From the IMG/VR virus record IMGVR_UViG_3300037486_000467, positions 19,641 through 83,640 of that record: a stretch of DNA of 64,000 bases. One strand, given 5' to 3'. The stretch is from a virus. A program made the translations under genes and the position numbers. The notes beneath the pieces were generated by a model. It saw only the letters and a program-made list of their open reading frames with translations, was not told the origin of the DNA and made no database searches. Below are positions 1 through 64,000 of the stretch, one piece after another. Position 1 is the first letter of the stretch. Each line of letters begins with the position of its first letter.

Positions 1-199
1 TTATTTGTTAACTATTGGCGCAGATATACATCATAACGGAGAAGTTGCATTACGTAATGCAGCAGTTATGAATCATATTGACACGGTAACTCATCTAATA
101 AAAAGGGGCGCAAATGTTGATAAAGCAATAAATAACGCAATATCTGAATCTACTAAAATAATGTTAACAAAAGCAAAAAAACTATGTAGAACAAAATGA
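1..199 (+). CDS. Ankyrin-repeat protein, C-terminal fragment (begins before the window)
   Basis: GADIH..N..ALR.AA..NH...V..LIKRGANV ankyrin consensus; frame runs from the window edge. Confidence 0.75.
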   Translation, partial: YLLTIGADIHHNGEVALRNAAVMNHIDTVTHLIKRGANVDKAINNAISESTKIMLTKAKKLCRTK

Positions 200-627
200 G
201 ATTAGTTCCAGAACATATATACGAAAAGTTTAGCGAAGAGGGCGATCCTATACGCAATATGGGCATCGGGTCAAAATGGGTGCGACTTAAACCCGGAGAA
301 AATATAATAAGACCGAAAAAATTAATGTATATGAATAATGTAGTAGGTCAGAATCATGTTCGCACTGATGGATGTCAATTAGATCTTGATATAAATGATG
401 ATTTTAAATACAGAGTTAATATAGACTATCATAGTATTGTGATGATGGTTAAAAACAAAAAGAATGGAAATCTATACATAGAAGCTATACCTCTTGGTTC
501 AAAAGATCGATGTGAATCATATGTTAAAACTGGTGTAATTAAATATCATTTATGGAAAAAAGAATATGATTGGTTTTATAAAGAAGCTCCAATTTCATTT
601 TGGGAAGATTATTTTGATGTTGTATAA
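196..627 (+). CDS. Tagged variable protein (EKF-DPI-MGIG leader), putative internal head protein
   Basis: Begins MRLVPEHIYEKFSEEGDPIRNMGIG; payload unrecognised, starts with SH3/KOW-like LKPGE. Confidence 0.7.
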   Translation: MRLVPEHIYEKFSEEGDPIRNMGIGSKWVRLKPGENIIRPKKLMYMNNVVGQNHVRTDGCQLDLDINDDFKYRVNIDYHSIVMMVKNKKNGNLYIEAIPLGSKDRCESYVKTGVIKYHLWKKEYDWFYKEAPISFWEDYFDVV

Positions 628-636
628 AGAAGCGCG

Positions 637-1347
637 ATGAGATTAGTTCCAGAACATATATACGAAAAGTTTAGTGAAAATAGCGATCCTATACGCGATA
701 TGGGCATCGGAATATTTAGACAAAGAATATTTGATGATGCTAATACTGCAATTGAATTTATGTTGAATGTTCTGCCCACTATTCTTAAAACTGACGAAAT
801 ACCTGACGATATAATTGTTTCAAATGATAGAATAGATTATCCAGCTTGGAGTTTCAATGATAAATATGCTCAAACTATAGTAAAATATATTGCAAGGTAC
901 GTTAACTCTCACGCTAATAATTTAGAATTCAAAACAAAAGTAGTGTGGGAATTAGTATCAAATTTACACAAAAAGGGATATCCTGGAAACGTAAAACAGA
1001 ATGATAATATAGATGAGAAGTTTGTTGAAGATAGCGATCCTATAGTTGATATGGGAATTGGATTGTACAAAAGTAAAGTAAATTTAAATTCTGAAAAAGA
1101 ATTCTTTCAATATATCTTATGGATAATACCTAAGATACTCGAAACTGATGTTATTCCTAAAGATATCTTAAGTAAGACTAATAATGCTAGGCATAGATCA
1201 TCAATTAGTAGTGGATATTTTAATGAAATTAATCTATACTTGGAAGAGTATGTTTCATATAAAGGCATATCAATGGCGCTAACGAAATGCGAAATGTTTT
1301 GTTGGAATAGCATAGTTGGCACTTTTTTAAAAAAACAGGGATATTAA
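637..1347 (+). CDS. Tagged two-module protein with N-terminal and internal tag
   Basis: MRLVPEHIYEKFSENSDPIRDMGIG and internal IDEKFVEDSDPIVDMGIG; the two payloads resemble each other (LPTILKTDEIPDDII / IPKILETDVIPKDIL). Confidence 0.7.
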   Translation: MRLVPEHIYEKFSENSDPIRDMGIGIFRQRIFDDANTAIEFMLNVLPTILKTDEIPDDIIVSNDRIDYPAWSFNDKYAQTIVKYIARYVNSHANNLEFKTKVVWELVSNLHKKGYPGNVKQNDNIDEKFVEDSDPIVDMGIGLYKSKVNLNSEKEFFQYILWIIPKILETDVIPKDILSKTNNARHRSSISSGYFNEINLYLEEYVSYKGISMALTKCEMFCWNSIVGTFLKKQGY

Positions 1348-1920
1348 ATGAAATTAGTTAAAGAACATATAAACGAAAAGTTTAGCGAAGATAGTGATCC
1401 CATTAGTGATATGGGTATTGGTAAACTTTCTTTAAAAGAAATTAGAAAAATTCTTAGAAATGTTAAGCAAAAATTTAAAGAACTTTTGCCTACTGATCAG
1501 ATAAGAGTTGAAATGTATTCATATTTTGAAGAAGACTTAGACGTTTATGAAGTTACGTTTAAACTTAAATCTGGTTATCATCTTCAAGCAACACTTTTTG
1601 GATCGCAAAGGGGTGTTGATAAATGGCATGAAGTGAATGCTGAAAGATTAAAATCTGCGAATATTCATTCAACACTTCCCAAACGTATTGGCTGGGCGGT
1701 GTATAGATATTATTCTTCTAATAATAAAGCATACTTTGTTGAATTAGAAAACTATGATGAATTAATAAAAGATATGATTAAATGTACGTTTTCTGGAGAC
1801 TTTTTCGATGGTATGATAAATAAGGAAACTGCGTTACGAGATAGATTAGCAAAAAAATTATCTAATGTTCAAATATCTATTGATTCAACAAAAATTTTAA
1901 AACAAGTTTTTTCAGAATGA
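1348..1920 (+). CDS. Tagged variable protein
   Basis: Begins MKLVKEHINEKFSEDSDPISDMGIG. Confidence 0.7.
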   Translation: MKLVKEHINEKFSEDSDPISDMGIGKLSLKEIRKILRNVKQKFKELLPTDQIRVEMYSYFEEDLDVYEVTFKLKSGYHLQATLFGSQRGVDKWHEVNAERLKSANIHSTLPKRIGWAVYRYYSSNNKAYFVELENYDELIKDMIKCTFSGDFFDGMINKETALRDRLAKKLSNVQISIDSTKILKQVFSE

Positions 1921-2684
1921 AAAGAGTTAAAGAATATCTTGTTGAAAAGTTTACTGAAGATTCTGATCCTATTAGCGATATGGGAATTGGAATAGTATCT
2001 AAATTGAATGAAAAATTACCAGAATTAATATTAAAAGCTGACAAACAATATCTTCTTTGGTCTGTAGCAATAAGCAATAATGAAATAACTTTTCATTTTG
2101 ATCATGCAAGACTTAGTACACACAAGGAATTTAGATCTGAAAAAATACTTTTACATACTGTAAAAAAAATTATTAATGATTTACATTTAAATACAGTTTT
2201 TTCAGATATTAAATTAAGCCCTCTTAAAATACAAAATGATGCGTATGGTAATTTTTCACGCGCACCAAAAGTTATTGGAAAAATAAATAAAGAGTTTCAA
2301 AGATATTTAAAAACAGAAGAAGATATTTTTTTAAATAGAAGTGCGTTGAATGATTATATTAATGAAAAATTTATTGAGAATTCTGATCCGATACAAGATA
2401 TGGAAATAGGAAATAGAATTTCATGGGAAACTCTAAAACGTGGAGATGTAATATACAATCTTAATAGAAGTAGCACTGCAATCGTTCAAGATACTTTTAA
2501 AAAAGATGATATTTTATCAATAACATATGTACCCTTTGCGGGTGGTACTATCGAAGAACGCATAGAAATAGCAAAAAATTGGGAAAGATATATTGTTTTT
2601 ATGAATAATACAAAAGAAATGAAAATTTCGGAATGGGAAAAACAATACAAAATTCTTCAACCTTATGAATTTAAAAATAAGTAA
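1917..2684 (+). CDS. Tagged two-module protein
   Basis: MKRVKEYLVEKFTEDSDPISDMGIG and internal YINEKFIENSDPIQDMEIG. Confidence 0.7.
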   Translation: MKRVKEYLVEKFTEDSDPISDMGIGIVSKLNEKLPELILKADKQYLLWSVAISNNEITFHFDHARLSTHKEFRSEKILLHTVKKIINDLHLNTVFSDIKLSPLKIQNDAYGNFSRAPKVIGKINKEFQRYLKTEEDIFLNRSALNDYINEKFIENSDPIQDMEIGNRISWETLKRGDVIYNLNRSSTAIVQDTFKKDDILSITYVPFAGGTIEERIEIAKNWERYIVFMNNTKEMKISEWEKQYKILQPYEFKNK

Positions 2685-2688
2685 TTCA

Positions 2689-3222
2689 ATGAAAATTATT
2701 AATGAAAAATTTACAGATAATGATACTGATGCATTACAAGATATGGGCATCGGAATAACTACTATAATGACTAAATGGTTTGAAGAAGAATTAAAAATAA
2801 AACAACCAAAGCCTGATGATGCATTAGTAATTTGTGCTAGAAACGGAAAACTTGAATTTGTTCAATATTTAGTTCAACATGGAGCAAAGGTAAAAAGAAA
2901 TGATTCTGAATGTCTTCAACAAGCAGCCGCAAATAATCATATAGAAGTAGTAAAATATTTATTAAGTAAAAAATCTAAAGCAGACGGAAATGATAGTTTT
3001 GGAATGAGACAAGCCGCAAGGAATGGTAGTTATGAAATGACTAAACTTTTACTTGATGCAGGAGCAGATCCGAATGCTAAAAAAGGATTTGCGCTAAAAA
3101 TGGCAAAATTATATGGACTCAAAGAAATAGTTAAATTACTTAAACAGTATGGCGCAGTTGAAGATGTTCCGCCTATAGTAAAAGATAGTATTGCTAATGA
3201 TGTACCCAATACAGAATTTTAG
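2689..3222 (+). CDS. Tagged ankyrin-repeat protein
   Basis: Probable start ATG 2689 (MKIINEKFTDNDTDALQDMGIG); about four ankyrin repeats (ARNGKLEFVQYLVQHGA, AANNHIEVVKYLL, ARNGSYEMTKLLLDAGADPN). Confidence 0.8.
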   Translation: MKIINEKFTDNDTDALQDMGIGITTIMTKWFEEELKIKQPKPDDALVICARNGKLEFVQYLVQHGAKVKRNDSECLQQAAANNHIEVVKYLLSKKSKADGNDSFGMRQAARNGSYEMTKLLLDAGADPNAKKGFALKMAKLYGLKEIVKLLKQYGAVEDVPPIVKDSIANDVPNTEF

Positions 3223-3270
3223 TGTAAATGTTATAAAATTAATATGATGAATAAATAAAATAAAAAATAA

Positions 3271-4611
3271 ATGGCATTACATAATCGTTATAATAATGAG
3301 GATATTTTATCAAGAGCAGTTGTTGCTGGAATATTAAACATTCTAAACAACAAAATTACTTATGAACAAGTGTGGAGTAATGAACAAATAGAAACTGTAA
3401 TAATTCCTTGGTATTATAATATGTCCGGTGATGAAAGATTTATGCAAGATTTTTATACACATTATGCTGATTGTCTTCCGCCAAGACCGGCTGATGGAAA
3501 TTTTGATATGATACCAAGAGGAATCATTTCATATACAGGATCAGTTATAGATTCAGCCCGTACAACTTCTCGTTATGTTCAGGGTAATTATCTTAAGGAT
3601 GTTGGAGGGCAATTGCAAACATATCGATCTTTTCTTTATTATATTCCTTTAAATATAAATTTTGATTGTGAAATATGGTTAGATACACAAATAACTGGAT
3701 TAAAAGTTGAACAAGCAATTCGCGAATTATTTTATAAAACAGTTACTTTTTATGTTTATTATAAAGGAATGAGATTGGGGTGTACAGCAGGATTTCCTGA
3801 AGATATTGCATTAGAAAAAAATATTCAATATTCTTTTGAAACCAGCAATAGCACAGTTGTAAAAATTAAATTTTCTATACAAATTGAAGCTTATCAACCT
3901 GTGTTTGATCCTACAACAGAAGTAAACGCCAATGAATACATAAGAGCATTAGGATATAGAATTTTTAATAATAAAGAAAAAAGCGATGGCATTATTACAA
4001 TAACTTCGCCACTTGATTCATCAGAAAATTCTCCGTTAGTTGTGCCTAAAGGATATTCTTTTTTAATAGAATGGGATTATACAAAAGAAAGCGCAATAAT
4101 AAATAAAGTTGACGTTTATTGGATGTTACACGGAGAAGATATTAAACATGTCATAGAACGTTTTGTTCTCAATAATGAATATTATGTATGGAATATTCCA
4201 GAGACTTTCACTAATTTTAAACATCCTACTGTAATATGGAATGAAGTAAATGGTATTTCAATTAATAGAAAGCCTATTATTAAGATAACTCCAAATACTT
4301 CTACAAATGAAATAGATGAAAGTTCATTTATGGTAGTTGATAGTGGATATTTTTTCTCTCCGGAGCCAGACATTTCAGTAGGAGCAATACTAGAAATGAA
4401 AAATATACAAGGAAGAATAGTTTATTCTGGAGATGCATCTCTATACTTTAATTTAAAAGATAATAGAATAGATGAAGATGATCCAGTTGTATTGCCGTAT
4501 GGTCCAATTGTATTTCCGGGAGAAGTAGATTATAAAATAATAGATATACAAATTGCTAATAGTGTTAATAATGATGTATATGATGTTATCCAGAACATAA
4601 AAATTGTCTAA
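3271..4611 (+). CDS. Tail completion/sheath stabiliser (T4 gp15-like N-terminal domain) with C-terminal beta-rich extension
   Basis: IPRG, IPLNINFDCEIW and E.IRELFY pattern recalls gp15-like proteins; structural gene context. Confidence 0.5.
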   Translation: MALHNRYNNEDILSRAVVAGILNILNNKITYEQVWSNEQIETVIIPWYYNMSGDERFMQDFYTHYADCLPPRPADGNFDMIPRGIISYTGSVIDSARTTSRYVQGNYLKDVGGQLQTYRSFLYYIPLNINFDCEIWLDTQITGLKVEQAIRELFYKTVTFYVYYKGMRLGCTAGFPEDIALEKNIQYSFETSNSTVVKIKFSIQIEAYQPVFDPTTEVNANEYIRALGYRIFNNKEKSDGIITITSPLDSSENSPLVVPKGYSFLIEWDYTKESAIINKVDVYWMLHGEDIKHVIERFVLNNEYYVWNIPETFTNFKHPTVIWNEVNGISINRKPIIKITPNTSTNEIDESSFMVVDSGYFFSPEPDISVGAILEMKNIQGRIVYSGDASLYFNLKDNRIDEDDPVVLPYGPIVFPGEVDYKIIDIQIANSVNNDVYDVIQNIKIV

Positions 4612-4677
4612 AAAAAACAAAAACTAATAAATATATAAAATAAAATAAAAGTTATAAAAATTAAATAATACGTGACT

Positions 4678-6933
4678 ATGATAACCAAAATTAATCAATT
4701 AAAATCACAAACAGCAATAGTTGAAGTTAAAGCATTATGCGAGTCTACAATAAATGCTATTAGCTCTGCTATTTATAACGGCGTTTCAACTGATGCACGT
4801 TTAGAAATAGAAAGAGTTGCTCTAAGTAATCTTTTTGAAGGATTAGAAAAATATCCTGAAGATAAGATAATTAGCGAATGGTTAAGCAATCAAAAAAGGC
4901 TTTATACAGTTAAAAACTTAGGCATCAGAAAAGCTGTAAACTCTTTAATAGAAAAAGAGGCTAAGTATAATGATACACTTGCCGTTATTCTTGAAGATTT
5001 TCGCGAAAAACTAGATAATGTTCCCGAAGTTCTTTTGTATGAAGCATTTATATCGGCAATATCTAATTTTTCTCATCTTCCTGCATGCCAAACAGAATTG
5101 GGAGCAATAGGTGAAAGAGTTGACAAATATAAAAATGATGTAAACATCAGTAAGATAATTGAAACTATGAAATTGACTCGCAGTAATTATCTTATTCCGT
5201 TAATTGAAGATGTTGTTGATGGTTATCTTACTAACAAAAATGAACAAAGCAAACATATTCTTAAAGAAACTTTAGTTAAATTTAGTTATGATCCATTTAT
5301 TCGTGACATTATAAACATCGTTACATTAGATGCAACAGAACTACAATTAGAATATGCAAACGCAGAATGCGATATTGAAGATAGATTATTTTCTCCTATT
5401 ATGTATTTAGGAGAAAATGAAGTATTATTTAATGTTAGAGGAACTTATTATGTTAAAAAAGGAAATAATGTTAATAAATTAAAGAAAGATGAAGTGATTG
5501 GTCTTAATGAAGACTTTAAAAATCTATGTGATCTTCTTAATCTTCCTAGTATAGAAATTTCTAAAAAAGATATTAAAGTATTTGTAGGAGAAGATAGCGC
5601 CGTTTTAACTGATTTAGAAACAGTTGTTAATGGTAAATCTTTTAGTTCACAACAAATTAACGAAGCAACGACTGCAGCTGCTTGGGCAGGAAATGAAAGT
5701 TTCTATAAATTTATGCATGTATTAAGAGAAAATTTTAACGAAATAGCAGAATTAGATTTCGTTAAAAGAGTTTATCTAAAAGAGAATGAAAATTATGCAG
5801 CTGATGTATTTAAATTGAGAGATAATATATTCATTACAACATTTGATCCTATCAATAATAAATCTACATTTTATCGTAATATTAATCCTATACAGGCTGA
5901 AAAGATTATGATGGAACACATGAGATTTGATGTTTCAAAAACTTTTGAAGATATTCTTCCAAATAAAGAAAAGGTTTTACTTGAAATTGATGCAACTAAA
6001 AAAGAATATTCAAATTATATTGCAGAAATACAAGAAAAAATTAATACATTTAAAAATAATTATGCTGTAAATGACGTTACATCTTCTGTAATTACTGCTC
6101 TTTTAGAAGAACTAGAAGAAGTTAAAACAGATTATAAAAACTATCTTAATGAAGTTGAACAATATACTAATGTTGTTGAAAATTTACAAGTTACAGTTGG
6201 CGATACTAATACCGGAAAAACTTATACTGTAGTTGTTCCTACCGGAGCAATGGCTGCTAAAGGTGAACAAGGACAAGGAGAACCTGGAGCAGAAGGTGAT
6301 CAATTTGGAACTGAAGTAGGTATGGCAAGTATGAAATCGCCAGATGGAGCAGGCGGCGCAGATGGTGCAGCTTCAGCTGTTACATTTGATGATGATCAAT
6401 CAGAACTTATTAGTGATCAACCCTCAGATGAAAGAGATCAAGTAGATTTAGGCGCTGATGAATTAGAAGCTTACGCTGATAAAGTTGATGCTGAAGGTGA
6501 ATTAGAAAAACCAGAAGAAGCTCCAGGATCTGCTAGCATGAGTTCTCCTGAAGGCGGAGAAGGCGGTGGATTAGGTGGAGAAATGGGTGGCGGAATGAGC
6601 GGAGAAGAAAACGCTCCAGGTGATGAATTAAATTTAGGTGATACTGGAACTGAAGGAACATCAGAATTAGATATGGATAATTCTCCGGAAGGAGAAGCTG
6701 GCGAACAACCTGTAGCTGGAGAAACTCCTCCAGAAGAAACTCCAACAGAAGCTCCCGGAGAAGCTCCAGCAGAAGCTCCAGCAGAAGCTCCAGCAGAAAA
6801 ACCAGAAGAAGCAGTAGGTCCTCCACAAAAGAACTTAGAAAAAACTAATTTTGCAAAAGATAAAAATCCAAACGATTTACAAGAACCTAAGAAAACAAGA
6901 GTAGTTCTTAAAAGACCAAAAGCAAAAAAATAA
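4678..6933 (+). CDS. Large acidic protein, probable prohead core/scaffold-type protein
   Basis: Coiled-coil region followed by a long E/G/P/A-rich disordered tail with EAPA repeats; many I/L-x-E sites; start GTG 4672 or ATG 4678. Confidence 0.5.
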   Translation: MITKINQLKSQTAIVEVKALCESTINAISSAIYNGVSTDARLEIERVALSNLFEGLEKYPEDKIISEWLSNQKRLYTVKNLGIRKAVNSLIEKEAKYNDTLAVILEDFREKLDNVPEVLLYEAFISAISNFSHLPACQTELGAIGERVDKYKNDVNISKIIETMKLTRSNYLIPLIEDVVDGYLTNKNEQSKHILKETLVKFSYDPFIRDIINIVTLDATELQLEYANAECDIEDRLFSPIMYLGENEVLFNVRGTYYVKKGNNVNKLKKDEVIGLNEDFKNLCDLLNLPSIEISKKDIKVFVGEDSAVLTDLETVVNGKSFSSQQINEATTAAAWAGNESFYKFMHVLRENFNEIAELDFVKRVYLKENENYAADVFKLRDNIFITTFDPINNKSTFYRNINPIQAEKIMMEHMRFDVSKTFEDILPNKEKVLLEIDATKKEYSNYIAEIQEKINTFKNNYAVNDVTSSVITALLEELEEVKTDYKNYLNEVEQYTNVVENLQVTVGDTNTGKTYTVVVPTGAMAAKGEQGQGEPGAEGDQFGTEVGMASMKSPDGAGGADGAASAVTFDDDQSELISDQPSDERDQVDLGADELEAYADKVDAEGELEKPEEAPGSASMSSPEGGEGGGLGGEMGGGMSGEENAPGDELNLGDTGTEGTSELDMDNSPEGEAGEQPVAGETPPEETPTEAPGEAPAEAPAEAPAEKPEEAVGPPQKNLEKTNFAKDKNPNDLQEPKKTRVVLKRPKAKK

Positions 6934-6939
6934 AAATTT

Positions 6940-7578
6940 ATGGAAAACATAAACGAAAATAATATTCAAGAAGAATATAAACCTTTAAATGAAAGTGTTC
7001 AGATAGGAGACGCAGTTAAACTTGATGGGCAGAAGGGATTTGTTATTGGACAAATTGATGGAAAAGTAATTATTCAGGTTCAGGGAAATACAAGTCTTGT
7101 AACTCCTGACAAAGTTAAAGAATATGGAAAAAAACCAGATCTTCTTACTGTTCCTCATATGAAATTTGATGAAGAAACTCAAAAACTTTTATTTGAACAA
7201 TTTGTTAAGTGCGGAGTTTTTATGGGTAATGTTCCTATTAAAATGAGTGATTGTTATGTTAAATACAATCAATGGGAAAAAGCAATGCCTGATCAACAAA
7301 TAAAGGTTCTTATAGAAGGCAATACTGTATTTATGCCAAAATCACAGGTTAGAATATTTGAAGATTTAAATAATTTTGCAAATCCAGATAACTATATTCC
7401 GGGCGTTATTGTTGATGAACCAACTGAAATTGCTCTTGAAAATGTTTTAATTAACGCAATAGATTTTTCAAATGCAATTGGAGATGCAGATTCTGTTCAA
7501 ATTATTCGTAAAGCTCCAGATGGTACGCAAGAAATGCAGACAATGCCAAGAGCAGCGTTAAGAACATTATCAGTATAA
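6940..7578 (+). CDS. Hypothetical head-associated protein with SH3-like N-terminal domain
   Basis: 212-aa ORF; INE/LNE sites precede VQIGDAVKLDGQKG. Confidence 0.5.
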   Translation: MENINENNIQEEYKPLNESVQIGDAVKLDGQKGFVIGQIDGKVIIQVQGNTSLVTPDKVKEYGKKPDLLTVPHMKFDEETQKLLFEQFVKCGVFMGNVPIKMSDCYVKYNQWEKAMPDQQIKVLIEGNTVFMPKSQVRIFEDLNNFANPDNYIPGVIVDEPTEIALENVLINAIDFSNAIGDADSVQIIRKAPDGTQEMQTMPRAALRTLSV

Positions 7579-7581
7579 CAT

Positions 7582-8016
7582 ATGTCAGAGTCGCCAAAAT
7601 CAGTTAAAACGTTTTTAGAACTTTTTAAGAGTTACTGGGGCTATTTTATGACTCTATTAGCTGCTGTTACTTTTATTTGGACATTAGGCGTAAAATCAGA
7701 AAAAAAGAATATTGAAAAAGGATCTCTGCAAAAAGATGTAATCCAAATAAAGGAAACACAAAAAGTACAAGGAAAAAATATAGATTCATTATTAAATATT
7801 GTTACTGATGTAAAAGAAAGCCAAGTAGAAGTGTTAGATAATCAAAATGCTTTACGTAATTCATATGTTAAATACGTTGTTAATGATAAAAGTTTAACAA
7901 CAAAACAATTTTTAGAATATATGGAAGGATTAGAGTTTCAATTACAACCACTAAAAAGTGTAGTTGACACTACAGGTAAAAATTACAAAATATCTGTTAA
8001 AAAGAAAGATGAGTAA
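7582..8016 (+). CDS. Membrane-anchored coiled-coil protein
   Basis: One N-terminal TM helix (YWGYFMTLLAAVTFIWTLGV) followed by coiled coil. Confidence 0.55.
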   Translation: MSESPKSVKTFLELFKSYWGYFMTLLAAVTFIWTLGVKSEKKNIEKGSLQKDVIQIKETQKVQGKNIDSLLNIVTDVKESQVEVLDNQNALRNSYVKYVVNDKSLTTKQFLEYMEGLEFQLQPLKSVVDTTGKNYKISVKKKDE

Positions 8017-8162
8017 TGACAGTTAGCGAATTTGAAAAAATATTAGACAAAGATAAGCCTAAAAAGAAATGTTACAAAAAGCAATATGTTATAATGTTAT
8101 CTGCTGCAATAGTATTTTTCATCTACTTAGTTTACAATATAATTAATATAGCCGGAATTTAA
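8016..8162 (+). CDS. Small membrane protein, 48 aa (not in ORF track)
   Basis: TAATG coupling to the upstream gene; MTVSEFEKILDKDKPKKKCYKKQYVIMLSAAIVFFIYLVYNIINIAGI. Confidence 0.55.
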   Translation: MTVSEFEKILDKDKPKKKCYKKQYVIMLSAAIVFFIYLVYNIINIAGI

Positions 8163-8184
8163 AAAATAAATGTTAAAAAATATG

Positions 8185-8214
8185 AACGCGATAAAAACTT
8201 ATCGCGTTTTTTTT
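8185..8214 (+). terminator. Intrinsic terminator
   Basis: AACGCGATAA-aaac-TTATCGCGTT hairpin followed by a T-run. Confidence 0.75.
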
Positions 8215-8221
8215 CATATAA
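8194..8221 (+). promoter_or_regulatory. Putative phage sigma promoter AAAACT-N16-ATATAA
   Basis: Same bipartite motif and spacing recurs in about 10 intergenic regions. Confidence 0.6.
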
Positions 8222-8248
8222 AATAAAAATTTAATAAAATTTTAATTT

Positions 8249-8599
8249 ATGGCTACTCATCATGTAAGAAACGCTGATTTGCGAAACGAAATAATAAAAT
8301 CTAAAGAAAGCAACGAATTAACTAAAGAAGCATTAGATATGTTTATTCTAATGGCAAAGAAATTTTCTACAAAATTAAATTACATTTATCCAGAAGATCG
8401 AGAAGATTGTATTTCCTTTGCTATAATGGATTGTTTTCAATATTGGAGAGGATATGATCCAGAAAAATCTCAAAATGCTTTTGCTTATTTTACTCAAATA
8501 ATTAAAAATGGATTTGCAAAAGGCTGGCGCAAAATTTATGGTAATATGCCAAAGAGCCGAAAAATAAGTGTTTCAAATAATAAAATTTACAACATTTAA
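8249..8599 (+). CDS. gp55: Late transcription sigma factor, T4 gp55-like (short)
   Basis: HHVRNADL, REDCISFA and YDPEKSQNAFAYFTQI motifs typical of the gp55 family. Confidence 0.85.
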   Translation: MATHHVRNADLRNEIIKSKESNELTKEALDMFILMAKKFSTKLNYIYPEDREDCISFAIMDCFQYWRGYDPEKSQNAFAYFTQIIKNGFAKGWRKIYGNMPKSRKISVSNNKIYNI

Positions 8600-9187
8600 A
8601 TGCTAAACGATACTTATAAACGTTGGCACAAACCAAATAAAAATCCAGATTCTAAAATAAAACAGGGTTACTACAAAGTTCAAAATACTGATAAATATAT
8701 AGGTGATCCTAATTTAGTTATTTATAGAAGTTCCTGGGAACATGCATTTTGTCGTTGGTGCGATTTCTCTCCCTCAATAATACATTGGAGTTCTGAACCT
8801 ATAAAAATTCCCTATTATGATAGAGTATCAAAACTTGATGAATGTAAAAGATATGGACTTAATCCCAATGATCCCAAAAATTGGGTAATTAAAAATTATA
8901 ACACTGATTTCTGGGTAGAAATACAAAAGCAAGATAATACAGTAGATCGAATGTTTATCGAAATAAAGCCTTCGAATAAATTACTAAAGCCAGTTCCGCC
9001 ATCGCAAGGAGCTTCTTTAAAGGAACAAAGAAGATTTAATATAGATGCAAAAGAATATTTGATAAATGAGGCTAAATGGGCAGCAATGAATGCGTATGCT
9101 AAACAAAACAATGTAAAGTTTTATGTGTTCACAGAGAAGACATTAAGCTCACTTATAGGACGTTTTTGGGCTCCAAATAATGAATAA
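8600..9187 (+). CDS. gp4: Head completion nuclease, T4 gp4-like (TnsA-like PD-(D/E)xK)
   Basis: KYIGDP..YRSSWE, WSSEP..IPY, Y.TDF, EIKP, N.AKW.A motifs. Confidence 0.9.
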   Translation: MLNDTYKRWHKPNKNPDSKIKQGYYKVQNTDKYIGDPNLVIYRSSWEHAFCRWCDFSPSIIHWSSEPIKIPYYDRVSKLDECKRYGLNPNDPKNWVIKNYNTDFWVEIQKQDNTVDRMFIEIKPSNKLLKPVPPSQGASLKEQRRFNIDAKEYLINEAKWAAMNAYAKQNNVKFYVFTEKTLSSLIGRFWAPNNE

Positions 9188-9197
9188 TATATAATAC

Positions 9198-9905
9198 ATG
9201 GAGTCTCCTATTATCATATATAATAAATTAAAAGATATAGATAACATTAAAGATGTTGCGTACACACGCTTATTTGAAAATTATCTTGAACTTGAATTAA
9301 AGGGTCCTGATAAATTAATAGAGATTGATTCAACAGATCAAGAATCTGTCTTAAATAAGCTTAAAAGAGGGCGTCCAGTTCATGGAATGTTATATACATT
9401 TATTCATTTAAATGATACAAATTTATTAGAATTACAAAATTACAAAACAGGAAAAAATGTTGAATTTCATGATTTTACTCCTATAGTTTTTTGCATGTCT
9501 TATAATAATGATAAACATTTATTGAAGGGCCTGAATCTTATCATGTTACCACATAAAGAGCGAGTAAAGTTTTTTCAAGCATATTGGGAAATGTACAGAA
9601 AATTTCTGAATAGAGTTGAAGAATTAACTGAATATAATAAATCTGCGATTAATATAGAATATCAAATTGCAGCATTATCAGGAAAGAACTCTGAAATAAT
9701 AAAGATGTTTAATAACAAACAGAAGGCTATGTTTAATTTTGCTTATAGATCTTATGAAATGAAAAATCTTCGTAAATTTAGAATGCTTGAGTATGAAGAA
9801 TGGCAATATGTTCCATTCTTTGATGCGCAAACTTCTTTTAAGAAGATTAATTTAGTTAATATGTATCAAACATATTATGAAAATAGAAATAGTTATTTAA
9901 AATAG
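9198..9905 (+). CDS. gp2: DNA end protector, T4 gp2-like
   Basis: GMLYTF, D.TPIVF, GLNL..LP..R and AYRSY motifs; adjacent to gp4-like gene. Confidence 0.7.
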   Translation: MESPIIIYNKLKDIDNIKDVAYTRLFENYLELELKGPDKLIEIDSTDQESVLNKLKRGRPVHGMLYTFIHLNDTNLLELQNYKTGKNVEFHDFTPIVFCMSYNNDKHLLKGLNLIMLPHKERVKFFQAYWEMYRKFLNRVEELTEYNKSAINIEYQIAALSGKNSEIIKMFNNKQKAMFNFAYRSYEMKNLRKFRMLEYEEWQYVPFFDAQTSFKKINLVNMYQTYYENRNSYLK

Positions 9906-10616
9906 TTCTATATTATTAATACACTTTTTAGCATCTATAAAATCTATAATTTGTGAATTTTCGCAGTCTCGTTTGAATTTGCGAGTAGTTATTTCTACAT
10001 TTATATGTTCTAAATCTTTATAATCGAATTGAGGAAATGGATGTAAATGAGTGTTATATACAGGACCACAATATGCTCGTCCTTTATTAATGTTAAAGTT
10101 AAACCGTCTGCCATCCTTTATATAAACAATAAAACCTATATTTAACTTCTCTAATTCTTTATAGGTTGTATCAGCGGGTATTTTATTATATTCTATTAAT
10201 AAATTTAACGCTTTTTCTTTATGCATTGTGTGTCCAGACTCTTGTCTATTTTTACATATTCTAACTGATTTTTCTTTAAATCTTTGTAAAGAATTTGTTG
10301 TGGCTTCTCTAAATTGTTCAATAGCTTTTTCTGGATTTTTATCAAATAGAAACCATTCATTATATCTTACTGAATTTTTTTGTCTAGGTATTCTCATACT
10401 AGCTAAAGAATCAAAAATCTGATGATCTGTCATTTTATCAGAAATTTCAACTGTACAGCTATATTCTCCTATTTCCCAAGTTCCTCTAGATAAAGTAGCT
10501 AAATTTTTTTTTAAATTTTCAGTGTTTCCTACTTTATACATACCTATTCTTGCATCTGAAGGCGTGGTATAAAGATAAGCAAATCTCTGTTTTTCTGTTT
10601 TGTTATCTGTTTCCAT
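9897..10616 (-). CDS. T5orf172/GIY-YIG-like nuclease domain protein, possible free-standing homing endonuclease
   Basis: FAYLY...MYKVGNT...NEWF motif; antisense insertion between gp2 and portal. Confidence 0.6.
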   Translation of the reverse strand: METDNKTEKQRFAYLYTTPSDARIGMYKVGNTENLKKNLATLSRGTWEIGEYSCTVEISDKMTDHQIFDSLASMRIPRQKNSVRYNEWFLFDKNPEKAIEQFREATTNSLQRFKEKSVRICKNRQESGHTMHKEKALNLLIEYNKIPADTTYKELEKLNIGFIVYIKDGRRFNFNINKGRAYCGPVYNTHLHPFPQFDYKDLEHINVEITTRKFKRDCENSQIIDFIDAKKCINNIELF

Positions 10617-10726
10617 TGAAATATTTTTTAGTTATATTTTATAATTTCCCAAACAAATATTGTTTTAACGTAAAAACAATATTAACAGAAATTTAACAGA
10701 AATGGTATAAAAGACCGATATATAAT

Positions 10727-10754
10727 AAAACTATTTAGAACTTTAAATATATAA
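10727..10754 (+). promoter_or_regulatory. Putative promoter AAAACT-N16-ATATAA upstream of portal
   Basis: Exact motif and spacing. Confidence 0.55.
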
Positions 10755-10776
10755 AATAAATAAAAGTTAATAAAAA

Positions 10777-12570
10777 ATGGCCGGCTTCGGACTAAGAAAC
10801 CTCGATAAAAGATCAGCATCTTTTTTAGATAATATACAACGTAACATACGTTATCTCAGCATCCTTGGGATGAAATGGGATGAAAAAGTAATAAAACAAT
10901 CTCGTGCCATAGGTATTAGTGAAATGACTGAAGACTCTATGTATAGTCTTTATGGTCAACATCAACTATATTCAGGCGCAGATATTAATCAAAAAGAATT
11001 TATTGCATTCTTTGATAAAGAATATCCTACAAGAAGAGATTTCTTGAGAAGATTTGCAATGAATGGAGAAATTGAACATGTTATAGAAGTTATAGCAGAT
11101 GAAACTATCATTCAAGATGATGCTAATTTCTTTGCTTATCCCAATACTAAGAAATTAAAATCTGTTCTTAAAGCTGAAAAAGCAAAAGAAATTGTAGATG
11201 ATCTTAATGAATCATTCAAAAAGGTTTATTATGCCTTTGGCTTTAATAGTGGCCATGATGGATGGCATTATGCTAAAAAATTCTTAATTGATGGTTTCCT
11301 TTCTTTTGAAATTATTTATGACGGTGAAGGTTCAGATCCAGCTAAACATATATTAGGATTTAAAGAACTTGATCCAGTTACTCTTGAGCCTGAAATGAGA
11401 AAAGACGAAGAAGGAAATGAGTATAGAATGTGGATACAATTTAGGGGAGATTCAGAAAAACAAAGAGAATTAGTTGACGGAAATATAATTTATATCTCTT
11501 GGGCAAGAGGAAATTTTATATCTCGTCTATCATATGTTGAAAGACTTGTTAGAGCATTCAACATGCTTAGAACAATGGAGAATTCACGTATTATTTGGAA
11601 TGTTATGAATTCTCAACAACGTATGAAAATAGTTGTTCCTATTGGAACTCAATCAGAGGTTAAAGCAAGAACTCGTCTTTCAGAACTTCGAGCTATGTAT
11701 AAAGAAGATGTTACAATTGATTATCAAAGTGGAGAAGTTACAATAAATGGTACGCCAAATTTCTCTTTCGCTAAACAGTATATTTTTCCTGTAAAAGATG
11801 GCCAACAAGTTGATGTAAATTCATTTGCTCCAGCAGGTTGGGATTTGTCAGGAACAATGGCTCTCGATTATTTTTGGAAAAGATTTATTATTGAAACAAA
11901 AGTTCCTAAAGATAGATTTACAACAACAGGAGAAGAAGGCGGTCAGGGCAGCAATTGGTCTAGTGGTGGTGAAGGTATTGCTAGAGAAGAAATTAGGTTT
12001 GCTTATTTTATTAATCGTATTCGTTCTATTCTTCAAGAAATATTGTTAAAGCCTACATGGATACAATTTTGTTTAAAACATCCTGAATTTGCACAAGATA
12101 AAGCATTACGAGGCGCTATAGGTCTTGAATTTGTTGAAGAAAACTTATTTACAGAAGCCAAAAAACGTGATATAGCAGAAAAGGGTGCTGCAATAGTTAC
12201 TACACTTATGGGCATAAATCAACCCGAAGTTGATAATGAAGGTGTAGTAAATAATGACGGAATGTACTTTGATCCTAAATTCTTAGTTGAAAAGTATATG
12301 GATTATACTGATGAAGATCTTAAACTTAATGAAAAATATAAGAGAGAAAGAAGAGAACAATTAACTCGTATTGCAGATAGCATCAAGCGTATCAATGCAA
12401 TTAAAGGCACAGGAGAAGAAGGAGAAGCTGGCGCAGGTGGTGACATGACTGGCTTAGGAGGAATGGAAATGGGCGGTGGCGAAATAGCCGGAGGAGCTCC
12501 AACAGAACCTGGCGCAGAAGGCGAAACCGGTGAAGAAGAAGCGGGCGGCACAACTGAATTAGGAGTTTAA
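10777..12570 (+). CDS. gp20: Portal protein, T4 gp20-like
   Basis: EIEHVIEVIADE, FLIDG, ELDP, SYVERL.R.FN.LR.ME.S.IIW, KVP.DRF, I.REEIRF motifs. Confidence 0.93.
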   Translation: MAGFGLRNLDKRSASFLDNIQRNIRYLSILGMKWDEKVIKQSRAIGISEMTEDSMYSLYGQHQLYSGADINQKEFIAFFDKEYPTRRDFLRRFAMNGEIEHVIEVIADETIIQDDANFFAYPNTKKLKSVLKAEKAKEIVDDLNESFKKVYYAFGFNSGHDGWHYAKKFLIDGFLSFEIIYDGEGSDPAKHILGFKELDPVTLEPEMRKDEEGNEYRMWIQFRGDSEKQRELVDGNIIYISWARGNFISRLSYVERLVRAFNMLRTMENSRIIWNVMNSQQRMKIVVPIGTQSEVKARTRLSELRAMYKEDVTIDYQSGEVTINGTPNFSFAKQYIFPVKDGQQVDVNSFAPAGWDLSGTMALDYFWKRFIIETKVPKDRFTTTGEEGGQGSNWSSGGEGIAREEIRFAYFINRIRSILQEILLKPTWIQFCLKHPEFAQDKALRGAIGLEFVEENLFTEAKKRDIAEKGAAIVTTLMGINQPEVDNEGVVNNDGMYFDPKFLVEKYMDYTDEDLKLNEKYKRERREQLTRIADSIKRINAIKGTGEEGEAGAGGDMTGLGGMEMGGGEIAGGAPTEPGAEGETGEEEAGGTTELGV

Positions 12571-12613
12571 TTTAAATAAATTAATAAATAATATAACTTA
12601 AAAAATTAAAATT

Positions 12614-12973
12614 ATGAACACAACTTTGATTTCTATTATTGGCAGCCTCGTTGTAATTTGCATTGTAGTATGGATAATTGCATACAGAAATAAGAAAAAA
12701 AGAAGAGAAGAATCAGAACGCGAAGATGCCGCACGTCTTGAAAATAGACTTAATGAAATAATTAAACAGGAACGTGAAGAGCAAGAATTTGCTGAAAGAG
12801 AACGTAAAGAACAAAAGCGTATTGAAGAAGAACATCGTGCAAAGCTTGAGCAAGAACTTAAAGAAAGCGCTGAAGCAGAAAGTAAAAAGGCTACTGAAGT
12901 TAAATTAGCTCCAGTAAAAAAAGCAAAGAGTGGGAAAAAGCCAGTAAAGAAAACTGTTAAAAAAAACAATTAA
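12614..12973 (+). CDS. Membrane-anchored charged coiled-coil protein
   Basis: N-terminal TM helix, E/R/K-rich helix, K-rich tail. Confidence 0.6.
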   Translation: MNTTLISIIGSLVVICIVVWIIAYRNKKKRREESEREDAARLENRLNEIIKQEREEQEFAERERKEQKRIEEEHRAKLEQELKESAEAESKKATEVKLAPVKKAKSGKKPVKKTVKKNN

Positions 12974-12989
12974 AAATAAATAAATAATT

Positions 12990-13247
12990 ATGAAAGAATT
13001 TTTTAAAAAACTTTGGGAAAAAGTAAAAGCATGGGCAACTCTAACTGCTTGGCCTTGGCTTAAGAAGAGTTGGATGCAAATAGTGAATATTGTTGTAGTT
13101 GCAATTGCATGGGATAAATTAAGTGATCTGGGAACAGCTCCAGGTGTAGAAACTATAACAGGATTATGGTTATTTCTCCTTCTTGCTTATTATATTTTCT
13201 GGAAACTTTTAGGAGCAGAAAAATTATTCAAAAAGAAGGAAGTTTAA
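12990..13247 (+). CDS. Small membrane protein, holin-like topology
   Basis: 85 aa; amphipathic N-terminal helix, two hydrophobic segments, basic C-terminus. Confidence 0.5.
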   Translation: MKEFFKKLWEKVKAWATLTAWPWLKKSWMQIVNIVVVAIAWDKLSDLGTAPGVETITGLWLFLLLAYYIFWKLLGAEKLFKKKEV

Positions 13248-13318
13248 CATTAGATTAACAAATATATAATATCAAATTATGTAATTTATATTATATTGTT
13301 ATATAGTTCTTTAAAATA

Positions 13319-13565
13319 TTGAGAAATGCTCTACGGAGCTAGTTATAGAGTAGGTATGCAACACCGCGGTTCGACCCCGCGCACCTCCACAAAAGTTTGT
13401 AGCGAAATCTCGGTCTCTTTTCAAAAAGCCGAACTTCAATAGGGGGTGACCTGGCTTTGACTGCATATTGAGGGTGTTAATGAACGTCTCAACACGTCAA
13501 ATAAACGACGCAAACATTTATGAAATGCAAATGGCTGCTTAAGAAGCACTCATTTACAGGAAACT
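13319..13565 (+). ncRNA. ssrA: Circularly permuted (two-piece) tmRNA
   Basis: T-arm CGCGG-TTCGACC-CCGCG (13365-13381) and acceptor 3' strand CACCTCC-A (13382-13389) lie upstream of the 5' strand GGGGGTG..TGG..TTGAC (13442-13461). Pairing gives the G3.U70 Ala determinant; P2 helix TATGCA/TGCATA; tag ORF 13507-13542 DANIYEMQMAA*. Confidence 0.92.
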
Positions 13566-13566
13566 G

Positions 13567-13595
13567 GCCGGTCGCCTAAGGTACCGGCTTTTTTT
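13567..13595 (+). terminator. Intrinsic terminator after tmRNA
   Basis: GCCGGT...ACCGGC stem followed by T7. Confidence 0.8.
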
Positions 13596-13618
13596 ATCTT
13601 TCGTTATTAGCAACGGGG

Positions 13619-13632
13619 ATATATAAATAAAA
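13619..13632 (+). promoter_or_regulatory. T4-type late promoter TATAAATA
   Basis: TATAAATA at 13622-13629, just upstream of the ORF at 13645; related ATATATAAAATAAA at about 4631, 15125, 22109 and 26630, and on the minus strand at about 41730 and 51006. Confidence 0.55.
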
Positions 13633-13644
13633 TCATACAATTAA

Positions 13645-15111
13645 ATGCAAGCCAAATTAGTGCATGAAGATTTAAATGAAAAATTTACTGATGAATCTGA
13701 TCCTATAAAAGATTTAGGAATAGGAGAAGGCACTCTTCATAATTTAAAACGGGGTGATATAATAAAAGTAAAATATAATTGTAGTATTGATAAAAATAAA
13801 AGATTGGTATTTTCATTTAAGTTGGCTACATATTTTAAACCTACAATGGATTGGATATATAAAGGCTTATATTTAATAGTAGATAAAGTAGAATATAAAG
13901 ATGATAAAGTTTTTATTATAGGTTTTAACGGTAGTAATAATTTAGTTGTAGCTAAAGATCGAAAACGTGTACTTTTTATTGAATATCCTGATTTTCAACC
14001 GCCTATTCCTAAAGGAGATTTTTGGGTTTTTGAAAAAAATATTGACAAAATGTTAGAATTTGTTAAAGATAATAAAATAAAAGAATCTTTAAATGAAAAA
14101 TTCCAAGATATCTCGGATCCCATTAAAGATATGGGAATTGGATATCCCCAATGTCTTGTAGGAACAAAAATATACATACCATTTGGTTATGAATTAAGTG
14201 TATATAATAAACTATATAAAAGATCTAACTCTGAAAATGAAAATGGAAAGATTTGGACAATTAACTCTGCTATTAGAGAAGGCGAATTTATTAAAGTTAC
14301 GTTAAATAATTTTACTGTATTTTTAACCGAAAAACAACTTAAGTTATTTTCAAAAAAATATCAAAATTTAATAAAGGAAGATTTAAATGAAAAATTTACA
14401 GAAGAATCTGATCCAATCCACGATTTAGGCATAGGGTATTTTGAAATTGTTAAAAAACCTCGTAATGTATTTTATTTCATTGAAAGAGGCCCAAATTATG
14501 TTGAAGGTGGAAAGCCAACTACATACGTGTATTCTATGGATAAAGGAAACGTTTACAGAACACACCCTAATTTATATGCTCACCAAGAATTAAGATCAAA
14601 TTCTAACGCCTTTAATAAAGGAAATACTGATAAAATGGCTATTCCAAATGATTTTAATAAAGCATATGCATTCATAATGGATCATTATATTAAGAAGAGA
14701 AAAAGAGCTAGATTAAGAGAATCTTTAAATGAAAAATTTACAGAAACATCTGATGCAATTGTAGATATGGGTATAGGATTTAATCCTCAAAAAACCAAAA
14801 CTAAATCATTTAAGATACTATTATTCATTAATTCAAGAGGAGAAGATGGCGCATCTTTATTAGAAATACAGCATTTTATTTATGTAGAATTAAACGGAGG
14901 TTCTGAACAACAATTTTGGGAAACTAAAGAAGACAGGTATTGGCCCGGTAAGAAACGAATAACTCGAGGATATTGGTGTACAAATTTATTAGGATCACAT
15001 AGATGGCCGGGATTACTTCATAAATATTGCAAAAAGAATGAAAAGGGTAAATGGGTTATTAAAAGGTGGCCTAAGTTTGAAGAAAATCTTTATGATTTCG
15101 ACAAAAAATAA
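13645..15111 (+). CDS. Tagged four-module protein (putative polyprotein)
   Basis: Four copies of E(D/S)LNEKF..(S)D(P/A)I.D(M/L)GIG, each followed by a different 70-120-aa payload. Confidence 0.75.
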   Translation: MQAKLVHEDLNEKFTDESDPIKDLGIGEGTLHNLKRGDIIKVKYNCSIDKNKRLVFSFKLATYFKPTMDWIYKGLYLIVDKVEYKDDKVFIIGFNGSNNLVVAKDRKRVLFIEYPDFQPPIPKGDFWVFEKNIDKMLEFVKDNKIKESLNEKFQDISDPIKDMGIGYPQCLVGTKIYIPFGYELSVYNKLYKRSNSENENGKIWTINSAIREGEFIKVTLNNFTVFLTEKQLKLFSKKYQNLIKEDLNEKFTEESDPIHDLGIGYFEIVKKPRNVFYFIERGPNYVEGGKPTTYVYSMDKGNVYRTHPNLYAHQELRSNSNAFNKGNTDKMAIPNDFNKAYAFIMDHYIKKRKRARLRESLNEKFTETSDAIVDMGIGFNPQKTKTKSFKILLFINSRGEDGASLLEIQHFIYVELNGGSEQQFWETKEDRYWPGKKRITRGYWCTNLLGSHRWPGLLHKYCKKNEKGKWVIKRWPKFEENLYDFDKK

Positions 15112-15146
15112 ATAAATATATAGAATATATAAAATAAAGTATAATT

Positions 15147-15722
15147 ATGAAAGCAGGACAATTTAACATCAATGATTACTTAGAAAAACTCTACGAAGCA
15201 TCAGGAGATGGACAACTTCCAGATCCAGAAGGTATGATAATTCCTGAAGAAAATCAAAAAGCATATCAATGGTTGAAGAAAGAATATCAAAAAGCGCAAA
15301 CTGAGGTTAAAGTTGAAATTAATATGGGTGGTGCTAAATTTGAACCTGGATATGATCTTCAAACAGATCTTGATTCAGTTAAAGATTTCAAACCAGGCAT
15401 GTTTGGAGAAGTAAAAACAGCTGATAACGAAGGCGAACCCAAAAAACCTGCAAATCTTGATACTAAAAAAGAAGTTCCAAACTTTGCGAAAGGCGAAGGA
15501 GAAAAAAAGGAAGAAAAAACTGGTGAAAAACCAAATTTTTCGAAAACCAAAGCAGCTTCAGGTGATATAAAAGATAAAGAACACGAAGCCGGAGAATCTA
15601 AAGAAAAAGAAGAAAAGGAAGAACACGAAGCCGGAGAATCTGAAGAAAAGGAAGAAAAAGAAGAAAGCAAAAAAGGCGATACTGAAGTTAAAAAAATAGA
15701 TCTTAAAACCAAAAAGAAATGA
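15147..15722 (+). CDS. Hypothetical protein with E/K-rich tail
   Basis: 191-aa ORF; EHEAGES repeat with 42-nt period (15579/15621). Confidence 0.6.
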   Translation: MKAGQFNINDYLEKLYEASGDGQLPDPEGMIIPEENQKAYQWLKKEYQKAQTEVKVEINMGGAKFEPGYDLQTDLDSVKDFKPGMFGEVKTADNEGEPKKPANLDTKKEVPNFAKGEGEKKEEKTGEKPNFSKTKAASGDIKDKEHEAGESKEKEEKEEHEAGESEEKEEKEESKKGDTEVKKIDLKTKKK

Positions 15723-16000
15723 CAATAAAAAATAATTCTTTGGGCGATATATTAAATACAGCTAAAAATAAACAAACTACTCCCGAAGAAGAAAAAAATG
15801 AACCAGAAAAAGGAGATCCAACTTTAGATTTCCTTAATTCTATTATAGTTCTTGCAGTATTTTTAATAAAATCTTTTGTATTTGGATATGCTTTAAAAAT
15901 ACTTCTTCATAACGATTGGAAATTTTTTGGCATAATATGCATGGGCCTTGCCATTAATTTTTTATTCCAATATTTTTACGGCATAATTCATAAAAATTAA
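15719..16000 (+). CDS. Small membrane protein
   Basis: Two hydrophobic helices; ATGA coupling. Confidence 0.55.
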   Translation: MTIKNNSLGDILNTAKNKQTTPEEEKNEPEKGDPTLDFLNSIIVLAVFLIKSFVFGYALKILLHNDWKFFGIICMGLAINFLFQYFYGIIHKN

Positions 16001-16046
16001 AACAAATTTCATACTATATAATAAAAACATATTAAAAACTAAAAAT

Positions 16047-16721
16047 ATGGGAAAATTAATATGCCTCTCGGGCTTAGACGCAAGTGGTAAAAGCACTCAA
16101 ATAGATCTAATAAAAAAATATTTTGAAGAAAATAATATAAAATATACATATCTACATTTTCCTATATACGAAGATAATGAAGCTGGCAAAATAATTTCAT
16201 CTTATCTTCGTGGAGAATACGGAGATATTAACGAAGTAGATCCTATTTTTGTTGCAAATATATATGCAATGAATAGATATTTATATCTTCCAGAATTAAA
16301 TAAACAACTTTTAGATAATGATGTAGTTTTATTAGATCGTTATGTATTTTGTAATATGGCTTATCAGGGCGCAAAATATGATACAGACGCGCAATCTCAA
16401 ATAATGAGAGACTGGATAAATGAATTTGAATTTGGATTTCTAGAACTTCCATATCCAGATTTAAATATATTTATTGATACACCATTAGATTTAATAGAAA
16501 GTAGACTTTCAGATAAAAGAGAAGGAAAAGATAGAAGATATTTAAATGGAAGATCTGATATTCACGAAATGAACATAGAATTTCAAAAGAAAGTAAGAGA
16601 AAATTATTTGTGGTTAAATACTTATGAAAATTATTTAATTGTTTCTCCTGAAAAATTAACGCCAGAAGAAATATTTAAAAAATATGAAAAAGATTTATTT
16701 AGAGCATTGTTAATAAAATAA
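16047..16721 (+). CDS. tmk: Thymidylate kinase
   Basis: GLDASGKSTQ P-loop, LLDRY, AYQGA, LP.PDL, DIHE motifs. Confidence 0.92.
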   Translation: MGKLICLSGLDASGKSTQIDLIKKYFEENNIKYTYLHFPIYEDNEAGKIISSYLRGEYGDINEVDPIFVANIYAMNRYLYLPELNKQLLDNDVVLLDRYVFCNMAYQGAKYDTDAQSQIMRDWINEFEFGFLELPYPDLNIFIDTPLDLIESRLSDKREGKDRRYLNGRSDIHEMNIEFQKKVRENYLWLNTYENYLIVSPEKLTPEEIFKKYEKDLFRALLIK

Positions 16722-16724
16722 TTT

Positions 16725-17015
16725 ATGATAAATAGCGGCGGTTTTCAATATAATAAAAAAACAAAATTAGTTAGAAAAGTATATACTGACAATATTAATA
16801 CATATCCTAGTCATAAAATATTGTATACACTAACAAAATCTCATTCACCTTCAACCATTGTATTTTTAGAAGATAGAGAAGATCCGTGGCTTATTCTTGT
16901 TAAAACATATAGAACAAAAACGGGAGTAATTACTAATTCGAGCATAATTATTAAACCAGATATTGAAACACACTTATCTTATGCACAATCAAACGGGTTT
17001 CAATTAAAAAAATAA
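16725..17015 (+). CDS. Hypothetical protein
   Basis: 96-aa ORF in operon. Confidence 0.5.
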   Translation: MINSGGFQYNKKTKLVRKVYTDNINTYPSHKILYTLTKSHSPSTIVFLEDREDPWLILVKTYRTKTGVITNSSIIIKPDIETHLSYAQSNGFQLKK

Positions 17016-17075
17016 CAGCAATTTAATTTTATTAAAAATAATTAACACCAAACCGTATTATATTGGATATATACA

Positions 17076-17103
17076 AAAACTTTTTTAAAAATTATATATA
17101 TAA
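17076..17103 (+). promoter_or_regulatory. Putative promoter AAAACT-N16-ATATAA upstream of the ECF sigma operon
   Basis: Exact motif and spacing. Confidence 0.6.
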
Positions 17104-17143
17104 AATTAAATAAAATAAAAACTTAAACTAAAATAAAAAAATT

Positions 17144-17434
17144 ATGGCAGATCAAATTCCAAACGTAGCAAAAGTAGATGCAACACAGAAAGTTGAAACA
17201 AACGCTTATGTGCCAACTTATAAAATTAAACCAGACTTTAAGAAAGCTCTTCTTCAATCAATTGGAGATAGACCATTTAATGAAATAGCAGGTCTTATTC
17301 AAGCAATTGATGTTGAAGTGATGGATCATCAAACTCTTACACAAATTGTAAATGCTATTGGGCAATTTCCATTCGTAAGAGTAGAGCAACTTATGAAAAA
17401 TATTTCAAATCTTGTTGAACAGGTAATTGAATAA
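17144..17434 (+). CDS. Hypothetical protein with internal helical duplication
   Basis: IGDRPFNEIAGLI / IGQFPFVRVEQLM repeat. Confidence 0.6.
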   Translation: MADQIPNVAKVDATQKVETNAYVPTYKIKPDFKKALLQSIGDRPFNEIAGLIQAIDVEVMDHQTLTQIVNAIGQFPFVRVEQLMKNISNLVEQVIE

Positions 17435-17465
17435 TCATTTCATTTTTCTTAAACTAATTAATTTT

Positions 17466-18092
17466 ATGAGAAAAAAAAGACACAGTATTCAAAATATAGC
17501 ATTAGATTTTATAGAAAATAAAAACAATAAAACGTTTAGCGTTTTAATGAAACGTTTAAAACCAGGACTTTTATCATTTGCATATAAATACGTTAAAGAT
17601 AAAGATTTGGCAAATGAAGTTGCTTCTCAAACATTTATTATCCTTTGGGAAAAAATAGATCAATATAACAATAAATTTAATTTTTCAACATGGGTATATG
17701 CAATAGCAAAAAATGAAGCATTAGGAATAATTAGAAATGGAAACAAAAATTTATCATTTGATAAATTTTCAAATAATCATTCTAAGCTGCTTCAAATATA
17801 TAATCCGGTATTTAATATGAATATTGAAACTATCGCGCCTATAGGAGAAGAATTAACGCAACAATTATATGACGCATCTATTTTAGCAATAAATGAATTA
17901 GAAGAGCCTTATAAAACTGTTATGGTTGAAAGAGAAGTTAATCAAAAACATTTAACTGATATTGCAGATTATTTAGGATGGAATTTATCTACAGTTAAAA
18001 CACGACTTCGTAAAGCAAGAAAAGATATTGCTGAAATATTATATAAAAAATATCCAAGCGAAGTAGATTCTTATTTTGGAAATGAAGAATAA
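17466..18092 (+). CDS. ECF-type sigma-70 factor
   Basis: Region 2 (D.ANEV.SQTFI.LWEKIDQY..FSTWVYAIAKN) and region 4 HTH (IADYLGWNLSTVKTRLRKAR); likely start ATG 17466. Confidence 0.92.
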   Translation: MRKKRHSIQNIALDFIENKNNKTFSVLMKRLKPGLLSFAYKYVKDKDLANEVASQTFIILWEKIDQYNNKFNFSTWVYAIAKNEALGIIRNGNKNLSFDKFSNNHSKLLQIYNPVFNMNIETIAPIGEELTQQLYDASILAINELEEPYKTVMVEREVNQKHLTDIADYLGWNLSTVKTRLRKARKDIAEILYKKYPSEVDSYFGNEE

Positions 18093-18094
18093 AG

Positions 18095-18577
18095 ATGAAA
18101 GCAAATGAATGGTTTAAACCTCGAAATTGGGGATGGATTAAAGTTTATCGAGATTTTGAAAATTTTAATGATTGGAAAAAAATTATTAAAAGAGAAGAAA
18201 AAAATGTAGATTCTAAGTTCAATAAATGGAATTTACAACATACAAAATTATACGATATTTTCGTTACAATCTCTTTAGATGAAGAAGATGCGCAATTGCC
18301 AGAAATCATTAAGCGTACAAAAGTATTAGAATCTTTAAATCCTATTAATCGCTATTTAGATGAGGAACTTGGTTTTGCTGAATGCCTTAGTTGTGAGTTC
18401 AATCAATTTGAAGATGATAAAGGTATACCCACATTATCTTATTTAATTGTTTATAGATTCATTTTTAATAAGTTTTCTATAATATGGTTATTAAAATTTA
18501 TTACAATAACGGGAGCATTAACCTATCTTGCTATAAGGCTTGATGATATAATCAAATGGATTTTCAATTCGATATAA
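18095..18577 (+). CDS. Hypothetical protein with C-terminal TM helix
   Basis: 160-aa ORF. Confidence 0.55.
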   Translation: MKANEWFKPRNWGWIKVYRDFENFNDWKKIIKREEKNVDSKFNKWNLQHTKLYDIFVTISLDEEDAQLPEIIKRTKVLESLNPINRYLDEELGFAECLSCEFNQFEDDKGIPTLSYLIVYRFIFNKFSIIWLLKFITITGALTYLAIRLDDIIKWIFNSI

Positions 18578-19332
18578 ATAATATAAAATGGATAAAGGGT
18601 TCTCGTGGTTTGCCGGAATGTGTGTATAAGATAAAAATTCCAAGTGTATCTACGATTTTAAGTGAAATGATTCCCGATCCTGAATATGATGAATTTGTTG
18701 CAGCAGTAGGAAAAGAAAGAGCAGATAAAATAATGACTTCTGCTGGTAATAGGGGTTCATCTATGCATACTTTTATAGAAACGTTTATAGCTAAATACTC
18801 ATCTAGTAAAGATGTTTCAGAAGCATTGAAATACACTCAAGAAGAAAGTCCTAAATTATTAGAAATAGAAAATATACCAAAAGATAAAATTGAAGAAGGC
18901 AGAAGTCTTTTTTATAAATTTTATTATTCAGATTATTCTAATAGATATTTAGATACTCTAGCTATAGAATTAGGAGTATATTCTCCCTCTTTATTTTATC
19001 GAGGTAAATTAGATATTTTATATAAAGATAAACTATTTGGACTTTCATTAACTGATTTTAAATCTTCTAATGGTAAAATTAAAAATGGAAGTACTAAAGA
19101 ATTAAAATATCGATATCAATTAGGAGGATATGCAAACTGTATTGATGAAATGTATAAAGAGCAAAATGTTATTATTAATAGAGCTTCAATATTATGCGTA
19201 GATAAAAATAATGATATTTTGCAAGAAATAGAGTGTGTTGGAAAAGAATTACAAGAATACAAAGAAAAGTTTAAAGTGTTAGTAATTGAGTATCATAAAA
19301 AAAATAATACAGAATATTTATTAAGTAATTGA
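18556..19332 (+). CDS. PD-(D/E)xK exonuclease (phage exonuclease family)
   Basis: PSVSTIL, RGSSMH, E..GKLD, DFKSS and YQL..YA motifs. Confidence 0.85.
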   Translation: MDFQFDINNIKWIKGSRGLPECVYKIKIPSVSTILSEMIPDPEYDEFVAAVGKERADKIMTSAGNRGSSMHTFIETFIAKYSSSKDVSEALKYTQEESPKLLEIENIPKDKIEEGRSLFYKFYYSDYSNRYLDTLAIELGVYSPSLFYRGKLDILYKDKLFGLSLTDFKSSNGKIKNGSTKELKYRYQLGGYANCIDEMYKEQNVIINRASILCVDKNNDILQEIECVGKELQEYKEKFKVLVIEYHKKNNTEYLLSN

Positions 19333-19387
19333 TTTTTTAAAACTATTTTTTGTAAATGCCATAAAATATAAAATAATACATAAAAAT

Positions 19388-20011
19388 ATGAAAAAAGAAG
19401 ATGAAAAATCTGCTAGTGTTCTTACTGTAGTAAAAGATAATACAGAAAATACCAAAGAAGTAAATAAGCCTACGCCCGAAGAAGCTGCGCAGTTTAAAGA
19501 AGAATTTGAAAAATCAGCCGAAGCATTTAAAACAACTAAATGGGAAATTAGCGAAAAAGGAAAATTTGGAGCTAACGATGTAGGAATGTTTATAATGGAT
19601 TTTATGAAAAAATTTGCATTTTGGACAAAAACTGGCTGGATGGGAATGCTAAAGATGACCGAAGAATTAAATAAAGCTATGAATTTAGTTGATGAAAATA
19701 CGGGTCTTCAATTAGAATATCAAGCACTTGAATTTTTAGCATATATGTTGTCAAATCCTGGAAATACAGGATTAGATGCAGCTATTGAATTTGAACAAAT
19801 AGCAGATAAATATTCTAAAATTGGAATAGTTATTGGAACAAAACTTGAAGAGGCGCGAAAACAATTAAAAGATCTTCAATATCTTCAAGAAAAATGGGCT
19901 GCTGCTGAACAGGGATATTATCTTGCAGAACTTGAGCCTAAAAAAGAAGAAAAATTAGAAGGAAACGCAGTGGAAATTGATATATCTAAAAAAGAAGAAA
20001 AACCCGAATAA
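19388..20011 (+). CDS. Hypothetical protein
   Basis: 207-aa ORF with upstream AAAACT-N16-ATAAAA and downstream terminator. Confidence 0.6.
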   Translation: MKKEDEKSASVLTVVKDNTENTKEVNKPTPEEAAQFKEEFEKSAEAFKTTKWEISEKGKFGANDVGMFIMDFMKKFAFWTKTGWMGMLKMTEELNKAMNLVDENTGLQLEYQALEFLAYMLSNPGNTGLDAAIEFEQIADKYSKIGIVIGTKLEEARKQLKDLQYLQEKWAAAEQGYYLAELEPKKEEKLEGNAVEIDISKKEEKPE

Positions 20012-20031
20012 CCTTTTATATATTTCATTTT

Positions 20032-20058
20032 AAGAGGCCCAAAACTTGGGCCTCTTTT
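20032..20058 (+). terminator. Intrinsic terminator overlapping the next promoter
   Basis: AAGAGGCCCA-aaact-TGGGCCTCTT hairpin with T tail. Confidence 0.7.
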
Positions 20059-20110
20059 GATAATATAAATATAAATATCTAGAGATATATAAAAACAAAA
20101 GACACTAATT

Positions 20111-20455
20111 ATGGCACTTACACCTCAACAATTCTTTGAACGTTATGCTAAATGGCTATTACTTGTATTTATAGCTTTATTTTTATTTAAATCTGTACAA
20201 AGTTGTAATAGAAACATGAAATTAACAATAGATTCAAAAAAATATACACATGAAATCGATTCTTTAAAGACTTTAAACCAAAATTCTTTAGATAGTATCA
20301 AAAAACTTAATTTTGAATTAGAAATTGCATCAGAAAAAGCTAAATCTGCAAATGATAGAGCGGTTGCCGTTCAAAGTGCAGTTGAAAAGATGCGAACAAA
20401 TACAACTATTACTGTTAAAGGTGCAGAACAAATTAAAGACACAACAAAAAGATAA
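20111..20455 (+). CDS. Membrane-anchored coiled-coil protein, spanin-like or lipoprotein-like
   Basis: N-terminal TM helix ending VQSC, then coiled coil. Confidence 0.45.
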   Translation: MALTPQQFFERYAKWLLLVFIALFLFKSVQSCNRNMKLTIDSKKYTHEIDSLKTLNQNSLDSIKKLNFELEIASEKAKSANDRAVAVQSAVEKMRTNTTITVKGAEQIKDTTKR

Positions 20456-20775
20456 TGAATTATAATAAAGAAAATATTTGTTCTTTTTGTGATGGAACCA
20501 AGGGTTGGACATTTATTCATGATAATGATCCTTCTAGAGGTCCTGTTTTTCATCCGTGTTATTGTGAAGATGGAACGCGTGTAGGACAATTAATTAGTGA
20601 TCTCGCAATTCAAAAATTACAGAATGAACAAATATATGATGATTATAATCAACTTCGACAATGGGTGGAAAAAACTTCAACATGCAAAACGTGTAAAGGA
20701 GATCAGTATAGTATTCCAGGCGGAACTCTTTGCTCTGAATGCAGATTGCCCGGATTACAACCATGGGGAGGATAA
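20455..20775 (+). CDS. Cys-rich zinc-finger-like protein
   Basis: CSFC..G, CYC, CKTC.G and CSEC motifs. Confidence 0.55.
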   Translation: MNYNKENICSFCDGTKGWTFIHDNDPSRGPVFHPCYCEDGTRVGQLISDLAIQKLQNEQIYDDYNQLRQWVEKTSTCKTCKGDQYSIPGGTLCSECRLPGLQPWGG

Positions 20776-20795
20776 ATAAATAAAATAAATAAAGA

Positions 20796-22010
20796 ATGAA
20801 ATTAGGAAATCTTAAAATTACGAATAAAGGTCTTTATTGGGGATTGATAATCACCTTTTTCTTGATATACATTTGCGTAGGCTTTGTATCAACATTGCAT
20901 GCTATTACTTTTTTTCAAATGGCAAATACTATGGGACTGGCAGTTCTATTAGCTCTTGCATTTGAAGTTGGTCAAAGCTCAGTATTGTTTTCAATATTAA
21001 TGACAAAAAACAAAGAAAAATTTCTGCCATGGTTTTTAATGGTTCTATTAACAGGATTGCAAATAACCGGTAACGTTTTTTCTTCATTTAAACATATAAT
21101 GACATCAGGAAGTTTAGATTGGCAATATTTTCAAAAATCTATTCTTTTTGGAGTTCAGGCTTCAAATCCTGAAATGTATCAAGTTATAATATCTTGGTTG
21201 CAAGGCGCTCTTTTACCCGTTGTTGCTCTTGGACTTACAGCATTGGTTGCACAAAATATTAATATATTAATTCCGCATGAAGAGGAGGAAAAAAAGCTTA
21301 AAGAAATTATACCCGAAATAGATGAAACGCCTGAAGATTCTCCCGAAACGCCGATGGTTGAAAAAGTAGTTTTTAAATCTCCAGGAATACCTAGAGTTGA
21401 AAAAGGAGGTGAAACAATAAATTTTACACCGGTTGAATCAACTATTGCCTCTGCACTTGGAATAGATGCTGAAGAAGAAATGAAAAATTACAGAGTTGCT
21501 GATTTAGCTGATAAAGAACTAATGAATAATGAACAAGATGATGAATTTGTCGATTCTTATTTGGTTTCACTTCAAGAAGAATCTCCGCAAGAAATAAATG
21601 TATTACCAGAAGAACCTAAAATAGAAGAAAAAAAAACTGATGTAAGAGGAAAAAGGCCTCCACTTAGTATGCGTGAAATTATACAGCAAGTTGCAGATAG
21701 GGGCGGAGCAGGCGATTTAACAAAATTATTAGCTGGAAATATACAGCCAGAGAAAGAAGAACAAGAATTAAATGAAGTAGTTGAATTAAAAAAAGAAAAG
21801 GAATCTTTGCTAAAAGAGGACGTAAAGGTTCCGCAAGAAAACACAAAGTCTCTAAAGAAATTAACAATAAATGACGAAAAACAAAAAAATACTTCTCAAC
21901 TTCAAAAAATTTACGCACAGATAGCAAAAGAACATTTAGATGATGATATAGAAGGCGTAGAAATAATAGATGGCGAAGCTATTCCTAAATCAAACGTAAA
22001 AAAAAAGTAA
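20796..22010 (+). CDS. Four-TM membrane protein with long acidic tail
   Basis: Four hydrophobic helices in the first 160 aa, then E/P/K-rich disordered region. Confidence 0.65.
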   Translation: MKLGNLKITNKGLYWGLIITFFLIYICVGFVSTLHAITFFQMANTMGLAVLLALAFEVGQSSVLFSILMTKNKEKFLPWFLMVLLTGLQITGNVFSSFKHIMTSGSLDWQYFQKSILFGVQASNPEMYQVIISWLQGALLPVVALGLTALVAQNINILIPHEEEEKKLKEIIPEIDETPEDSPETPMVEKVVFKSPGIPRVEKGGETINFTPVESTIASALGIDAEEEMKNYRVADLADKELMNNEQDDEFVDSYLVSLQEESPQEINVLPEEPKIEEKKTDVRGKRPPLSMREIIQQVADRGGAGDLTKLLAGNIQPEKEEQELNEVVELKKEKESLLKEDVKVPQENTKSLKKLTINDEKQKNTSQLQKIYAQIAKEHLDDDIEGVEIIDGEAIPKSNVKKK

Positions 22011-22079
22011 AAATGAAATTAGAAAAATCTGGTATCCATATTAACCCCGGAGAACATCAAAATTTTGATAGAATTTAAG

Positions 22080-22102
22080 AAGGAGCGTAAGCTCCTTTTT
22101 TA
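22080..22102 (+). terminator. Intrinsic terminator
   Basis: AAGGAGC-gtaa-GCTCCTT followed by T-run. Confidence 0.75.
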
Positions 22103-22128
22103 TTGAAATATATAAAATAAAATAATAG

Positions 22129-23025
22129 TTGAAATTAGTCAGAGAACATATTAATGAAGAACAAATAGACGAAATGTTAATATTTTTAATAAGTTCGCCT
22201 AGTTTAAATGAATCATTAAATGAATCTATAAATTTAGATAAAATAAAAAATATTGTAAATAAAATAAAAGATAAAAGCAAAGCTTTTTATACTATAATAC
22301 AAAAATTCAATGATACAAAAGATGAAAAAATAAAAAACTATTTTGCAATTGTTTTAACAATTTTAGTTTTAAGTTTACCTTCAATAAATATACAGAATCC
22401 AAATATACAAGAAATATCTAATGAAATTTCAAAAAGAAAAACAATTACGCCTTTAGATGTAAATAAAATAATAAATCTACCCATATTTAGTTTAGAGCTT
22501 TCAAAACAAAAATTAATAAAAATAGACAATCCTATAAATATTGAAAAAGCACATATTTCAGAAGATACTAAGCAATTAATAAAAGAACACGAAAAATTAA
22601 AATTAAAAGCATATTCAATTGGCGATGGAATGATTACAATAGGTTGGGGGCATGCTGAACCATTAAATTCTTCTACATATAAAATAGGACATACTATATC
22701 TAAAAAAGAAGCTGATATATTATTTCAAAAGGATTTAAATAAAATAGAAAACGGAGTTAAGCGTATATTTTATCAATGGGAACAAGAAGGAAAGAATATT
22801 AAAATGACTCAAGGAATGTTTGATTCTATGGTGTCTTTAGGATATAATATAGGAATAAGTGGATTAAGAAAAACTGAATTCATACAACATGTTAAAAATA
22901 ATGATATTCTTGCTGCTGCCGAAAAAATAAAAACAACGAAAATAAATTCTAAATTTCCAGGATTAAAAGACAGAAGACAAAAAGAACATGAATTATTCAT
23001 AAAAGATTTAAATTTTAATGAATAA
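22129..23025 (+). CDS. GH24 lysozyme with N-terminal head-protein-type leader
   Basis: IKEHEKLKLKAY..GDG..TIGWGH, FDSMVSL.YN.G and GL..RR..E..LF motifs; TTG start (M)KLVREHINEE. Confidence 0.88.
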   Translation: MKLVREHINEEQIDEMLIFLISSPSLNESLNESINLDKIKNIVNKIKDKSKAFYTIIQKFNDTKDEKIKNYFAIVLTILVLSLPSINIQNPNIQEISNEISKRKTITPLDVNKIINLPIFSLELSKQKLIKIDNPINIEKAHISEDTKQLIKEHEKLKLKAYSIGDGMITIGWGHAEPLNSSTYKIGHTISKKEADILFQKDLNKIENGVKRIFYQWEQEGKNIKMTQGMFDSMVSLGYNIGISGLRKTEFIQHVKNNDILAAAEKIKTTKINSKFPGLKDRRQKEHELFIKDLNFNE

Positions 23026-23048
23026 ATAAATAAAATAATTATGTAAAT

Positions 23049-24065
23049 ATGGCAGATTTATTTAATAATACATCCAATGATTATATTAACCCTACTTTAA
23101 ATCCTTGCCCTGGCGCCGGTGATGGTGGTGCATCTGGTACATTTGAATTTTTACCCGGTCAAGAAGTAGGAGTAATATCTGGAAGTGATATTGTAACATC
23201 AATGGGATTAGGAGATATATCTGTACCTGTAGATGGTTGGACTAACCAATCAAAAATATTACAATCAGGAGAAGTAATATTCATTCCTGGATTAACAAAA
23301 GGCATTTCATATAGATATCAAAGTTTTCCGTTTGATGGTTCTGTATTATATACTAATACAAATCACTCATTCTATTTAGCAGTAGATATGTCAATTAATT
23401 ATTATAGAAATTTTAGATACTATGAAGATGCAATACATGCAGAAGCTAATTTAACAAATGGAATAACTATTGAAAATGCTCTACAAATTGCGTTAGATGC
23501 TAAATTAATAAATGTCACTACTACATATGATGCAAGTGGTTTAACATTTATAGGAACTGCCTTAGGATATTCTTATGATATAACTGCATTAGACGTTAGT
23601 CTTTTTCAATATAATTCATTAACAAGAGAAACTTTGGCAGAAGATGCATCAGTTGCAATTCCGGCATTTAAATATCCTAATGGAGCGATGTTGGGATATG
23701 TGTTAAAAGCAACGTATCCTTCAACCGTTGAAGATTATGAATCGTATATCGAAATAAATCACGTACCTGATAGTTTAGTTTATTATGAAGTAAGCACTGG
23801 AGGATGTTATTCAAGATATGAAAAATTAGTTGACGTTGGATTAAATAGTGGTTTGCTTTGTGTAGGTAATACAACTGTAATGAGTGCGGCGGATTATCTT
23901 ACATATGTTGAAGAAAATAGTTTATGGGAAAAAGTAGGAGTTATTAGAATTTGGTTAACTGCGACTGATCCCGATAATTCATTAATTGAAAATTTAATTA
24001 CTGGATTTTATATTTATAATCCACATACATTTCCTGTACAAATATCATATATGATAATATTATAA
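23049..24065 (+). CDS. Putative virion structural protein (beta-rich)
   Basis: 338 aa, S/T/G/Y-rich, repeated DxS motifs. Confidence 0.5.
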   Translation: MADLFNNTSNDYINPTLNPCPGAGDGGASGTFEFLPGQEVGVISGSDIVTSMGLGDISVPVDGWTNQSKILQSGEVIFIPGLTKGISYRYQSFPFDGSVLYTNTNHSFYLAVDMSINYYRNFRYYEDAIHAEANLTNGITIENALQIALDAKLINVTTTYDASGLTFIGTALGYSYDITALDVSLFQYNSLTRETLAEDASVAIPAFKYPNGAMLGYVLKATYPSTVEDYESYIEINHVPDSLVYYEVSTGGCYSRYEKLVDVGLNSGLLCVGNTTVMSAADYLTYVEENSLWEKVGVIRIWLTATDPDNSLIENLITGFYIYNPHTFPVQISYMIIL

Positions 24066-24066
24066 A

Positions 24067-24711
24067 ATGAAATTAGTAAAGGAACACTTAAATCAATATT
24101 ATTTAAAATTCACAAATACAGGTGATCCTGTACATGATATGGGTATAGGAATTGAATCTCAAATTAAAGATTGGTTAGCTCAATATAATATTCATCAATA
24201 TGCTTTAACTAAGAAATTTTCAATAAATGTATATACTTCTATAGATTTTTCGAATAAATCTATAAAGCAATTTCCTGATTATATAAAATTTAATCATATA
24301 ATAGGAGGATTTCATTGTGAACACAGTGATCTAATTTCATTAAAAGGCGGTCCTTATAGTGTTACTGGATCTTTTCTCGTTCGATATAATAATTTAAAAA
24401 ATTTAATAAATGGGCCAGTTTCGGTTAAAGGTATATATAGTATAAGTTATAATGGAACAGAATCATTAGAAGGTTTAGCTAAATTTATAGAAGGCGCGGT
24501 ATATCTTAGTCATAATAATTTAAAATCATTAGAAGGCGTGCCAAAAATAATTAAAGGCGAATTTGCAATACACGATAATCCAATAAAAACATTAAAATAT
24601 TTTCCTGAAGAAGTAGAGGGAGATGTAACTTTTTCGCCTTCCGATATTATAACAAAAGAGAAAATATTAAATATATGCAAAGTTGGCGGAGAAATAAAAG
24701 AATATAATTAA
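24067..24711 (+). CDS. Tagged LRR-like repeat protein
   Basis: MKLVKEHLNQYYLKFTNTGDPVHDMGIG followed by ~22-aa L.SL.G.P..V.G.F....N repeats. Confidence 0.75.
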   Translation: MKLVKEHLNQYYLKFTNTGDPVHDMGIGIESQIKDWLAQYNIHQYALTKKFSINVYTSIDFSNKSIKQFPDYIKFNHIIGGFHCEHSDLISLKGGPYSVTGSFLVRYNNLKNLINGPVSVKGIYSISYNGTESLEGLAKFIEGAVYLSHNNLKSLEGVPKIIKGEFAIHDNPIKTLKYFPEEVEGDVTFSPSDIITKEKILNICKVGGEIKEYN

Positions 24712-24725
24712 AAAAATAGAAATAT

Positions 24726-26624
24726 ATGAATAGTTATTATCCATTACTAGAAGATTTTTTGACAAAAATTAACGAAGATGCTACTAAAGAACAAGTGGCA
24801 AAAGCAGTTGCAATTCCAAGACTTGAAGATCAGAAGGAAGTTACTTCACCTAATACAGGAAAGGTTATTAATATAAAAAAAGTTATGGCAGATATGGATG
24901 CTGCTAAGTATAAAATAGTTACACAATCTCCACTTTATCGTCCATATGTTCATGAATTTGATCCAATAATTTATACTTGGTATGTTCCAACTATGGCTAC
25001 TGATGGAGTTAGATTATTTGTTAATCCAGAATTTGCAGATAGTCTTAGCTGGATGGGAAAGGTATTTGTTTTAATCCATGAAATTATGCACTGTATTCTA
25101 ATGCACATGGAAAGGGGTCAAGGATTTGATAATAGATTATTTAATATAGCAGGTGATTTGGAAATCAACACAATAATAGTTGATACAACTGATGATTTTG
25201 ATGAAAAATTTGTTAAAGAAGAAATTCAGGGATTATACGATAAAAAATATTTAAATATTCCAGTTGAACAAATTTATCATGATATTGAAAAAAATATGCC
25301 CAAATTGCCGCCTCCACCACCAGGAGCTGGCCAGGGACAAGGCCAGGGTCAAGGACAAGGCCAGGGCCAAGGGCAAGGACAAGGCCAAGGGCAAGGACAA
25401 GGGCAAGGACAAGGCCAGGGTAAAGGAAAAGGAAAGGGAAAGGGACAAGGTCAGGGACAAAATGAAATTGGAGTAGGAACCAAAGTTAAAATTAACGCAA
25501 CGGGACAGAAGGGTGTAGTTAAACAGATTAATCCCGATGGAACTTATGAAGTAGATATCATTAATGAGAGCTTTTATCCAAAATTAATTAACGAAGGATA
25601 TCAAAAATCTGAATTAACTCCTCTTAGTGATGCTGGAAAAGGCGAAAGCGGCAGCGGCGGCGGAGATGGCAGCGAAGCAGAAAAAGATGCAAAATCAGGA
25701 GAAGGCGGCGGAAATCAAGTAATAGATAAGCAAAAAGAAAAAGAAATGAAAGGAAAAAATAAAGCAGCAGATACATCTGGGCCATCTGCTGCTGAAGAAA
25801 TGGATGCTACTGGTAGAGCTCTTAAAAAGAAAACTGAATATGCAGATCAAGGAAGAGCTGGAGGAATTATAGACAAAAGAACGGGAGAAGAAATAGCTAG
25901 AGCTTCTGGTTATGATCCAGAAGAAATAAATGCTGGTGAAGATGGTAGATCTAAATGGGAAGCTAATGCAAGAGAGATTGTTAAAACATTAGAAAAACAA
26001 AAACAAGCTGGAAGTGGTAGAGGAGATGCTTTAATTAATAGATTAGGAAAAATACTTAAAGGAACTTCTAATTGGAGATCATTATTAAAGGCGTATGTAG
26101 GTACAGCACTATCTGCTGAAAAAGAATATAGAATAGGCGCCAAAAAGCATTTATATAAAAGTGATGAATATCTAAAAAGAGGTCTTAAAGTAAAAAAGGA
26201 CGCTATGAAAAAGGTTGTTATATGTGTGGATGTATCAGGCTCTATGTTTGGAGGAAATACCTTTGAAAAAGTAATTGGAGAAGTAAATGATATAATATTT
26301 GCAAAAAAAATAAAAGAAATTACTATCATATTCTTTGATGATGGAGTAGATCCAGGTTCTGTACAAAAAGTTAAACAAGGAATAAAAGTTTGGAAACCTA
26401 AAGCAATTAAGGGTGGAGGCGGAACAAATTTTCAAAAACCATTAGATTGGATACATGATAATTATAAAGATGCCATTAATCTTTGTATTTTTTTAACTGA
26501 CGGATATGCATCTAATCCTTCTAGGCCTAAATATGCAAATAAATTTATTTGGGTAATATACGATAATTTTAATTGGGAAGCTCCATTTGGAAAAGTTATA
26601 AAAACGTCAATAGGCGATATGTAA
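24726..26624 (+). CDS. DUF2201-type metallopeptidase (HExxH) plus vWA domain protein
   Basis: TMATDG, HEIMH, FNIAGDLEIN; GQ linker; MIDAS DVSGS, GGGGTNF, FLTDG. Confidence 0.88.
   Translation: MNSYYPLLEDFLTKINEDATKEQVAKAVAIPRLEDQKEVTSPNTGKVINIKKVMADMDAAKYKIVTQSPLYRPYVHEFDPIIYTWYVPTMATDGVRLFVNPEFADSLSWMGKVFVLIHEIMHCILMHMERGQGFDNRLFNIAGDLEINTIIVDTTDDFDEKFVKEEIQGLYDKKYLNIPVEQIYHDIEKNMPKLPPPPPGAGQGQGQGQGQGQGQGQGQGQGQGQGQGQGQGKGKGKGKGQGQGQNEIGVGTKVKINATGQKGVVKQINPDGTYEVDIINESFYPKLINEGYQKSELTPLSDAGKGESGSGGGDGSEAEKDAKSGEGGGNQVIDKQKEKEMKGKNKAADTSGPSAAEEMDATGRALKKKTEYADQGRAGGIIDKRTGEEIARASGYDPEEINAGEDGRSKWEANAREIVKTLEKQKQAGSGRGDALINRLGKILKGTSNWRSLLKAYVGTALSAEKEYRIGAKKHLYKSDEYLKRGLKVKKDAMKKVVICVDVSGSMFGGNTFEKVIGEVNDIIFAKKIKEITIIFFDDGVDPGSVQKVKQGIKVWKPKAIKGGGGTNFQKPLDWIHDNYKDAINLCIFLTDGYASNPSRPKYANKFIWVIYDNFNWEAPFGKVIKTSIGDM
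25330..25460 (+). repeat. (GQ)n/(GK)n coding low-complexity repeat
   Basis: ggNcaR hexamer tandem. Confidence 0.9.
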
Positions 26625-26661
26625 AAAGAATATATAAAATAAAAATAATAAATTAAATATT

Positions 26662-28320
26662 ATGAAAAAATTAGTTCCAGAATCAATTGAAGAGTCTTTA
26701 CAGATACTTAAAAGAGAAAATTTAAATGAAAGTACAATTGGCCAATGGTTTAATACAGCAAAAGACCTCGTTAAAGGCATGTTCAAGAAAGTAGGAAATT
26801 TCTTTGTAGCATTTTTTAAAGATAAAGAAATACCTGCTATGGTACCAGTAAATATTGGAATAATGTATAAAGATGGCAATTTACCAAAATGTGTTAATTA
26901 TGTTCCAAGTGCTGAAGATATCCAACTTGAGCCAGCTTTAGCTAAATATAAAAGCGGCGCTGCTATATTAAATAGAGTTAAAAAAGATTATCAAGAAGCT
27001 GCGGCTAGAAATAAGTCAAGAAAAAAAATATCAGAATCACTTATTACAATAAAAAAACTTGATGAAGAAACTGTACCATTGAAATATTCTGAAGAAGATA
27101 AAGTTAAAAATGTTAACTCTGATTTTCTTATTAAAAGATTACAATTACAGGTAAAAAATCCAAAACTTATGCCGCCTTGTATTTGGGGTGCGCCCGGTAT
27201 CGGAAAAACGGCTATAACTAAAGGTGTTATTAATGCACTAGGACCTGGCCATAGAATAATTGATGTTCAAACTTCTAAAATGATGCCAGATGATTGGGCT
27301 CTTCCTTCAATTTATAAAACAGTTACCCCTGAAGGAAAAGAACATATTGAAGCTAGAGATCTTCCAAAAAATTGGCTTCCAACCTGGGAACCAACTAAGC
27401 CTTCTGATCCAGAAGAAGATGCAAGAAGAGATGACGTTGCAAATGATGGTAACGGGGGCATAATTTTTCTTGATGAAATATCAAGAGCTTCTACAGAAGT
27501 TCAAAATACTTGTTTAAAACTTGTTGATGAAAGAATTATCGGTGATAGAAAATTAGGAAGTAAATGGGCTGTAGTAGCTGCATCTAACAGAACTACTGAT
27601 GATCCAGAAGGCGGCCAAACTGCAATGGGTTCAGCGCTTGCAAACCGTTTTCAACATTGGAATTTTGTTCCTACAGTAGATGAATGGATTGCATGGGCTA
27701 AAGGAGTAAATATTGATGATAGAATAACCACATTTGTTGATTTTAATAGAGACCATTTTTATCTATTCGATAATCAATCAAAACTTAATACAACGCCGCG
27801 TACATGGGAAGCTCTTTCAAAAATGTTAGCAGAATGTCAAAATTATGGAGATATTATATTTTCAAAATCAGATATTGAAACTATTGTTGGCGGACAAATT
27901 CATCCAAAAACTACAGAACAGTTAATGGCGTTTTTGGTTCTTATTGAAACATTTAAACCAGAAGAGATAAAAATGATATTTACTAATCCTGCAAAGGCTC
28001 CAAAACCAAAGGCAAAAGGATCTGGATTTGATATTCCTCAAGCGAATGCATTAATCGGAGCAGCTTGTTCACAATCAAAAGACATGAAATTATCAGCAGA
28101 ACAACTTGAAAATTATGTTCAATATTGGGTAAATTTAGGCGATGCTTCATTGGCCGCTAAAGCATTATGGCTTATTGTAGAAACGCATCCTTATATACAT
28201 GAACAAACCGGCGACATAAAAGATGGCAAACATGATAAATACTTGAAAGCAATGAATATATTTAGAACAGCATTCGGAAAAATTAAATTTGGAAAAAGAG
28301 AGGATGTAATGGGAGCATAA
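26662..28320 (+). CDS. MoxR-like AAA+ ATPase with N-terminal extension
   Basis: Walker A GAPGIGKT, Walker B IFLDE, AASN sensor, SALANRF, TPRTWE. Confidence 0.9.
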   Translation: MKKLVPESIEESLQILKRENLNESTIGQWFNTAKDLVKGMFKKVGNFFVAFFKDKEIPAMVPVNIGIMYKDGNLPKCVNYVPSAEDIQLEPALAKYKSGAAILNRVKKDYQEAAARNKSRKKISESLITIKKLDEETVPLKYSEEDKVKNVNSDFLIKRLQLQVKNPKLMPPCIWGAPGIGKTAITKGVINALGPGHRIIDVQTSKMMPDDWALPSIYKTVTPEGKEHIEARDLPKNWLPTWEPTKPSDPEEDARRDDVANDGNGGIIFLDEISRASTEVQNTCLKLVDERIIGDRKLGSKWAVVAASNRTTDDPEGGQTAMGSALANRFQHWNFVPTVDEWIAWAKGVNIDDRITTFVDFNRDHFYLFDNQSKLNTTPRTWEALSKMLAECQNYGDIIFSKSDIETIVGGQIHPKTTEQLMAFLVLIETFKPEEIKMIFTNPAKAPKPKAKGSGFDIPQANALIGAACSQSKDMKLSAEQLENYVQYWVNLGDASLAAKALWLIVETHPYIHEQTGDIKDGKHDKYLKAMNIFRTAFGKIKFGKREDVMGA

Positions 28321-28844
28321 TGAATATTATAAGAGAAAATATAGTTAAAGAAGGCTACGGAGCTGGATTTTCATTTAGTAGTGGAAGTGGATTTCGTGGA
28401 GGAATGGGAAGTACATCTCGCGGAGGATTTGGTGGCGCCAGTAATTTAGGCGGGCCTAATTTAATGTATACTTATGAAATAAAACCCCTTAATCATACAT
28501 TAGAGCAAGTACCTTCTATATACAATAATGACGAATCTCAAATACAAATAGGATCGGTTGTTATAGGAGAACCTGTATTATCAAATGCAACACCCGAAAA
28601 AAAGAAAATTAAAGGTGTTGTTCATAAAATTGCGATAACTGATGGTGGCGCTATAAAATATTATATTGTTCAAGATGAAGCAACACAAAATAGTGTAAAA
28701 TTAGATCCTTTATCTGTACGCTTAATTATTCATGAGCCTGTTGAATATTATTTTGATTCAACAGACGCCAATCTTAGTAAAAGAAAGGAAAAAATTAGAA
28801 TTGCAGCTAAAGAAAGAAAAATAGTTAGAGAATCTATATGTTAA
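28320..28844 (+). CDS. Hypothetical protein, Gly-rich N-terminus and SH3-like domain
   Basis: 174-aa ORF coupled to the AAA gene; leader-like MNIIRENIVKE. Confidence 0.6.
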   Translation: MNIIRENIVKEGYGAGFSFSSGSGFRGGMGSTSRGGFGGASNLGGPNLMYTYEIKPLNHTLEQVPSIYNNDESQIQIGSVVIGEPVLSNATPEKKKIKGVVHKIAITDGGAIKYYIVQDEATQNSVKLDPLSVRLIIHEPVEYYFDSTDANLSKRKEKIRIAAKERKIVRESIC

Positions 28845-30748
28845 AAAAAATATTAATTATATTAATTTTTCTTTTATCAGCGTTAAATAGCGCTGATGCT
28901 GCTCCTAAGCCTACTATAAAAACTTATTATATTGCTACTAATGGAAGCGATATTACAGGAGTAGGCACAACTAGAAAACCGTGGAAAACATTATCATATG
29001 CATGTACACAAGTAACTGCCCAGGGAAGTATTATTAAGTTTAAAGGAGGAAATTATATTGAAACTATCCCTTCTATAGTAGCTCCAAGAGTAAATATTGA
29101 CGCCGGAGGCGCTACTATTACATCTAATGTTCTAAATTCACCCACAATCATCCTGATGTCTTCAGAAGGAACAAATGGAAGCCAATATATAGCCAATTTA
29201 ATAATGAATGGAGATGCTCTTAAAGCACACAGTGCTATTCTTGTGTCAGGAAGAAGTAATGTTAGCATTCACCATAGTGTATTTAGAGATTTTAGAGTAT
29301 CGGGCGTAATATTCAATGGAGGCACAGATACAACAGATACAAAGTCAAGAATTATGTTTGGACGCGATACTATTCCGCTAGCTCCAACAAAATATGCAAC
29401 AGGTAATCAATTTCTTAGAAACGAAATTGATAATTGCGCAATTTTCTATCCATCTAATAGGGCAAAGGGCGCATTAATGATAGGTGGTCAAGATGGAATG
29501 CAAATATTAGATAATACAATTATTCAAGATTCAAGAGAAGTAGGAACAAATGGCTATCCTATAAAATATTATCGAGGAGGACATAATAATAATATTATAG
29601 TTGCCAGAAACATATTAATAAGATCTCCTCAAATATTATTGAGAGATGAATTTTTCTTGGGATGCGCCATAGAACTTTGGCATTCAAATAATATTACAAT
29701 ATCTGAAAATAGATTGGTTGGAGGAATATCCTTAACATATCTTAATGGTGCACAAATACATCACAATACAATTTCTTTTGATGCATTAGATGAATATCCT
29801 AAAACAGGAATTCATATTTCTGGAGATGCAAACAATATTACTATAAATAATAATTATTTTAAAAATCTTGCTCTACAAATTGATATTATTGCTTTTTCTA
29901 AAACTACTTTAGATAATATCAAAATTCATACTAATATAATGTATAATATTGGTGTATCTACTAATGAGTGGTGGGGAGAAGGAATTAGAATAGGTGGCTT
30001 AACAGCAGATACAGTTACGAATATTAATATTATAAGTAATACTATAATAGCAAATCCCGAAGATAGAAATACAAGAATAGGACTTTATTTACCTACAACC
30101 GGTTATGCAACAGATATTAATATTCAAAATAACATTATAACAGGATTTAGATATGCATCTATATTTGCCGCTGGGCCTCAAGCCATTATTAATAAAATTT
30201 CTATAGAAAATAATTTACTATGGGATAATATTCAAACTGGCAAAAGCTATGCAATAAATGATAATCCATATTTTACAAACATTAAAGATCCTTTAAATTT
30301 AAGTTATAAAAACAATATTATTTTTAGTCCTTTGTTTGTATCGGAAATAGATTTTCATTTGCAGGATTCTTCTCCAGCAGTATCAGCAGGAATTTACGTT
30401 CCATGGATAACACTTGATTATGATGATATAAGCGTAGGCAATCCGCCAAATATTGGAGCTTATTCAAGTATTAGTCTTAAATCACGACTTTTAGAAGATG
30501 AATATCATTTAATAGTATATCCAGTTCCTACAACTAATTATTTAACAGTATCTGTAAATGATCCCAGTTTTGAGCCTAATCGTATTACAATATATGATAT
30601 CAATGGTAAAACTGTATATTCGCAACGCATATACGAAAATTATATACACATATATCCTTTAAATCTTTTTCCAGGTGTTTATATTGTAAAAGTAGAGGGT
30701 TCACTTAATAAGATACTTGCGGAAAAAATAATAGTAGGAGTTAAATAA
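28838..30748 (+). CDS. Secreted right-handed beta-helix protein with T9SS type A C-terminal sorting domain
   Basis: Signal peptide; YYIATNGSD..G.GT..KPWKTL; parallel beta-helix repeats; DFHLQ.SSPA..AG..P.IGAY; VYPVPT...IYDINGK.V...L.PGVYIVKV...KII. Confidence 0.85.
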   Translation: MLKKILIILIFLLSALNSADAAPKPTIKTYYIATNGSDITGVGTTRKPWKTLSYACTQVTAQGSIIKFKGGNYIETIPSIVAPRVNIDAGGATITSNVLNSPTIILMSSEGTNGSQYIANLIMNGDALKAHSAILVSGRSNVSIHHSVFRDFRVSGVIFNGGTDTTDTKSRIMFGRDTIPLAPTKYATGNQFLRNEIDNCAIFYPSNRAKGALMIGGQDGMQILDNTIIQDSREVGTNGYPIKYYRGGHNNNIIVARNILIRSPQILLRDEFFLGCAIELWHSNNITISENRLVGGISLTYLNGAQIHHNTISFDALDEYPKTGIHISGDANNITINNNYFKNLALQIDIIAFSKTTLDNIKIHTNIMYNIGVSTNEWWGEGIRIGGLTADTVTNINIISNTIIANPEDRNTRIGLYLPTTGYATDINIQNNIITGFRYASIFAAGPQAIINKISIENNLLWDNIQTGKSYAINDNPYFTNIKDPLNLSYKNNIIFSPLFVSEIDFHLQDSSPAVSAGIYVPWITLDYDDISVGNPPNIGAYSSISLKSRLLEDEYHLIVYPVPTTNYLTVSVNDPSFEPNRITIYDINGKTVYSQRIYENYIHIYPLNLFPGVYIVKVEGSLNKILAEKIIVGVK

Positions 30749-31595
30749 CAGTATCATTTTTTACTTTTATTTCTTTTCCATTTTTAAGCCACGGAACTTC
30801 AAATTTATGTATTTTTACATCTAATTTTCTAACGTATACATTATTATCAGGAACATTGAATAGCATAATTGCGTTTTCACCTTCTTTCCAATTTTCCCAA
30901 CGTTCTACTGCTACATCAATTAATGATTTCGGAAAATGATCTTTTGCGCTCCAATTTTCCAACTTTTTACGAATATCTCTTCTAATCCATGCACCGTGTC
31001 CCATCCTGATCACTTCATCTGGAAAGAGGTATGTTCCTATATTCATTGGATTAAATATACGTCGAGTGGGATCTGTGGGTCCTGGAGCTGGTCCATTAAA
31101 GGTATATGTAAAGTAAGTTGAACATATGCCAGGAACAAATGGTCTAAATGGATATACTAAATAATGTTCAAAATCTCTGTAATAATTAACATAACTCCAA
31201 TAAGTAATTGGCCAACCTTTTTCATTGATTTGTTTTTTTGCTTCTCTAAATTGATCTTTATCGTAAAATTCATCTGCATCAATATTTAATATATGAGAGT
31301 AGCCCTTTTCTCTCATTGAATTTATTCCTAAGTTTCTTTTAACAGTTTCTTGTTCTCTATGTGGTTTTGAAAAATCTGGAACAAACTCTATTAATTCATC
31401 AACTAAACCCTTAGATTTTAGATTATTTAATTCTTCCATATCTTTAGGATCCATTGAATTTCCACAATATGATTTTTTCTGATAAACTGCCGCAACATAA
31501 TCTACCTGATCTTTAATTTCAGTTATTAACGCATCAAGTAATTCTGAAGCATCGAAGCTGTTTATCGTGAGAGCTAATTTTTTTATTTTTCCCAT
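30741..31595 (-). CDS. Glycosyltransferase, GT-A/GT2-like
   Basis: ET.KRN.G, ILNIDADEFY DxD motif, late M.H.W.R motif. Confidence 0.75.
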   Translation of the reverse strand: MGKIKKLALTINSFDASELLDALITEIKDQVDYVAAVYQKKSYCGNSMDPKDMEELNNLKSKGLVDELIEFVPDFSKPHREQETVKRNLGINSMREKGYSHILNIDADEFYDKDQFREAKKQINEKGWPITYWSYVNYYRDFEHYLVYPFRPFVPGICSTYFTYTFNGPAPGPTDPTRRIFNPMNIGTYLFPDEVIRMGHGAWIRRDIRKKLENWSAKDHFPKSLIDVAVERWENWKEGENAIMLFNVPDNNVYVRKLDVKIHKFEVPWLKNGKEIKVKNDTVI

Positions 31596-31609
31596 TAGTT
31601 ATTATTAAT

Positions 31610-31846
31610 TTAATATGATTTATTTTTTTTATTGCTTAAAAATTTTAAAGTTTGTTTATCTTTTTTTCTTCTTTCTTTCTCTTCGTTTTTTATTGTTTTT
31701 CGAAATCTTATTAAAGCGATAATTACTAAAACAAGAAACATAGTCATCCCTAATATAAAAAAATATAAGAGATGATTCTCTAACCAATTATGTTGCACAT
31801 GGTTAGTAAAAAATTCTTTTATTATATTCCATATTTTTTCAAACAT
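31610..31846 (-). CDS. Small membrane protein
   Basis: One TM helix and basic tail. Confidence 0.5.
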   Translation of the reverse strand: MFEKIWNIIKEFFTNHVQHNWLENHLLYFFILGMTMFLVLVIIALIRFRKTIKNEEKERRKKDKQTLKFLSNKKNKSY

Positions 31847-31848
31847 TT

Positions 31849-32007
31849 TTATCTATAAAGTTTAGTATAACAATCATAACAAAGTTGTCCAACTCCTTCA
31901 ATATAATAATTTCTTAAATCAAGATGCAAATCTTTTGAATATCGTGTTTCTTTTCCACAAGAAACACATTTATCTTTTTCGATTATCTTTTTATTTTCTT
32001 TTTTCAC
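31849..32007 (-). CDS. Small zinc-binding protein, 52 aa (not in ORF track)
   Basis: GTG start; KDKCVSCGKET...R.YYIEGVGQLCYDC; upstream AAAACC-N16-ATATAA motif. Confidence 0.7.
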   Translation of the reverse strand: MKKENKKIIEKDKCVSCGKETRYSKDLHLDLRNYYIEGVGQLCYDCYTKLYR

Positions 32008-32086
32008 CTTGTATAATAAGTATATTTTTTATTTATTATATTAACATAATTATACGAGGTTTTAAGAAATTGTTAAAAGATTATAA

Positions 32087-35000
32087 TTATTTGCCAAAAG
32101 TTATTGTTCCATTATCAGTTCCAAAAAAGCGAAATTGAAATGTTCCCTGAGGTAATCCGGTTATAGGCGCAAGTTGTTCATCAGGTTTTCCAGCATTTAA
32201 TTTAGTAAAGGCTTCAGCAGCAGTAGCAAGTTGAGTTGTAGCTGCTGATAATTTAACTAAATTAGCATCTAAAGAATTATATCCTCCAGCAGGACCGCCA
32301 GAAGAAGGCATATTTTTGAAAGCGCCCGAATTGACTAATTTTTCAAGATTTTTAACATCTAATGCTCCCATATTACTAACTAATAATCCTAAATTAGTAG
32401 CAAGATCCCCTAAACTCTTAGATAATTTATCTACTCCGGATAAATTAGTTGAAAAACTGTTAAGTTTTGAAATTACATCGTCAAAACTCTTTAAATTTTG
32501 ATCAATTGTTTTTCTTTTAGCTTTATCTGTTTCGCCGCCGCTTGCTAAATCTACAGAAAACGCTTTATTAATTTCTGTCATAAACATAGATATGCCATTA
32601 GTCAGGCCTTTTACTATTTTATCAATTGGTTTATGAGTTATTTTTCCATTTTCGTCAGTTACTGGAAATCCTGCTGAAGTAATGTCTGCGTATTGCCCTA
32701 ATACTTCTGCAAATTTTAAAATAGGCTCTATTAATCCAGGCTTATCTTGTTTCCACGGCAACTTAAATTTTCCAAATAATCTTGGCGCTTGTTGTCCTAA
32801 AAGAAGTTGCGCTATATTTACAGTAGTATCATTAGATAAAGTTTCTAATGTAGATTGTTGATTTTTAAATTCAGTAAAAAATAATGACAGCGCTTTAACT
32901 ATATGTTCTGCAACAGTTTTTGGAGAAATAGAAGTTCCCTTCTTTATCTTTCCTTTTTCATCAACATCATAAACAGGAATTTTATCTTTTTCTGCAAATA
33001 AAGAAAGCAAATTAGCAAATTTAGTTAATGCGTCTATTATTCCTGGTTTTTCTGCTATACGTATTCCTAAAAATTTACGTGCACTAGTTCCTAACAATAT
33101 TTGAGAAATTTCTCCTATTTTTTTATCAGAAGGTATAACTGCAGTGTTTTTAAACAATGTTGTTAATGTAGTAAAGAATGAAGAAAGCGCAGTAACTATT
33201 TTAGTTGCAGCTCCTATCGGAGAAGCATAGCCTGCTACTTTTGTATTTCCGTTTGCATCTACACCTTCAAAAATAGGTATACTTTGAATCTTTGAAAATT
33301 TTGTAAGTAAATCTGCAAATTTAGATAATGCATCAATTATTCCTGGCTTATCATTTAATTTCCCTTTTCTAACTAAACGCTGTGAAATCTTACTTCCTAA
33401 TAATGATTGCGCAATTCTTTCTACGTTTTCAGTATCAGGCGTATATATTTTAGTAGTTAATTCTCGGAAGAAACCAGAAATTGAATTAGCTATAGTAGTC
33501 GCTATAGTAGCAGGATCTGTATAACTTATTATCTTTGGCTTTCCTTTATCATCAACTTCATAAACTGGCATTTGATTAATTTTTCCATACATTGAAATCA
33601 TTTTTGCAAATTGAGATAATGCATCGACTAATCCTGGATCATCTGGCACGCCTTTTCTAATTAAACGTCTAGATATTTCAGTTCCCAATAATGCATGAGT
33701 AATATTTATTATCTCATAATTAGATGGAATCTTTATACCTTTTAATCCTTGAAAGAATTTAGAAATTGCTGATGTGATATTAAGCGCTATTTTTTCGGGC
33801 TCAACATATTGTTTTATTTTTGTTTTTCCTTCAGCATTAATATCATAAACAGGAATTACAGTAGCTTTAGAAAATGTAGAGAGTAAATCTGCAAATTGAG
33901 ATAATGCATCGACTAATCCTGGATCATCTGGCACACCTTTTCTAATTAAACGTCTAGATATTTTAGTGCCTAATAATGCGTGTGTAATATTTGTTATTTC
34001 AGAATTAGAAGGTAACGCTATGCTTGTTAATCCTGTAAAGAACTTAGAAACAGAATTGCTTATATTTTTTGCAATATCTACGGTGCTAATGTAACTTTTT
34101 ACTACAGGCTTTCCATCTTCTATATTATAAACCGGAAGGTGATCAGCTTTATTAAATATAGAAAGTAGATCTGCAAATTTAGTTAATGCATCAATTAAAC
34201 CAGGATATTCTACTGTTTTTGTTGTACGCATTCCTAAAAATCTTGGACCTTTAACTCCTAATAATGCTTGAGTAATTACCCATATATCATCCATCGAAGT
34301 TAACTTACTTCTTATACCAGATAAACCAGTAAAGAACGATGAAATTGTTGTAGCTATATTAGTTGCTACTGTTCCAGGATCTACATATCCAGATACTTTA
34401 ATATTTCCTTTATCATCAACTGCATAAACAGGAATTTGATTTACTTTTGAAAAGATAGTAAGCATCTCTGCAAATTTAGTTAATGCGTCTATTATTCCGG
34501 GAGTTCCAGTTGAATATACTCTTATTCCCAATAATTTGGGGCCAGCATTACCCATTAATAATTGAGATATAACTGCCATTTTTGCTGCTGAAGGCATAAC
34601 TGTGTTCTTTTCTCCAAATGTTTCTATTAATGATGAAAAGAATGAAGAAACTGTACCAGCTATTGTGCCAGCTATGTATGCAGGAGTAACATATTCAGTT
34701 ATTTTAGCTTCACCATCTACAATTTCGTAAATTGGAAGTTGATTTATTTTTGAATATACAGTAATTAATTCAGTAAATTTAGTTAATGCATCTATTATTC
34801 CTGGAGTTCCAGACGAATGTAACTTTATTCCTAATAGTTTGGGGCCAGCATTACCCATCAATAATTGAGAAACTGCTGCCATTTTTACTGCTGAAGGAAT
34901 TATTTCAGGATTTTTGAATGTTTCAATAAGAGTAGTAAAAAATGATCCTATTGATTTAGCTATATTTGTTCCTGCTGATACAACATCTATTTCTGGGCCA

Positions 35001-38000
35001 AATATGGGATTTCCTTTTGCATCATGTCCAGTAATAGTTTTTACTACACCTGCTTTTGTAAAAGCTTTTAAAGATGTAGCAAACAATATAAGAGCTAAAG
35101 AAACTCCTCCTAGTAATCCTATTGATGCTATTAATATGTCTACATTTTTAATAACTTTTCCAACTTTTCCAAAAAATCCTTCTGGCCTATCTCCCTTTTC
35201 TCCTAATACTCCTATGCTTATTCCACTTATAATACCTTGTAATACACCGCTTAGCAATAATGATATGTTTTCAGTCATAGTATTTACACCATCTTTTCCA
35301 CCCATCTTATTAATGATAGCGCCTATTCCCATTGATACTAGTGCAAATGCGCCAAGAGAGAATGACATTGCAATAAGAACCAATGCGCCTTTTGCTATAG
35401 GTATTGCAGCTAAGCCTAAAGCAGCTAATGTTAATCCTAATAATGCTATTCCTTTGGCTGTTGTTAAAAGCATTTTACCAACGTCAATTTTAAAAACTTT
35501 ATCCAATAATGCATACGTACTACCTAATGCTAATAATCCTCCAGTTAACCATAGTATTCCTTTAGCCATTGGTTTAGCTACTAATGCCCCTAAGAATAAA
35601 GGTATACTAATGATTCCCAATCCAGCAAACAATAGGCCCATTAGCCCAATTGCGCCCATCGAAATTAGCAAAGCTTGTCTGGTTTTTTCTGGACTTCCAG
35701 TCATTATGTTCATTAGCGTATATGATCCTATCATCGCTAGTAAGCCTATTGCTACAATTCCTATTCCTACGCCCATCATTGCTATAGCAGCACTACCTAG
35801 AGCTATTGGTACAGCTAACATACCTATCATAGCAAATCCTCCTGCTAATATTGCAAGAGAACCTACGATAGTTCCCATAACTTGTCTAGGTTCAACTTTA
35901 AATATAGCTGATGCTACATATATTGTAGTGACTAATATAGCTATTGATCCAGCAAATGCTAACATTACTTTAGCAATGCCACTTAATACTTTGCCAATTC
36001 CTATAAAAGCTACTCCTACCGCTGCTATTACTGTTGCACCTGCTAAAAGCACGGGAGCTGCAACGCCTGCTGCCCCAACTACTCCAAGTAAAGCAGTCAA
36101 TCCTACAGTTGTAGCTGTTAATAATCCAGTTGAAGATACTATTCCAAATCTTAATACGCCTTTGGCTAATTTGGGCAATGCTTCTCCAAGAGCAACTAAT
36201 AATCCAGCAGTAATCATTACTTCTGGAGATAATTTAGATAGTTTAGCCAGTCTATCCATAAAGTCTATTATGGAATTTTTAAATGCAGTTGGAATTACTC
36301 CAAAGAATATTAATCCCTTAGATAATTTAGGTAATGCATCTGCAATAATTCCCATAGATTCTGCAACAATTTTTGCAGTTAGTGTAGCAATTTTTCCCTC
36401 ATGTTTAGATAAATCATACAACTTTTTAATAAATGACAATAAAGATGTTTTAAATGCTCCCGGAATTAATCCAAATTTTATGAGTCCACTACTTAATTTA
36501 GGCAACGCTGTAGCAATAATTCCCATAGATTCAGCAGCTATTTTTGATGCATCAGAAGATTTTTTGCCTTTATATTCAGATAAAGATATTAATTCTCTAA
36601 TAAATGATATTAAAGATGTTTTAAATACTTTAGGAATTAATCCAAATTTTAAAACTCCTCCTGCTAAATTTGGTAATACATTTACAATAATGCCCATTGA
36701 TTCGGCTGCTATTTTTGCAGCCTCATTAGATTTTTTGCCTTTATAAGTAGATAAAGATAGTAATTCTTTAATAAATGATATTAGCAATGTTTTAAACATT
36801 TTGGGAATTAACCCAAATTTTATGAGTCCAGCTCCTAAATTTGGTAATGCTCCAGCTATAATACCCATTCCTTCGGCAGCAGTTCTTGCTGCTTTTCCTG
36901 CATCTTTTCCTTTGTGTTCAGATAATGATAATAAATCTTTTACAAAAGTTATTAGTGATGTTTTAAATCCTTTTGGAATTAATCCAAATTTTAAAAGTCC
37001 TCCAGAAAGAGGCCCTAATACTGAAGATAGATTTTTAATTGCTTCAGACGTATCAGTTAAACTTGTTGTAGTTTTTTTATCTACTGAAATAGATTCTACA
37101 TTAGCATTTAGAGCTTTTAAAGATTTTCCAATTAAAGATAATTTCTTTAAATCTTTTGTTACGTCAAAATCTTTAAGTTCAGTGCTAAATTTATTTAAAG
37201 TTTTTATAATAGTAGATAAATTGATAGATAGTTGTTTAGTAGCATCAGTTATATCGACGTCTTTAATAGTAGATAACTCTGTCAAACTCTTTGCAAAATT
37301 AGTAATAGATTTTACAGTTTCTTCGGGAATAGAATCTACACCAGAAATTTGATTTACTAATTTAGATACAGAATCTCCAATTATCGCTAAAGTTTTTTCT
37401 AATTCTTTGGCTGCATCAGCAGATTTTAATTTTCCGGAAGATAAGTTAAATAATTCTTTAATAAATTCAGAAATTTGTTTTGGCTTTTCAGCAGCTATAT
37501 TAAATTCAGATATCTTTGTAAAGAATTTTGATAAAGAATCACCAACTTCATTTATAGATTCTACTGTGGTTTTGGTAGTTTCTATAAATTTTGTATCTTT
37601 AAATATGGGTAATGAAAATAAATCTTGAATGAAACTATTTAAAGATTTTTTGGTTTTATCTGAAATTGAGTCAAATGAAGATAATTTTGTAAAAAATTCT
37701 GATAAAGAAGAGCCCATTACAGTTATAGATTGTATCATTTCTGTTGGAACTGATTTAATTCCAGAAATAACATCTATTAATTTTGTAATAGAAGTTCCTA
37801 TAATTATTAAACTTTTATCTATTTCATTTGCAATTTCAGTTGATTTATTTTTTGTAAATGAAGATAGAGAAAACAATTCTTTAATAAATTCAGATATCTT
37901 TTTTGATTTATCAGCAATTATTTCTACACTATTTATTTTTGTAAAAAAGCCTGATAGAGAATCTCCAACAACATTCATAGATTCTAATGTAGTTTTAGCA

Positions 38001-41000
38001 GTTTCTATAAGTTTCGTATCTTTAAATATAGATAATGAGAAAAACTCGTTAATGAAATCAGAAATTTGTTTTTTAGATTTGTCAGAAACACTAAACGTAG
38101 ATATCTTTCCAAAAAACTCTGATAAATAATTACCAATTATTGCTACAGATTCTCCAGTTGCTTTAACTACTTCTGCGAATTTTACATCTTTGAATATAGA
38201 TAATGAAAAGAAATCTTGTATAAAATTCTTTAACGATTCTTTAGATTTATCAGAGATAAGTTCAAACTTTTTAATAGTTTGCAGTAATGATGGAAATGAA
38301 TCTCCTATTACTTTTAATGTTTCTGATAAATTTTTTGCATTATCAATAGTTTTAGTATCTTGGAATACAGATAAAATATTTTGTATAAATTGTTTGATTG
38401 ACTTTCCTGATTTAGAAATAGCTTCAAATTTAGCAGTTTGGCCAGAAAATGATATTAATGAGTTTCCAATTATAGATAAAGATTTTTCTAATTGTTTAGC
38501 ACTATCAACTGACTTAAGATTATTAAATAAAGATGAAAATAAACTTTCAATAAAATTTATAGTAGATGTTGCAGAAGTATAAATATTTTCTGGAACAACA
38601 CCAATCTTTAATAATTTTCCTGTAAATGTAGATAACATATTTACTATAATAGATAAATTTTTATCTAAATCTTTTACACTACCAAGAGATTTAACATCTT
38701 TGAATATAGATAACGAAAATAAATCTTGTACAAAGGCTGCCGTAGATTTAGCAGATTTATATATTGCATCAGGTATTACTTTAAATTTTCCTAATTTTTC
38801 TGTAAATGCCGATAACATATTTACTATAATAGATAAATTTTTATCTAAATCTTTTACATCATCAAAAGATTTAATATTATCAAATAAAGATAATGAAAAT
38901 AAATCTTGTATAAAATCTACTGTAGTTTTAGCAGATCTATAAACTGGTTCGGGTATTATTTTAAATTTTCCTAATTTTTCTGTAAATGCAGATAATGTAT
39001 ATCCTATAATAGATAAAGATTTTTCTAATTGTTTTATGTTATCAAGAGATTTAATATTATTGAATATAGATAATGAAAATAAATCTTGTATAAAATCTAC
39101 TGTAGTTTTAGCAGATCTATAAACATTTTCTGGAATTGCGCCAATTTTTGGTAATTTTTCTGTAAATGACAATAAAGAATTAACTATGATATATAATGAT
39201 TTATCTAATTCTTTTAAAAGATTCGGAGATTTAAATTTATCAAACAAAGATAAAGAAAATATATCTTGCATAAAATTAAGAGCAGTTTTTGCAGAAGAGT
39301 ATATATTTTCAGGAACTGAACCTATTTTGGCTAATTTTCCAGTAAATGTTAATAACGAATCTATTATAATCAATAGAGATTTTTCAAATTCTTTTAAAGT
39401 ATTAATAGATTTAATATTATTAAATAGAGATAATGAAAATAAATCTTGTATAAAATCTACTGTAGTTTTAGCAGATGCATATGTGTATTCTGGTATTGCA
39501 TTTAATTTCATCAATTTTCCTGTAAATGTCAATAGCAAATCACCCACAATTGATAATGATTTATCTAATTGTTTTATTATATCTGCTGATTTAAATTTAT
39601 CGAATAATGATAATGAGAATATATCTTCTATAAAATTCAGTGTGGTTTTTGCAGAAGCGTAAATATTGTCAGATATGTTACCTATTTTTGGTAATTTTCC
39701 TGTAAAAGATATTAACGAATCTACTATAGTTGATAATGATTTATCTAATTGCTTTATTGTATTAATAGATGTAGTTTTGTCAAACATAGATAGAGAAAAT
39801 AAATCTTGAATAAAATCTACTGTAGTTTTTGCAGATTTGTAAACATTTTCGGGTATAATATTTAATTTTATTAATTTATTAGTAAATACTGAAATTGAAT
39901 CTATAATAACAGACAATGATTTATCTAATTGTTTTATTATATCTACTGATTTAAATTTATCAAATAAAGATAATGAAAAAATGTCTTGTATAAAATTTAA
40001 TATAGTTTTTGCTGAAGCATAAATACCTTCTGGAATTGAACCAATTTTAGATATTTTTCCGGTAAATGATGTCAATATATTTAATATAGCAAACAACGAT
40101 TTATCTGTCTGCTTTATATTATCAATTGATTTATTAGTATTAAACATAGACATAGAAAATAAATCTTCTATGAAATTTGCAGTAGTTTTTACAGCTTTAT
40201 ATGTTATAGCAGGCAATATATCAAATTTTGCTATTCTTTCAGTAAATTGTAATAAAGTATCTGTAATTATATTTAATTCTTTAGATAAATTTTTTGGAGT
40301 TACGCCTAGCTTTTCATTTTTAAATAGAGATAGAGAGAATAAATCTTGAATAAACCCAACAACAGTTTTTGCAGAATTAAAGACTGCTTCTGGTACTAAA
40401 TCAATTTGAGTTAGATTTTTAGCAAATAATAATAATGAATCACTAATAATGAATAATGATTTATTTAGTTGTTTGGCATCATTTAATTTAATATTTTTAA
40501 ATATTGACAATGTAAATAAAGATTCAATAAAATCTATTGTAGTTTTCGCAGATTTATAAATATCTGGAGAAATTGAACTAAATGATGATAATTTTTCAGT
40601 CAATTGAAATAATACATTTCCAAGTTCATCAAAAGCGCTTGATATTTTTTTTGCAACTTCGATAATATTTTTATCTTTAAATAATGATAAAGAAAAAAGT
40701 TCTTTTATGAAATCTGTTGTAGTTTTTTTAATATTTTTTGTTGTTAATTCAAATTCAACTAACTTTTTAGCAAATGTAGGTAATGAATCGCCTACAATAA
40801 GTAAAGAACTCTCTAATTGTTTAGCTGCAGTAATAGAACTTGCTTTATCAAAAATTGATAGAGAAAATAAATTTTGAATAAAATCTATAAAAGAAACTTT
40901 GGCCTTATTGGGAATAGAATCTATTATCGTTATTCCATTAGTTAATTTAGATAATGAATTACCTATAATTTCTATCGCTTCTGCTGTAGTTTTTGCTGCT

Positions 41001-41707
41001 AGAGTAGAACTCATATTTTTAAATACAGACAAAGATAATAAATCATTAATAAAATTTAGAGTAGTTATTTTTGATTTATCTGGCACCAAAGAAAATTTAA
41101 TTATTCCACCAGATAAATTGATTAAAGAACTTCCAATAATAGCTAATGCATTAGATATAATTTCTGCAGTTTGTGTAGTTTTAAGATTTTTAAACACAGA
41201 TAAAGAAAATAAGTCTTTAATAAAACCTATTAGCGATGTTTTTGATTTATCTGAAACTTTTCCAAATTTTATTATACCTAAAGATAATTCAGATAATGAA
41301 TTAACAATAATAGCTATAGCTTCTGCTGCAGTTTTAGCCGCATCAGTAGATTTTATATCTTTAAACACAGATTGTGATAACAAATCATGAATAAAATTTA
41401 CAATTGATTGTTTTAATGTTTTTGGAACTGCAGCAAATGCAGAAATACTTTTTGTTAATTCTGGCAAAGATGCTGATAAAATTTTAAGAGATTCTGCGGT
41501 ATCTTTTATTTGACCAGTTGTTTTTTTATCAGTCGCAAATTTATCGAGATCTAATCCTAAGCCTTTGGTTTTACGCTTTGCATCAGCTGTTTCTACATCA
41601 ACTGCTCCAGCAGATTTAATACTTTGCTGTACATTTTCTAATTTTGTATCTATTTTCCCAAGTACGCCTAAAATATCTTTTAATAACTCCGGAGAAGTCT
41701 TCATCAA
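32087..41707 (-). CDS. Tape measure protein (3206 aa)
   Basis: Downstream of tube and chaperone genes; long helical repeats of 60 aa, 57 aa and about 95 aa; central hydrophobic A/G/L/I region. Confidence 0.85.
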   Translation of the reverse strand: MMKTSPELLKDILGVLGKIDTKLENVQQSIKSAGAVDVETADAKRKTKGLGLDLDKFATDKKTTGQIKDTAESLKILSASLPELTKSISAFAAVPKTLKQSIVNFIHDLLSQSVFKDIKSTDAAKTAAEAIAIIVNSLSELSLGIIKFGKVSDKSKTSLIGFIKDLFSLSVFKNLKTTQTAEIISNALAIIGSSLINLSGGIIKFSLVPDKSKITTLNFINDLLSLSVFKNMSSTLAAKTTAEAIEIIGNSLSKLTNGITIIDSIPNKAKVSFIDFIQNLFSLSIFDKASSITAAKQLESSLLIVGDSLPTFAKKLVEFELTTKNIKKTTTDFIKELFSLSLFKDKNIIEVAKKISSAFDELGNVLFQLTEKLSSFSSISPDIYKSAKTTIDFIESLFTLSIFKNIKLNDAKQLNKSLFIISDSLLLFAKNLTQIDLVPEAVFNSAKTVVGFIQDLFSLSLFKNEKLGVTPKNLSKELNIITDTLLQFTERIAKFDILPAITYKAVKTTANFIEDLFSMSMFNTNKSIDNIKQTDKSLFAILNILTSFTGKISKIGSIPEGIYASAKTILNFIQDIFSLSLFDKFKSVDIIKQLDKSLSVIIDSISVFTNKLIKLNIIPENVYKSAKTTVDFIQDLFSLSMFDKTTSINTIKQLDKSLSTIVDSLISFTGKLPKIGNISDNIYASAKTTLNFIEDIFSLSLFDKFKSADIIKQLDKSLSIVGDLLLTFTGKLMKLNAIPEYTYASAKTTVDFIQDLFSLSLFNNIKSINTLKEFEKSLLIIIDSLLTFTGKLAKIGSVPENIYSSAKTALNFMQDIFSLSLFDKFKSPNLLKELDKSLYIIVNSLLSFTEKLPKIGAIPENVYRSAKTTVDFIQDLFSLSIFNNIKSLDNIKQLEKSLSIIGYTLSAFTEKLGKFKIIPEPVYRSAKTTVDFIQDLFSLSLFDNIKSFDDVKDLDKNLSIIVNMLSAFTEKLGKFKVIPDAIYKSAKSTAAFVQDLFSLSIFKDVKSLGSVKDLDKNLSIIVNMLSTFTGKLLKIGVVPENIYTSATSTINFIESLFSSLFNNLKSVDSAKQLEKSLSIIGNSLISFSGQTAKFEAISKSGKSIKQFIQNILSVFQDTKTIDNAKNLSETLKVIGDSFPSLLQTIKKFELISDKSKESLKNFIQDFFSLSIFKDVKFAEVVKATGESVAIIGNYLSEFFGKISTFSVSDKSKKQISDFINEFFSLSIFKDTKLIETAKTTLESMNVVGDSLSGFFTKINSVEIIADKSKKISEFIKELFSLSSFTKNKSTEIANEIDKSLIIIGTSITKLIDVISGIKSVPTEMIQSITVMGSSLSEFFTKLSSFDSISDKTKKSLNSFIQDLFSLPIFKDTKFIETTKTTVESINEVGDSLSKFFTKISEFNIAAEKPKQISEFIKELFNLSSGKLKSADAAKELEKTLAIIGDSVSKLVNQISGVDSIPEETVKSITNFAKSLTELSTIKDVDITDATKQLSINLSTIIKTLNKFSTELKDFDVTKDLKKLSLIGKSLKALNANVESISVDKKTTTSLTDTSEAIKNLSSVLGPLSGGLLKFGLIPKGFKTSLITFVKDLLSLSEHKGKDAGKAARTAAEGMGIIAGALPNLGAGLIKFGLIPKMFKTLLISFIKELLSLSTYKGKKSNEAAKIAAESMGIIVNVLPNLAGGVLKFGLIPKVFKTSLISFIRELISLSEYKGKKSSDASKIAAESMGIIATALPKLSSGLIKFGLIPGAFKTSLLSFIKKLYDLSKHEGKIATLTAKIVAESMGIIADALPKLSKGLIFFGVIPTAFKNSIIDFMDRLAKLSKLSPEVMITAGLLVALGEALPKLAKGVLRFGIVSSTGLLTATTVGLTALLGVVGAAGVAAPVLLAGATVIAAVGVAFIGIGKVLSGIAKVMLAFAGSIAILVTTIYVASAIFKVEPRQVMGTIVGSLAILAGGFAMIGMLAVPIALGSAAIAMMGVGIGIVAIGLLAMIGSYTLMNIMTGSPEKTRQALLISMGAIGLMGLLFAGLGIISIPLFLGALVAKPMAKGILWLTGGLLALGSTYALLDKVFKIDVGKMLLTTAKGIALLGLTLAALGLAAIPIAKGALVLIAMSFSLGAFALVSMGIGAIINKMGGKDGVNTMTENISLLLSGVLQGIISGISIGVLGEKGDRPEGFFGKVGKVIKNVDILIASIGLLGGVSLALILFATSLKAFTKAGVVKTITGHDAKGNPIFGPEIDVVSAGTNIAKSIGSFFTTLIETFKNPEIIPSAVKMAAVSQLLMGNAGPKLLGIKLHSSGTPGIIDALTKFTELITVYSKINQLPIYEIVDGEAKITEYVTPAYIAGTIAGTVSSFFSSLIETFGEKNTVMPSAAKMAVISQLLMGNAGPKLLGIRVYSTGTPGIIDALTKFAEMLTIFSKVNQIPVYAVDDKGNIKVSGYVDPGTVATNIATTISSFFTGLSGIRSKLTSMDDIWVITQALLGVKGPRFLGMRTTKTVEYPGLIDALTKFADLLSIFNKADHLPVYNIEDGKPVVKSYISTVDIAKNISNSVSKFFTGLTSIALPSNSEITNITHALLGTKISRRLIRKGVPDDPGLVDALSQFADLLSTFSKATVIPVYDINAEGKTKIKQYVEPEKIALNITSAISKFFQGLKGIKIPSNYEIINITHALLGTEISRRLIRKGVPDDPGLVDALSQFAKMISMYGKINQMPVYEVDDKGKPKIISYTDPATIATTIANSISGFFRELTTKIYTPDTENVERIAQSLLGSKISQRLVRKGKLNDKPGIIDALSKFADLLTKFSKIQSIPIFEGVDANGNTKVAGYASPIGAATKIVTALSSFFTTLTTLFKNTAVIPSDKKIGEISQILLGTSARKFLGIRIAEKPGIIDALTKFANLLSLFAEKDKIPVYDVDEKGKIKKGTSISPKTVAEHIVKALSLFFTEFKNQQSTLETLSNDTTVNIAQLLLGQQAPRLFGKFKLPWKQDKPGLIEPILKFAEVLGQYADITSAGFPVTDENGKITHKPIDKIVKGLTNGISMFMTEINKAFSVDLASGGETDKAKRKTIDQNLKSFDDVISKLNSFSTNLSGVDKLSKSLGDLATNLGLLVSNMGALDVKNLEKLVNSGAFKNMPSSGGPAGGYNSLDANLVKLSAATTQLATAAEAFTKLNAGKPDEQLAPITGLPQGTFQFRFFGTDNGTITFGK

Positions 41708-41743
41708 TATAATGTAAATTTATTTTATATATCTCTACAAAAT

Positions 41744-41767
41744 AAAAAAAGACTCTTTCGAGTCTTT
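41744..41767 (-). terminator. Intrinsic terminator
   Basis: AAAGACTC-gaaa-GAGTCTTT with T tail on minus strand. Confidence 0.7.
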
Positions 41768-42014
41768 AGTATTTAGGCATTTGAAATTTTGGCATTTCAA
41801 ATTTTGGTTGTTTAAAGTCTCCCATATTTGGAGGCTTAAATGATTTATCAGTAGCTTTTTGTTGTTTCTCGTATTCTTTATTTTCTTTTTGCACGTGCTC
41901 TTCATATTCTTTTATAAGATATTGAATTCTATAGAATTCTAATCTTTCAAGTTCTGACGGAGGAATATGTAGTTTAAACGCAAAAATAAATTCAATCTTA
42001 TTCCAATTGTCCAA
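41766..42014 (-). CDS. Baseplate hub assembly/tail chaperone C-terminal part (gp51-like)
   Basis: Helical PSELERLEFYRIQYL motif; weak TTG start overlapping the upstream gene; immediately upstream of TMP. Confidence 0.55.
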   Translation of the reverse strand: MDNWNKIEFIFAFKLHIPPSELERLEFYRIQYLIKEYEEHVQKENKEYEKQQKATDKSFKPPNMGDFKQPKFEMPKFQMPKY

Positions 42015-42942
42015 ATGGATCTGAAATAAGGAAAAGAGATTTAATCCCGCCTTGAAAGTTTAGAGGAGCTGTTTGCTCCACACCCCCGTCATCAACAAAT
42101 CTAACAATAGGATTTATTGTATCACTGAAGAGTTTTTTAACATGAACTAACAAGGATATCATTTTTATATCCCATTTATGAGAATCTTCTACAAAATGAT
42201 CGTAACTATCATCAGTTAATCCTCTCCAATTACTAATTACAAAAGGCGCAAATGATAAATAATCCTCGTCAATATATTCTTGAGCTCTTTGCTTTCTAAT
42301 AATATGATTTTTAATCCATTGAGTTACGCCAACGCTTGGAATATCTAATTTAAGAACTCTTCCACTTTTAAATTTTAATACGAAGCAACGCTCAACTTCA
42401 TCATAATATTTCATTAATTGAGGATCTAAAGAAATATAGCTTACCATATCTTTAGAAACATCTACTTTCTTTGTTTCAGAAATTTTAACCTGTAATTTAT
42501 TTTCTCCTTCTGCAAATGTTAATTCATGAACTGCTAAAAGAAGATAAAATCTATCTACTTCTTTTATGTCTTTCCATGATAAGTAACTTTCAGCTCCTGC
42601 CTTTATTGTAACACATCTTTCAATGATATAATTAAGCATATCATCTAATGCTGAAAGATCATCTTCTTGCAATGTAGACCAGTGTCTAATTTCTCCACCA
42701 GTAGCCGCACGAATTGCAATTTCAGCATTAGCTGGATAAAATAATCCTCTTGTTGGAAGATCGTCTAATGAAAGTTTAATCCAACCAATCATATTTGCTA
42801 AAGGTCTCGGAGTTTTTTCCCATGGTTTAGGCCCAGGAACATCAATTATATCAGGCCCTATTTGAGAAGTTTTAGGAACAGTAAGTTCTTCTTTTTCAAC
42901 GTAATCTTTAAGAATTTCTTCATTCTCGGTTTTTGCTGCCAT
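41998..42942 (-). CDS. Baseplate hub/tail assembly chaperone (gp26-like)
   Basis: LPTRGLFYP..I.IRA.T..EI and D.FYLLL.V.ELTF motifs; between tube and TMP. Confidence 0.65.
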   Translation of the reverse strand: MAAKTENEEILKDYVEKEELTVPKTSQIGPDIIDVPGPKPWEKTPRPLANMIGWIKLSLDDLPTRGLFYPANAEIAIRAATGGEIRHWSTLQEDDLSALDDMLNYIIERCVTIKAGAESYLSWKDIKEVDRFYLLLAVHELTFAEGENKLQVKISETKKVDVSKDMVSYISLDPQLMKYYDEVERCFVLKFKSGRVLKLDIPSVGVTQWIKNHIIRKQRAQEYIDEDYLSFAPFVISNWRGLTDDSYDHFVEDSHKWDIKMISLLVHVKKLFSDTINPIVRFVDDGGVEQTAPLNFQGGIKSLFLISDPFGQLE

Positions 42943-43011
42943 ATTTTTTAAATTTTAATATTATTTATATTCTATATATCATAATATACACAAAAACCGA
43001 AAAAGTTTCAT

Positions 43012-43038
43012 AAAAAAAGGAGAAATTTCTCCTTTTTT
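43012..43038. terminator. Bidirectional terminator-like palindrome
   Basis: AAAAAAAGGAGAAATTTCTCCTTTTTTT. Confidence 0.65.
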
Positions 43039-43402
43039 ATCTTTGCGTTAAAAGTTTAAATGTTTCAATAAATTTTTGTATGATAGGCTGATATGGATTT
43101 TCAGATTTAAATCCTATAGGATTTCTTTTTAAATATGGATGCATATTTAAAGTAGTCTTAAATATTTGAGCAGCTATTACGGGAGCCTGAGGAATAAACT
43201 CTATTAATTGTGAAACATAGTCATCAAATTCTTCAGGAGATAATTTAATTGTAGAAGGAGGAACCATATTAGAAAAATCGTTATGCGTTTCTTCGCTTTC
43301 TTGATCTTCTTGCGGAGATGAATACGCAATATCATAATTTTCTAATCCGGTATCGCTAGACTCCCAATATTCATTTAAATTTTCCGAAACAAGCTTTTTC
43401 AT
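43037..43402 (-). CDS. Hypothetical protein with head-targeting-type leader
   Basis: Begins MKKLVSENLNE. Confidence 0.6.
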   Translation of the reverse strand: MKKLVSENLNEYWESSDTGLENYDIAYSSPQEDQESEETHNDFSNMVPPSTIKLSPEEFDDYVSQLIEFIPQAPVIAAQIFKTTLNMHPYLKRNPIGFKSENPYQPIIQKFIETFKLLTQR

Positions 43403-43426
43403 ATTTAATAACTTACTTTATATATA

Positions 43427-43457
43427 AATAAGGGGATAAAGATTTATCCCCTTATTT
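43427..43457 (-). terminator. Terminator after tail tube gene
   Basis: AAATAAGGGGATAAA-ga-TTTATCCCCTTATTT hairpin. Confidence 0.7.
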
Positions 43458-43472
43458 GATTAAAGATAATAA

Positions 43473-44069
43473 TTAAACAATTGTTTCGTCCCAGTAATCA
43501 ACAGCTATAGTGAATCCTGTTATCTTATAGTTATCAGTAGACTGATAATCCATAGGAACTTCAGGCATAGGAGTCATTGGGAATACATCGTAACATTTCC
43601 ACTGCCAGAATGGTCTTGCTCCTCTGTCATACATTGTTATCAACATCCATGGTGCAACATAATCAGCCTTTAGTCCAGTTCTGCCTGTTAAAGGATCATA
43701 TGCTAAGTCACACCACTTACGAAGTGTTTTAACTATATATACACTCGGAGTATGATCAATGTTAACTTCGAAATCTATTGTTAAGTCCATTGTAGTTGTA
43801 TCAGGTTTAGCACCTACGAAACGTCTTGCTGCCCATTTGTAATATTGAACCATTGGAGTTCCTGGATATTTATGTGATACTAATCCACCAATCTTTTGAA
43901 CATTTTCTAGTAATAGATTAGATCCTTCTTCACTTACACCAATTGATGCAGGAAGTTGGAACTGTATTGTGAACATGTTCAAATATACGGGTTCGAACAT
44001 CTCTTGCGATGCACGAGAATTTCTAAAGTGTGATAAACCAAAGGTACCTTGTGATTTAAAATCTGCCAT
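43473..44069 (-). CDS. gp19: Tail tube protein, T4 gp19-like
   Basis: LRKWCDL.YDPLTG..G.K.DY, W....VFP motifs; follows sheath. Confidence 0.85.
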   Translation of the reverse strand: MADFKSQGTFGLSHFRNSRASQEMFEPVYLNMFTIQFQLPASIGVSEEGSNLLLENVQKIGGLVSHKYPGTPMVQYYKWAARRFVGAKPDTTTMDLTIDFEVNIDHTPSVYIVKTLRKWCDLAYDPLTGRTGLKADYVAPWMLITMYDRGARPFWQWKCYDVFPMTPMPEVPMDYQSTDNYKITGFTIAVDYWDETIV

Positions 44070-44109
44070 ATCGTTTTATTTATTTTATTTTTATTATTTT
44101 TATTATTTA

Positions 44110-46548
44110 TTAGAATACAAATCCACCAGTACTGATACCTGAATTGCTATTAACAGTAATTCTATTAACAATCTTAGTAAGACCGTACATAATCCAAACG
44201 TTAATATCAATTATTCCAAATCCTTCTGCTATTAATTCTGGAGGGTTATTGGTTTCATCCATAACTACTTCGTATTTTGTTAATGCTCCAGCATCTTTCA
44301 TTGTTTCAAGAATAGGAGTTATTGAGTTAAGGATATTTAATCTGGTAACAGGATTGTTGAAATCGAATATGTATTGTTCAAGTACTTCTTCGACTTGTAT
44401 TTCAATAGTATTAAGTATTTCTCTAACATGTAAATTGTTAAATTCGCTCTTAATACCTTGATATGCAGTTGCATTAGCATAAATTAAAACTTCTCCTGAT
44501 GCTGGTCTATCAATTATAGAGTTGAATCCAAATGGTTCAAGATAATCTCTATCTGATTTATCTATAGGATATTCCACACCAATAAGATTAGGATTAACAA
44601 GAATACCATTTCTGTTAGCTACAATTGCAAATGGATTTCCGCCTAAGAATTTCTTAACGTAAGCGTTAGCTACATCTGCTGCTGGAGGAACATTCATTGT
44701 TCTACCATTTTCATTGTATTTTAAGAATGGACCAAATACTCCGCAGAATTTTGAACCATATTCTTCATTTGGTAAAGTAAATCTGAATGATCTTGGCATA
44801 TCTGGGTTTCCTCCCTCGGGTATCCATTTTACATCAAATATAGGTATAGCTTCACCGGTAGCGAAAGTTTCGCAGAAGTAAGGATCTTGAGATTGTACGA
44901 ATTGTGATATTGCAGGAGCATTTAAAATTGCTGTACATTTACCACGTTTTTTAGCAAGAGATGAAAGATATTTCTTTCCGCCCATGTCTTCTCCTAAACC
45001 AAAGGCCATTGTATCTACAATATAACGATATGAAATCATATCTTTGTTAACTAAGCCTCTTTCAATTCCGCTATCTTCTAACATACCATAAATTTTTTCA
45101 ACGCCTGCTTCAGCGCTTGCTGCACCAGTTGTGGCAAATCCAGGTAAATGTTTATTTGTAAGTGTTAAACCTGTAAGAGGAATAACTTTGTAGCAAGATG
45201 CAATTGATGCGTCATCTATAGTTTTTTGTACAGTTCTTCCTGCGCCTGGCGCTACTGATTCAGCAGTATGAATAACATATACATCATCAGTAAAATCGTA
45301 ATATTTTTCTGTTACATATGTTAATCCAGGAATAACTCCACTTACAACTTGTTTTTCAATAAGAGTTCCTACAGTTAATTTGGCACCATCAGCTATTGTT
45401 AAGCTAAATCTTCTATTTGTTAAATCACCTGCTGGATAAGCAGTAAGAGTAACAGAATCATGCAATACAGCATCTGCTACACTAATATCGTAACTTAAAA
45501 ATGATGTATGCGCTCCAGTTAGATCTACTAAACTGTGACCTACTAAATCAACTATATGAGGTGCTGCAATAGGAAGTCCACTGGATGCTTCAATATTAAA
45601 CCATGCAGAAGTATCCCATGTCATTTGATCCATAGCTTCTTGGTTAACGTTAACCATAACTCCTGAAATAGGCGTATTAGCATTGATAATACTTTCAATA
45701 TATTGTTCTACACCAGTTTTGTCAACAAAATCAGGAATAATTGTGCCCACCCATGAACCAACTAGGTTGATTTGGGGAGAGTTCATAAAGTTATTAAGTT
45801 GCGCTGGTATCATTCCATTCGCATTAAAGAACTGTGAATAATAAGGATCAGTGGCTAATCTACCATAGTTTGTCCAATCACCTTCTACAGCAACTACTTG
45901 AATAAAATAATCGCTAAGATAATCATAAGGACGAATCCAATTATAAGGAATATTTCCAGCATACCAATCTTGTGCATAAACTTTATATTGAAGTAAGTTT
46001 TGAGCTTTTCTTACTATAAATGATAATGTTTTGGTTCCAACATTAGCAATTTGTAATAGTGGCGCACTATAGATGTCTGGTAAACCATATTTATTGACCA
46101 CTGCTGATTGCAAATAATCTGTATCTGGAATCCAGAATCTTTGACGGTTAAATAAGTTAACGTATAAATCTTGACGAGCTGAAACATCAGATGCGTTTGA
46201 TTCTAATTCAAGTCCGATAAAATCAACGTTATCTATGCCGCCAGTTGTTGCATCATCAGTATATAACAAACTAATTGCAAATACTGGAGATGTTAATAAG
46301 CAAGTTCCAATTGATCTGTGAAAGAAAGAACCTTTTCTTTCTAACTTGCTATCAAGCGGTCCAAAAAACTTCTCAAGATCTCTGTTTGATCTTATAAATA
46401 CTGGTGTATTAAAAGGTCCTACTGCAGAGAATCCTGGAACTAATCTTAACGACTGTGTTGTTACTGATATACGTTCAATGTTGTCAATTTCAACAGTATA
46501 AATTCCTGCTGATTTGAATTGAGTTAAATCTAATGCGATTTTTGCCAT
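44110..46548 (-). CDS. gp18: Contractile tail sheath protein, T4 gp18-like
   Basis: SAGIYTVEID, GPFNTPV, VPPA, RDYL...FNSI, L.VRE.L, FDFN, V.DETNN motifs. Confidence 0.92.
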   Translation of the reverse strand: MAKIALDLTQFKSAGIYTVEIDNIERISVTTQSLRLVPGFSAVGPFNTPVFIRSNRDLEKFFGPLDSKLERKGSFFHRSIGTCLLTSPVFAISLLYTDDATTGGIDNVDFIGLELESNASDVSARQDLYVNLFNRQRFWIPDTDYLQSAVVNKYGLPDIYSAPLLQIANVGTKTLSFIVRKAQNLLQYKVYAQDWYAGNIPYNWIRPYDYLSDYFIQVVAVEGDWTNYGRLATDPYYSQFFNANGMIPAQLNNFMNSPQINLVGSWVGTIIPDFVDKTGVEQYIESIINANTPISGVMVNVNQEAMDQMTWDTSAWFNIEASSGLPIAAPHIVDLVGHSLVDLTGAHTSFLSYDISVADAVLHDSVTLTAYPAGDLTNRRFSLTIADGAKLTVGTLIEKQVVSGVIPGLTYVTEKYYDFTDDVYVIHTAESVAPGAGRTVQKTIDDASIASCYKVIPLTGLTLTNKHLPGFATTGAASAEAGVEKIYGMLEDSGIERGLVNKDMISYRYIVDTMAFGLGEDMGGKKYLSSLAKKRGKCTAILNAPAISQFVQSQDPYFCETFATGEAIPIFDVKWIPEGGNPDMPRSFRFTLPNEEYGSKFCGVFGPFLKYNENGRTMNVPPAADVANAYVKKFLGGNPFAIVANRNGILVNPNLIGVEYPIDKSDRDYLEPFGFNSIIDRPASGEVLIYANATAYQGIKSEFNNLHVREILNTIEIQVEEVLEQYIFDFNNPVTRLNILNSITPILETMKDAGALTKYEVVMDETNNPPELIAEGFGIIDINVWIMYGLTKIVNRITVNSNSGISTGGFVF

Positions 46549-46629
46549 GCTATTCTATTATTTTTATTATATTTATTCTTAAAAAGAATGTTGTTTTTTA
46601 TTATATATCAAAAGTTTTAAATGACAAAA

Positions 46630-48597
46630 TTAACTTTTTCGCCACGGAAATGCATAAATACTTTTTGAAAATGTAGAGCTGGGTTTATATCTTATTTCAT
46701 TTGGTTTATTGTTTAGCATTTTTAATATAGCAGATTCTGTAAGTTCTTTTTGAGATTCATCATACATAGCTTTAAACAAATTATCTTCCACTTCAGTTGT
46801 TTCTTCATATTTTTCTAACAACTTATTCATTAAAGTTTTTGCGGGTGAATCTTCTAATTCTTCTAAGTAATCATATAGCCATTCAGCATATTCGGATTCA
46901 TTATACAATCTACTAATATTTATAGTACTCATTGCTATATCATCATGAACTCCCAGACCTTTCCATTTTCCGTGTTTATTCTTTCCAAATGCTTTAAATT
47001 CTTTTATAGTTTCAAATTCATTTATTACCAATAATCTATTATTAACCATTTTTTTGCCTAATTTACAGAAAAGATCTTTGTCTCCTCCAGTAACCTTAAA
47101 TCCTGCTTTTTTTCTTGGAGGTTTTTCTCCGAGAACTGGCTTTGTATGATATGTATGTAAAATAATTGAATCGTCAAAATCATCATGTTGCGAAAACTTG
47201 TCTAAAAAAAATTTTCCATTAAAATTCATTTCTACAAGTAACTTACAAAACTGCGATCCTATTTGATCAAAAATAACGCTTTTAGTGACATTGGCGCAGT
47301 TTTCTTCGTCCTTTATATTATCTCTATACAGCCCCACTTGAAATGCTCTGAACATATTCTCTATCTTCATCTCGTCATTTCTAAGTCTTTTTAATTGAGC
47401 TATGCTCTTTGGCTGAACATGAAAAATATTACAAATATTATAATCATTATCCTTTGTTTCTTCTTCGTCTTTTCCTTCTCCTGTATCTATACTTATAATA
47501 AACCTATCATTCTTTGTATTAAATTTTTTGTTAGGATCAAAATCTGGATGCCATCTTAGATTACGATACTGAGTTTCTTCTAATTCTGTATTCATAAGTT
47601 CCTGAAACACATATTCTTTTTGAAGTCTTGTTATAAATGCTAAATCTGCGCCAGATAATAAAAGATTAGATCCTCCGCGATTAAAATCAAGGCCAAATTC
47701 TTGAGAAAATCTATCTTCTCCAAAATCTTTTTTCATTTTTTCAGCCCATTCATCATCATGGCCCGGAACTTCCCACCAATCAACTCTTATAGGGACAAAA
47801 GAATTTAATCCTTTTTGAGATTTATCCCAAATTTCAAAAAATACATTATCTTCTCCGTTAGGTGTTGAAGATATTATACATTGTGATACTTCACCAGCTG
47901 AAAGAGTAGGATAAACAGATCTCCAGAAATCATCTGCTATACCCGATTGTATATGTGCAAATTCATCTGCATATAATACATGAATAGTATATCCAATTTG
48001 TGCAGTTTTAGTTGTTGCTTGTGATAGCAATTTACATCCATTATCAAGAACCATTCCGCCTGCTCCAACTTGAATAATTCCTGGTTTTAAGAAAAATGGA
48101 AGACCTTTAAATACATCTTTTACTTTCGATACAATCTCAAAAGCAGTATCTTGTTTATTAGCAAGAATCGCTAAGTTTCTATCACTATGAAAACAAAGAT
48201 ACCAAGAAAAATATGCCGCAACAGTTGTAGTTTTTCCAGACTGTCTGCTTTGCATCATTATTAAATTTCTAACTTTGGGTATTAGTTCTTGCAGTTTTTC
48301 ACTATATCCTTCTTCTGCTAAATACTTTAATATTTTTTTTTGATATTTTCTTAACTCAACAGTTCTTCTGCCAGAATCAGTTAAAAATCTACAATATTTT
48401 TCTACAAAATAGATAATATCATTAGAACATTTATGGAATTCATCTATTTCATCAGAATCTAATTGATATAAAAGTTCGCCTGCTTTAAGTTCTATGTCTC
48501 CATGATAAAAACACGAAAGATCTGCAAATATACCTAATTTAAGTTTTTCTAATGATTGTTGAACAATAGCACTGTTCCATATTTTAGTTGAAGGCAT
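46630..48597 (-). CDS. terL: Terminase large subunit, T4 gp17-like
   Basis: SRQSGKTT Walker A, DEFAH Walker B, SSTPNG, DTGEG and HDD nuclease motifs. Confidence 0.95.
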   Translation of the reverse strand: MPSTKIWNSAIVQQSLEKLKLGIFADLSCFYHGDIELKAGELLYQLDSDEIDEFHKCSNDIIYFVEKYCRFLTDSGRRTVELRKYQKKILKYLAEEGYSEKLQELIPKVRNLIMMQSRQSGKTTTVAAYFSWYLCFHSDRNLAILANKQDTAFEIVSKVKDVFKGLPFFLKPGIIQVGAGGMVLDNGCKLLSQATTKTAQIGYTIHVLYADEFAHIQSGIADDFWRSVYPTLSAGEVSQCIISSTPNGEDNVFFEIWDKSQKGLNSFVPIRVDWWEVPGHDDEWAEKMKKDFGEDRFSQEFGLDFNRGGSNLLLSGADLAFITRLQKEYVFQELMNTELEETQYRNLRWHPDFDPNKKFNTKNDRFIISIDTGEGKDEEETKDNDYNICNIFHVQPKSIAQLKRLRNDEMKIENMFRAFQVGLYRDNIKDEENCANVTKSVIFDQIGSQFCKLLVEMNFNGKFFLDKFSQHDDFDDSIILHTYHTKPVLGEKPPRKKAGFKVTGGDKDLFCKLGKKMVNNRLLVINEFETIKEFKAFGKNKHGKWKGLGVHDDIAMSTINISRLYNESEYAEWLYDYLEELEDSPAKTLMNKLLEKYEETTEVEDNLFKAMYDESQKELTESAILKMLNNKPNEIRYKPSSTFSKSIYAFPWRKS

Positions 48598-48598
48598 T

Positions 48599-49270
48599 TT
48601 AAATATCTAATTTAGGTATAAGTTGATCATTATCAAGATATTGTTGATCAACAATTTGTTCATTACTACTATTTAGTGATTTAATATTTTGAACATTTTT
48701 TATAAGTTCCTTTGTTCCTCGAGTGATTACTCCTCCATTCCCAGTAGTTATCATACCATTTGAACTTGTAGAAGGCCCCATTGCTTCAGTTCTATTTTCT
48801 TTAACATCATTTTTAAATACCTTATAAGTTTCTTTTATTGCTTCAACAGTTTGAAGCAATTGTTTATTAAGATCGCCAATAGTTTTAGATAAACCCCCAT
48901 ATACTTCATAATATCTTGCGTGAATTAATCCAGAGTTTATTTGCTGCATTAATGTTTTTTGCATTAGTTCATTAGTTCTAAGTTGATAAAGCATACCACC
49001 TAAAGTCATAACGTCAACTTTAAATTTATTTTTAAGATATTTGTTTTCTCTTATCATATCCATAGGTACCATAAACTGAACAGCATTTTTAATCATAGAA
49101 CGAGCTTCTCGTTCAGCTTTACGTCTTAGTTCATCAAAATTAACATCGGTTAAAGGTTCGGGTCTTAGTTCAGCCATATCATCCCCTGGAGTTGCAACAT
49201 TATTATCAATTTTTGCAGGAGAATTTTGTAACATATTTTCTAGCCCCTGTCTTTCTTCATTTATTTTCAT
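48599..49270 (-). CDS. Probable terminase small subunit (gp16-like)
   Basis: Directly upstream of terL; HARYYEV motif recalls gp16 (H/S)PR.YEV; C-terminal RGT.EL. Confidence 0.6.
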   Translation of the reverse strand: MKINEERQGLENMLQNSPAKIDNNVATPGDDMAELRPEPLTDVNFDELRRKAEREARSMIKNAVQFMVPMDMIRENKYLKNKFKVDVMTLGGMLYQLRTNELMQKTLMQQINSGLIHARYYEVYGGLSKTIGDLNKQLLQTVEAIKETYKVFKNDVKENRTEAMGPSTSSNGMITTGNGGVITRGTKELIKNVQNIKSLNSSNEQIVDQQYLDNDQLIPKLDI

Positions 49271-49311
49271 ATTATTTCTTTTTAAAGATTATATATTACA
49301 CTTATAATAAT

Positions 49312-50988
49312 TTATCTTTGACGAGTTATATATGGGATACGCATCTTAACATCTGCCTGATCTGCCAAAATAATTTTATCGCCGTCTTTTGTAAAGTAAG
49401 ATAACAACTCATTTGATTGGCGTTCTTCTTCTATTGTGCAATTATATATTCGTAAATTAGTCAAATAAGATAGAGATTTATTAACTGTAAAGTTAGTAAT
49501 AGATGTTTCTTCTGGAACAAACGGAATAGTTTCATAAAAATATATTTGTAATTTTGCATTTTCATCAGTTTCGTGTTTTTTCCAAACATATACATTATAT
49601 TGTTTCCATAAATTACCTATATTAATTATTATACCATACCATTCATCATTTAGCATTCTATCATCTAATACTGCAATATATTCTTGTGCTCCGTAATTTA
49701 TTTTTATATATTGATTTGCATATATATTTGCTGTAAAAGTATGCGAGCCAAATGAGTTGGTTCCATCAATTATATTAATAGGATCTTTTATTTTTACTTT
49801 ATATCCTGTTTGATTTGCCCAATCAGATTTTATTGAATTTAAGTGTTCAATTACTGCATCATCTATTTTACAGTAATACGTTCTAGCAGCTATATCTACA
49901 TATATAATTGTTGCATAAAAGTTAATAGCGCCTTCTCTATAAATAACAAGTGTATCATCTTTTTCATATCTCATAGGAGAATTGAATATTATATCATAAT
50001 TTGCTGAAACTAATGTAGATGGATCAACATATGGATATGTTCTAAGTCTAATTGATCCAATTTGATATTCTCTATGAGCATCATCTATAATATCTTTTGG
50101 CATAGTCCATGCAATTAAGCTTCTATCTGTGTGATTACCTATAAGATCTACAGCATTATATGTAATTGCATCAAATGAATTGGAAGTTTGCATATCAAAA
50201 AATGATTGAGCAACAGTAGTTCCATACATATTTACAGCAGTAGAAATTATATTTAGAGATGCATCAAATGATTTATATTTATCTTTTGAAGTTGAATTAA
50301 ATTGATTCATTTGAGTATCATCTACTAATTTCTTAACATCATTGTCTATTGCTTCTCCAAATATTTCTTCAACACTTACAGTATACTGATCAATTGTAGA
50401 TTGAAGATCGGCAGATTCTCTTCTTGAAGCTTGGAATTGATATTTTTTAAGATTTAATTTCCACGCAGTTTCTTGTTCCATAAATCCTCTAAATAAATAT
50501 GCAGATTCAACTTCATATAATTTATTAGGAAGAGGAAAATAAATTATATCTTTTTTCTGAGGAGCGGTGCCAAATCCAGCAATACATTCCCAATATTTTT
50601 TATCAATCTGAACTTCTAATGGAACTTCATATTCAAGACCCATTAAATCATAATTATATTTGCTATCCGGAATTTGTCCATTAGGAACTACTACCTTTAT
50701 TGCTAAAGGGCATTCTTCAACATTAGATAATGTATATTCTTGAAATATAACATCTTTTGATCTTTGTTGAGGAACAGCTCTAAACCATTTAACTTCATAT
50801 CCTATTAATTGATTAACTACAGAATTAAGAGCGTTGTAATCTTTAGCAGCTGTAGTTAATTTATTCGCAAGATCATATGCACTAGCTGCATTACAAGCTG
50901 CTTGATTGGGATCGCCCACAAGATTGCTTATTCCAGTTTCTGGATAAGCTGCACTTAATGTTTTATTACTATCTGCGTTATCAATCAT
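49312..50988 (-). CDS. Virion neck/head-closure-like protein with C-terminal extension
   Basis: D.IFQEY, P.KKD.IY.P..NKLYEV and W...L.KY resemble gp14-like neck proteins. Confidence 0.5.
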   Translation of the reverse strand: MIDNADSNKTLSAAYPETGISNLVGDPNQAACNAASAYDLANKLTTAAKDYNALNSVVNQLIGYEVKWFRAVPQQRSKDVIFQEYTLSNVEECPLAIKVVVPNGQIPDSKYNYDLMGLEYEVPLEVQIDKKYWECIAGFGTAPQKKDIIYFPLPNKLYEVESAYLFRGFMEQETAWKLNLKKYQFQASRRESADLQSTIDQYTVSVEEIFGEAIDNDVKKLVDDTQMNQFNSTSKDKYKSFDASLNIISTAVNMYGTTVAQSFFDMQTSNSFDAITYNAVDLIGNHTDRSLIAWTMPKDIIDDAHREYQIGSIRLRTYPYVDPSTLVSANYDIIFNSPMRYEKDDTLVIYREGAINFYATIIYVDIAARTYYCKIDDAVIEHLNSIKSDWANQTGYKVKIKDPINIIDGTNSFGSHTFTANIYANQYIKINYGAQEYIAVLDDRMLNDEWYGIIINIGNLWKQYNVYVWKKHETDENAKLQIYFYETIPFVPEETSITNFTVNKSLSYLTNLRIYNCTIEEERQSNELLSYFTKDGDKIILADQADVKMRIPYITRQR

Positions 50989-51024
50989 ATAGTATTTTTA
51001 TTTATATATTTTAAATTTATTATT

Positions 51025-52977
51025 TTATAATTCTCCGCCAACAAAGTCATCTCCATTACCACCATTATAAGCAGCAATTCCAACACTACCATGAGCAAGA
51101 GCAGGATAGGTAGCAATAATAGTACTTGCGTCATATGTCCCTGTTCCGTTAAAAAGTTCAGTATCAAGCGACCCGTTTCGATATGCCCGCAATTCCGTGC
51201 CTACAATTTCAAGCCTTAAAATATCTCCAACATTTAAACCCGACACTGGCGCTCCATCAATTTCAATCCATTGCCCAACCGGATAAGTATAACCAACCTT
51301 ATGGCTCCCAAACCCTCCATAATACATAAAGTAATAGCCGTCTGTTACACTTGAACCAGAGCATCTAACCGCTACTCCTATATCGGAATTAACAGCAACC
51401 GCATCTATTCTTACCTGAGCATACTGATCATCACTAAATGTTTCAGACCTTCTTTCACAGTCCTCTTCCCCATCAGAGGTAAATCTATTGTCTCCTGATA
51501 CATCAGTAATAAGACATTCTCCGTTTATGCAAACCCAATTACCTTGCCCTCCAAGATTTCCTGTTGAATAACTCTCAAAGTCATCTGTAATAAGTTTCTT
51601 AGTATAAGTAAATGGGTATGTTCTGCCTACTCCATAATTATATAATTCTGAAACTTCATCTGCAGATAAAACTTTATTCCAAACAGCTATTTCATCTATC
51701 GTGCCATATCTAAAGGGTCCAAATCTAATTTCTTGACTTGTAAAATCAGATGCTGATAAAGGAGCAACATCTTTTGTATTGGCGCTTTTAACATTATTTA
51801 TATACATTTCTAATGATCCATCTCTATCAAACGTACTAACAAAATGACACCAAGTTCCTTCTCCCGAGCTAGGTGAAGTATTTTGATAAGAATAACTGGC
51901 CGGATTTGGCATCATTCTAGAATACCATGTACCGTTATCGCCAATTCTAAACATTTGAATGCTACCATGAATTCCTGTTGTAGTAAAAACAGTTTTTGAC
52001 ATTCCATCGATAGGAGGAATTTTGAGCCAGGCAGATACCGAAAATTTATTAGTAATATAAGGACACATAGCTTCAAGAGATGCATGATGAGAATCGCTGG
52101 CTGTAAACTTAACGCTCGTGCCAATTTTTCCGGTTTGTTCCCAAGTTGGATACTCTATATTAGCATTAAAACGACCAGTAGAATCAATAGCAGTACTTCC
52201 TGTACTTCCATCAAGTTTGTAATAAGCAAGCAAATTTGATAATAAATTTTGTCGATAACTCATAAATGGAAAAGTTTTACCAGTGCCATTATTGTAAAGT
52301 GTTGAAACTTCAGTAGCAGATAGTACTCGATCCCAGATTCCTATTTCGTCAACGTAATAATTAAAATACAGTGAAGCATCTACACCTAGCGTAAATATTC
52401 CTAATAAATTAGATGCAGCATCCGCAGTAAAAGCTTTGCTAGAACTTCTAGTTGAGCAATCTGTATTTCTATAAACTGTAAAATTATTAGTAGCCTTTAA
52501 AAAATCATGTACCACTGCTATAAATGTCCATTCATCGGGTATAATAGATAATCCAGACCAAGTGCTTGCAATTCCTACCCTTCCTACATATATCTTGTTC
52601 TCTAGGATAAGTGATCCGAAGCTACCTACTTCTCCGCCTATAAGACATCCAGCAGTTGCGCTGCTATCAGAAACTACATACACCCATCCGGCAATACTAA
52701 AACTTTTTCCTGCCATTTTTAATTCTTCAGCATTAGAAAACTGCACATATCCGCCATTAGTAAACAATAGTGATTTATTAATTTTTCCGTCTTGATTAAA
52801 AGTTACCGTAGAACCGTGAGAAACATCAGTAATATTATTAGCATAATCTCGTATGCTGCCATCTACTTCATCTAATTTCCAATACGCTACAAGTCCATTA
52901 TGCAAATTCGCGTTTGGAATATTAATCTGCTTTCCTGCAAAATGAACTTTTTGACCTTGATATACTAAATTTGACAT
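51025..52977 (-). CDS. LamG/concanavalin-A-like repeat virion protein (fibre/adhesin)
   Basis: Two LVAYWKLD...DEI.IW...LS..EV..LYN.G.G domains plus a C-terminal lectin-like domain. Confidence 0.8.
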   Translation of the reverse strand: MSNLVYQGQKVHFAGKQINIPNANLHNGLVAYWKLDEVDGSIRDYANNITDVSHGSTVTFNQDGKINKSLLFTNGGYVQFSNAEELKMAGKSFSIAGWVYVVSDSSATAGCLIGGEVGSFGSLILENKIYVGRVGIASTWSGLSIIPDEWTFIAVVHDFLKATNNFTVYRNTDCSTRSSSKAFTADAASNLLGIFTLGVDASLYFNYYVDEIGIWDRVLSATEVSTLYNNGTGKTFPFMSYRQNLLSNLLAYYKLDGSTGSTAIDSTGRFNANIEYPTWEQTGKIGTSVKFTASDSHHASLEAMCPYITNKFSVSAWLKIPPIDGMSKTVFTTTGIHGSIQMFRIGDNGTWYSRMMPNPASYSYQNTSPSSGEGTWCHFVSTFDRDGSLEMYINNVKSANTKDVAPLSASDFTSQEIRFGPFRYGTIDEIAVWNKVLSADEVSELYNYGVGRTYPFTYTKKLITDDFESYSTGNLGGQGNWVCINGECLITDVSGDNRFTSDGEEDCERRSETFSDDQYAQVRIDAVAVNSDIGVAVRCSGSSVTDGYYFMYYGGFGSHKVGYTYPVGQWIEIDGAPVSGLNVGDILRLEIVGTELRAYRNGSLDTELFNGTGTYDASTIIATYPALAHGSVGIAAYNGGNGDDFVGGEL

Positions 52978-53008
52978 AAATGCATATTATCTTTATTTAT
53001 TTATTTCA

Positions 53009-53034
53009 TAAAAAAAGAGGGCATTAACCCTCTT
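53009..53034 (-). terminator. Intrinsic terminator
   Basis: AAGAGGG-ttaatg-CCCTCTT with T tail on minus strand. Confidence 0.65.
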
Positions 53035-53290
53035 ACCATTTTTTCTCCTCGCAGCCATCCACGCTGATGCCATTTTCATCTAATTCTAGCAGCATTTTTG
53101 TCTTTACGTCTAGAAAGCACCCACATATTTCGCATATTCGTAATTTGTCATTAAAATACTCACAGCTTTCACAAATGTCTATTCTTCTCTTTGCTTCTGC
53201 CTTTCTTTCTTCTCTATACGGTTTGTACAGATAATACCATATCCACATAGTATAACCTGTTATTATTTGTTTAATTTGTTTTATACTCAT
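53033..53290 (-). CDS. Small Cys-rich metal-binding protein
   Basis: R..IC..C, C..CGC..K, C...KW motif. Confidence 0.7.
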   Translation of the reverse strand: MSIKQIKQIITGYTMWIWYYLYKPYREERKAEAKRRIDICESCEYFNDKLRICEICGCFLDVKTKMLLELDENGISVDGCEEKKW

Positions 53291-54528
53291 ATTCGATTTA
53301 ACATGTAATCATCTGCTTTCTTTGGCTTATCAGATATACATTTCATTTTATCTATAAGATATTTATCTACTAAATCTGGATGAACCCACCAATCTTCATA
53401 ACTGCTATATTTATCTGGAGCTATATTATTGACTACTAATTCATATCCCATAGATTTCAAATATTTTCTTGATTTATCTCGTATCTCACTATTTTCATCT
53501 GCAAAATGATCATGCTCAAATGTAATAACTGCAAATTTAATTGTTTCAAATGGTATTTTTAATAATACAGTGTATGTTATAAGAGCAGGATCACAATCTA
53601 ATTGTAAATAATCATATACTTTTTCTCCATATAAAAGTTTATTATAATCAAGTTTTGTTGCATCTATACATATTGTTTTACTTGTTCTTACAGCAGAAAA
53701 TTCATTTATTGCGTTTTGATCAATGTCTATTGAAATTCCTGTCCATTCAAAATTCTTTTCTAATAATGCTGTGTTATTTCCAAAATAAGGCCCAGCACAT
53801 CCAATTTCTAAGAATTTTCCTCCACGTTTTCCATTAAGCATAGTTAAAACAAACATATCCTGATAACATTGAGAATAGTTTTGTTCAATGTCTATAGATC
53901 CTGGAAATTTTATTTTTAAATGTTCATATAATGGAGCTGTATATGCTAACGGAGCTTTCCAATCTACCATACCACTAAGATTTATAATATTATTTTTTGT
54001 AGCAATTGCATACTTATATTCCATATTTGGATTTTTAATTAATTGCCTACATAAAGATATAGATTCATCCCAAAGTCCTAACCACCAAGCAGTCACTGCT
54101 CTTTCAAAAGTAAATCCATATTTTCCTGGATATTCTACATTAGTTATTAATTTTTCTGTAGGCTCATCTAATTTTTCACCTAATACAGCAATTGTATATC
54201 CTTCTTGCCAGTCTTTGCAATTTTCATACATTCGACTTAATAAGAAATAAGCTTCAGGGCGTTCAGGCATAAAAGACATAGCACGTAAGAGAAGGCCCTT
54301 TGTAGTAAAAGTTCGAGAACCTTGACGTTCAAAACATAATGCCAATCTTAATAAAGATTCATATGCCAATAAATCTTCATGATTGAATTCAGCAGTTCTC
54401 ATATAAAAGGTTGCAGCACCTGCTGTATGACCTTCATCTTCATAAACTTTTCCAAGTGTAAAATTATATAATGGATTCTTAGGATCTGCTATATAATTAT
54501 TTAAAGCTTTATTTAAATTCATATTCAT
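53287..54528 (-). CDS. TPR plus FkbM-like methyltransferase fusion
   Basis: TPR-like PERPEAYFLL; YSQ..QD, FLEIG, NNT.LLE..W.G.SID, YLQLD, ITFEHD, EDWW motifs. Confidence 0.8.
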   Translation of the reverse strand: MNMNLNKALNNYIADPKNPLYNFTLGKVYEDEGHTAGAATFYMRTAEFNHEDLLAYESLLRLALCFERQGSRTFTTKGLLLRAMSFMPERPEAYFLLSRMYENCKDWQEGYTIAVLGEKLDEPTEKLITNVEYPGKYGFTFERAVTAWWLGLWDESISLCRQLIKNPNMEYKYAIATKNNIINLSGMVDWKAPLAYTAPLYEHLKIKFPGSIDIEQNYSQCYQDMFVLTMLNGKRGGKFLEIGCAGPYFGNNTALLEKNFEWTGISIDIDQNAINEFSAVRTSKTICIDATKLDYNKLLYGEKVYDYLQLDCDPALITYTVLLKIPFETIKFAVITFEHDHFADENSEIRDKSRKYLKSMGYELVVNNIAPDKYSSYEDWWVHPDLVDKYLIDKMKCISDKPKKADDYMLNRI

Positions 54529-57500
54529 TTTTTATACATTTGTATTTTAGAAATCGGAAGTCCATTTTCACATAATACACATAATTTAAATGGAGTGTAT
54601 TGTTCAGGAAGAATATCATTATAGTCTTGTTCTAATAAATTTCCAAGAACATGATCTAATCCATAATCCATACAGCATAAAACTACATCACCATTAGGAA
54701 GTAAAACTTCATGATATAGCCCTTCATCACAATTACATGTAACTAGTTGATCTTCTCTATAAAATTTATGATATTGATCAGCTACTTTTGTTAATTCTGG
54801 CTTTAACTTTTCTTCATTTACTAAATTATCTGCTCTTGACCATAATGTAATGGTAGAAAAATCAATAAATATATGTTTAATTTTATCATGTACACTTCCC
54901 ATGCTTATAATTCGAAGACTTGAGAACTCATGTTCTATTTTTTTAATATATTCTAATAATTCAATATATTTTTTAGTAATCGGATGTTTTGAATATCCTT
55001 CATTATCAGGTATGTGTAAAACAAATCCTCCATTTAACATAGGACGACCGTCTAATCCAATAAAAGGTTCAGTTGGACCCATTGAAAATTTTATATGTTT
55101 TATTTTATTAACATCTTCAATGCTCATACCAATTCCTGTTGTAAAAATAGATATTTGATGGCCCTTTTCATTAGCATAAAGAACCATATTAGTACAATCT
55201 TTATTTAACCATGGTTCTGAAAATCCAGAAAAAATAATTGTTACTTCTTTAGGAATTTTATCTAACATTTTTTTAAAATTATCTAAAGACAGCATTCTTT
55301 CACCTTTGTACGCATTTATTAAAGTTTTTTGTGGGCAAAATGTACAATTGATACTACAACCTTTTTCCAAAATATTAGTGGTTATTTCAAATGTAGGCCA
55401 TGATACACTTTTCCATTTTTCCATTTTTTTAAATGGAATGGGAGTTTTATTATCTATGTATATAATTAGAGCAGTTGCCTCAAGATGACGTTTAACAAAA
55501 TCGTCTTCCCATAATAAAAATTTAACATCTTGTTCAATAAGACTTTGTACTTCAATTTTAGTAAAGTGTTTTAAATACGTATCTCTAAAGTGTATGAATT
55601 TCTTTTCATGAATTTCGTTAAAAAAGTGAAATTCAATAGCCATTTTTTTCACATTTTGAGTTATCCATTCAAAATTTTCATCATTAAATATATCATACTC
55701 TCCGCCTTCACAATCAACCTTTAAAAAATCTATTTTTTTAATATCATATTCTTTAATAAATGAATTAAATTTAATAGCTTTTGCTGTTTTGGGATTACCA
55801 GGAATATTTACATAGTTTTTTCCGTATAAACTATCAAAATGATATTCTTCAGAATCTTCATTTCCTATTCCTTTGTTTATAGTAGTTATATCTTTAAATA
55901 ATTTTGTGTTTTTAACTAATGTATCAAATAATTCTACGCTTGGCTCTAAACAATAAATATGTTTGGGTTCTTTTTTGAAAATAGAATAGCTAAATGGGCC
56001 TACACTTGCGCCTACATCTACAACAATATCATCTTTTTCTACTTCAAAGAATTTTTGATATGTATTTTTAATAAATGATTCAGATTTGAGACCTTCTAAA
56101 ACTGGTTCGTTTTCTTTTATAATTTCTCCCCATTCAAAATCATTTATAAGTTTTTCTTGCTGAACAACGTCATTGTATGATCTTTCAGAATCTGGAGCAT
56201 TTTCATTTAAACGCTTTTCTTCCTTTACTATTGGAGCATCAAATTTCTTAACTGCTAATTTTACTTTTGGTTCTTCAATTTCTTTGGGTTGATTATCTAT
56301 ATAGATCATTACTTCAGCATAATACTCAAGAAAATGATCATTCCATAGATCCCATTTAATATCTGTTCCATCCATGGAATTAATTTCATAATTAGTAAAT
56401 TCCTTTAAATAAGTATCTCTAAATTTTATAAATTTTTCTCGTAAATAACCATTACTTAAATGCCATTCTCCTGATATTTTTTTAACATTTGATTTTATCC
56501 ACAATAAATTTTCATCATTAAATATATCATATTCTCCACCTTCTGAATCTGTCTTCAAAAAATCTATCTGAGTAATATTATAAGATTCCACAAATGATTT
56601 AAATGTAATAGAATTGGCTTTTTCTATAGTACTCCACATTTCATTAGAATCTTTATTATATAATCCATTAAAATCATGAATTCCATTTTCGTTTGCAATA
56701 CCCTTGTTTATACATATAACTGTATTATTATATTTTGTATTTTTTATTAATGTGGGGAATAATTCTTTGCTTGGTTCAAAACAAAATATATGCTTTGGTC
56801 TTTTATTTAAAATAGAATAAGCGAAAGGACCTACGCTTGCGCCAACATCTACAACTACATCTCCTGCTTCTACTTTAAAATATTTTTGATAAATATTTCT
56901 TTCAAAAATTTCATCTATAAGTACATTTTTAAACCATGAATTTTTAGAAATCAATCCCCAATCTAATTCACGTCTTTTTAATCCCAATGTTTCTTCAATC
57001 ATATGTTCTGGTATTCTTAATAAATACGCAGAATTATCCTGAAAACCAAACGTAATTAATAAATCTCTTTTATATACGCATAATCCGCAAGAAAATTCAA
57101 TTTCTCCGTCCATAAAAGAAAATTGATCAGACAAAGCTACAATATTCCAATCTTTATCCCATACGATAAATCGATGTAAATATGTAGCATCTTTTTGCGA
57201 TATTTTATTATTAAATAGATTAACTTCATGCACAACACATATTCGATAATTTCTCCATGGAATTACTTGTGATCCACCTCTAAAATCTGGTACATTTTCA
57301 ATATGACTTTTGCCGATGACTACTGTTTGAGAAGTTTTTGTTGCTGTATTAACCTTTACAACTTCAGTAGGATTACACCATTTAATAAAATGCCATGGCA
57401 TATCTAATATTGGCATCCAATTTTTTTCACAATATGAAGTTTTATCTTTAGGTGGTTCAATTCTAGATCTTGCTATTTCTTTATATCTACTTTCTCCGGG

Positions 57501-57983
57501 CTGTAATTCGCCTTCTTTTATCATTATTTCAGATAATTCCATTCTTCCAACACCATTCGGAGTTGTATCTCTTCTTACGCCACATTGAAATAATTTTCCT
57601 TCCCATCTAAAAATACGAGCATCTTCAAGACCAACAAAATCCCATAAAGGAGGCTTATCAAAAGTTGATGTATCTGTCAAATAATATTCCTTAATTTCAA
57701 GCGATACTGGATCTAGTTCACACATAAAATTGTATGTTCTTAAATGCATATCATTTTCTGGATGTAAATATGCAAGAGGCCCAAATCTATTATTAAAAAT
57801 TTGATTGCCCTGTGCGTGATATAAAGTGTAATTTATATTTCTTAAATTAAGTAATATTTTTGTTTGATCAATAAGTATTGAAGGATTCATTAATCCAAGT
57901 CCATTAGAATCTTTAGGTGAAATCATTAACGGAACAAGAGTTCCACCTTCAGATAGAACTGTCTTACATAGATTTCTATTCAT
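54525..57983 (-). CDS. Multidomain protein: glycosidase-like beta-propeller, two FkbM methyltransferases and radical SAM/SPASM
   Basis: NPS, GLEDAR, EKNWMP, RGGS and IEF propeller motifs; two VVDVGASVG...K.D.EGGEY domains; CSINCTFC; FSGFSEP; CCMDY. Confidence 0.8.
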   Translation of the reverse strand: MNRNLCKTVLSEGGTLVPLMISPKDSNGLGLMNPSILIDQTKILLNLRNINYTLYHAQGNQIFNNRFGPLAYLHPENDMHLRTYNFMCELDPVSLEIKEYYLTDTSTFDKPPLWDFVGLEDARIFRWEGKLFQCGVRRDTTPNGVGRMELSEIMIKEGELQPGESRYKEIARSRIEPPKDKTSYCEKNWMPILDMPWHFIKWCNPTEVVKVNTATKTSQTVVIGKSHIENVPDFRGGSQVIPWRNYRICVVHEVNLFNNKISQKDATYLHRFIVWDKDWNIVALSDQFSFMDGEIEFSCGLCVYKRDLLITFGFQDNSAYLLRIPEHMIEETLGLKRRELDWGLISKNSWFKNVLIDEIFERNIYQKYFKVEAGDVVVDVGASVGPFAYSILNKRPKHIFCFEPSKELFPTLIKNTKYNNTVICINKGIANENGIHDFNGLYNKDSNEMWSTIEKANSITFKSFVESYNITQIDFLKTDSEGGEYDIFNDENLLWIKSNVKKISGEWHLSNGYLREKFIKFRDTYLKEFTNYEINSMDGTDIKWDLWNDHFLEYYAEVMIYIDNQPKEIEEPKVKLAVKKFDAPIVKEEKRLNENAPDSERSYNDVVQQEKLINDFEWGEIIKENEPVLEGLKSESFIKNTYQKFFEVEKDDIVVDVGASVGPFSYSIFKKEPKHIYCLEPSVELFDTLVKNTKLFKDITTINKGIGNEDSEEYHFDSLYGKNYVNIPGNPKTAKAIKFNSFIKEYDIKKIDFLKVDCEGGEYDIFNDENFEWITQNVKKMAIEFHFFNEIHEKKFIHFRDTYLKHFTKIEVQSLIEQDVKFLLWEDDFVKRHLEATALIIYIDNKTPIPFKKMEKWKSVSWPTFEITTNILEKGCSINCTFCPQKTLINAYKGERMLSLDNFKKMLDKIPKEVTIIFSGFSEPWLNKDCTNMVLYANEKGHQISIFTTGIGMSIEDVNKIKHIKFSMGPTEPFIGLDGRPMLNGGFVLHIPDNEGYSKHPITKKYIELLEYIKKIEHEFSSLRIISMGSVHDKIKHIFIDFSTITLWSRADNLVNEEKLKPELTKVADQYHKFYREDQLVTCNCDEGLYHEVLLPNGDVVLCCMDYGLDHVLGNLLEQDYNDILPEQYTPFKLCVLCENGLPISKIQMYKK

Positions 57984-58019
57984 TAATGTTATTTTTAAAT
58001 AAAGTTTAGAATTTATTTA

Positions 58020-58047
58020 TTATATAGAAAATTGATTATAGAGTTTT
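58020..58047 (-). promoter_or_regulatory. Putative promoter AAAACT-N16-ATATAA
   Basis: Exact motif and spacing upstream of the ORF starting at 57983. Confidence 0.6.
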
Positions 58048-58052
58048 GTCTA

Positions 58053-58361
58053 TTACCATTTTTTAAGTTTACAGACATAAATATAATCTCCTTCTGGAGA
58101 AATATTTCTAATTGCTTTTCCATCTTCATCCAAAGAATAAATAATCTTTGATTTATATTCAACATTACATCCGCAAAAATTACAGGCAAGATTAGGGCCT
58201 TTTTTAAATAAGTTAGAACAAGAATTACAAATATTCAATCTATACTCTGATATTTTTTCTATTTCTTGAGAATCAACGAGATCAGATGATCTTATCATTG
58301 TATTATGTTCTTTATCTAAAATAATTTTAGTAACTCGTGGTTTTAGTTGTATGTTATTCAT
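58053..58361 (-). CDS. Small Cys-rich protein, paralogue of 53033-53290
   Basis: RLNICNSC, CNFCGC..K, C.LKKW. Confidence 0.7.
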   Translation of the reverse strand: MNNIQLKPRVTKIILDKEHNTMIRSSDLVDSQEIEKISEYRLNICNSCSNLFKKGPNLACNFCGCNVEYKSKIIYSLDEDGKAIRNISPEGDYIYVCKLKKW

Positions 58362-58372
58362 CTTTTATAATA

Positions 58373-60853
58373 TTAAGGCCCATATTGATATACATTAATA
58401 GTTGCTTGGGCAGTTCCCGAAGTAACTCTTATATCACCCGTTCTTCCGGGTCCTGAATATCCAGAACCGCATGAAATAGAGCAATTTTGTCCAGAACTTC
58501 CTGATGCAGTTGGAACATACCAAGACGTGCCATCTCCTAAATCAATTTTTGATGTAGTCCATGTGCCTGAAGAAGTAATAAGTACGTCACAGTCTCCTGA
58601 TATGCAAGCACCGGTTGAATCAAATTCAACAGCATACCATTCTGGAGTAACATAATCTGGCGGTGCTACACTTGCATCTTGAGTAACAATTATAGTTACA
58701 GTAGGTGCAGCTGATAAAACAGTTATAGCTCCATTTCGTGAAGCATCTCCAGCACCTGGTTGAGAAGTACAATTTATAGTAAACACACCATTGCCAGTAC
58801 TCGATTCGTTTGTTATGCTTAGCCATGTACAGGAATCAGATGCCACCCAATAATTGCCACTACTTGCGGTGACAGTTATATTTTGAGTGCCTCCGTTTTT
58901 AGTAAAGTTTTTACTTGTAGGATTAACTGATAAAGTTCCCGTATTTATGCGAATAGAAATATCATATGCGCTACCTCCAAATGCAGAAAATAATCCTATA
59001 ATAGATGGAGCTGACCATCCATAACTTGGAGGTTGAGTTGCACCACCATCTAAATATATACAAACATCTCGTGTAATTGATCCAACATAATTATAATAAT
59101 CAAGAAGACCCGTCAGAATAGTATCAACATTATTTCGTGATAAAGAACAATCACGAGCATTTATATTATAAATTGGACAATTAAAGGCAGATGTAAACAT
59201 TCCTGTAGAAAAAGGAAATCTTATAGTTTGTAGTTTACTATTATGTTCTAAATTAACATAACGTAAGTCTCTTAAAGATGAAATATCTAAAGTTCCTGTT
59301 AAATTACAATGATTAGCATCATAAACAGAAATATCTCCAGTTGTAACATTGGGATTTATTATGCTTGTAAGATTTGGATTATTATGAACATCAAATATTC
59401 CATCCAGTTCTGAAACTTTTGACCAATCTAATGTGCCAGTTAAATTACAATCATACGCACGATAATTATTCATGCTTGATACAGTACTGGGGTTACGAAT
59501 ATACTGAAGATTTGGATTATTATGAACATCAAAATCTGCTCCAAAATATTTAAAACAACTAATGTCTAATGTTCCTGTTAAATTACAATTATACGCATGA
59601 TACGTACTTATAGCACCCGGGGAGCCGATTTCAGAAGTTTTAGCATTAAGTATATATTGAAGAGTTTGATTACCATGAACATCAAACTTTTCAAGAAATG
59701 TAAATGTTGAACAATCTAGAGTACCTGATAAACTGCAATCATATGCATAATAATAAAGCATGACTGCATCTTCAACTTTAGGATTTAATATTTTTGTTAA
59801 TTTTCGATTATTATGAACATCAAAAGTTAATCCTAAATTTGCAATACAAGAAACATCTAATGTTCCTGTTAAATCGCAATCATATGCATAATAATATAAA
59901 TAATTGGCAGAAGAATCAAAATGTATTATTTTTGTAAGTAGTGGATTATCATGAACATCAAAGTATCCGCCCATACCTCTAATTCCTGAACAATCTAATG
60001 TACCAGTTAAATTACAATTATATGCATAATAATATGTAGTAGTATAATTTAAAGCATAAGAGGTATTTTTTAATTTATAAGGATTTTTTATACTTGTTAA
60101 ATTTGTATTATTTTGAACTCTAAAATCACTAATATATAATATACTTGCGCAATTTAACGTACTAGATAAACTACAATCATACGCATAATAATATTCAAAA
60201 GTATCATTTGAACTAGGATTTATTATAGTAGTAAGTTTGGGATTATTTTCAACTCTAAAGCTTCCGCCCAACGATATTAACGGTGAAACATTTAAAGTTC
60301 CTGTTAAATCACAGTTATATGCAAAAAAATTAGCAAAGTTTTGTGTTGAATACGGCACTATCAATGATGTTAAACTTGTATTATCATTAACAACGAGATT
60401 TTGCCCCAAATTTATTAAACAACTTATATCTAAAGTTCCTACTAAATTATCGCTATCCATCCACAATGCTGTAACGCTAGAAGCTCCTGCTGTTGTTCCA
60501 GCATATACGCTAACAGTTTTATTTCCAGAGCCCGCATATGTATGAGTAAAACTATTTGCGTTTACATTATTCGATACATCACCTAAATTCCAATTAAGAA
60601 TGCCAGAAGAAGCTGTAAAAACGGGATCAAACGGATTTGCATATGCATTTGTTGTAAATATAAGAAATGGAATTAAACCAGAAGCTCCATAATTTCTAAA
60701 ATTATATAAACTATTTTTAAATCCTTTATACAATGAATCAAATAAAGCGTCAACAGAAGTATTATAACATGTGCTTAAATCTGTAGTTGCTGGCAAACTT
60801 AATTCTGTTTGAACATTTTTAAGACTAAATGTGTTTGTATCCGGTACTGCCAT
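58373..60853 (-). CDS. LRR-like beta-solenoid virion protein with C-terminal BACON domains
   Basis: Repeats AY.C.LTGTLD.S...FDVHNN..L..I.NP; BACON pattern LSV.P.S..F...GG...I.V....W.....WL...G.G...R.G.I.V......I.V.Q. Confidence 0.75.
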   Translation of the reverse strand: MAVPDTNTFSLKNVQTELSLPATTDLSTCYNTSVDALFDSLYKGFKNSLYNFRNYGASGLIPFLIFTTNAYANPFDPVFTASSGILNWNLGDVSNNVNANSFTHTYAGSGNKTVSVYAGTTAGASSVTALWMDSDNLVGTLDISCLINLGQNLVVNDNTSLTSLIVPYSTQNFANFFAYNCDLTGTLNVSPLISLGGSFRVENNPKLTTIINPSSNDTFEYYYAYDCSLSSTLNCASILYISDFRVQNNTNLTSIKNPYKLKNTSYALNYTTTYYYAYNCNLTGTLDCSGIRGMGGYFDVHDNPLLTKIIHFDSSANYLYYYAYDCDLTGTLDVSCIANLGLTFDVHNNRKLTKILNPKVEDAVMLYYYAYDCSLSGTLDCSTFTFLEKFDVHGNQTLQYILNAKTSEIGSPGAISTYHAYNCNLTGTLDISCFKYFGADFDVHNNPNLQYIRNPSTVSSMNNYRAYDCNLTGTLDWSKVSELDGIFDVHNNPNLTSIINPNVTTGDISVYDANHCNLTGTLDISSLRDLRYVNLEHNSKLQTIRFPFSTGMFTSAFNCPIYNINARDCSLSRNNVDTILTGLLDYYNYVGSITRDVCIYLDGGATQPPSYGWSAPSIIGLFSAFGGSAYDISIRINTGTLSVNPTSKNFTKNGGTQNITVTASSGNYWVASDSCTWLSITNESSTGNGVFTINCTSQPGAGDASRNGAITVLSAAPTVTIIVTQDASVAPPDYVTPEWYAVEFDSTGACISGDCDVLITSSGTWTTSKIDLGDGTSWYVPTASGSSGQNCSISCGSGYSGPGRTGDIRVTSGTAQATINVYQYGP

Positions 60854-63800
60854 TTTTTATTATATTTTCTAATTGTTGTACTCTTTCCTTTAATGAAGCT
60901 ATTTCATATGCAAATAAATCTATGTATGCAACTGACATCATACCGCTATTATCATATCTTATAAAATCTGGATTTATTTTATGAAGATCTTGCGCAATTA
61001 CGCCATATCGTATTTGTCCCAAATTAGATTTTAACTCAAATTTTTTGTATCCTATATTAATAGGGGGTGTAGGGAATGCAGAAATATTAGTCTTTAATCT
61101 TTCATCTGATGTTAAAATAAAGTTTGTTGAATGCATATCACTTGTTGACCAAATTGCTCCAGGTACATATAAAGCTGAACTAACATACTGCAAACCTGTA
61201 ACATATGTTGCAGCAGTAGTTCCATTCCATATCATTACATTATCATCACTACCCCCACTTAATGATGCGCCTGTTATTCCTTGAGTTCCTTGAGTTCCTT
61301 GTCTTCCTTGAATACCTTGTGTTCCTTGAGTTCCTTGACTTCCTGTACCAGTTATTCCTTGAGTTCCTTGAGTTCCCTGAGAACCAGTACCGGTTATTCC
61401 CTGAGTTCCTTGAGTTCCCTGAGAAGCTGCGCCGCCAGAAGTTCCTTGAGTTCCTTGTCTTCCCTGAATTCCTTGAGTTCCCTGAATACCTTGAGTTCCT
61501 TGAGTTCCTTGACTACTTGCACCGCCAGAAGTTCCTTGAATACCTTGAGTTCCTTGAGTTCCTTGAGTTGCTGTACCAGTTATTCCTTGAGTTCCTTGTG
61601 TTCCTTGGCTACTTGCACCACCAGAAGTTCCTTGAGTTCCTTGTCTTCCTTGAATTCCTTGAGTTCCCTGAATACCTTGAGTTCCTTGAGTTCCTTGACT
61701 ACTTGCACCGCCAGAAGTTCCTTGAGTTCCTTGAGTTCCTTGTCTTCCCTGAATACCTTGAGTTCCTTGTGTTCCCTGGCTACTTGCACCACCAAAAGTT
61801 CCCTGAATACCCTGTGTTCCTTGTGTTCCTTGAGCTCCACCAGCGCCAATAACTTCAAGATATCCTGAATTCCACTCAAAGTCTGATATAGATAATGAAG
61901 CATTTGAAATATAATTGGCTTTAATATAAGACGAAGAATCTACATAAGATGATATTAAGAATACGTTATCTAATGAAGCATCTAACGCTGTAATACTTAC
62001 ATCTTGAATTATTTGCCAAGCATATAATTGATTTAATGATGCATCTGTTCCTGCACCAGCTATTCCCTGTGTTCCCTGACGACCCTGAATTCCTTGAGTT
62101 CCTTGAGTTCCTTGAGAACCCGTACCTGTAATACCCTGAGTTCCTTGAGTTCCTTGAGAACCAGTACCTGTAATACCCTGAGTTCCTTGAGTTCCTTGAC
62201 GACCTTGGCTGCCTTGGCTGCCCTGAGATCCTTGAATACCCTGAGTTCCTTGAGTTCCTTGAGATCCTGTTCCAGTTATACCTTGTGTTCCTTGAGTTCC
62301 TTGAGAACCAGTACCAGTTATGCCTTGAGTTCCTTGAGTTCCTTGACGACCTTGGCTGCCTTGGCTGCCCTGAGATCCTTGAATACCCTGTGTTCCTTGT
62401 GTTCCTTGAGAACCTGTGCCAGTAATACCCTGAGTTCCCTGTGTTCCTTGAGAACCCGTACCAGTTATGCCTTGAGTTCCTTGAGTTCCTTGAGAACCTG
62501 TACCAGTAATACCTTGAGTTCCTTGAGTTCCTTGGCGACCTTGGCTACCTTGAGCACCTTGAATTCCCTGTGTTCCTTGAGTTCCTTGAGAACCAGTTAT
62601 ACCTTGAGTTCCTTGAGTTCCTTGTGTTCCTTGAAGACCTGAAATTTCTGACCAATGATGGCCATCAAGATAATCAGCATTAAGATTAACTACTTGCGTT
62701 GTAGAACTAACTGTCATCGGCGCGGTTCCAGTAGCAACAGTTGAAGTTAAAGCATTTCCACCTACATTAAAAGGAAATGTTACGCTCTGATATCTATCTA
62801 TAGAATAAATATTTCTTTTTCCAAATGGATATGATCCCCACCACTCTAAGCCTTGTATATAAAAATCATTAGCATAATTCCATTGAGCACATGAGAAAGT
62901 TAATCTAACACCATCTGAAAGCGCGCTCGGATGAAACCAAATAGGAGTATGAGGAATCCAAAGATGTCCAGGCCAATTATTAAACGCACCACTTGTAACA
63001 GTAGACCATGTAGATGTATCATGGTCACGTTTTTCCATTAATATATTAATACTATTTCCGCTAGTTCCGTTTCCGATATATAATGCATTTAATGCTACAT
63101 AACTCGCGCTAATCCATGTTAATCTATAATATCCTGTGCTAGCACTGGCTAAAGGCAATGCATATATAGTAGTTAAACAATCTTCTCCTATCATTAAATC
63201 TCCTAACTGAGCAGCTGTTGCTCGAGTAGAAGTTGTCCATGTACTACCATCAGTAGATTGTTCTTGTGAATTAGGAGCTATAAATCTAAGCTTATTGTTC
63301 ATTTCGCTATGAATCATGGCGATTTCTTCTAATGTAGGACTTCCTAAATTAGTTATAACACTATTAAGAGGATTTTTAACGCCGGTAATAGCTTGTGCTG
63401 TTAAATATGTACCATCGAATGTTAAATTTGACTCAGCATAAGCAGAATTTGCAGTTCCATCGCTTGTAAGAACTCTATTATCTGCAGCGTTTGCTATAGT
63501 TGTAAAGCCAGTTCCTTGAGTTCCTTGAGCTCCAGTTATACCTTGTGTTCCTTGAGTTCCTTGACGACCCTGACTGCCTTGAGCACCTTGAATTCCTTGA
63601 GTTCCTTGTGTTCCTTGAGCTCCAGTTATACCTTGAGTTCCTTGAGTTCCTTGAGCTCCAGTTATACCTTGTGTTCCTTGAGTTCCTTGACGACCTTGGC
63701 TTCCCTGAGAACCTTGAGCACCTTGAATTCCTTGAGTTCCTTGTGTTCCCTGAGCTCCAGTTATACCTTGAGTTCCTTGTGTTCCTTGAGCTCCAGTTAT

Positions 63801-64000
63801 TCCTTGAGTTCCTTGAGTTCCTTGAGAACCAGTTATTCCTTGAGTTCCTTGTGTTCCTTGAGAACCTTGAATACCTTGAGTTCCTTGAGTTCCTTGAGAA
63901 CCAGTTATTCCTTGAGTTCCTTGAGTTCCTTGAGCTCCAGTTATACCTTGTGTTCCTTGAGTTCCTTGACGACCTTGGCTTCCCTGAGAACCTTGAGCAC
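60825..64000 (-). CDS. Collagen-like tail fibre with C-terminal peptidase S74 chaperone (5' end beyond window)
   Basis: Frame continues upstream of ATG 63317 into further GTQ repeats at the window edge; C-terminal TSDERLKTNI...GVIAQDL...V.Y S74 motif. Confidence 0.88.
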   Translation of the reverse strand, partial: AQGSQGSQGRQGTQGTQGITGAQGTQGTQGITGSQGTQGTQGIQGSQGTQGTQGITGSQGTQGTQGITGAQGTQGTQGITGAQGTQGTQGIQGAQGSQGSQGRQGTQGTQGITGAQGTQGTQGITGAQGTQGTQGIQGAQGSQGRQGTQGTQGITGAQGTQGTGFTTIANAADNRVLTSDGTANSAYAESNLTFDGTYLTAQAITGVKNPLNSVITNLGSPTLEEIAMIHSEMNNKLRFIAPNSQEQSTDGSTWTTSTRATAAQLGDLMIGEDCLTTIYALPLASASTGYYRLTWISASYVALNALYIGNGTSGNSINILMEKRDHDTSTWSTVTSGAFNNWPGHLWIPHTPIWFHPSALSDGVRLTFSCAQWNYANDFYIQGLEWWGSYPFGKRNIYSIDRYQSVTFPFNVGGNALTSTVATGTAPMTVSSTTQVVNLNADYLDGHHWSEISGLQGTQGTQGTQGITGSQGTQGTQGIQGAQGSQGRQGTQGTQGITGTGSQGTQGTQGITGTGSQGTQGTQGITGTGSQGTQGTQGIQGSQGSQGSQGRQGTQGTQGITGTGSQGTQGTQGITGTGSQGTQGTQGIQGSQGSQGSQGRQGTQGTQGITGTGSQGTQGTQGITGTGSQGTQGTQGIQGRQGTQGIAGAGTDASLNQLYAWQIIQDVSITALDASLDNVFLISSYVDSSSYIKANYISNASLSISDFEWNSGYLEVIGAGGAQGTQGTQGIQGTFGGASSQGTQGTQGIQGRQGTQGTQGTSGGASSQGTQGTQGIQGTQGIQGRQGTQGTSGGASSQGTQGTQGITGTATQGTQGTQGIQGTSGGASSQGTQGTQGIQGTQGIQGRQGTQGTSGGAASQGTQGTQGITGTGSQGTQGTQGITGTGSQGTQGTQGIQGRQGTQGTQGITGASLSGGSDDNVMIWNGTTAATYVTGLQYVSSALYVPGAIWSTSDMHSTNFILTSDERLKTNISAFPTPPINIGYKKFELKSNLGQIRYGVIAQDLHKINPDFIRYDNSGMMSVAYIDLFAYEIASLKERVQQLENIIKNGSTGYKHI
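61270..61835 (-). repeat. Collagen-like (G-T/S/I/R-Q)n repeat block
   Basis: 9-nt ggaactcaa-type tandem. Confidence 0.9.
62060..62640 (-). repeat. Collagen-like (GTQ)n repeat block
   Basis: 9-nt tandem. Confidence 0.9.
63510..64000 (-). repeat. Collagen-like (GTQ)n repeat block
   Basis: 9-nt tandem to window end. Confidence 0.9.

Follow-up and report, generated by a model that had tools for sequence, protein, structure and literature searches.

A two-part peptide repeated at the head of unrelated protein modules in ~400-kb phages with T4-type heads: candidate head-packaged cargo

Why do unrelated proteins of one phage, among them ankyrin-repeat and LRR-like proteins, carry the same 25-residue peptide? 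The question was raised by a stretch of viral DNA of 64,000 nucleotides (here called the window), which comprises bases 19641 to 83640 of the 83,640-base IMG/VR contig IMGVR_UViG_3300037486_000467. This contig is a 21%-complete fragment, about one fifth, of the genome of a ~400-kb phage with a T4-type head, the host of which is probably a member of the Bacteroidota. We compared it with a complete relative of 405,016 bp with direct terminal repeats (G001), whose portal protein is 85% identical to that of the window phage; the closest portals in GenBank show ~40% identity. The first-pass annotation of the window had reported 12 copies of the peptide, or tag, in seven ORFs, and all of them were found where it had placed them, in the following genes (an eighth has its tag upstream of the window):

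2..199, plus strand: C-terminal part of an ankyrin-repeat tag protein that begins, with its tag, upstream of the window at contig position 19435 (19435-19836, Ank_2 E = 3.2e-6)
196..627, plus strand: one-tag protein of 143 aa; tag 196-270; payload with one paralogue upstream
637..1347, plus strand: two-module tag protein of 236 aa; tags 637-711 and 988-1062; both payloads belong to a 12-member alpha/beta family
1348..1920, plus strand: one-tag protein of 190 aa; tag 1348-1422
1917..2684, plus strand: two-module tag protein of 255 aa; tags 1917-1991 and 2337-2411
2665..3222, plus strand: tag protein with an ankyrin-repeat payload; tag 2680-2754, with one inserted residue; Ank_2 E = 1.7e-19
13645..15111, plus strand: four-module tag protein of 488 aa; tags 13651-13725, 14068-14142, 14362-14436 and 14704-14778
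24067..24711, plus strand: LRR-like solenoid tag protein of 214 aa; degenerate tag 24067-24150, with a three-residue insertion

The system is considerably larger than the window alone suggests. A profile search (iE < 1e-6), the scan that had been recommended as a check, detected 58 tags in the whole 83.6-kb contig, all on the plus strand, and 88 in the complete relative. Forty-six further copies fill the 19.6 kb upstream of the window, which is the tail of the array; thus, the earlier count was correct for the window but fell short of the size of the system about 5-fold in the contig alone. The six-frame translation of the contig contained 49 exact copies of D[ML]GIG, compared with a mean of 0.04 (maximum, 1) in 100 shuffles, and 56 matches to the full tag pattern, compared with none in the shuffles. 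In metagenomes, the tag profile was found in 1608 protein clusters (50% identity). In 185,579 species genomes of cellular organisms, the tag turned up at only three loci, each on a short MAG contig, so the motif is not mainly a cellular one; it is essentially viral. No tag was found in 50,697 GenBank phage records, and neither Pfam nor PHROG has a family for the motif, which also had no match in the literature.

The tag consists of two parts, the first ending in (I/L/V)-N-E and the second reading KFTxDSDPIxD(M/L)GIG. In the contig, position 8 was I, L, or V and position 10 was Glu in 56 of 56 copies, and Asn occupied position 9 in 37, so that positions 8 to 10 read (I/L/V)-x-E in every copy. 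Twenty-five of the 56 begin a protein, and MKLVxEH is retained at these protein N termini only; the 31 internal copies keep only the triplet and, in part, E6. The first half of the tag had been described as one unit for packaging and cleavage, but the absence of MKLVxEH from internal copies shows that it is not a single unit. Among 519 internal tags of metagenome proteins, I, L, or V was present in 496, Asn in 368, and Glu (E10) in 517, and F12 was conserved in 99%. Synonymous codons were freely used at conserved residues (five codons for Ser, four for Pro, and three to four for Gly), which argues for selection on the peptide, and the tag is maintained by protein-level selection. The tag as a whole is acidic.

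Each tag heads a module of about 120 aa, with up to 10 modules per protein. The multi-tag metagenome proteins carried 2 to 10 tags each, with a tag at residue 6 or earlier in 173 of 190. As the tag recurs inside proteins, polyproteins are to be expected, and judged by their sequences the multi-tag proteins look like polyproteins. Among 109 tagged metagenome proteins, Pfam identified ankyrin repeats in 40 and a 2H-phosphoesterase-type enzyme domain in one. Of the kinds of repeat that had been named among the window payloads, the ankyrin payload was confirmed by its Pfam match at 2665-3219, and the LRR-like payload was supported by an AlphaFold2 model (payload pLDDT, 97 to 98), the best PDB matches of which were all LRR domains, although weak (best E = 9.9e-3). 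In a second model, of the module encoded at 637-987, the tag had a pLDDT of 55 to 59 and the alpha/beta payload one of >90, and no fold match was obtained for the latter. Tag pLDDT ranged from 48 to 59 across the two models, and in both the tag is predicted to be a flexible extension outside the payload fold. The payloads are mildly basic, with a median pI of 8.7 versus 6.1 for 48 other proteins.

The head genes and other genes of the window that bear on the role of the tag are the following:

10777..12570, plus strand: T4 gp20-type portal protein, anchor of the head module (Pfam Portal_T4, E = 5.6e-51)
13622..13629, plus strand: TATAAATA, a late-promoter-like motif, its first base 23 nt upstream of the four-module gene
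22129..23025, plus strand: lysozyme-domain protein with a TTG start (Phage_lysozyme E = 5.5e-22)
28838-30745: Por_Secre_tail protein (type IX secretion signal; Pfam)

The window also encodes a gp55-like late sigma factor, a gp4-like head-closure protein, sheath, tube, and TerL. The gp20/gp21/gp23 head set is made up by the relative, in which the capsid protein matches Gp23 (E = 1.2e-38) and a 781-aa protein, the protease-scaffold, begins with a Peptidase_S77 domain of the gp21 family (E = 2.4e-15). The Peptidase_S77 protease gene was found in two relatives (G001 and G002), and more than 2000 relatives of the capsid protein were found at E ≤ 1e-20.

The T4 protease gp21 cuts after the Glu of (L/I)-x-E. 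In the protease-scaffold protein of the complete relative, [ILV]NE occurred 10 times versus 1.27 expected (0 of 1000 shuffles reached 10), while [ILV]xE with other middle residues was not enriched in this protein. The capsid protein contained three [ILV]NE sites versus 0.21 expected, two of them N-terminal (MKQLNE and HALNE-AAMGG) in columns that were invariant or nearly so across 53 capsid proteins. The residues at P1' differ among the ten scaffold sites, and the protease thus offers no explanation for the conservation of K11-F12 in the tag. An enrichment of [ILV]NE at the N termini of untagged ORFs is based on seven motifs in 6 of 46 ORFs. With regard to gene position, all three portal-bearing records (G000, G001, and G003) had tag ORFs at a distance of 0.9 to 2.1 kb downstream of the portal gene and on its strand. 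The four-module gene of the window is 1.1 kb downstream of the portal gene; the complete relative also carries a conserved copy of the fourth module downstream of its portal, and there two tag genes additionally precede the protease-scaffold and capsid genes by 0.7 to 1.9 kb.

The first-pass annotation had suggested a library of head-packaged, protease-cut effectors. This reading gains partial support from the T4-type head genes with Peptidase_S77, the (I/L/V)-x-E of every contig tag, the enrichment of [ILV]NE in scaffold and capsid, the flexible tag, and the tag genes beside the portal. We give about an even chance to the proposal that the tagged proteins are head-packaged cargo and polyproteins cut by the prohead protease, with the KFTxDSDPIxD(M/L)GIG half staying on the modules, where it may act as a docking peptide like those of encapsulin cargo. 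We infer the steps of cleavage, packaging, docking, and ejection, as well as any payload function. On this reading, the roughly 58 small modules of the contig, with ankyrin, LRR-like, and many unknown folds, form a library, and (I/L/V)-N-E, in the flexible bipartite peptide that begins each of them, would be the recognition site of the gp21-family protease. Inside the prohead, the protease would remove the N-terminal decapeptide MKLVxEHINE and dice multi-module proteins into single modules. KFTxDSDPIxD(M/L)GIG would then form the new N terminus of each module and would serve to recruit or hold it in the head, perhaps by docking on the scaffold or on the inner face of the HK97-fold capsid protein, much as the L-G-I core of encapsulin targeting peptides does. 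The modules would exit with the DNA and act in the host. If this is true, a clade of ~400-kb phages that is abundant in metagenomes, as its 1608 tag clusters and more than 2000 capsid relatives indicate, packs far more kinds of protein into the head than any studied phage, by means of a simple two-part peptide. It would then be possible to list candidate ejected proteins of uncultured huge phages by a sequence rule, polyproteins processed by a prohead protease would have a natural example, and the peptide would be a candidate for a portable tag with which foreign proteins could be packed into large capsids.

The nearest known counterpart is the capsid-targeting sequence (CTS) of T4 internal proteins IPI to IPIII and Alt, in which diverse, unrelated proteins likewise share a short N-terminal peptide; a gp21-family protease and T4-type head genes are a further likeness of this clade to T4. 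As had been pointed out, MKLVKEHINE agrees with the T4 sequence MKTYQEFIAE, as printed in PMC8442874, at M1, K2, E6, I8, and E10, i.e., at 5 of 10 positions in a decapeptide that ends in I-x-E with the same distance to Glu, a likeness that concerns only the tags at protein N termini, 25 of 56. The T4 internal proteins are described as highly basic (PMC8442874), with which the mildly basic payloads here are in line. The two systems also differ: T4 has four such proteins, compared with 58 to 88 modules per genome here; the tag has a second, better-conserved half of 15 residues after the cut, for which T4 has no counterpart; the tag repeats inside proteins, where copies lack MKxx; and packaging and cleavage of the tagged proteins are putative.

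Giant phages provide a second precedent. SPN3US and phiKZ have large heads with many internal proteins, including 20 paralogues in SPN3US family B; their prohead protease cuts after x-x-E motifs, and gp53 and gp54 have identical N-terminal 15-mers that hold protease motifs and were called "reminiscent of" T4 CTSs (all as given in PMC5694885). However, the motif of these phages is A/S/G-x-E, their propeptides often exceed 100 residues, their payloads are paralogous whereas those of the tag are unrelated, and their proteins, as far as PMC5694885 describes them, contain no repeated tag. PF12699, the giant-phage family of inner-head paralogues, had no match in 78 contig ORFs or 109 tagged metagenome proteins. 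Polyvalent proteins (Iyer et al. 2017, as cited in PMC7824862) are multidomain proteins believed to travel with the DNA and to be cleaved into individual effectors. They carry many enzymatic domains and their own peptidases, in contrast to the modules described here, which are mostly binding repeats or unknown and are delimited by one repeated peptide; Pfam found no embedded peptidase in the 109 tagged metagenome proteins or in 29 tagged contig ORFs.

Several observations count against head-packaged cargo. The strongest conservation of the tag follows the proposed cut, unlike in the T4 CTS. Neither the protease gene nor the capsid gene was found on the 83.6-kb contig, and both therefore had to be taken from the relative. 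A search of the 70 nt upstream of the 98 N-terminal tag genes at all loci found the motif TATAAATA, the T4 late-promoter consensus, at just two; the tag genes mostly form tight arrays in which stop and start codons overlap by 4 nt. We know of no studied head with anything near 58 to 88 different cargo modules. The lysozyme-domain ORF, read from its TTG with table 11, begins with LKLVREHINE, which corresponds to the first half of the tag and no more; two LNE triplets and a hydrophobic segment come next. This MKLVREHINE-type start was not conserved in the homologue of the complete relative.

Because the recognizable payloads are mostly binding repeats, cytoplasmic adaptors fit them as well as ejected effectors do. 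The tag would then dock on one common hub, such as a host or phage protease, a chaperone, or another machine, and the modules would bring host targets to it with no packaging involved. Ankyrin and F-box families of large eukaryotic viruses act as such adaptors, and repeats of the protein-binding type predominate among the payloads identified here (40 of 109 proteins with ankyrin, and one LRR-like payload). A flexible, acidic tag suits a linear motif, and most tag genes lie in long arrays without the late-promoter-like motif. Candidate hubs would be a MoxR-type ATPase and the metallopeptidase/VWA pair beside the tag gene at 24067, since this tag-plus-LRR gene is directly upstream of DUF2201 metallopeptidase/VWA and AAA genes; these hubs, however, are candidates only. 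Adaptors also leave unexplained why the invariant triplet of the tag is enriched in scaffold and capsid, why N-terminal tags resemble the T4 CTS, and why tag genes stand beside the portal in three of three records. We regard an adaptor library as possible but doubtful. If it were true, these phages would have an equivalent of the ankyrin/F-box multigene families known from large eukaryotic viruses, and under either reading, adaptors or packaged cargo, the motif is an undescribed, widespread, virus-specific element.

The cargo reading has a narrower form, which we consider unlikely, in which a tailed phage loads cargo in the manner of encapsulins. Encapsulin peptides (GGDLGIRK and GSLGIGSLR; consensus, DGSLGIGSLKG) bind the inner face of an HK97-fold shell, according to the accounts in PMC7925596 and PMC10960027. 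By sequence, they may be compared with D(M/L)GIG, as each is a short, flexible peptide on unrelated cargo with a hydrophobic-Gly-hydrophobic core (LGI in encapsulins), a likeness only five residues long. In this form, the retained peptide would dock dozens of unrelated modules on the scaffold or the inner face of the gp23-type (HK97-fold) capsid, the polyproteins would be diced at (I/L/V)-N-E, and the head would deliver 60 to 90 different small binding proteins, a combinatorial set, with the DNA. Encapsulin peptides, however, are C-terminal and encoded in a cargo-shell operon, whereas the tags are N-terminal to every module, most tag genes are far from the capsid gene, and the shell is a phage capsid of the gp23 type with its own scaffold. 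Such docking, if true, would link phage head cargo mechanistically to encapsulin cargo loading.

The same likeness of D(M/L)GIG to shell-binding peptides, together with binding-type payloads and the closeness of some tag genes to head genes, could also speak for display on the outside of the head or another virion surface, where the tag would anchor variable binding modules as decoration or adhesion proteins; T4 Hoc has a comparable decoration role. We consider this quite improbable, as a protease-type site that no tag lacks would serve no purpose on the exterior, up to 10 tags per protein do not suit a decoration protein with one site per capsomer, and the encapsulin peptide site is on the inner face of the shell (PMC7925596 and PMC10960027).

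Export is less probable still. Effectors that target eukaryotes typically contain ankyrin and LRR domains, and the LRR model had its best fold matches, although weak ones, among LRR effectors that bacteria secrete; the tag might thus export the modules from the infected bacterium or deliver them to a eukaryotic cell harboring the bacterial host. However, Sec/Tat signals are hydrophobic or basic in character and the tag is not; the type IX secretion signal used by Bacteroidota is C-terminal and occurs here on a different protein (Por_Secre_tail); internal repeats of an export signal in one protein make little sense; and no secretion apparatus was found nearby.

Least plausible of all is that the tag has no targeting role and is a neutral junction kept for module shuffling by recombination or for translation starts: the 4-nt overlaps in most of the array would make fusions and fissions easy, and an MKLV start occurs on the unrelated lysozyme gene of this phage only, but synonymous sites are free while residues are invariant, the motif is retained across 1608 clusters at 50% identity, and internal copies, which start no translation, are nonetheless the best conserved (E10 in 517 of 519 and F12 in 99%).

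All 12 copies of the 25-aa tag (an MKLVxEHINE half followed by a KFTxDSDPIxD(M/L)GIG half) that the first-pass annotation had counted in seven ORFs were found in the window, which covers bases 19641 to 83640 of one single virus record of 83,640 bases (the contig). The 19.6 kb upstream of the window consisted almost entirely of the same element, and scanning beyond the window with a profile built from the copies, as had been suggested, greatly extended the array: the contig carries 58 tags (iE<1e-6), 12 of them inside the window and 46 before it, all on the plus strand and typically spaced about 320 to 520 nt apart. Six-frame translation of the contig gave 49 copies of the D[ML]GIG core, against an average of 0.04 over 100 shuffles, and 56 copies of a longer tag pattern, against none in the shuffles, which excludes chance as the source of the copies. 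Among the 56 ungapped contig copies, E10, F12, D17, and I24 were invariant, K11, S16, P18, I19, D21, and G25 were conserved in at least 90%, position 8 was I, L, or V in every copy, and position 9 was N in 37. Synonymous codons varied freely at conserved residues of the contig tags (five codons for Ser, four for Pro, and three or four for Gly), showing that the peptide, rather than the DNA, was under selection. The 25 tags located at a start codon had an extra MK(L/I)V(K/R)E(H/Y) stretch; in the 31 internal tags, positions 1 to 5 were variable and Lys rich and E6 was kept only in part. Internal tags from metagenomes (n = 519) carried I, L, or V at position 8 in 496 cases, N9 in 368, E10 in 517, and F12 in 99%. 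As to codon usage, Lys11 was encoded by AAG in 43 of 53 contig tags, which perhaps prevents an A-run after GAA, and AAA was preferred at Lys2 (19 of 27) and Lys5 (18 of 21).

The tag profile matched 1608 cluster representatives among 1.84 billion at E<=0.001, and a second library yielded 764 tag proteins, all from metagenomes and labelled either "hypothetical" or "ankyrin repeat protein." The tag was present in 54 loci of IMG/VR-type contigs. A complete relative of 405,016 bp with terminal repeats (G001) had 88 tags scattered across the genome, and four fragments had 24, 24, 9, and 2. The concern that the motif might occur mainly in cellular proteins was not borne out: 185,579 cellular species genomes contained only 3 tag loci, all on short MAG contigs. 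A seven-tag protein had no match in 50,697 GenBank phage records, the tag profile matched none of the PDB sequences at E<=10, and the tag was covered by no Pfam or PHROG family, the one weak PHROG match (phrog_24110, E=2.3e-4) lying at residues 7 to 41 of the first protein. A full-text literature search on the DMGIG/DLGIG core returned unrelated papers only, and, within the literature on ankyrin or paralogous multigene families of huge and jumbo phages, passages of PMC7824862 make no mention of such a tag.

When cut at the tags, the proteins gave modules of 95 to 218 aa (median, about 120). The payloads, i.e., the module parts after the tag, formed 30 clusters by BLASTP (E<=1e-3), with one family of 12 members, one of 8 (ankyrin), eight of 2 or 3, and 20 singletons; the claim that they are unrelated thus largely holds at the sequence level. 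Most of the adjacent tag genes on the contig overlapped by 4 nt, an arrangement that makes fusion and fission of modules easy, and, in 173 of 190 multi-tag metagenome proteins (2 to 10 tags each), a tag lay inside the first six residues. AlphaFold2 models built with paralogue alignments placed the tag without regular structure (pLDDT 55 to 59) ahead of an alpha/beta payload above 90 for positions 637 to 987, and at a pLDDT of about 50 ahead of a solenoid payload at 97 to 98 for positions 24067 to 24708. Because tags of low pLDDT preceded well-modelled payloads in both cases, the tag is predicted to be a flexible linear motif ahead of independent domains. The best PDB matches of the solenoid were all LRR domains, although weak. 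Pfam detected ankyrin repeats in 8 of 29 tagged contig ORFs. Of 109 multi-tag metagenome proteins, 40 had them as well, and DUF6267, a 2H-phosphoesterase-type domain, and two further domains each occurred just once. The 12-member family had no Foldseek match in the PDB at E<=0.001 and a best Z of 4.5 in a VIA-align wide comparison, and no fold was assigned; for positions 1348 to 1917, the ESM Atlas gave no usable feature match, and all structure matches were below a TM of 0.5. The payloads were mildly basic, with a median pI of 8.7 versus 6.1 for 48 other proteins.

Among the gene products of the window are a T4 gp20-type portal, a gp4-like head-closure protein, sheath and tube proteins, a T4-type large terminase, and a late sigma factor resembling gp55. 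A Bacteroidota host is indicated by proteins that carry a type IX secretion sorting domain and BACON domains (28838 to 30745, plus strand; 58373 to 60853, minus strand), and a tail-fibre-like collagen-repeat protein with a Peptidase_S74 chaperone domain was located at 60825 to 63317 (minus strand). Lak megaphages and an uncultured 462-kb phage had the closest GenBank portals, at about 39 to 41% identity. Other features of the window were the following.

9897 to 10616, minus strand: T5orf172-domain ORF, directly ahead of the portal gene and in the opposite orientation
13338 to 13542 (ARAGORN span, 13299 to 13633), plus strand: phage-encoded permuted tmRNA, flanked by the portal region and the four-tag gene
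22129 to 23025, plus strand: lysozyme ORF with the N-terminus MKLVREHINE
24726 to 28320, plus strand: DUF2201 metallopeptidase/VWA protein, then MoxR-type AAA ATPase, directly downstream of the tag and LRR gene
32087 to 41704, minus strand: one 3205-aa ORF, lacking any Pfam family and with one weak PHROG match only
54525 to 57983, minus strand: 1152-aa fusion protein with two FkbM-type methyltransferase stretches, TRM5/TYW2 methyltransferase, radical SAM, and SPASM

The tmRNA matched Rfam RF04321 with 55.1 bits (gathering score, 47), and its ARAGORN tag peptide was DANIYEMQMAA. The T5orf172-domain ORF may be an insertion of the mobile endonuclease type.

The contig record, rated 21% complete, contained no capsid gene and no protease gene. 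The relative G001, whose portal is 85% identical to that of the contig, encodes a capsid protein of the Gp23 family and, at the N terminus of a 781-aa protein, a Peptidase_S77 domain (T4 gp21 family); the remainder of the 781-aa protein we read as a putative scaffold.

G001 locus L058, 10659 to 13004, minus strand: protease-scaffold gene, encoding the protease domain and, fused to it, about 580 aa with abundant [ILV]NE sites

The T4 prohead protease gp21 cleaves (L/I)-x-E sites on the C-terminal side of the Glu. Its substrates include the internal proteins, Alt, gp24, and gp23, each of which loses a short N-terminal peptide, and the scaffold, which it degrades (PMC9958956, PMC7411985, PMC5694885). 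In the G001 protease-scaffold protein, [ILV]NE occurred 10 times versus 1.27 expected, a count reached in 0 of 1000 shuffles; when [ILV]xE was split by its middle residue, N alone was enriched, and five of the ten sites were at residues 133 to 200, the end of the protease domain. The G001 capsid protein had three such triplets versus 0.21 expected, and the two in its N-terminal part (MKQLNE and HALNE-AAMGG) occupied invariant or nearly invariant columns in 53 capsid proteins. The alignment of this protein with T4 gp23 starts at its residue 89, opposite residue 26 of mature gp23*. HALNE precedes the conserved core, the position expected of a maturation site. The first 25 residues of 46 untagged contig ORFs carried [ILV]NE at 4.9 times the density of the remaining sequence (7 versus 21 motifs; binomial p=0.0015), the seven coming from six ORFs only. 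The proposed system of head-packaged, injected effectors is thus supported in part: these independent sequence statistics speak for (I/L/V)-N-E as the protease site, and packaging, docking, and ejection are steps that we infer.

MKLVKEHINE also resembles, as had been pointed out, the T4 capsid-targeting sequence (CTS) MKTYQEFIAE, next to which the internal proteins are cut once (PMC8442874); the two are equal in length and have M1, K2, E6, I8, and E10 in common. The T-even internal proteins, diverse defence proteins with only the CTS in common (PMC3012670), are the closest known counterpart of the tag system, which differs from them and from giant-phage head paralogue families in its scale, its conserved and presumably retained peptide, and its tag-delimited multi-module proteins. 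The best conserved part of the tag was K11-F12 together with DSDPIxD(M/L)GIG. Since the residues after the Glu varied at the ten scaffold sites of G001, the protease does not explain this second half, which, if the cut occurs, would become the new N terminus of every module. Its D(M/L)GIG resembles the encapsulin peptides GGDLGIRK and GSLGIGSLR (consensus, DGSLGIGSLKG; PMC7925596, PMC10960027) over five residues, and those peptides are C-terminal; for both reasons we treat the likeness as a lead only. Structure prediction of the G001 capsid protein (53-row alignment) with a 40-residue tag (56 rows) scored 0.00 in two runs, made without controls, and is counted neither for nor against docking.

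Tag ORFs were located 0.9 to 2.1 kb downstream of the portal gene and on the same strand in all three portal-bearing records (the contig, G001, and the further record G003), and module 4 of the four-tag protein was 50% identical to the G001 ORF at the equivalent place. In G001, two tag genes preceded the protease-scaffold and capsid genes by 0.7 to 1.9 kb, and one opposite-strand gene lay between; the majority of tags were in arrays elsewhere in the genome, away from the portal and capsid genes. The T4 late-promoter consensus, TATAAATA, starts 23 nt before the four-tag gene (13645 to 15111). Of 98 N-terminal tag genes, however, only 2 had such a motif in front, and it was therefore rejected as a general clue to timing.

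Head cargo combined with polyproteins is the candidate reading to which we give about an even chance. The number of modules would be unprecedented for packaging, the late-promoter-like motif is missing before most tag genes, and the N-terminal MKLVREHINE of the lysozyme ORF is not kept in G001, only an ESLNESL stretch being common, for which reason this ORF was dropped as an independent CTS carrier. The payloads identified are binding repeats, and a library of cytoplasmic hub adaptors would account for them equally well; we consider such a library unlikely, and the remaining readings were rated lower still.

Three small untagged ORFs of the window, at 6940 to 7578 (plus strand), 43037 to 43402 (minus strand), and 48599 to 49270 (minus strand), have [ILV]NE at their N termini (MENINEN...PLNES, MKKLVSENLNE, and MKINEE) and are candidates for additional protease-processed head proteins. 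The DUF2201/VWA protein and the MoxR-type ATPase each have [ILV]NE within the first 25 residues, and the former contains a long GQ/GK dipeptide repeat at about 25250 to 25460.
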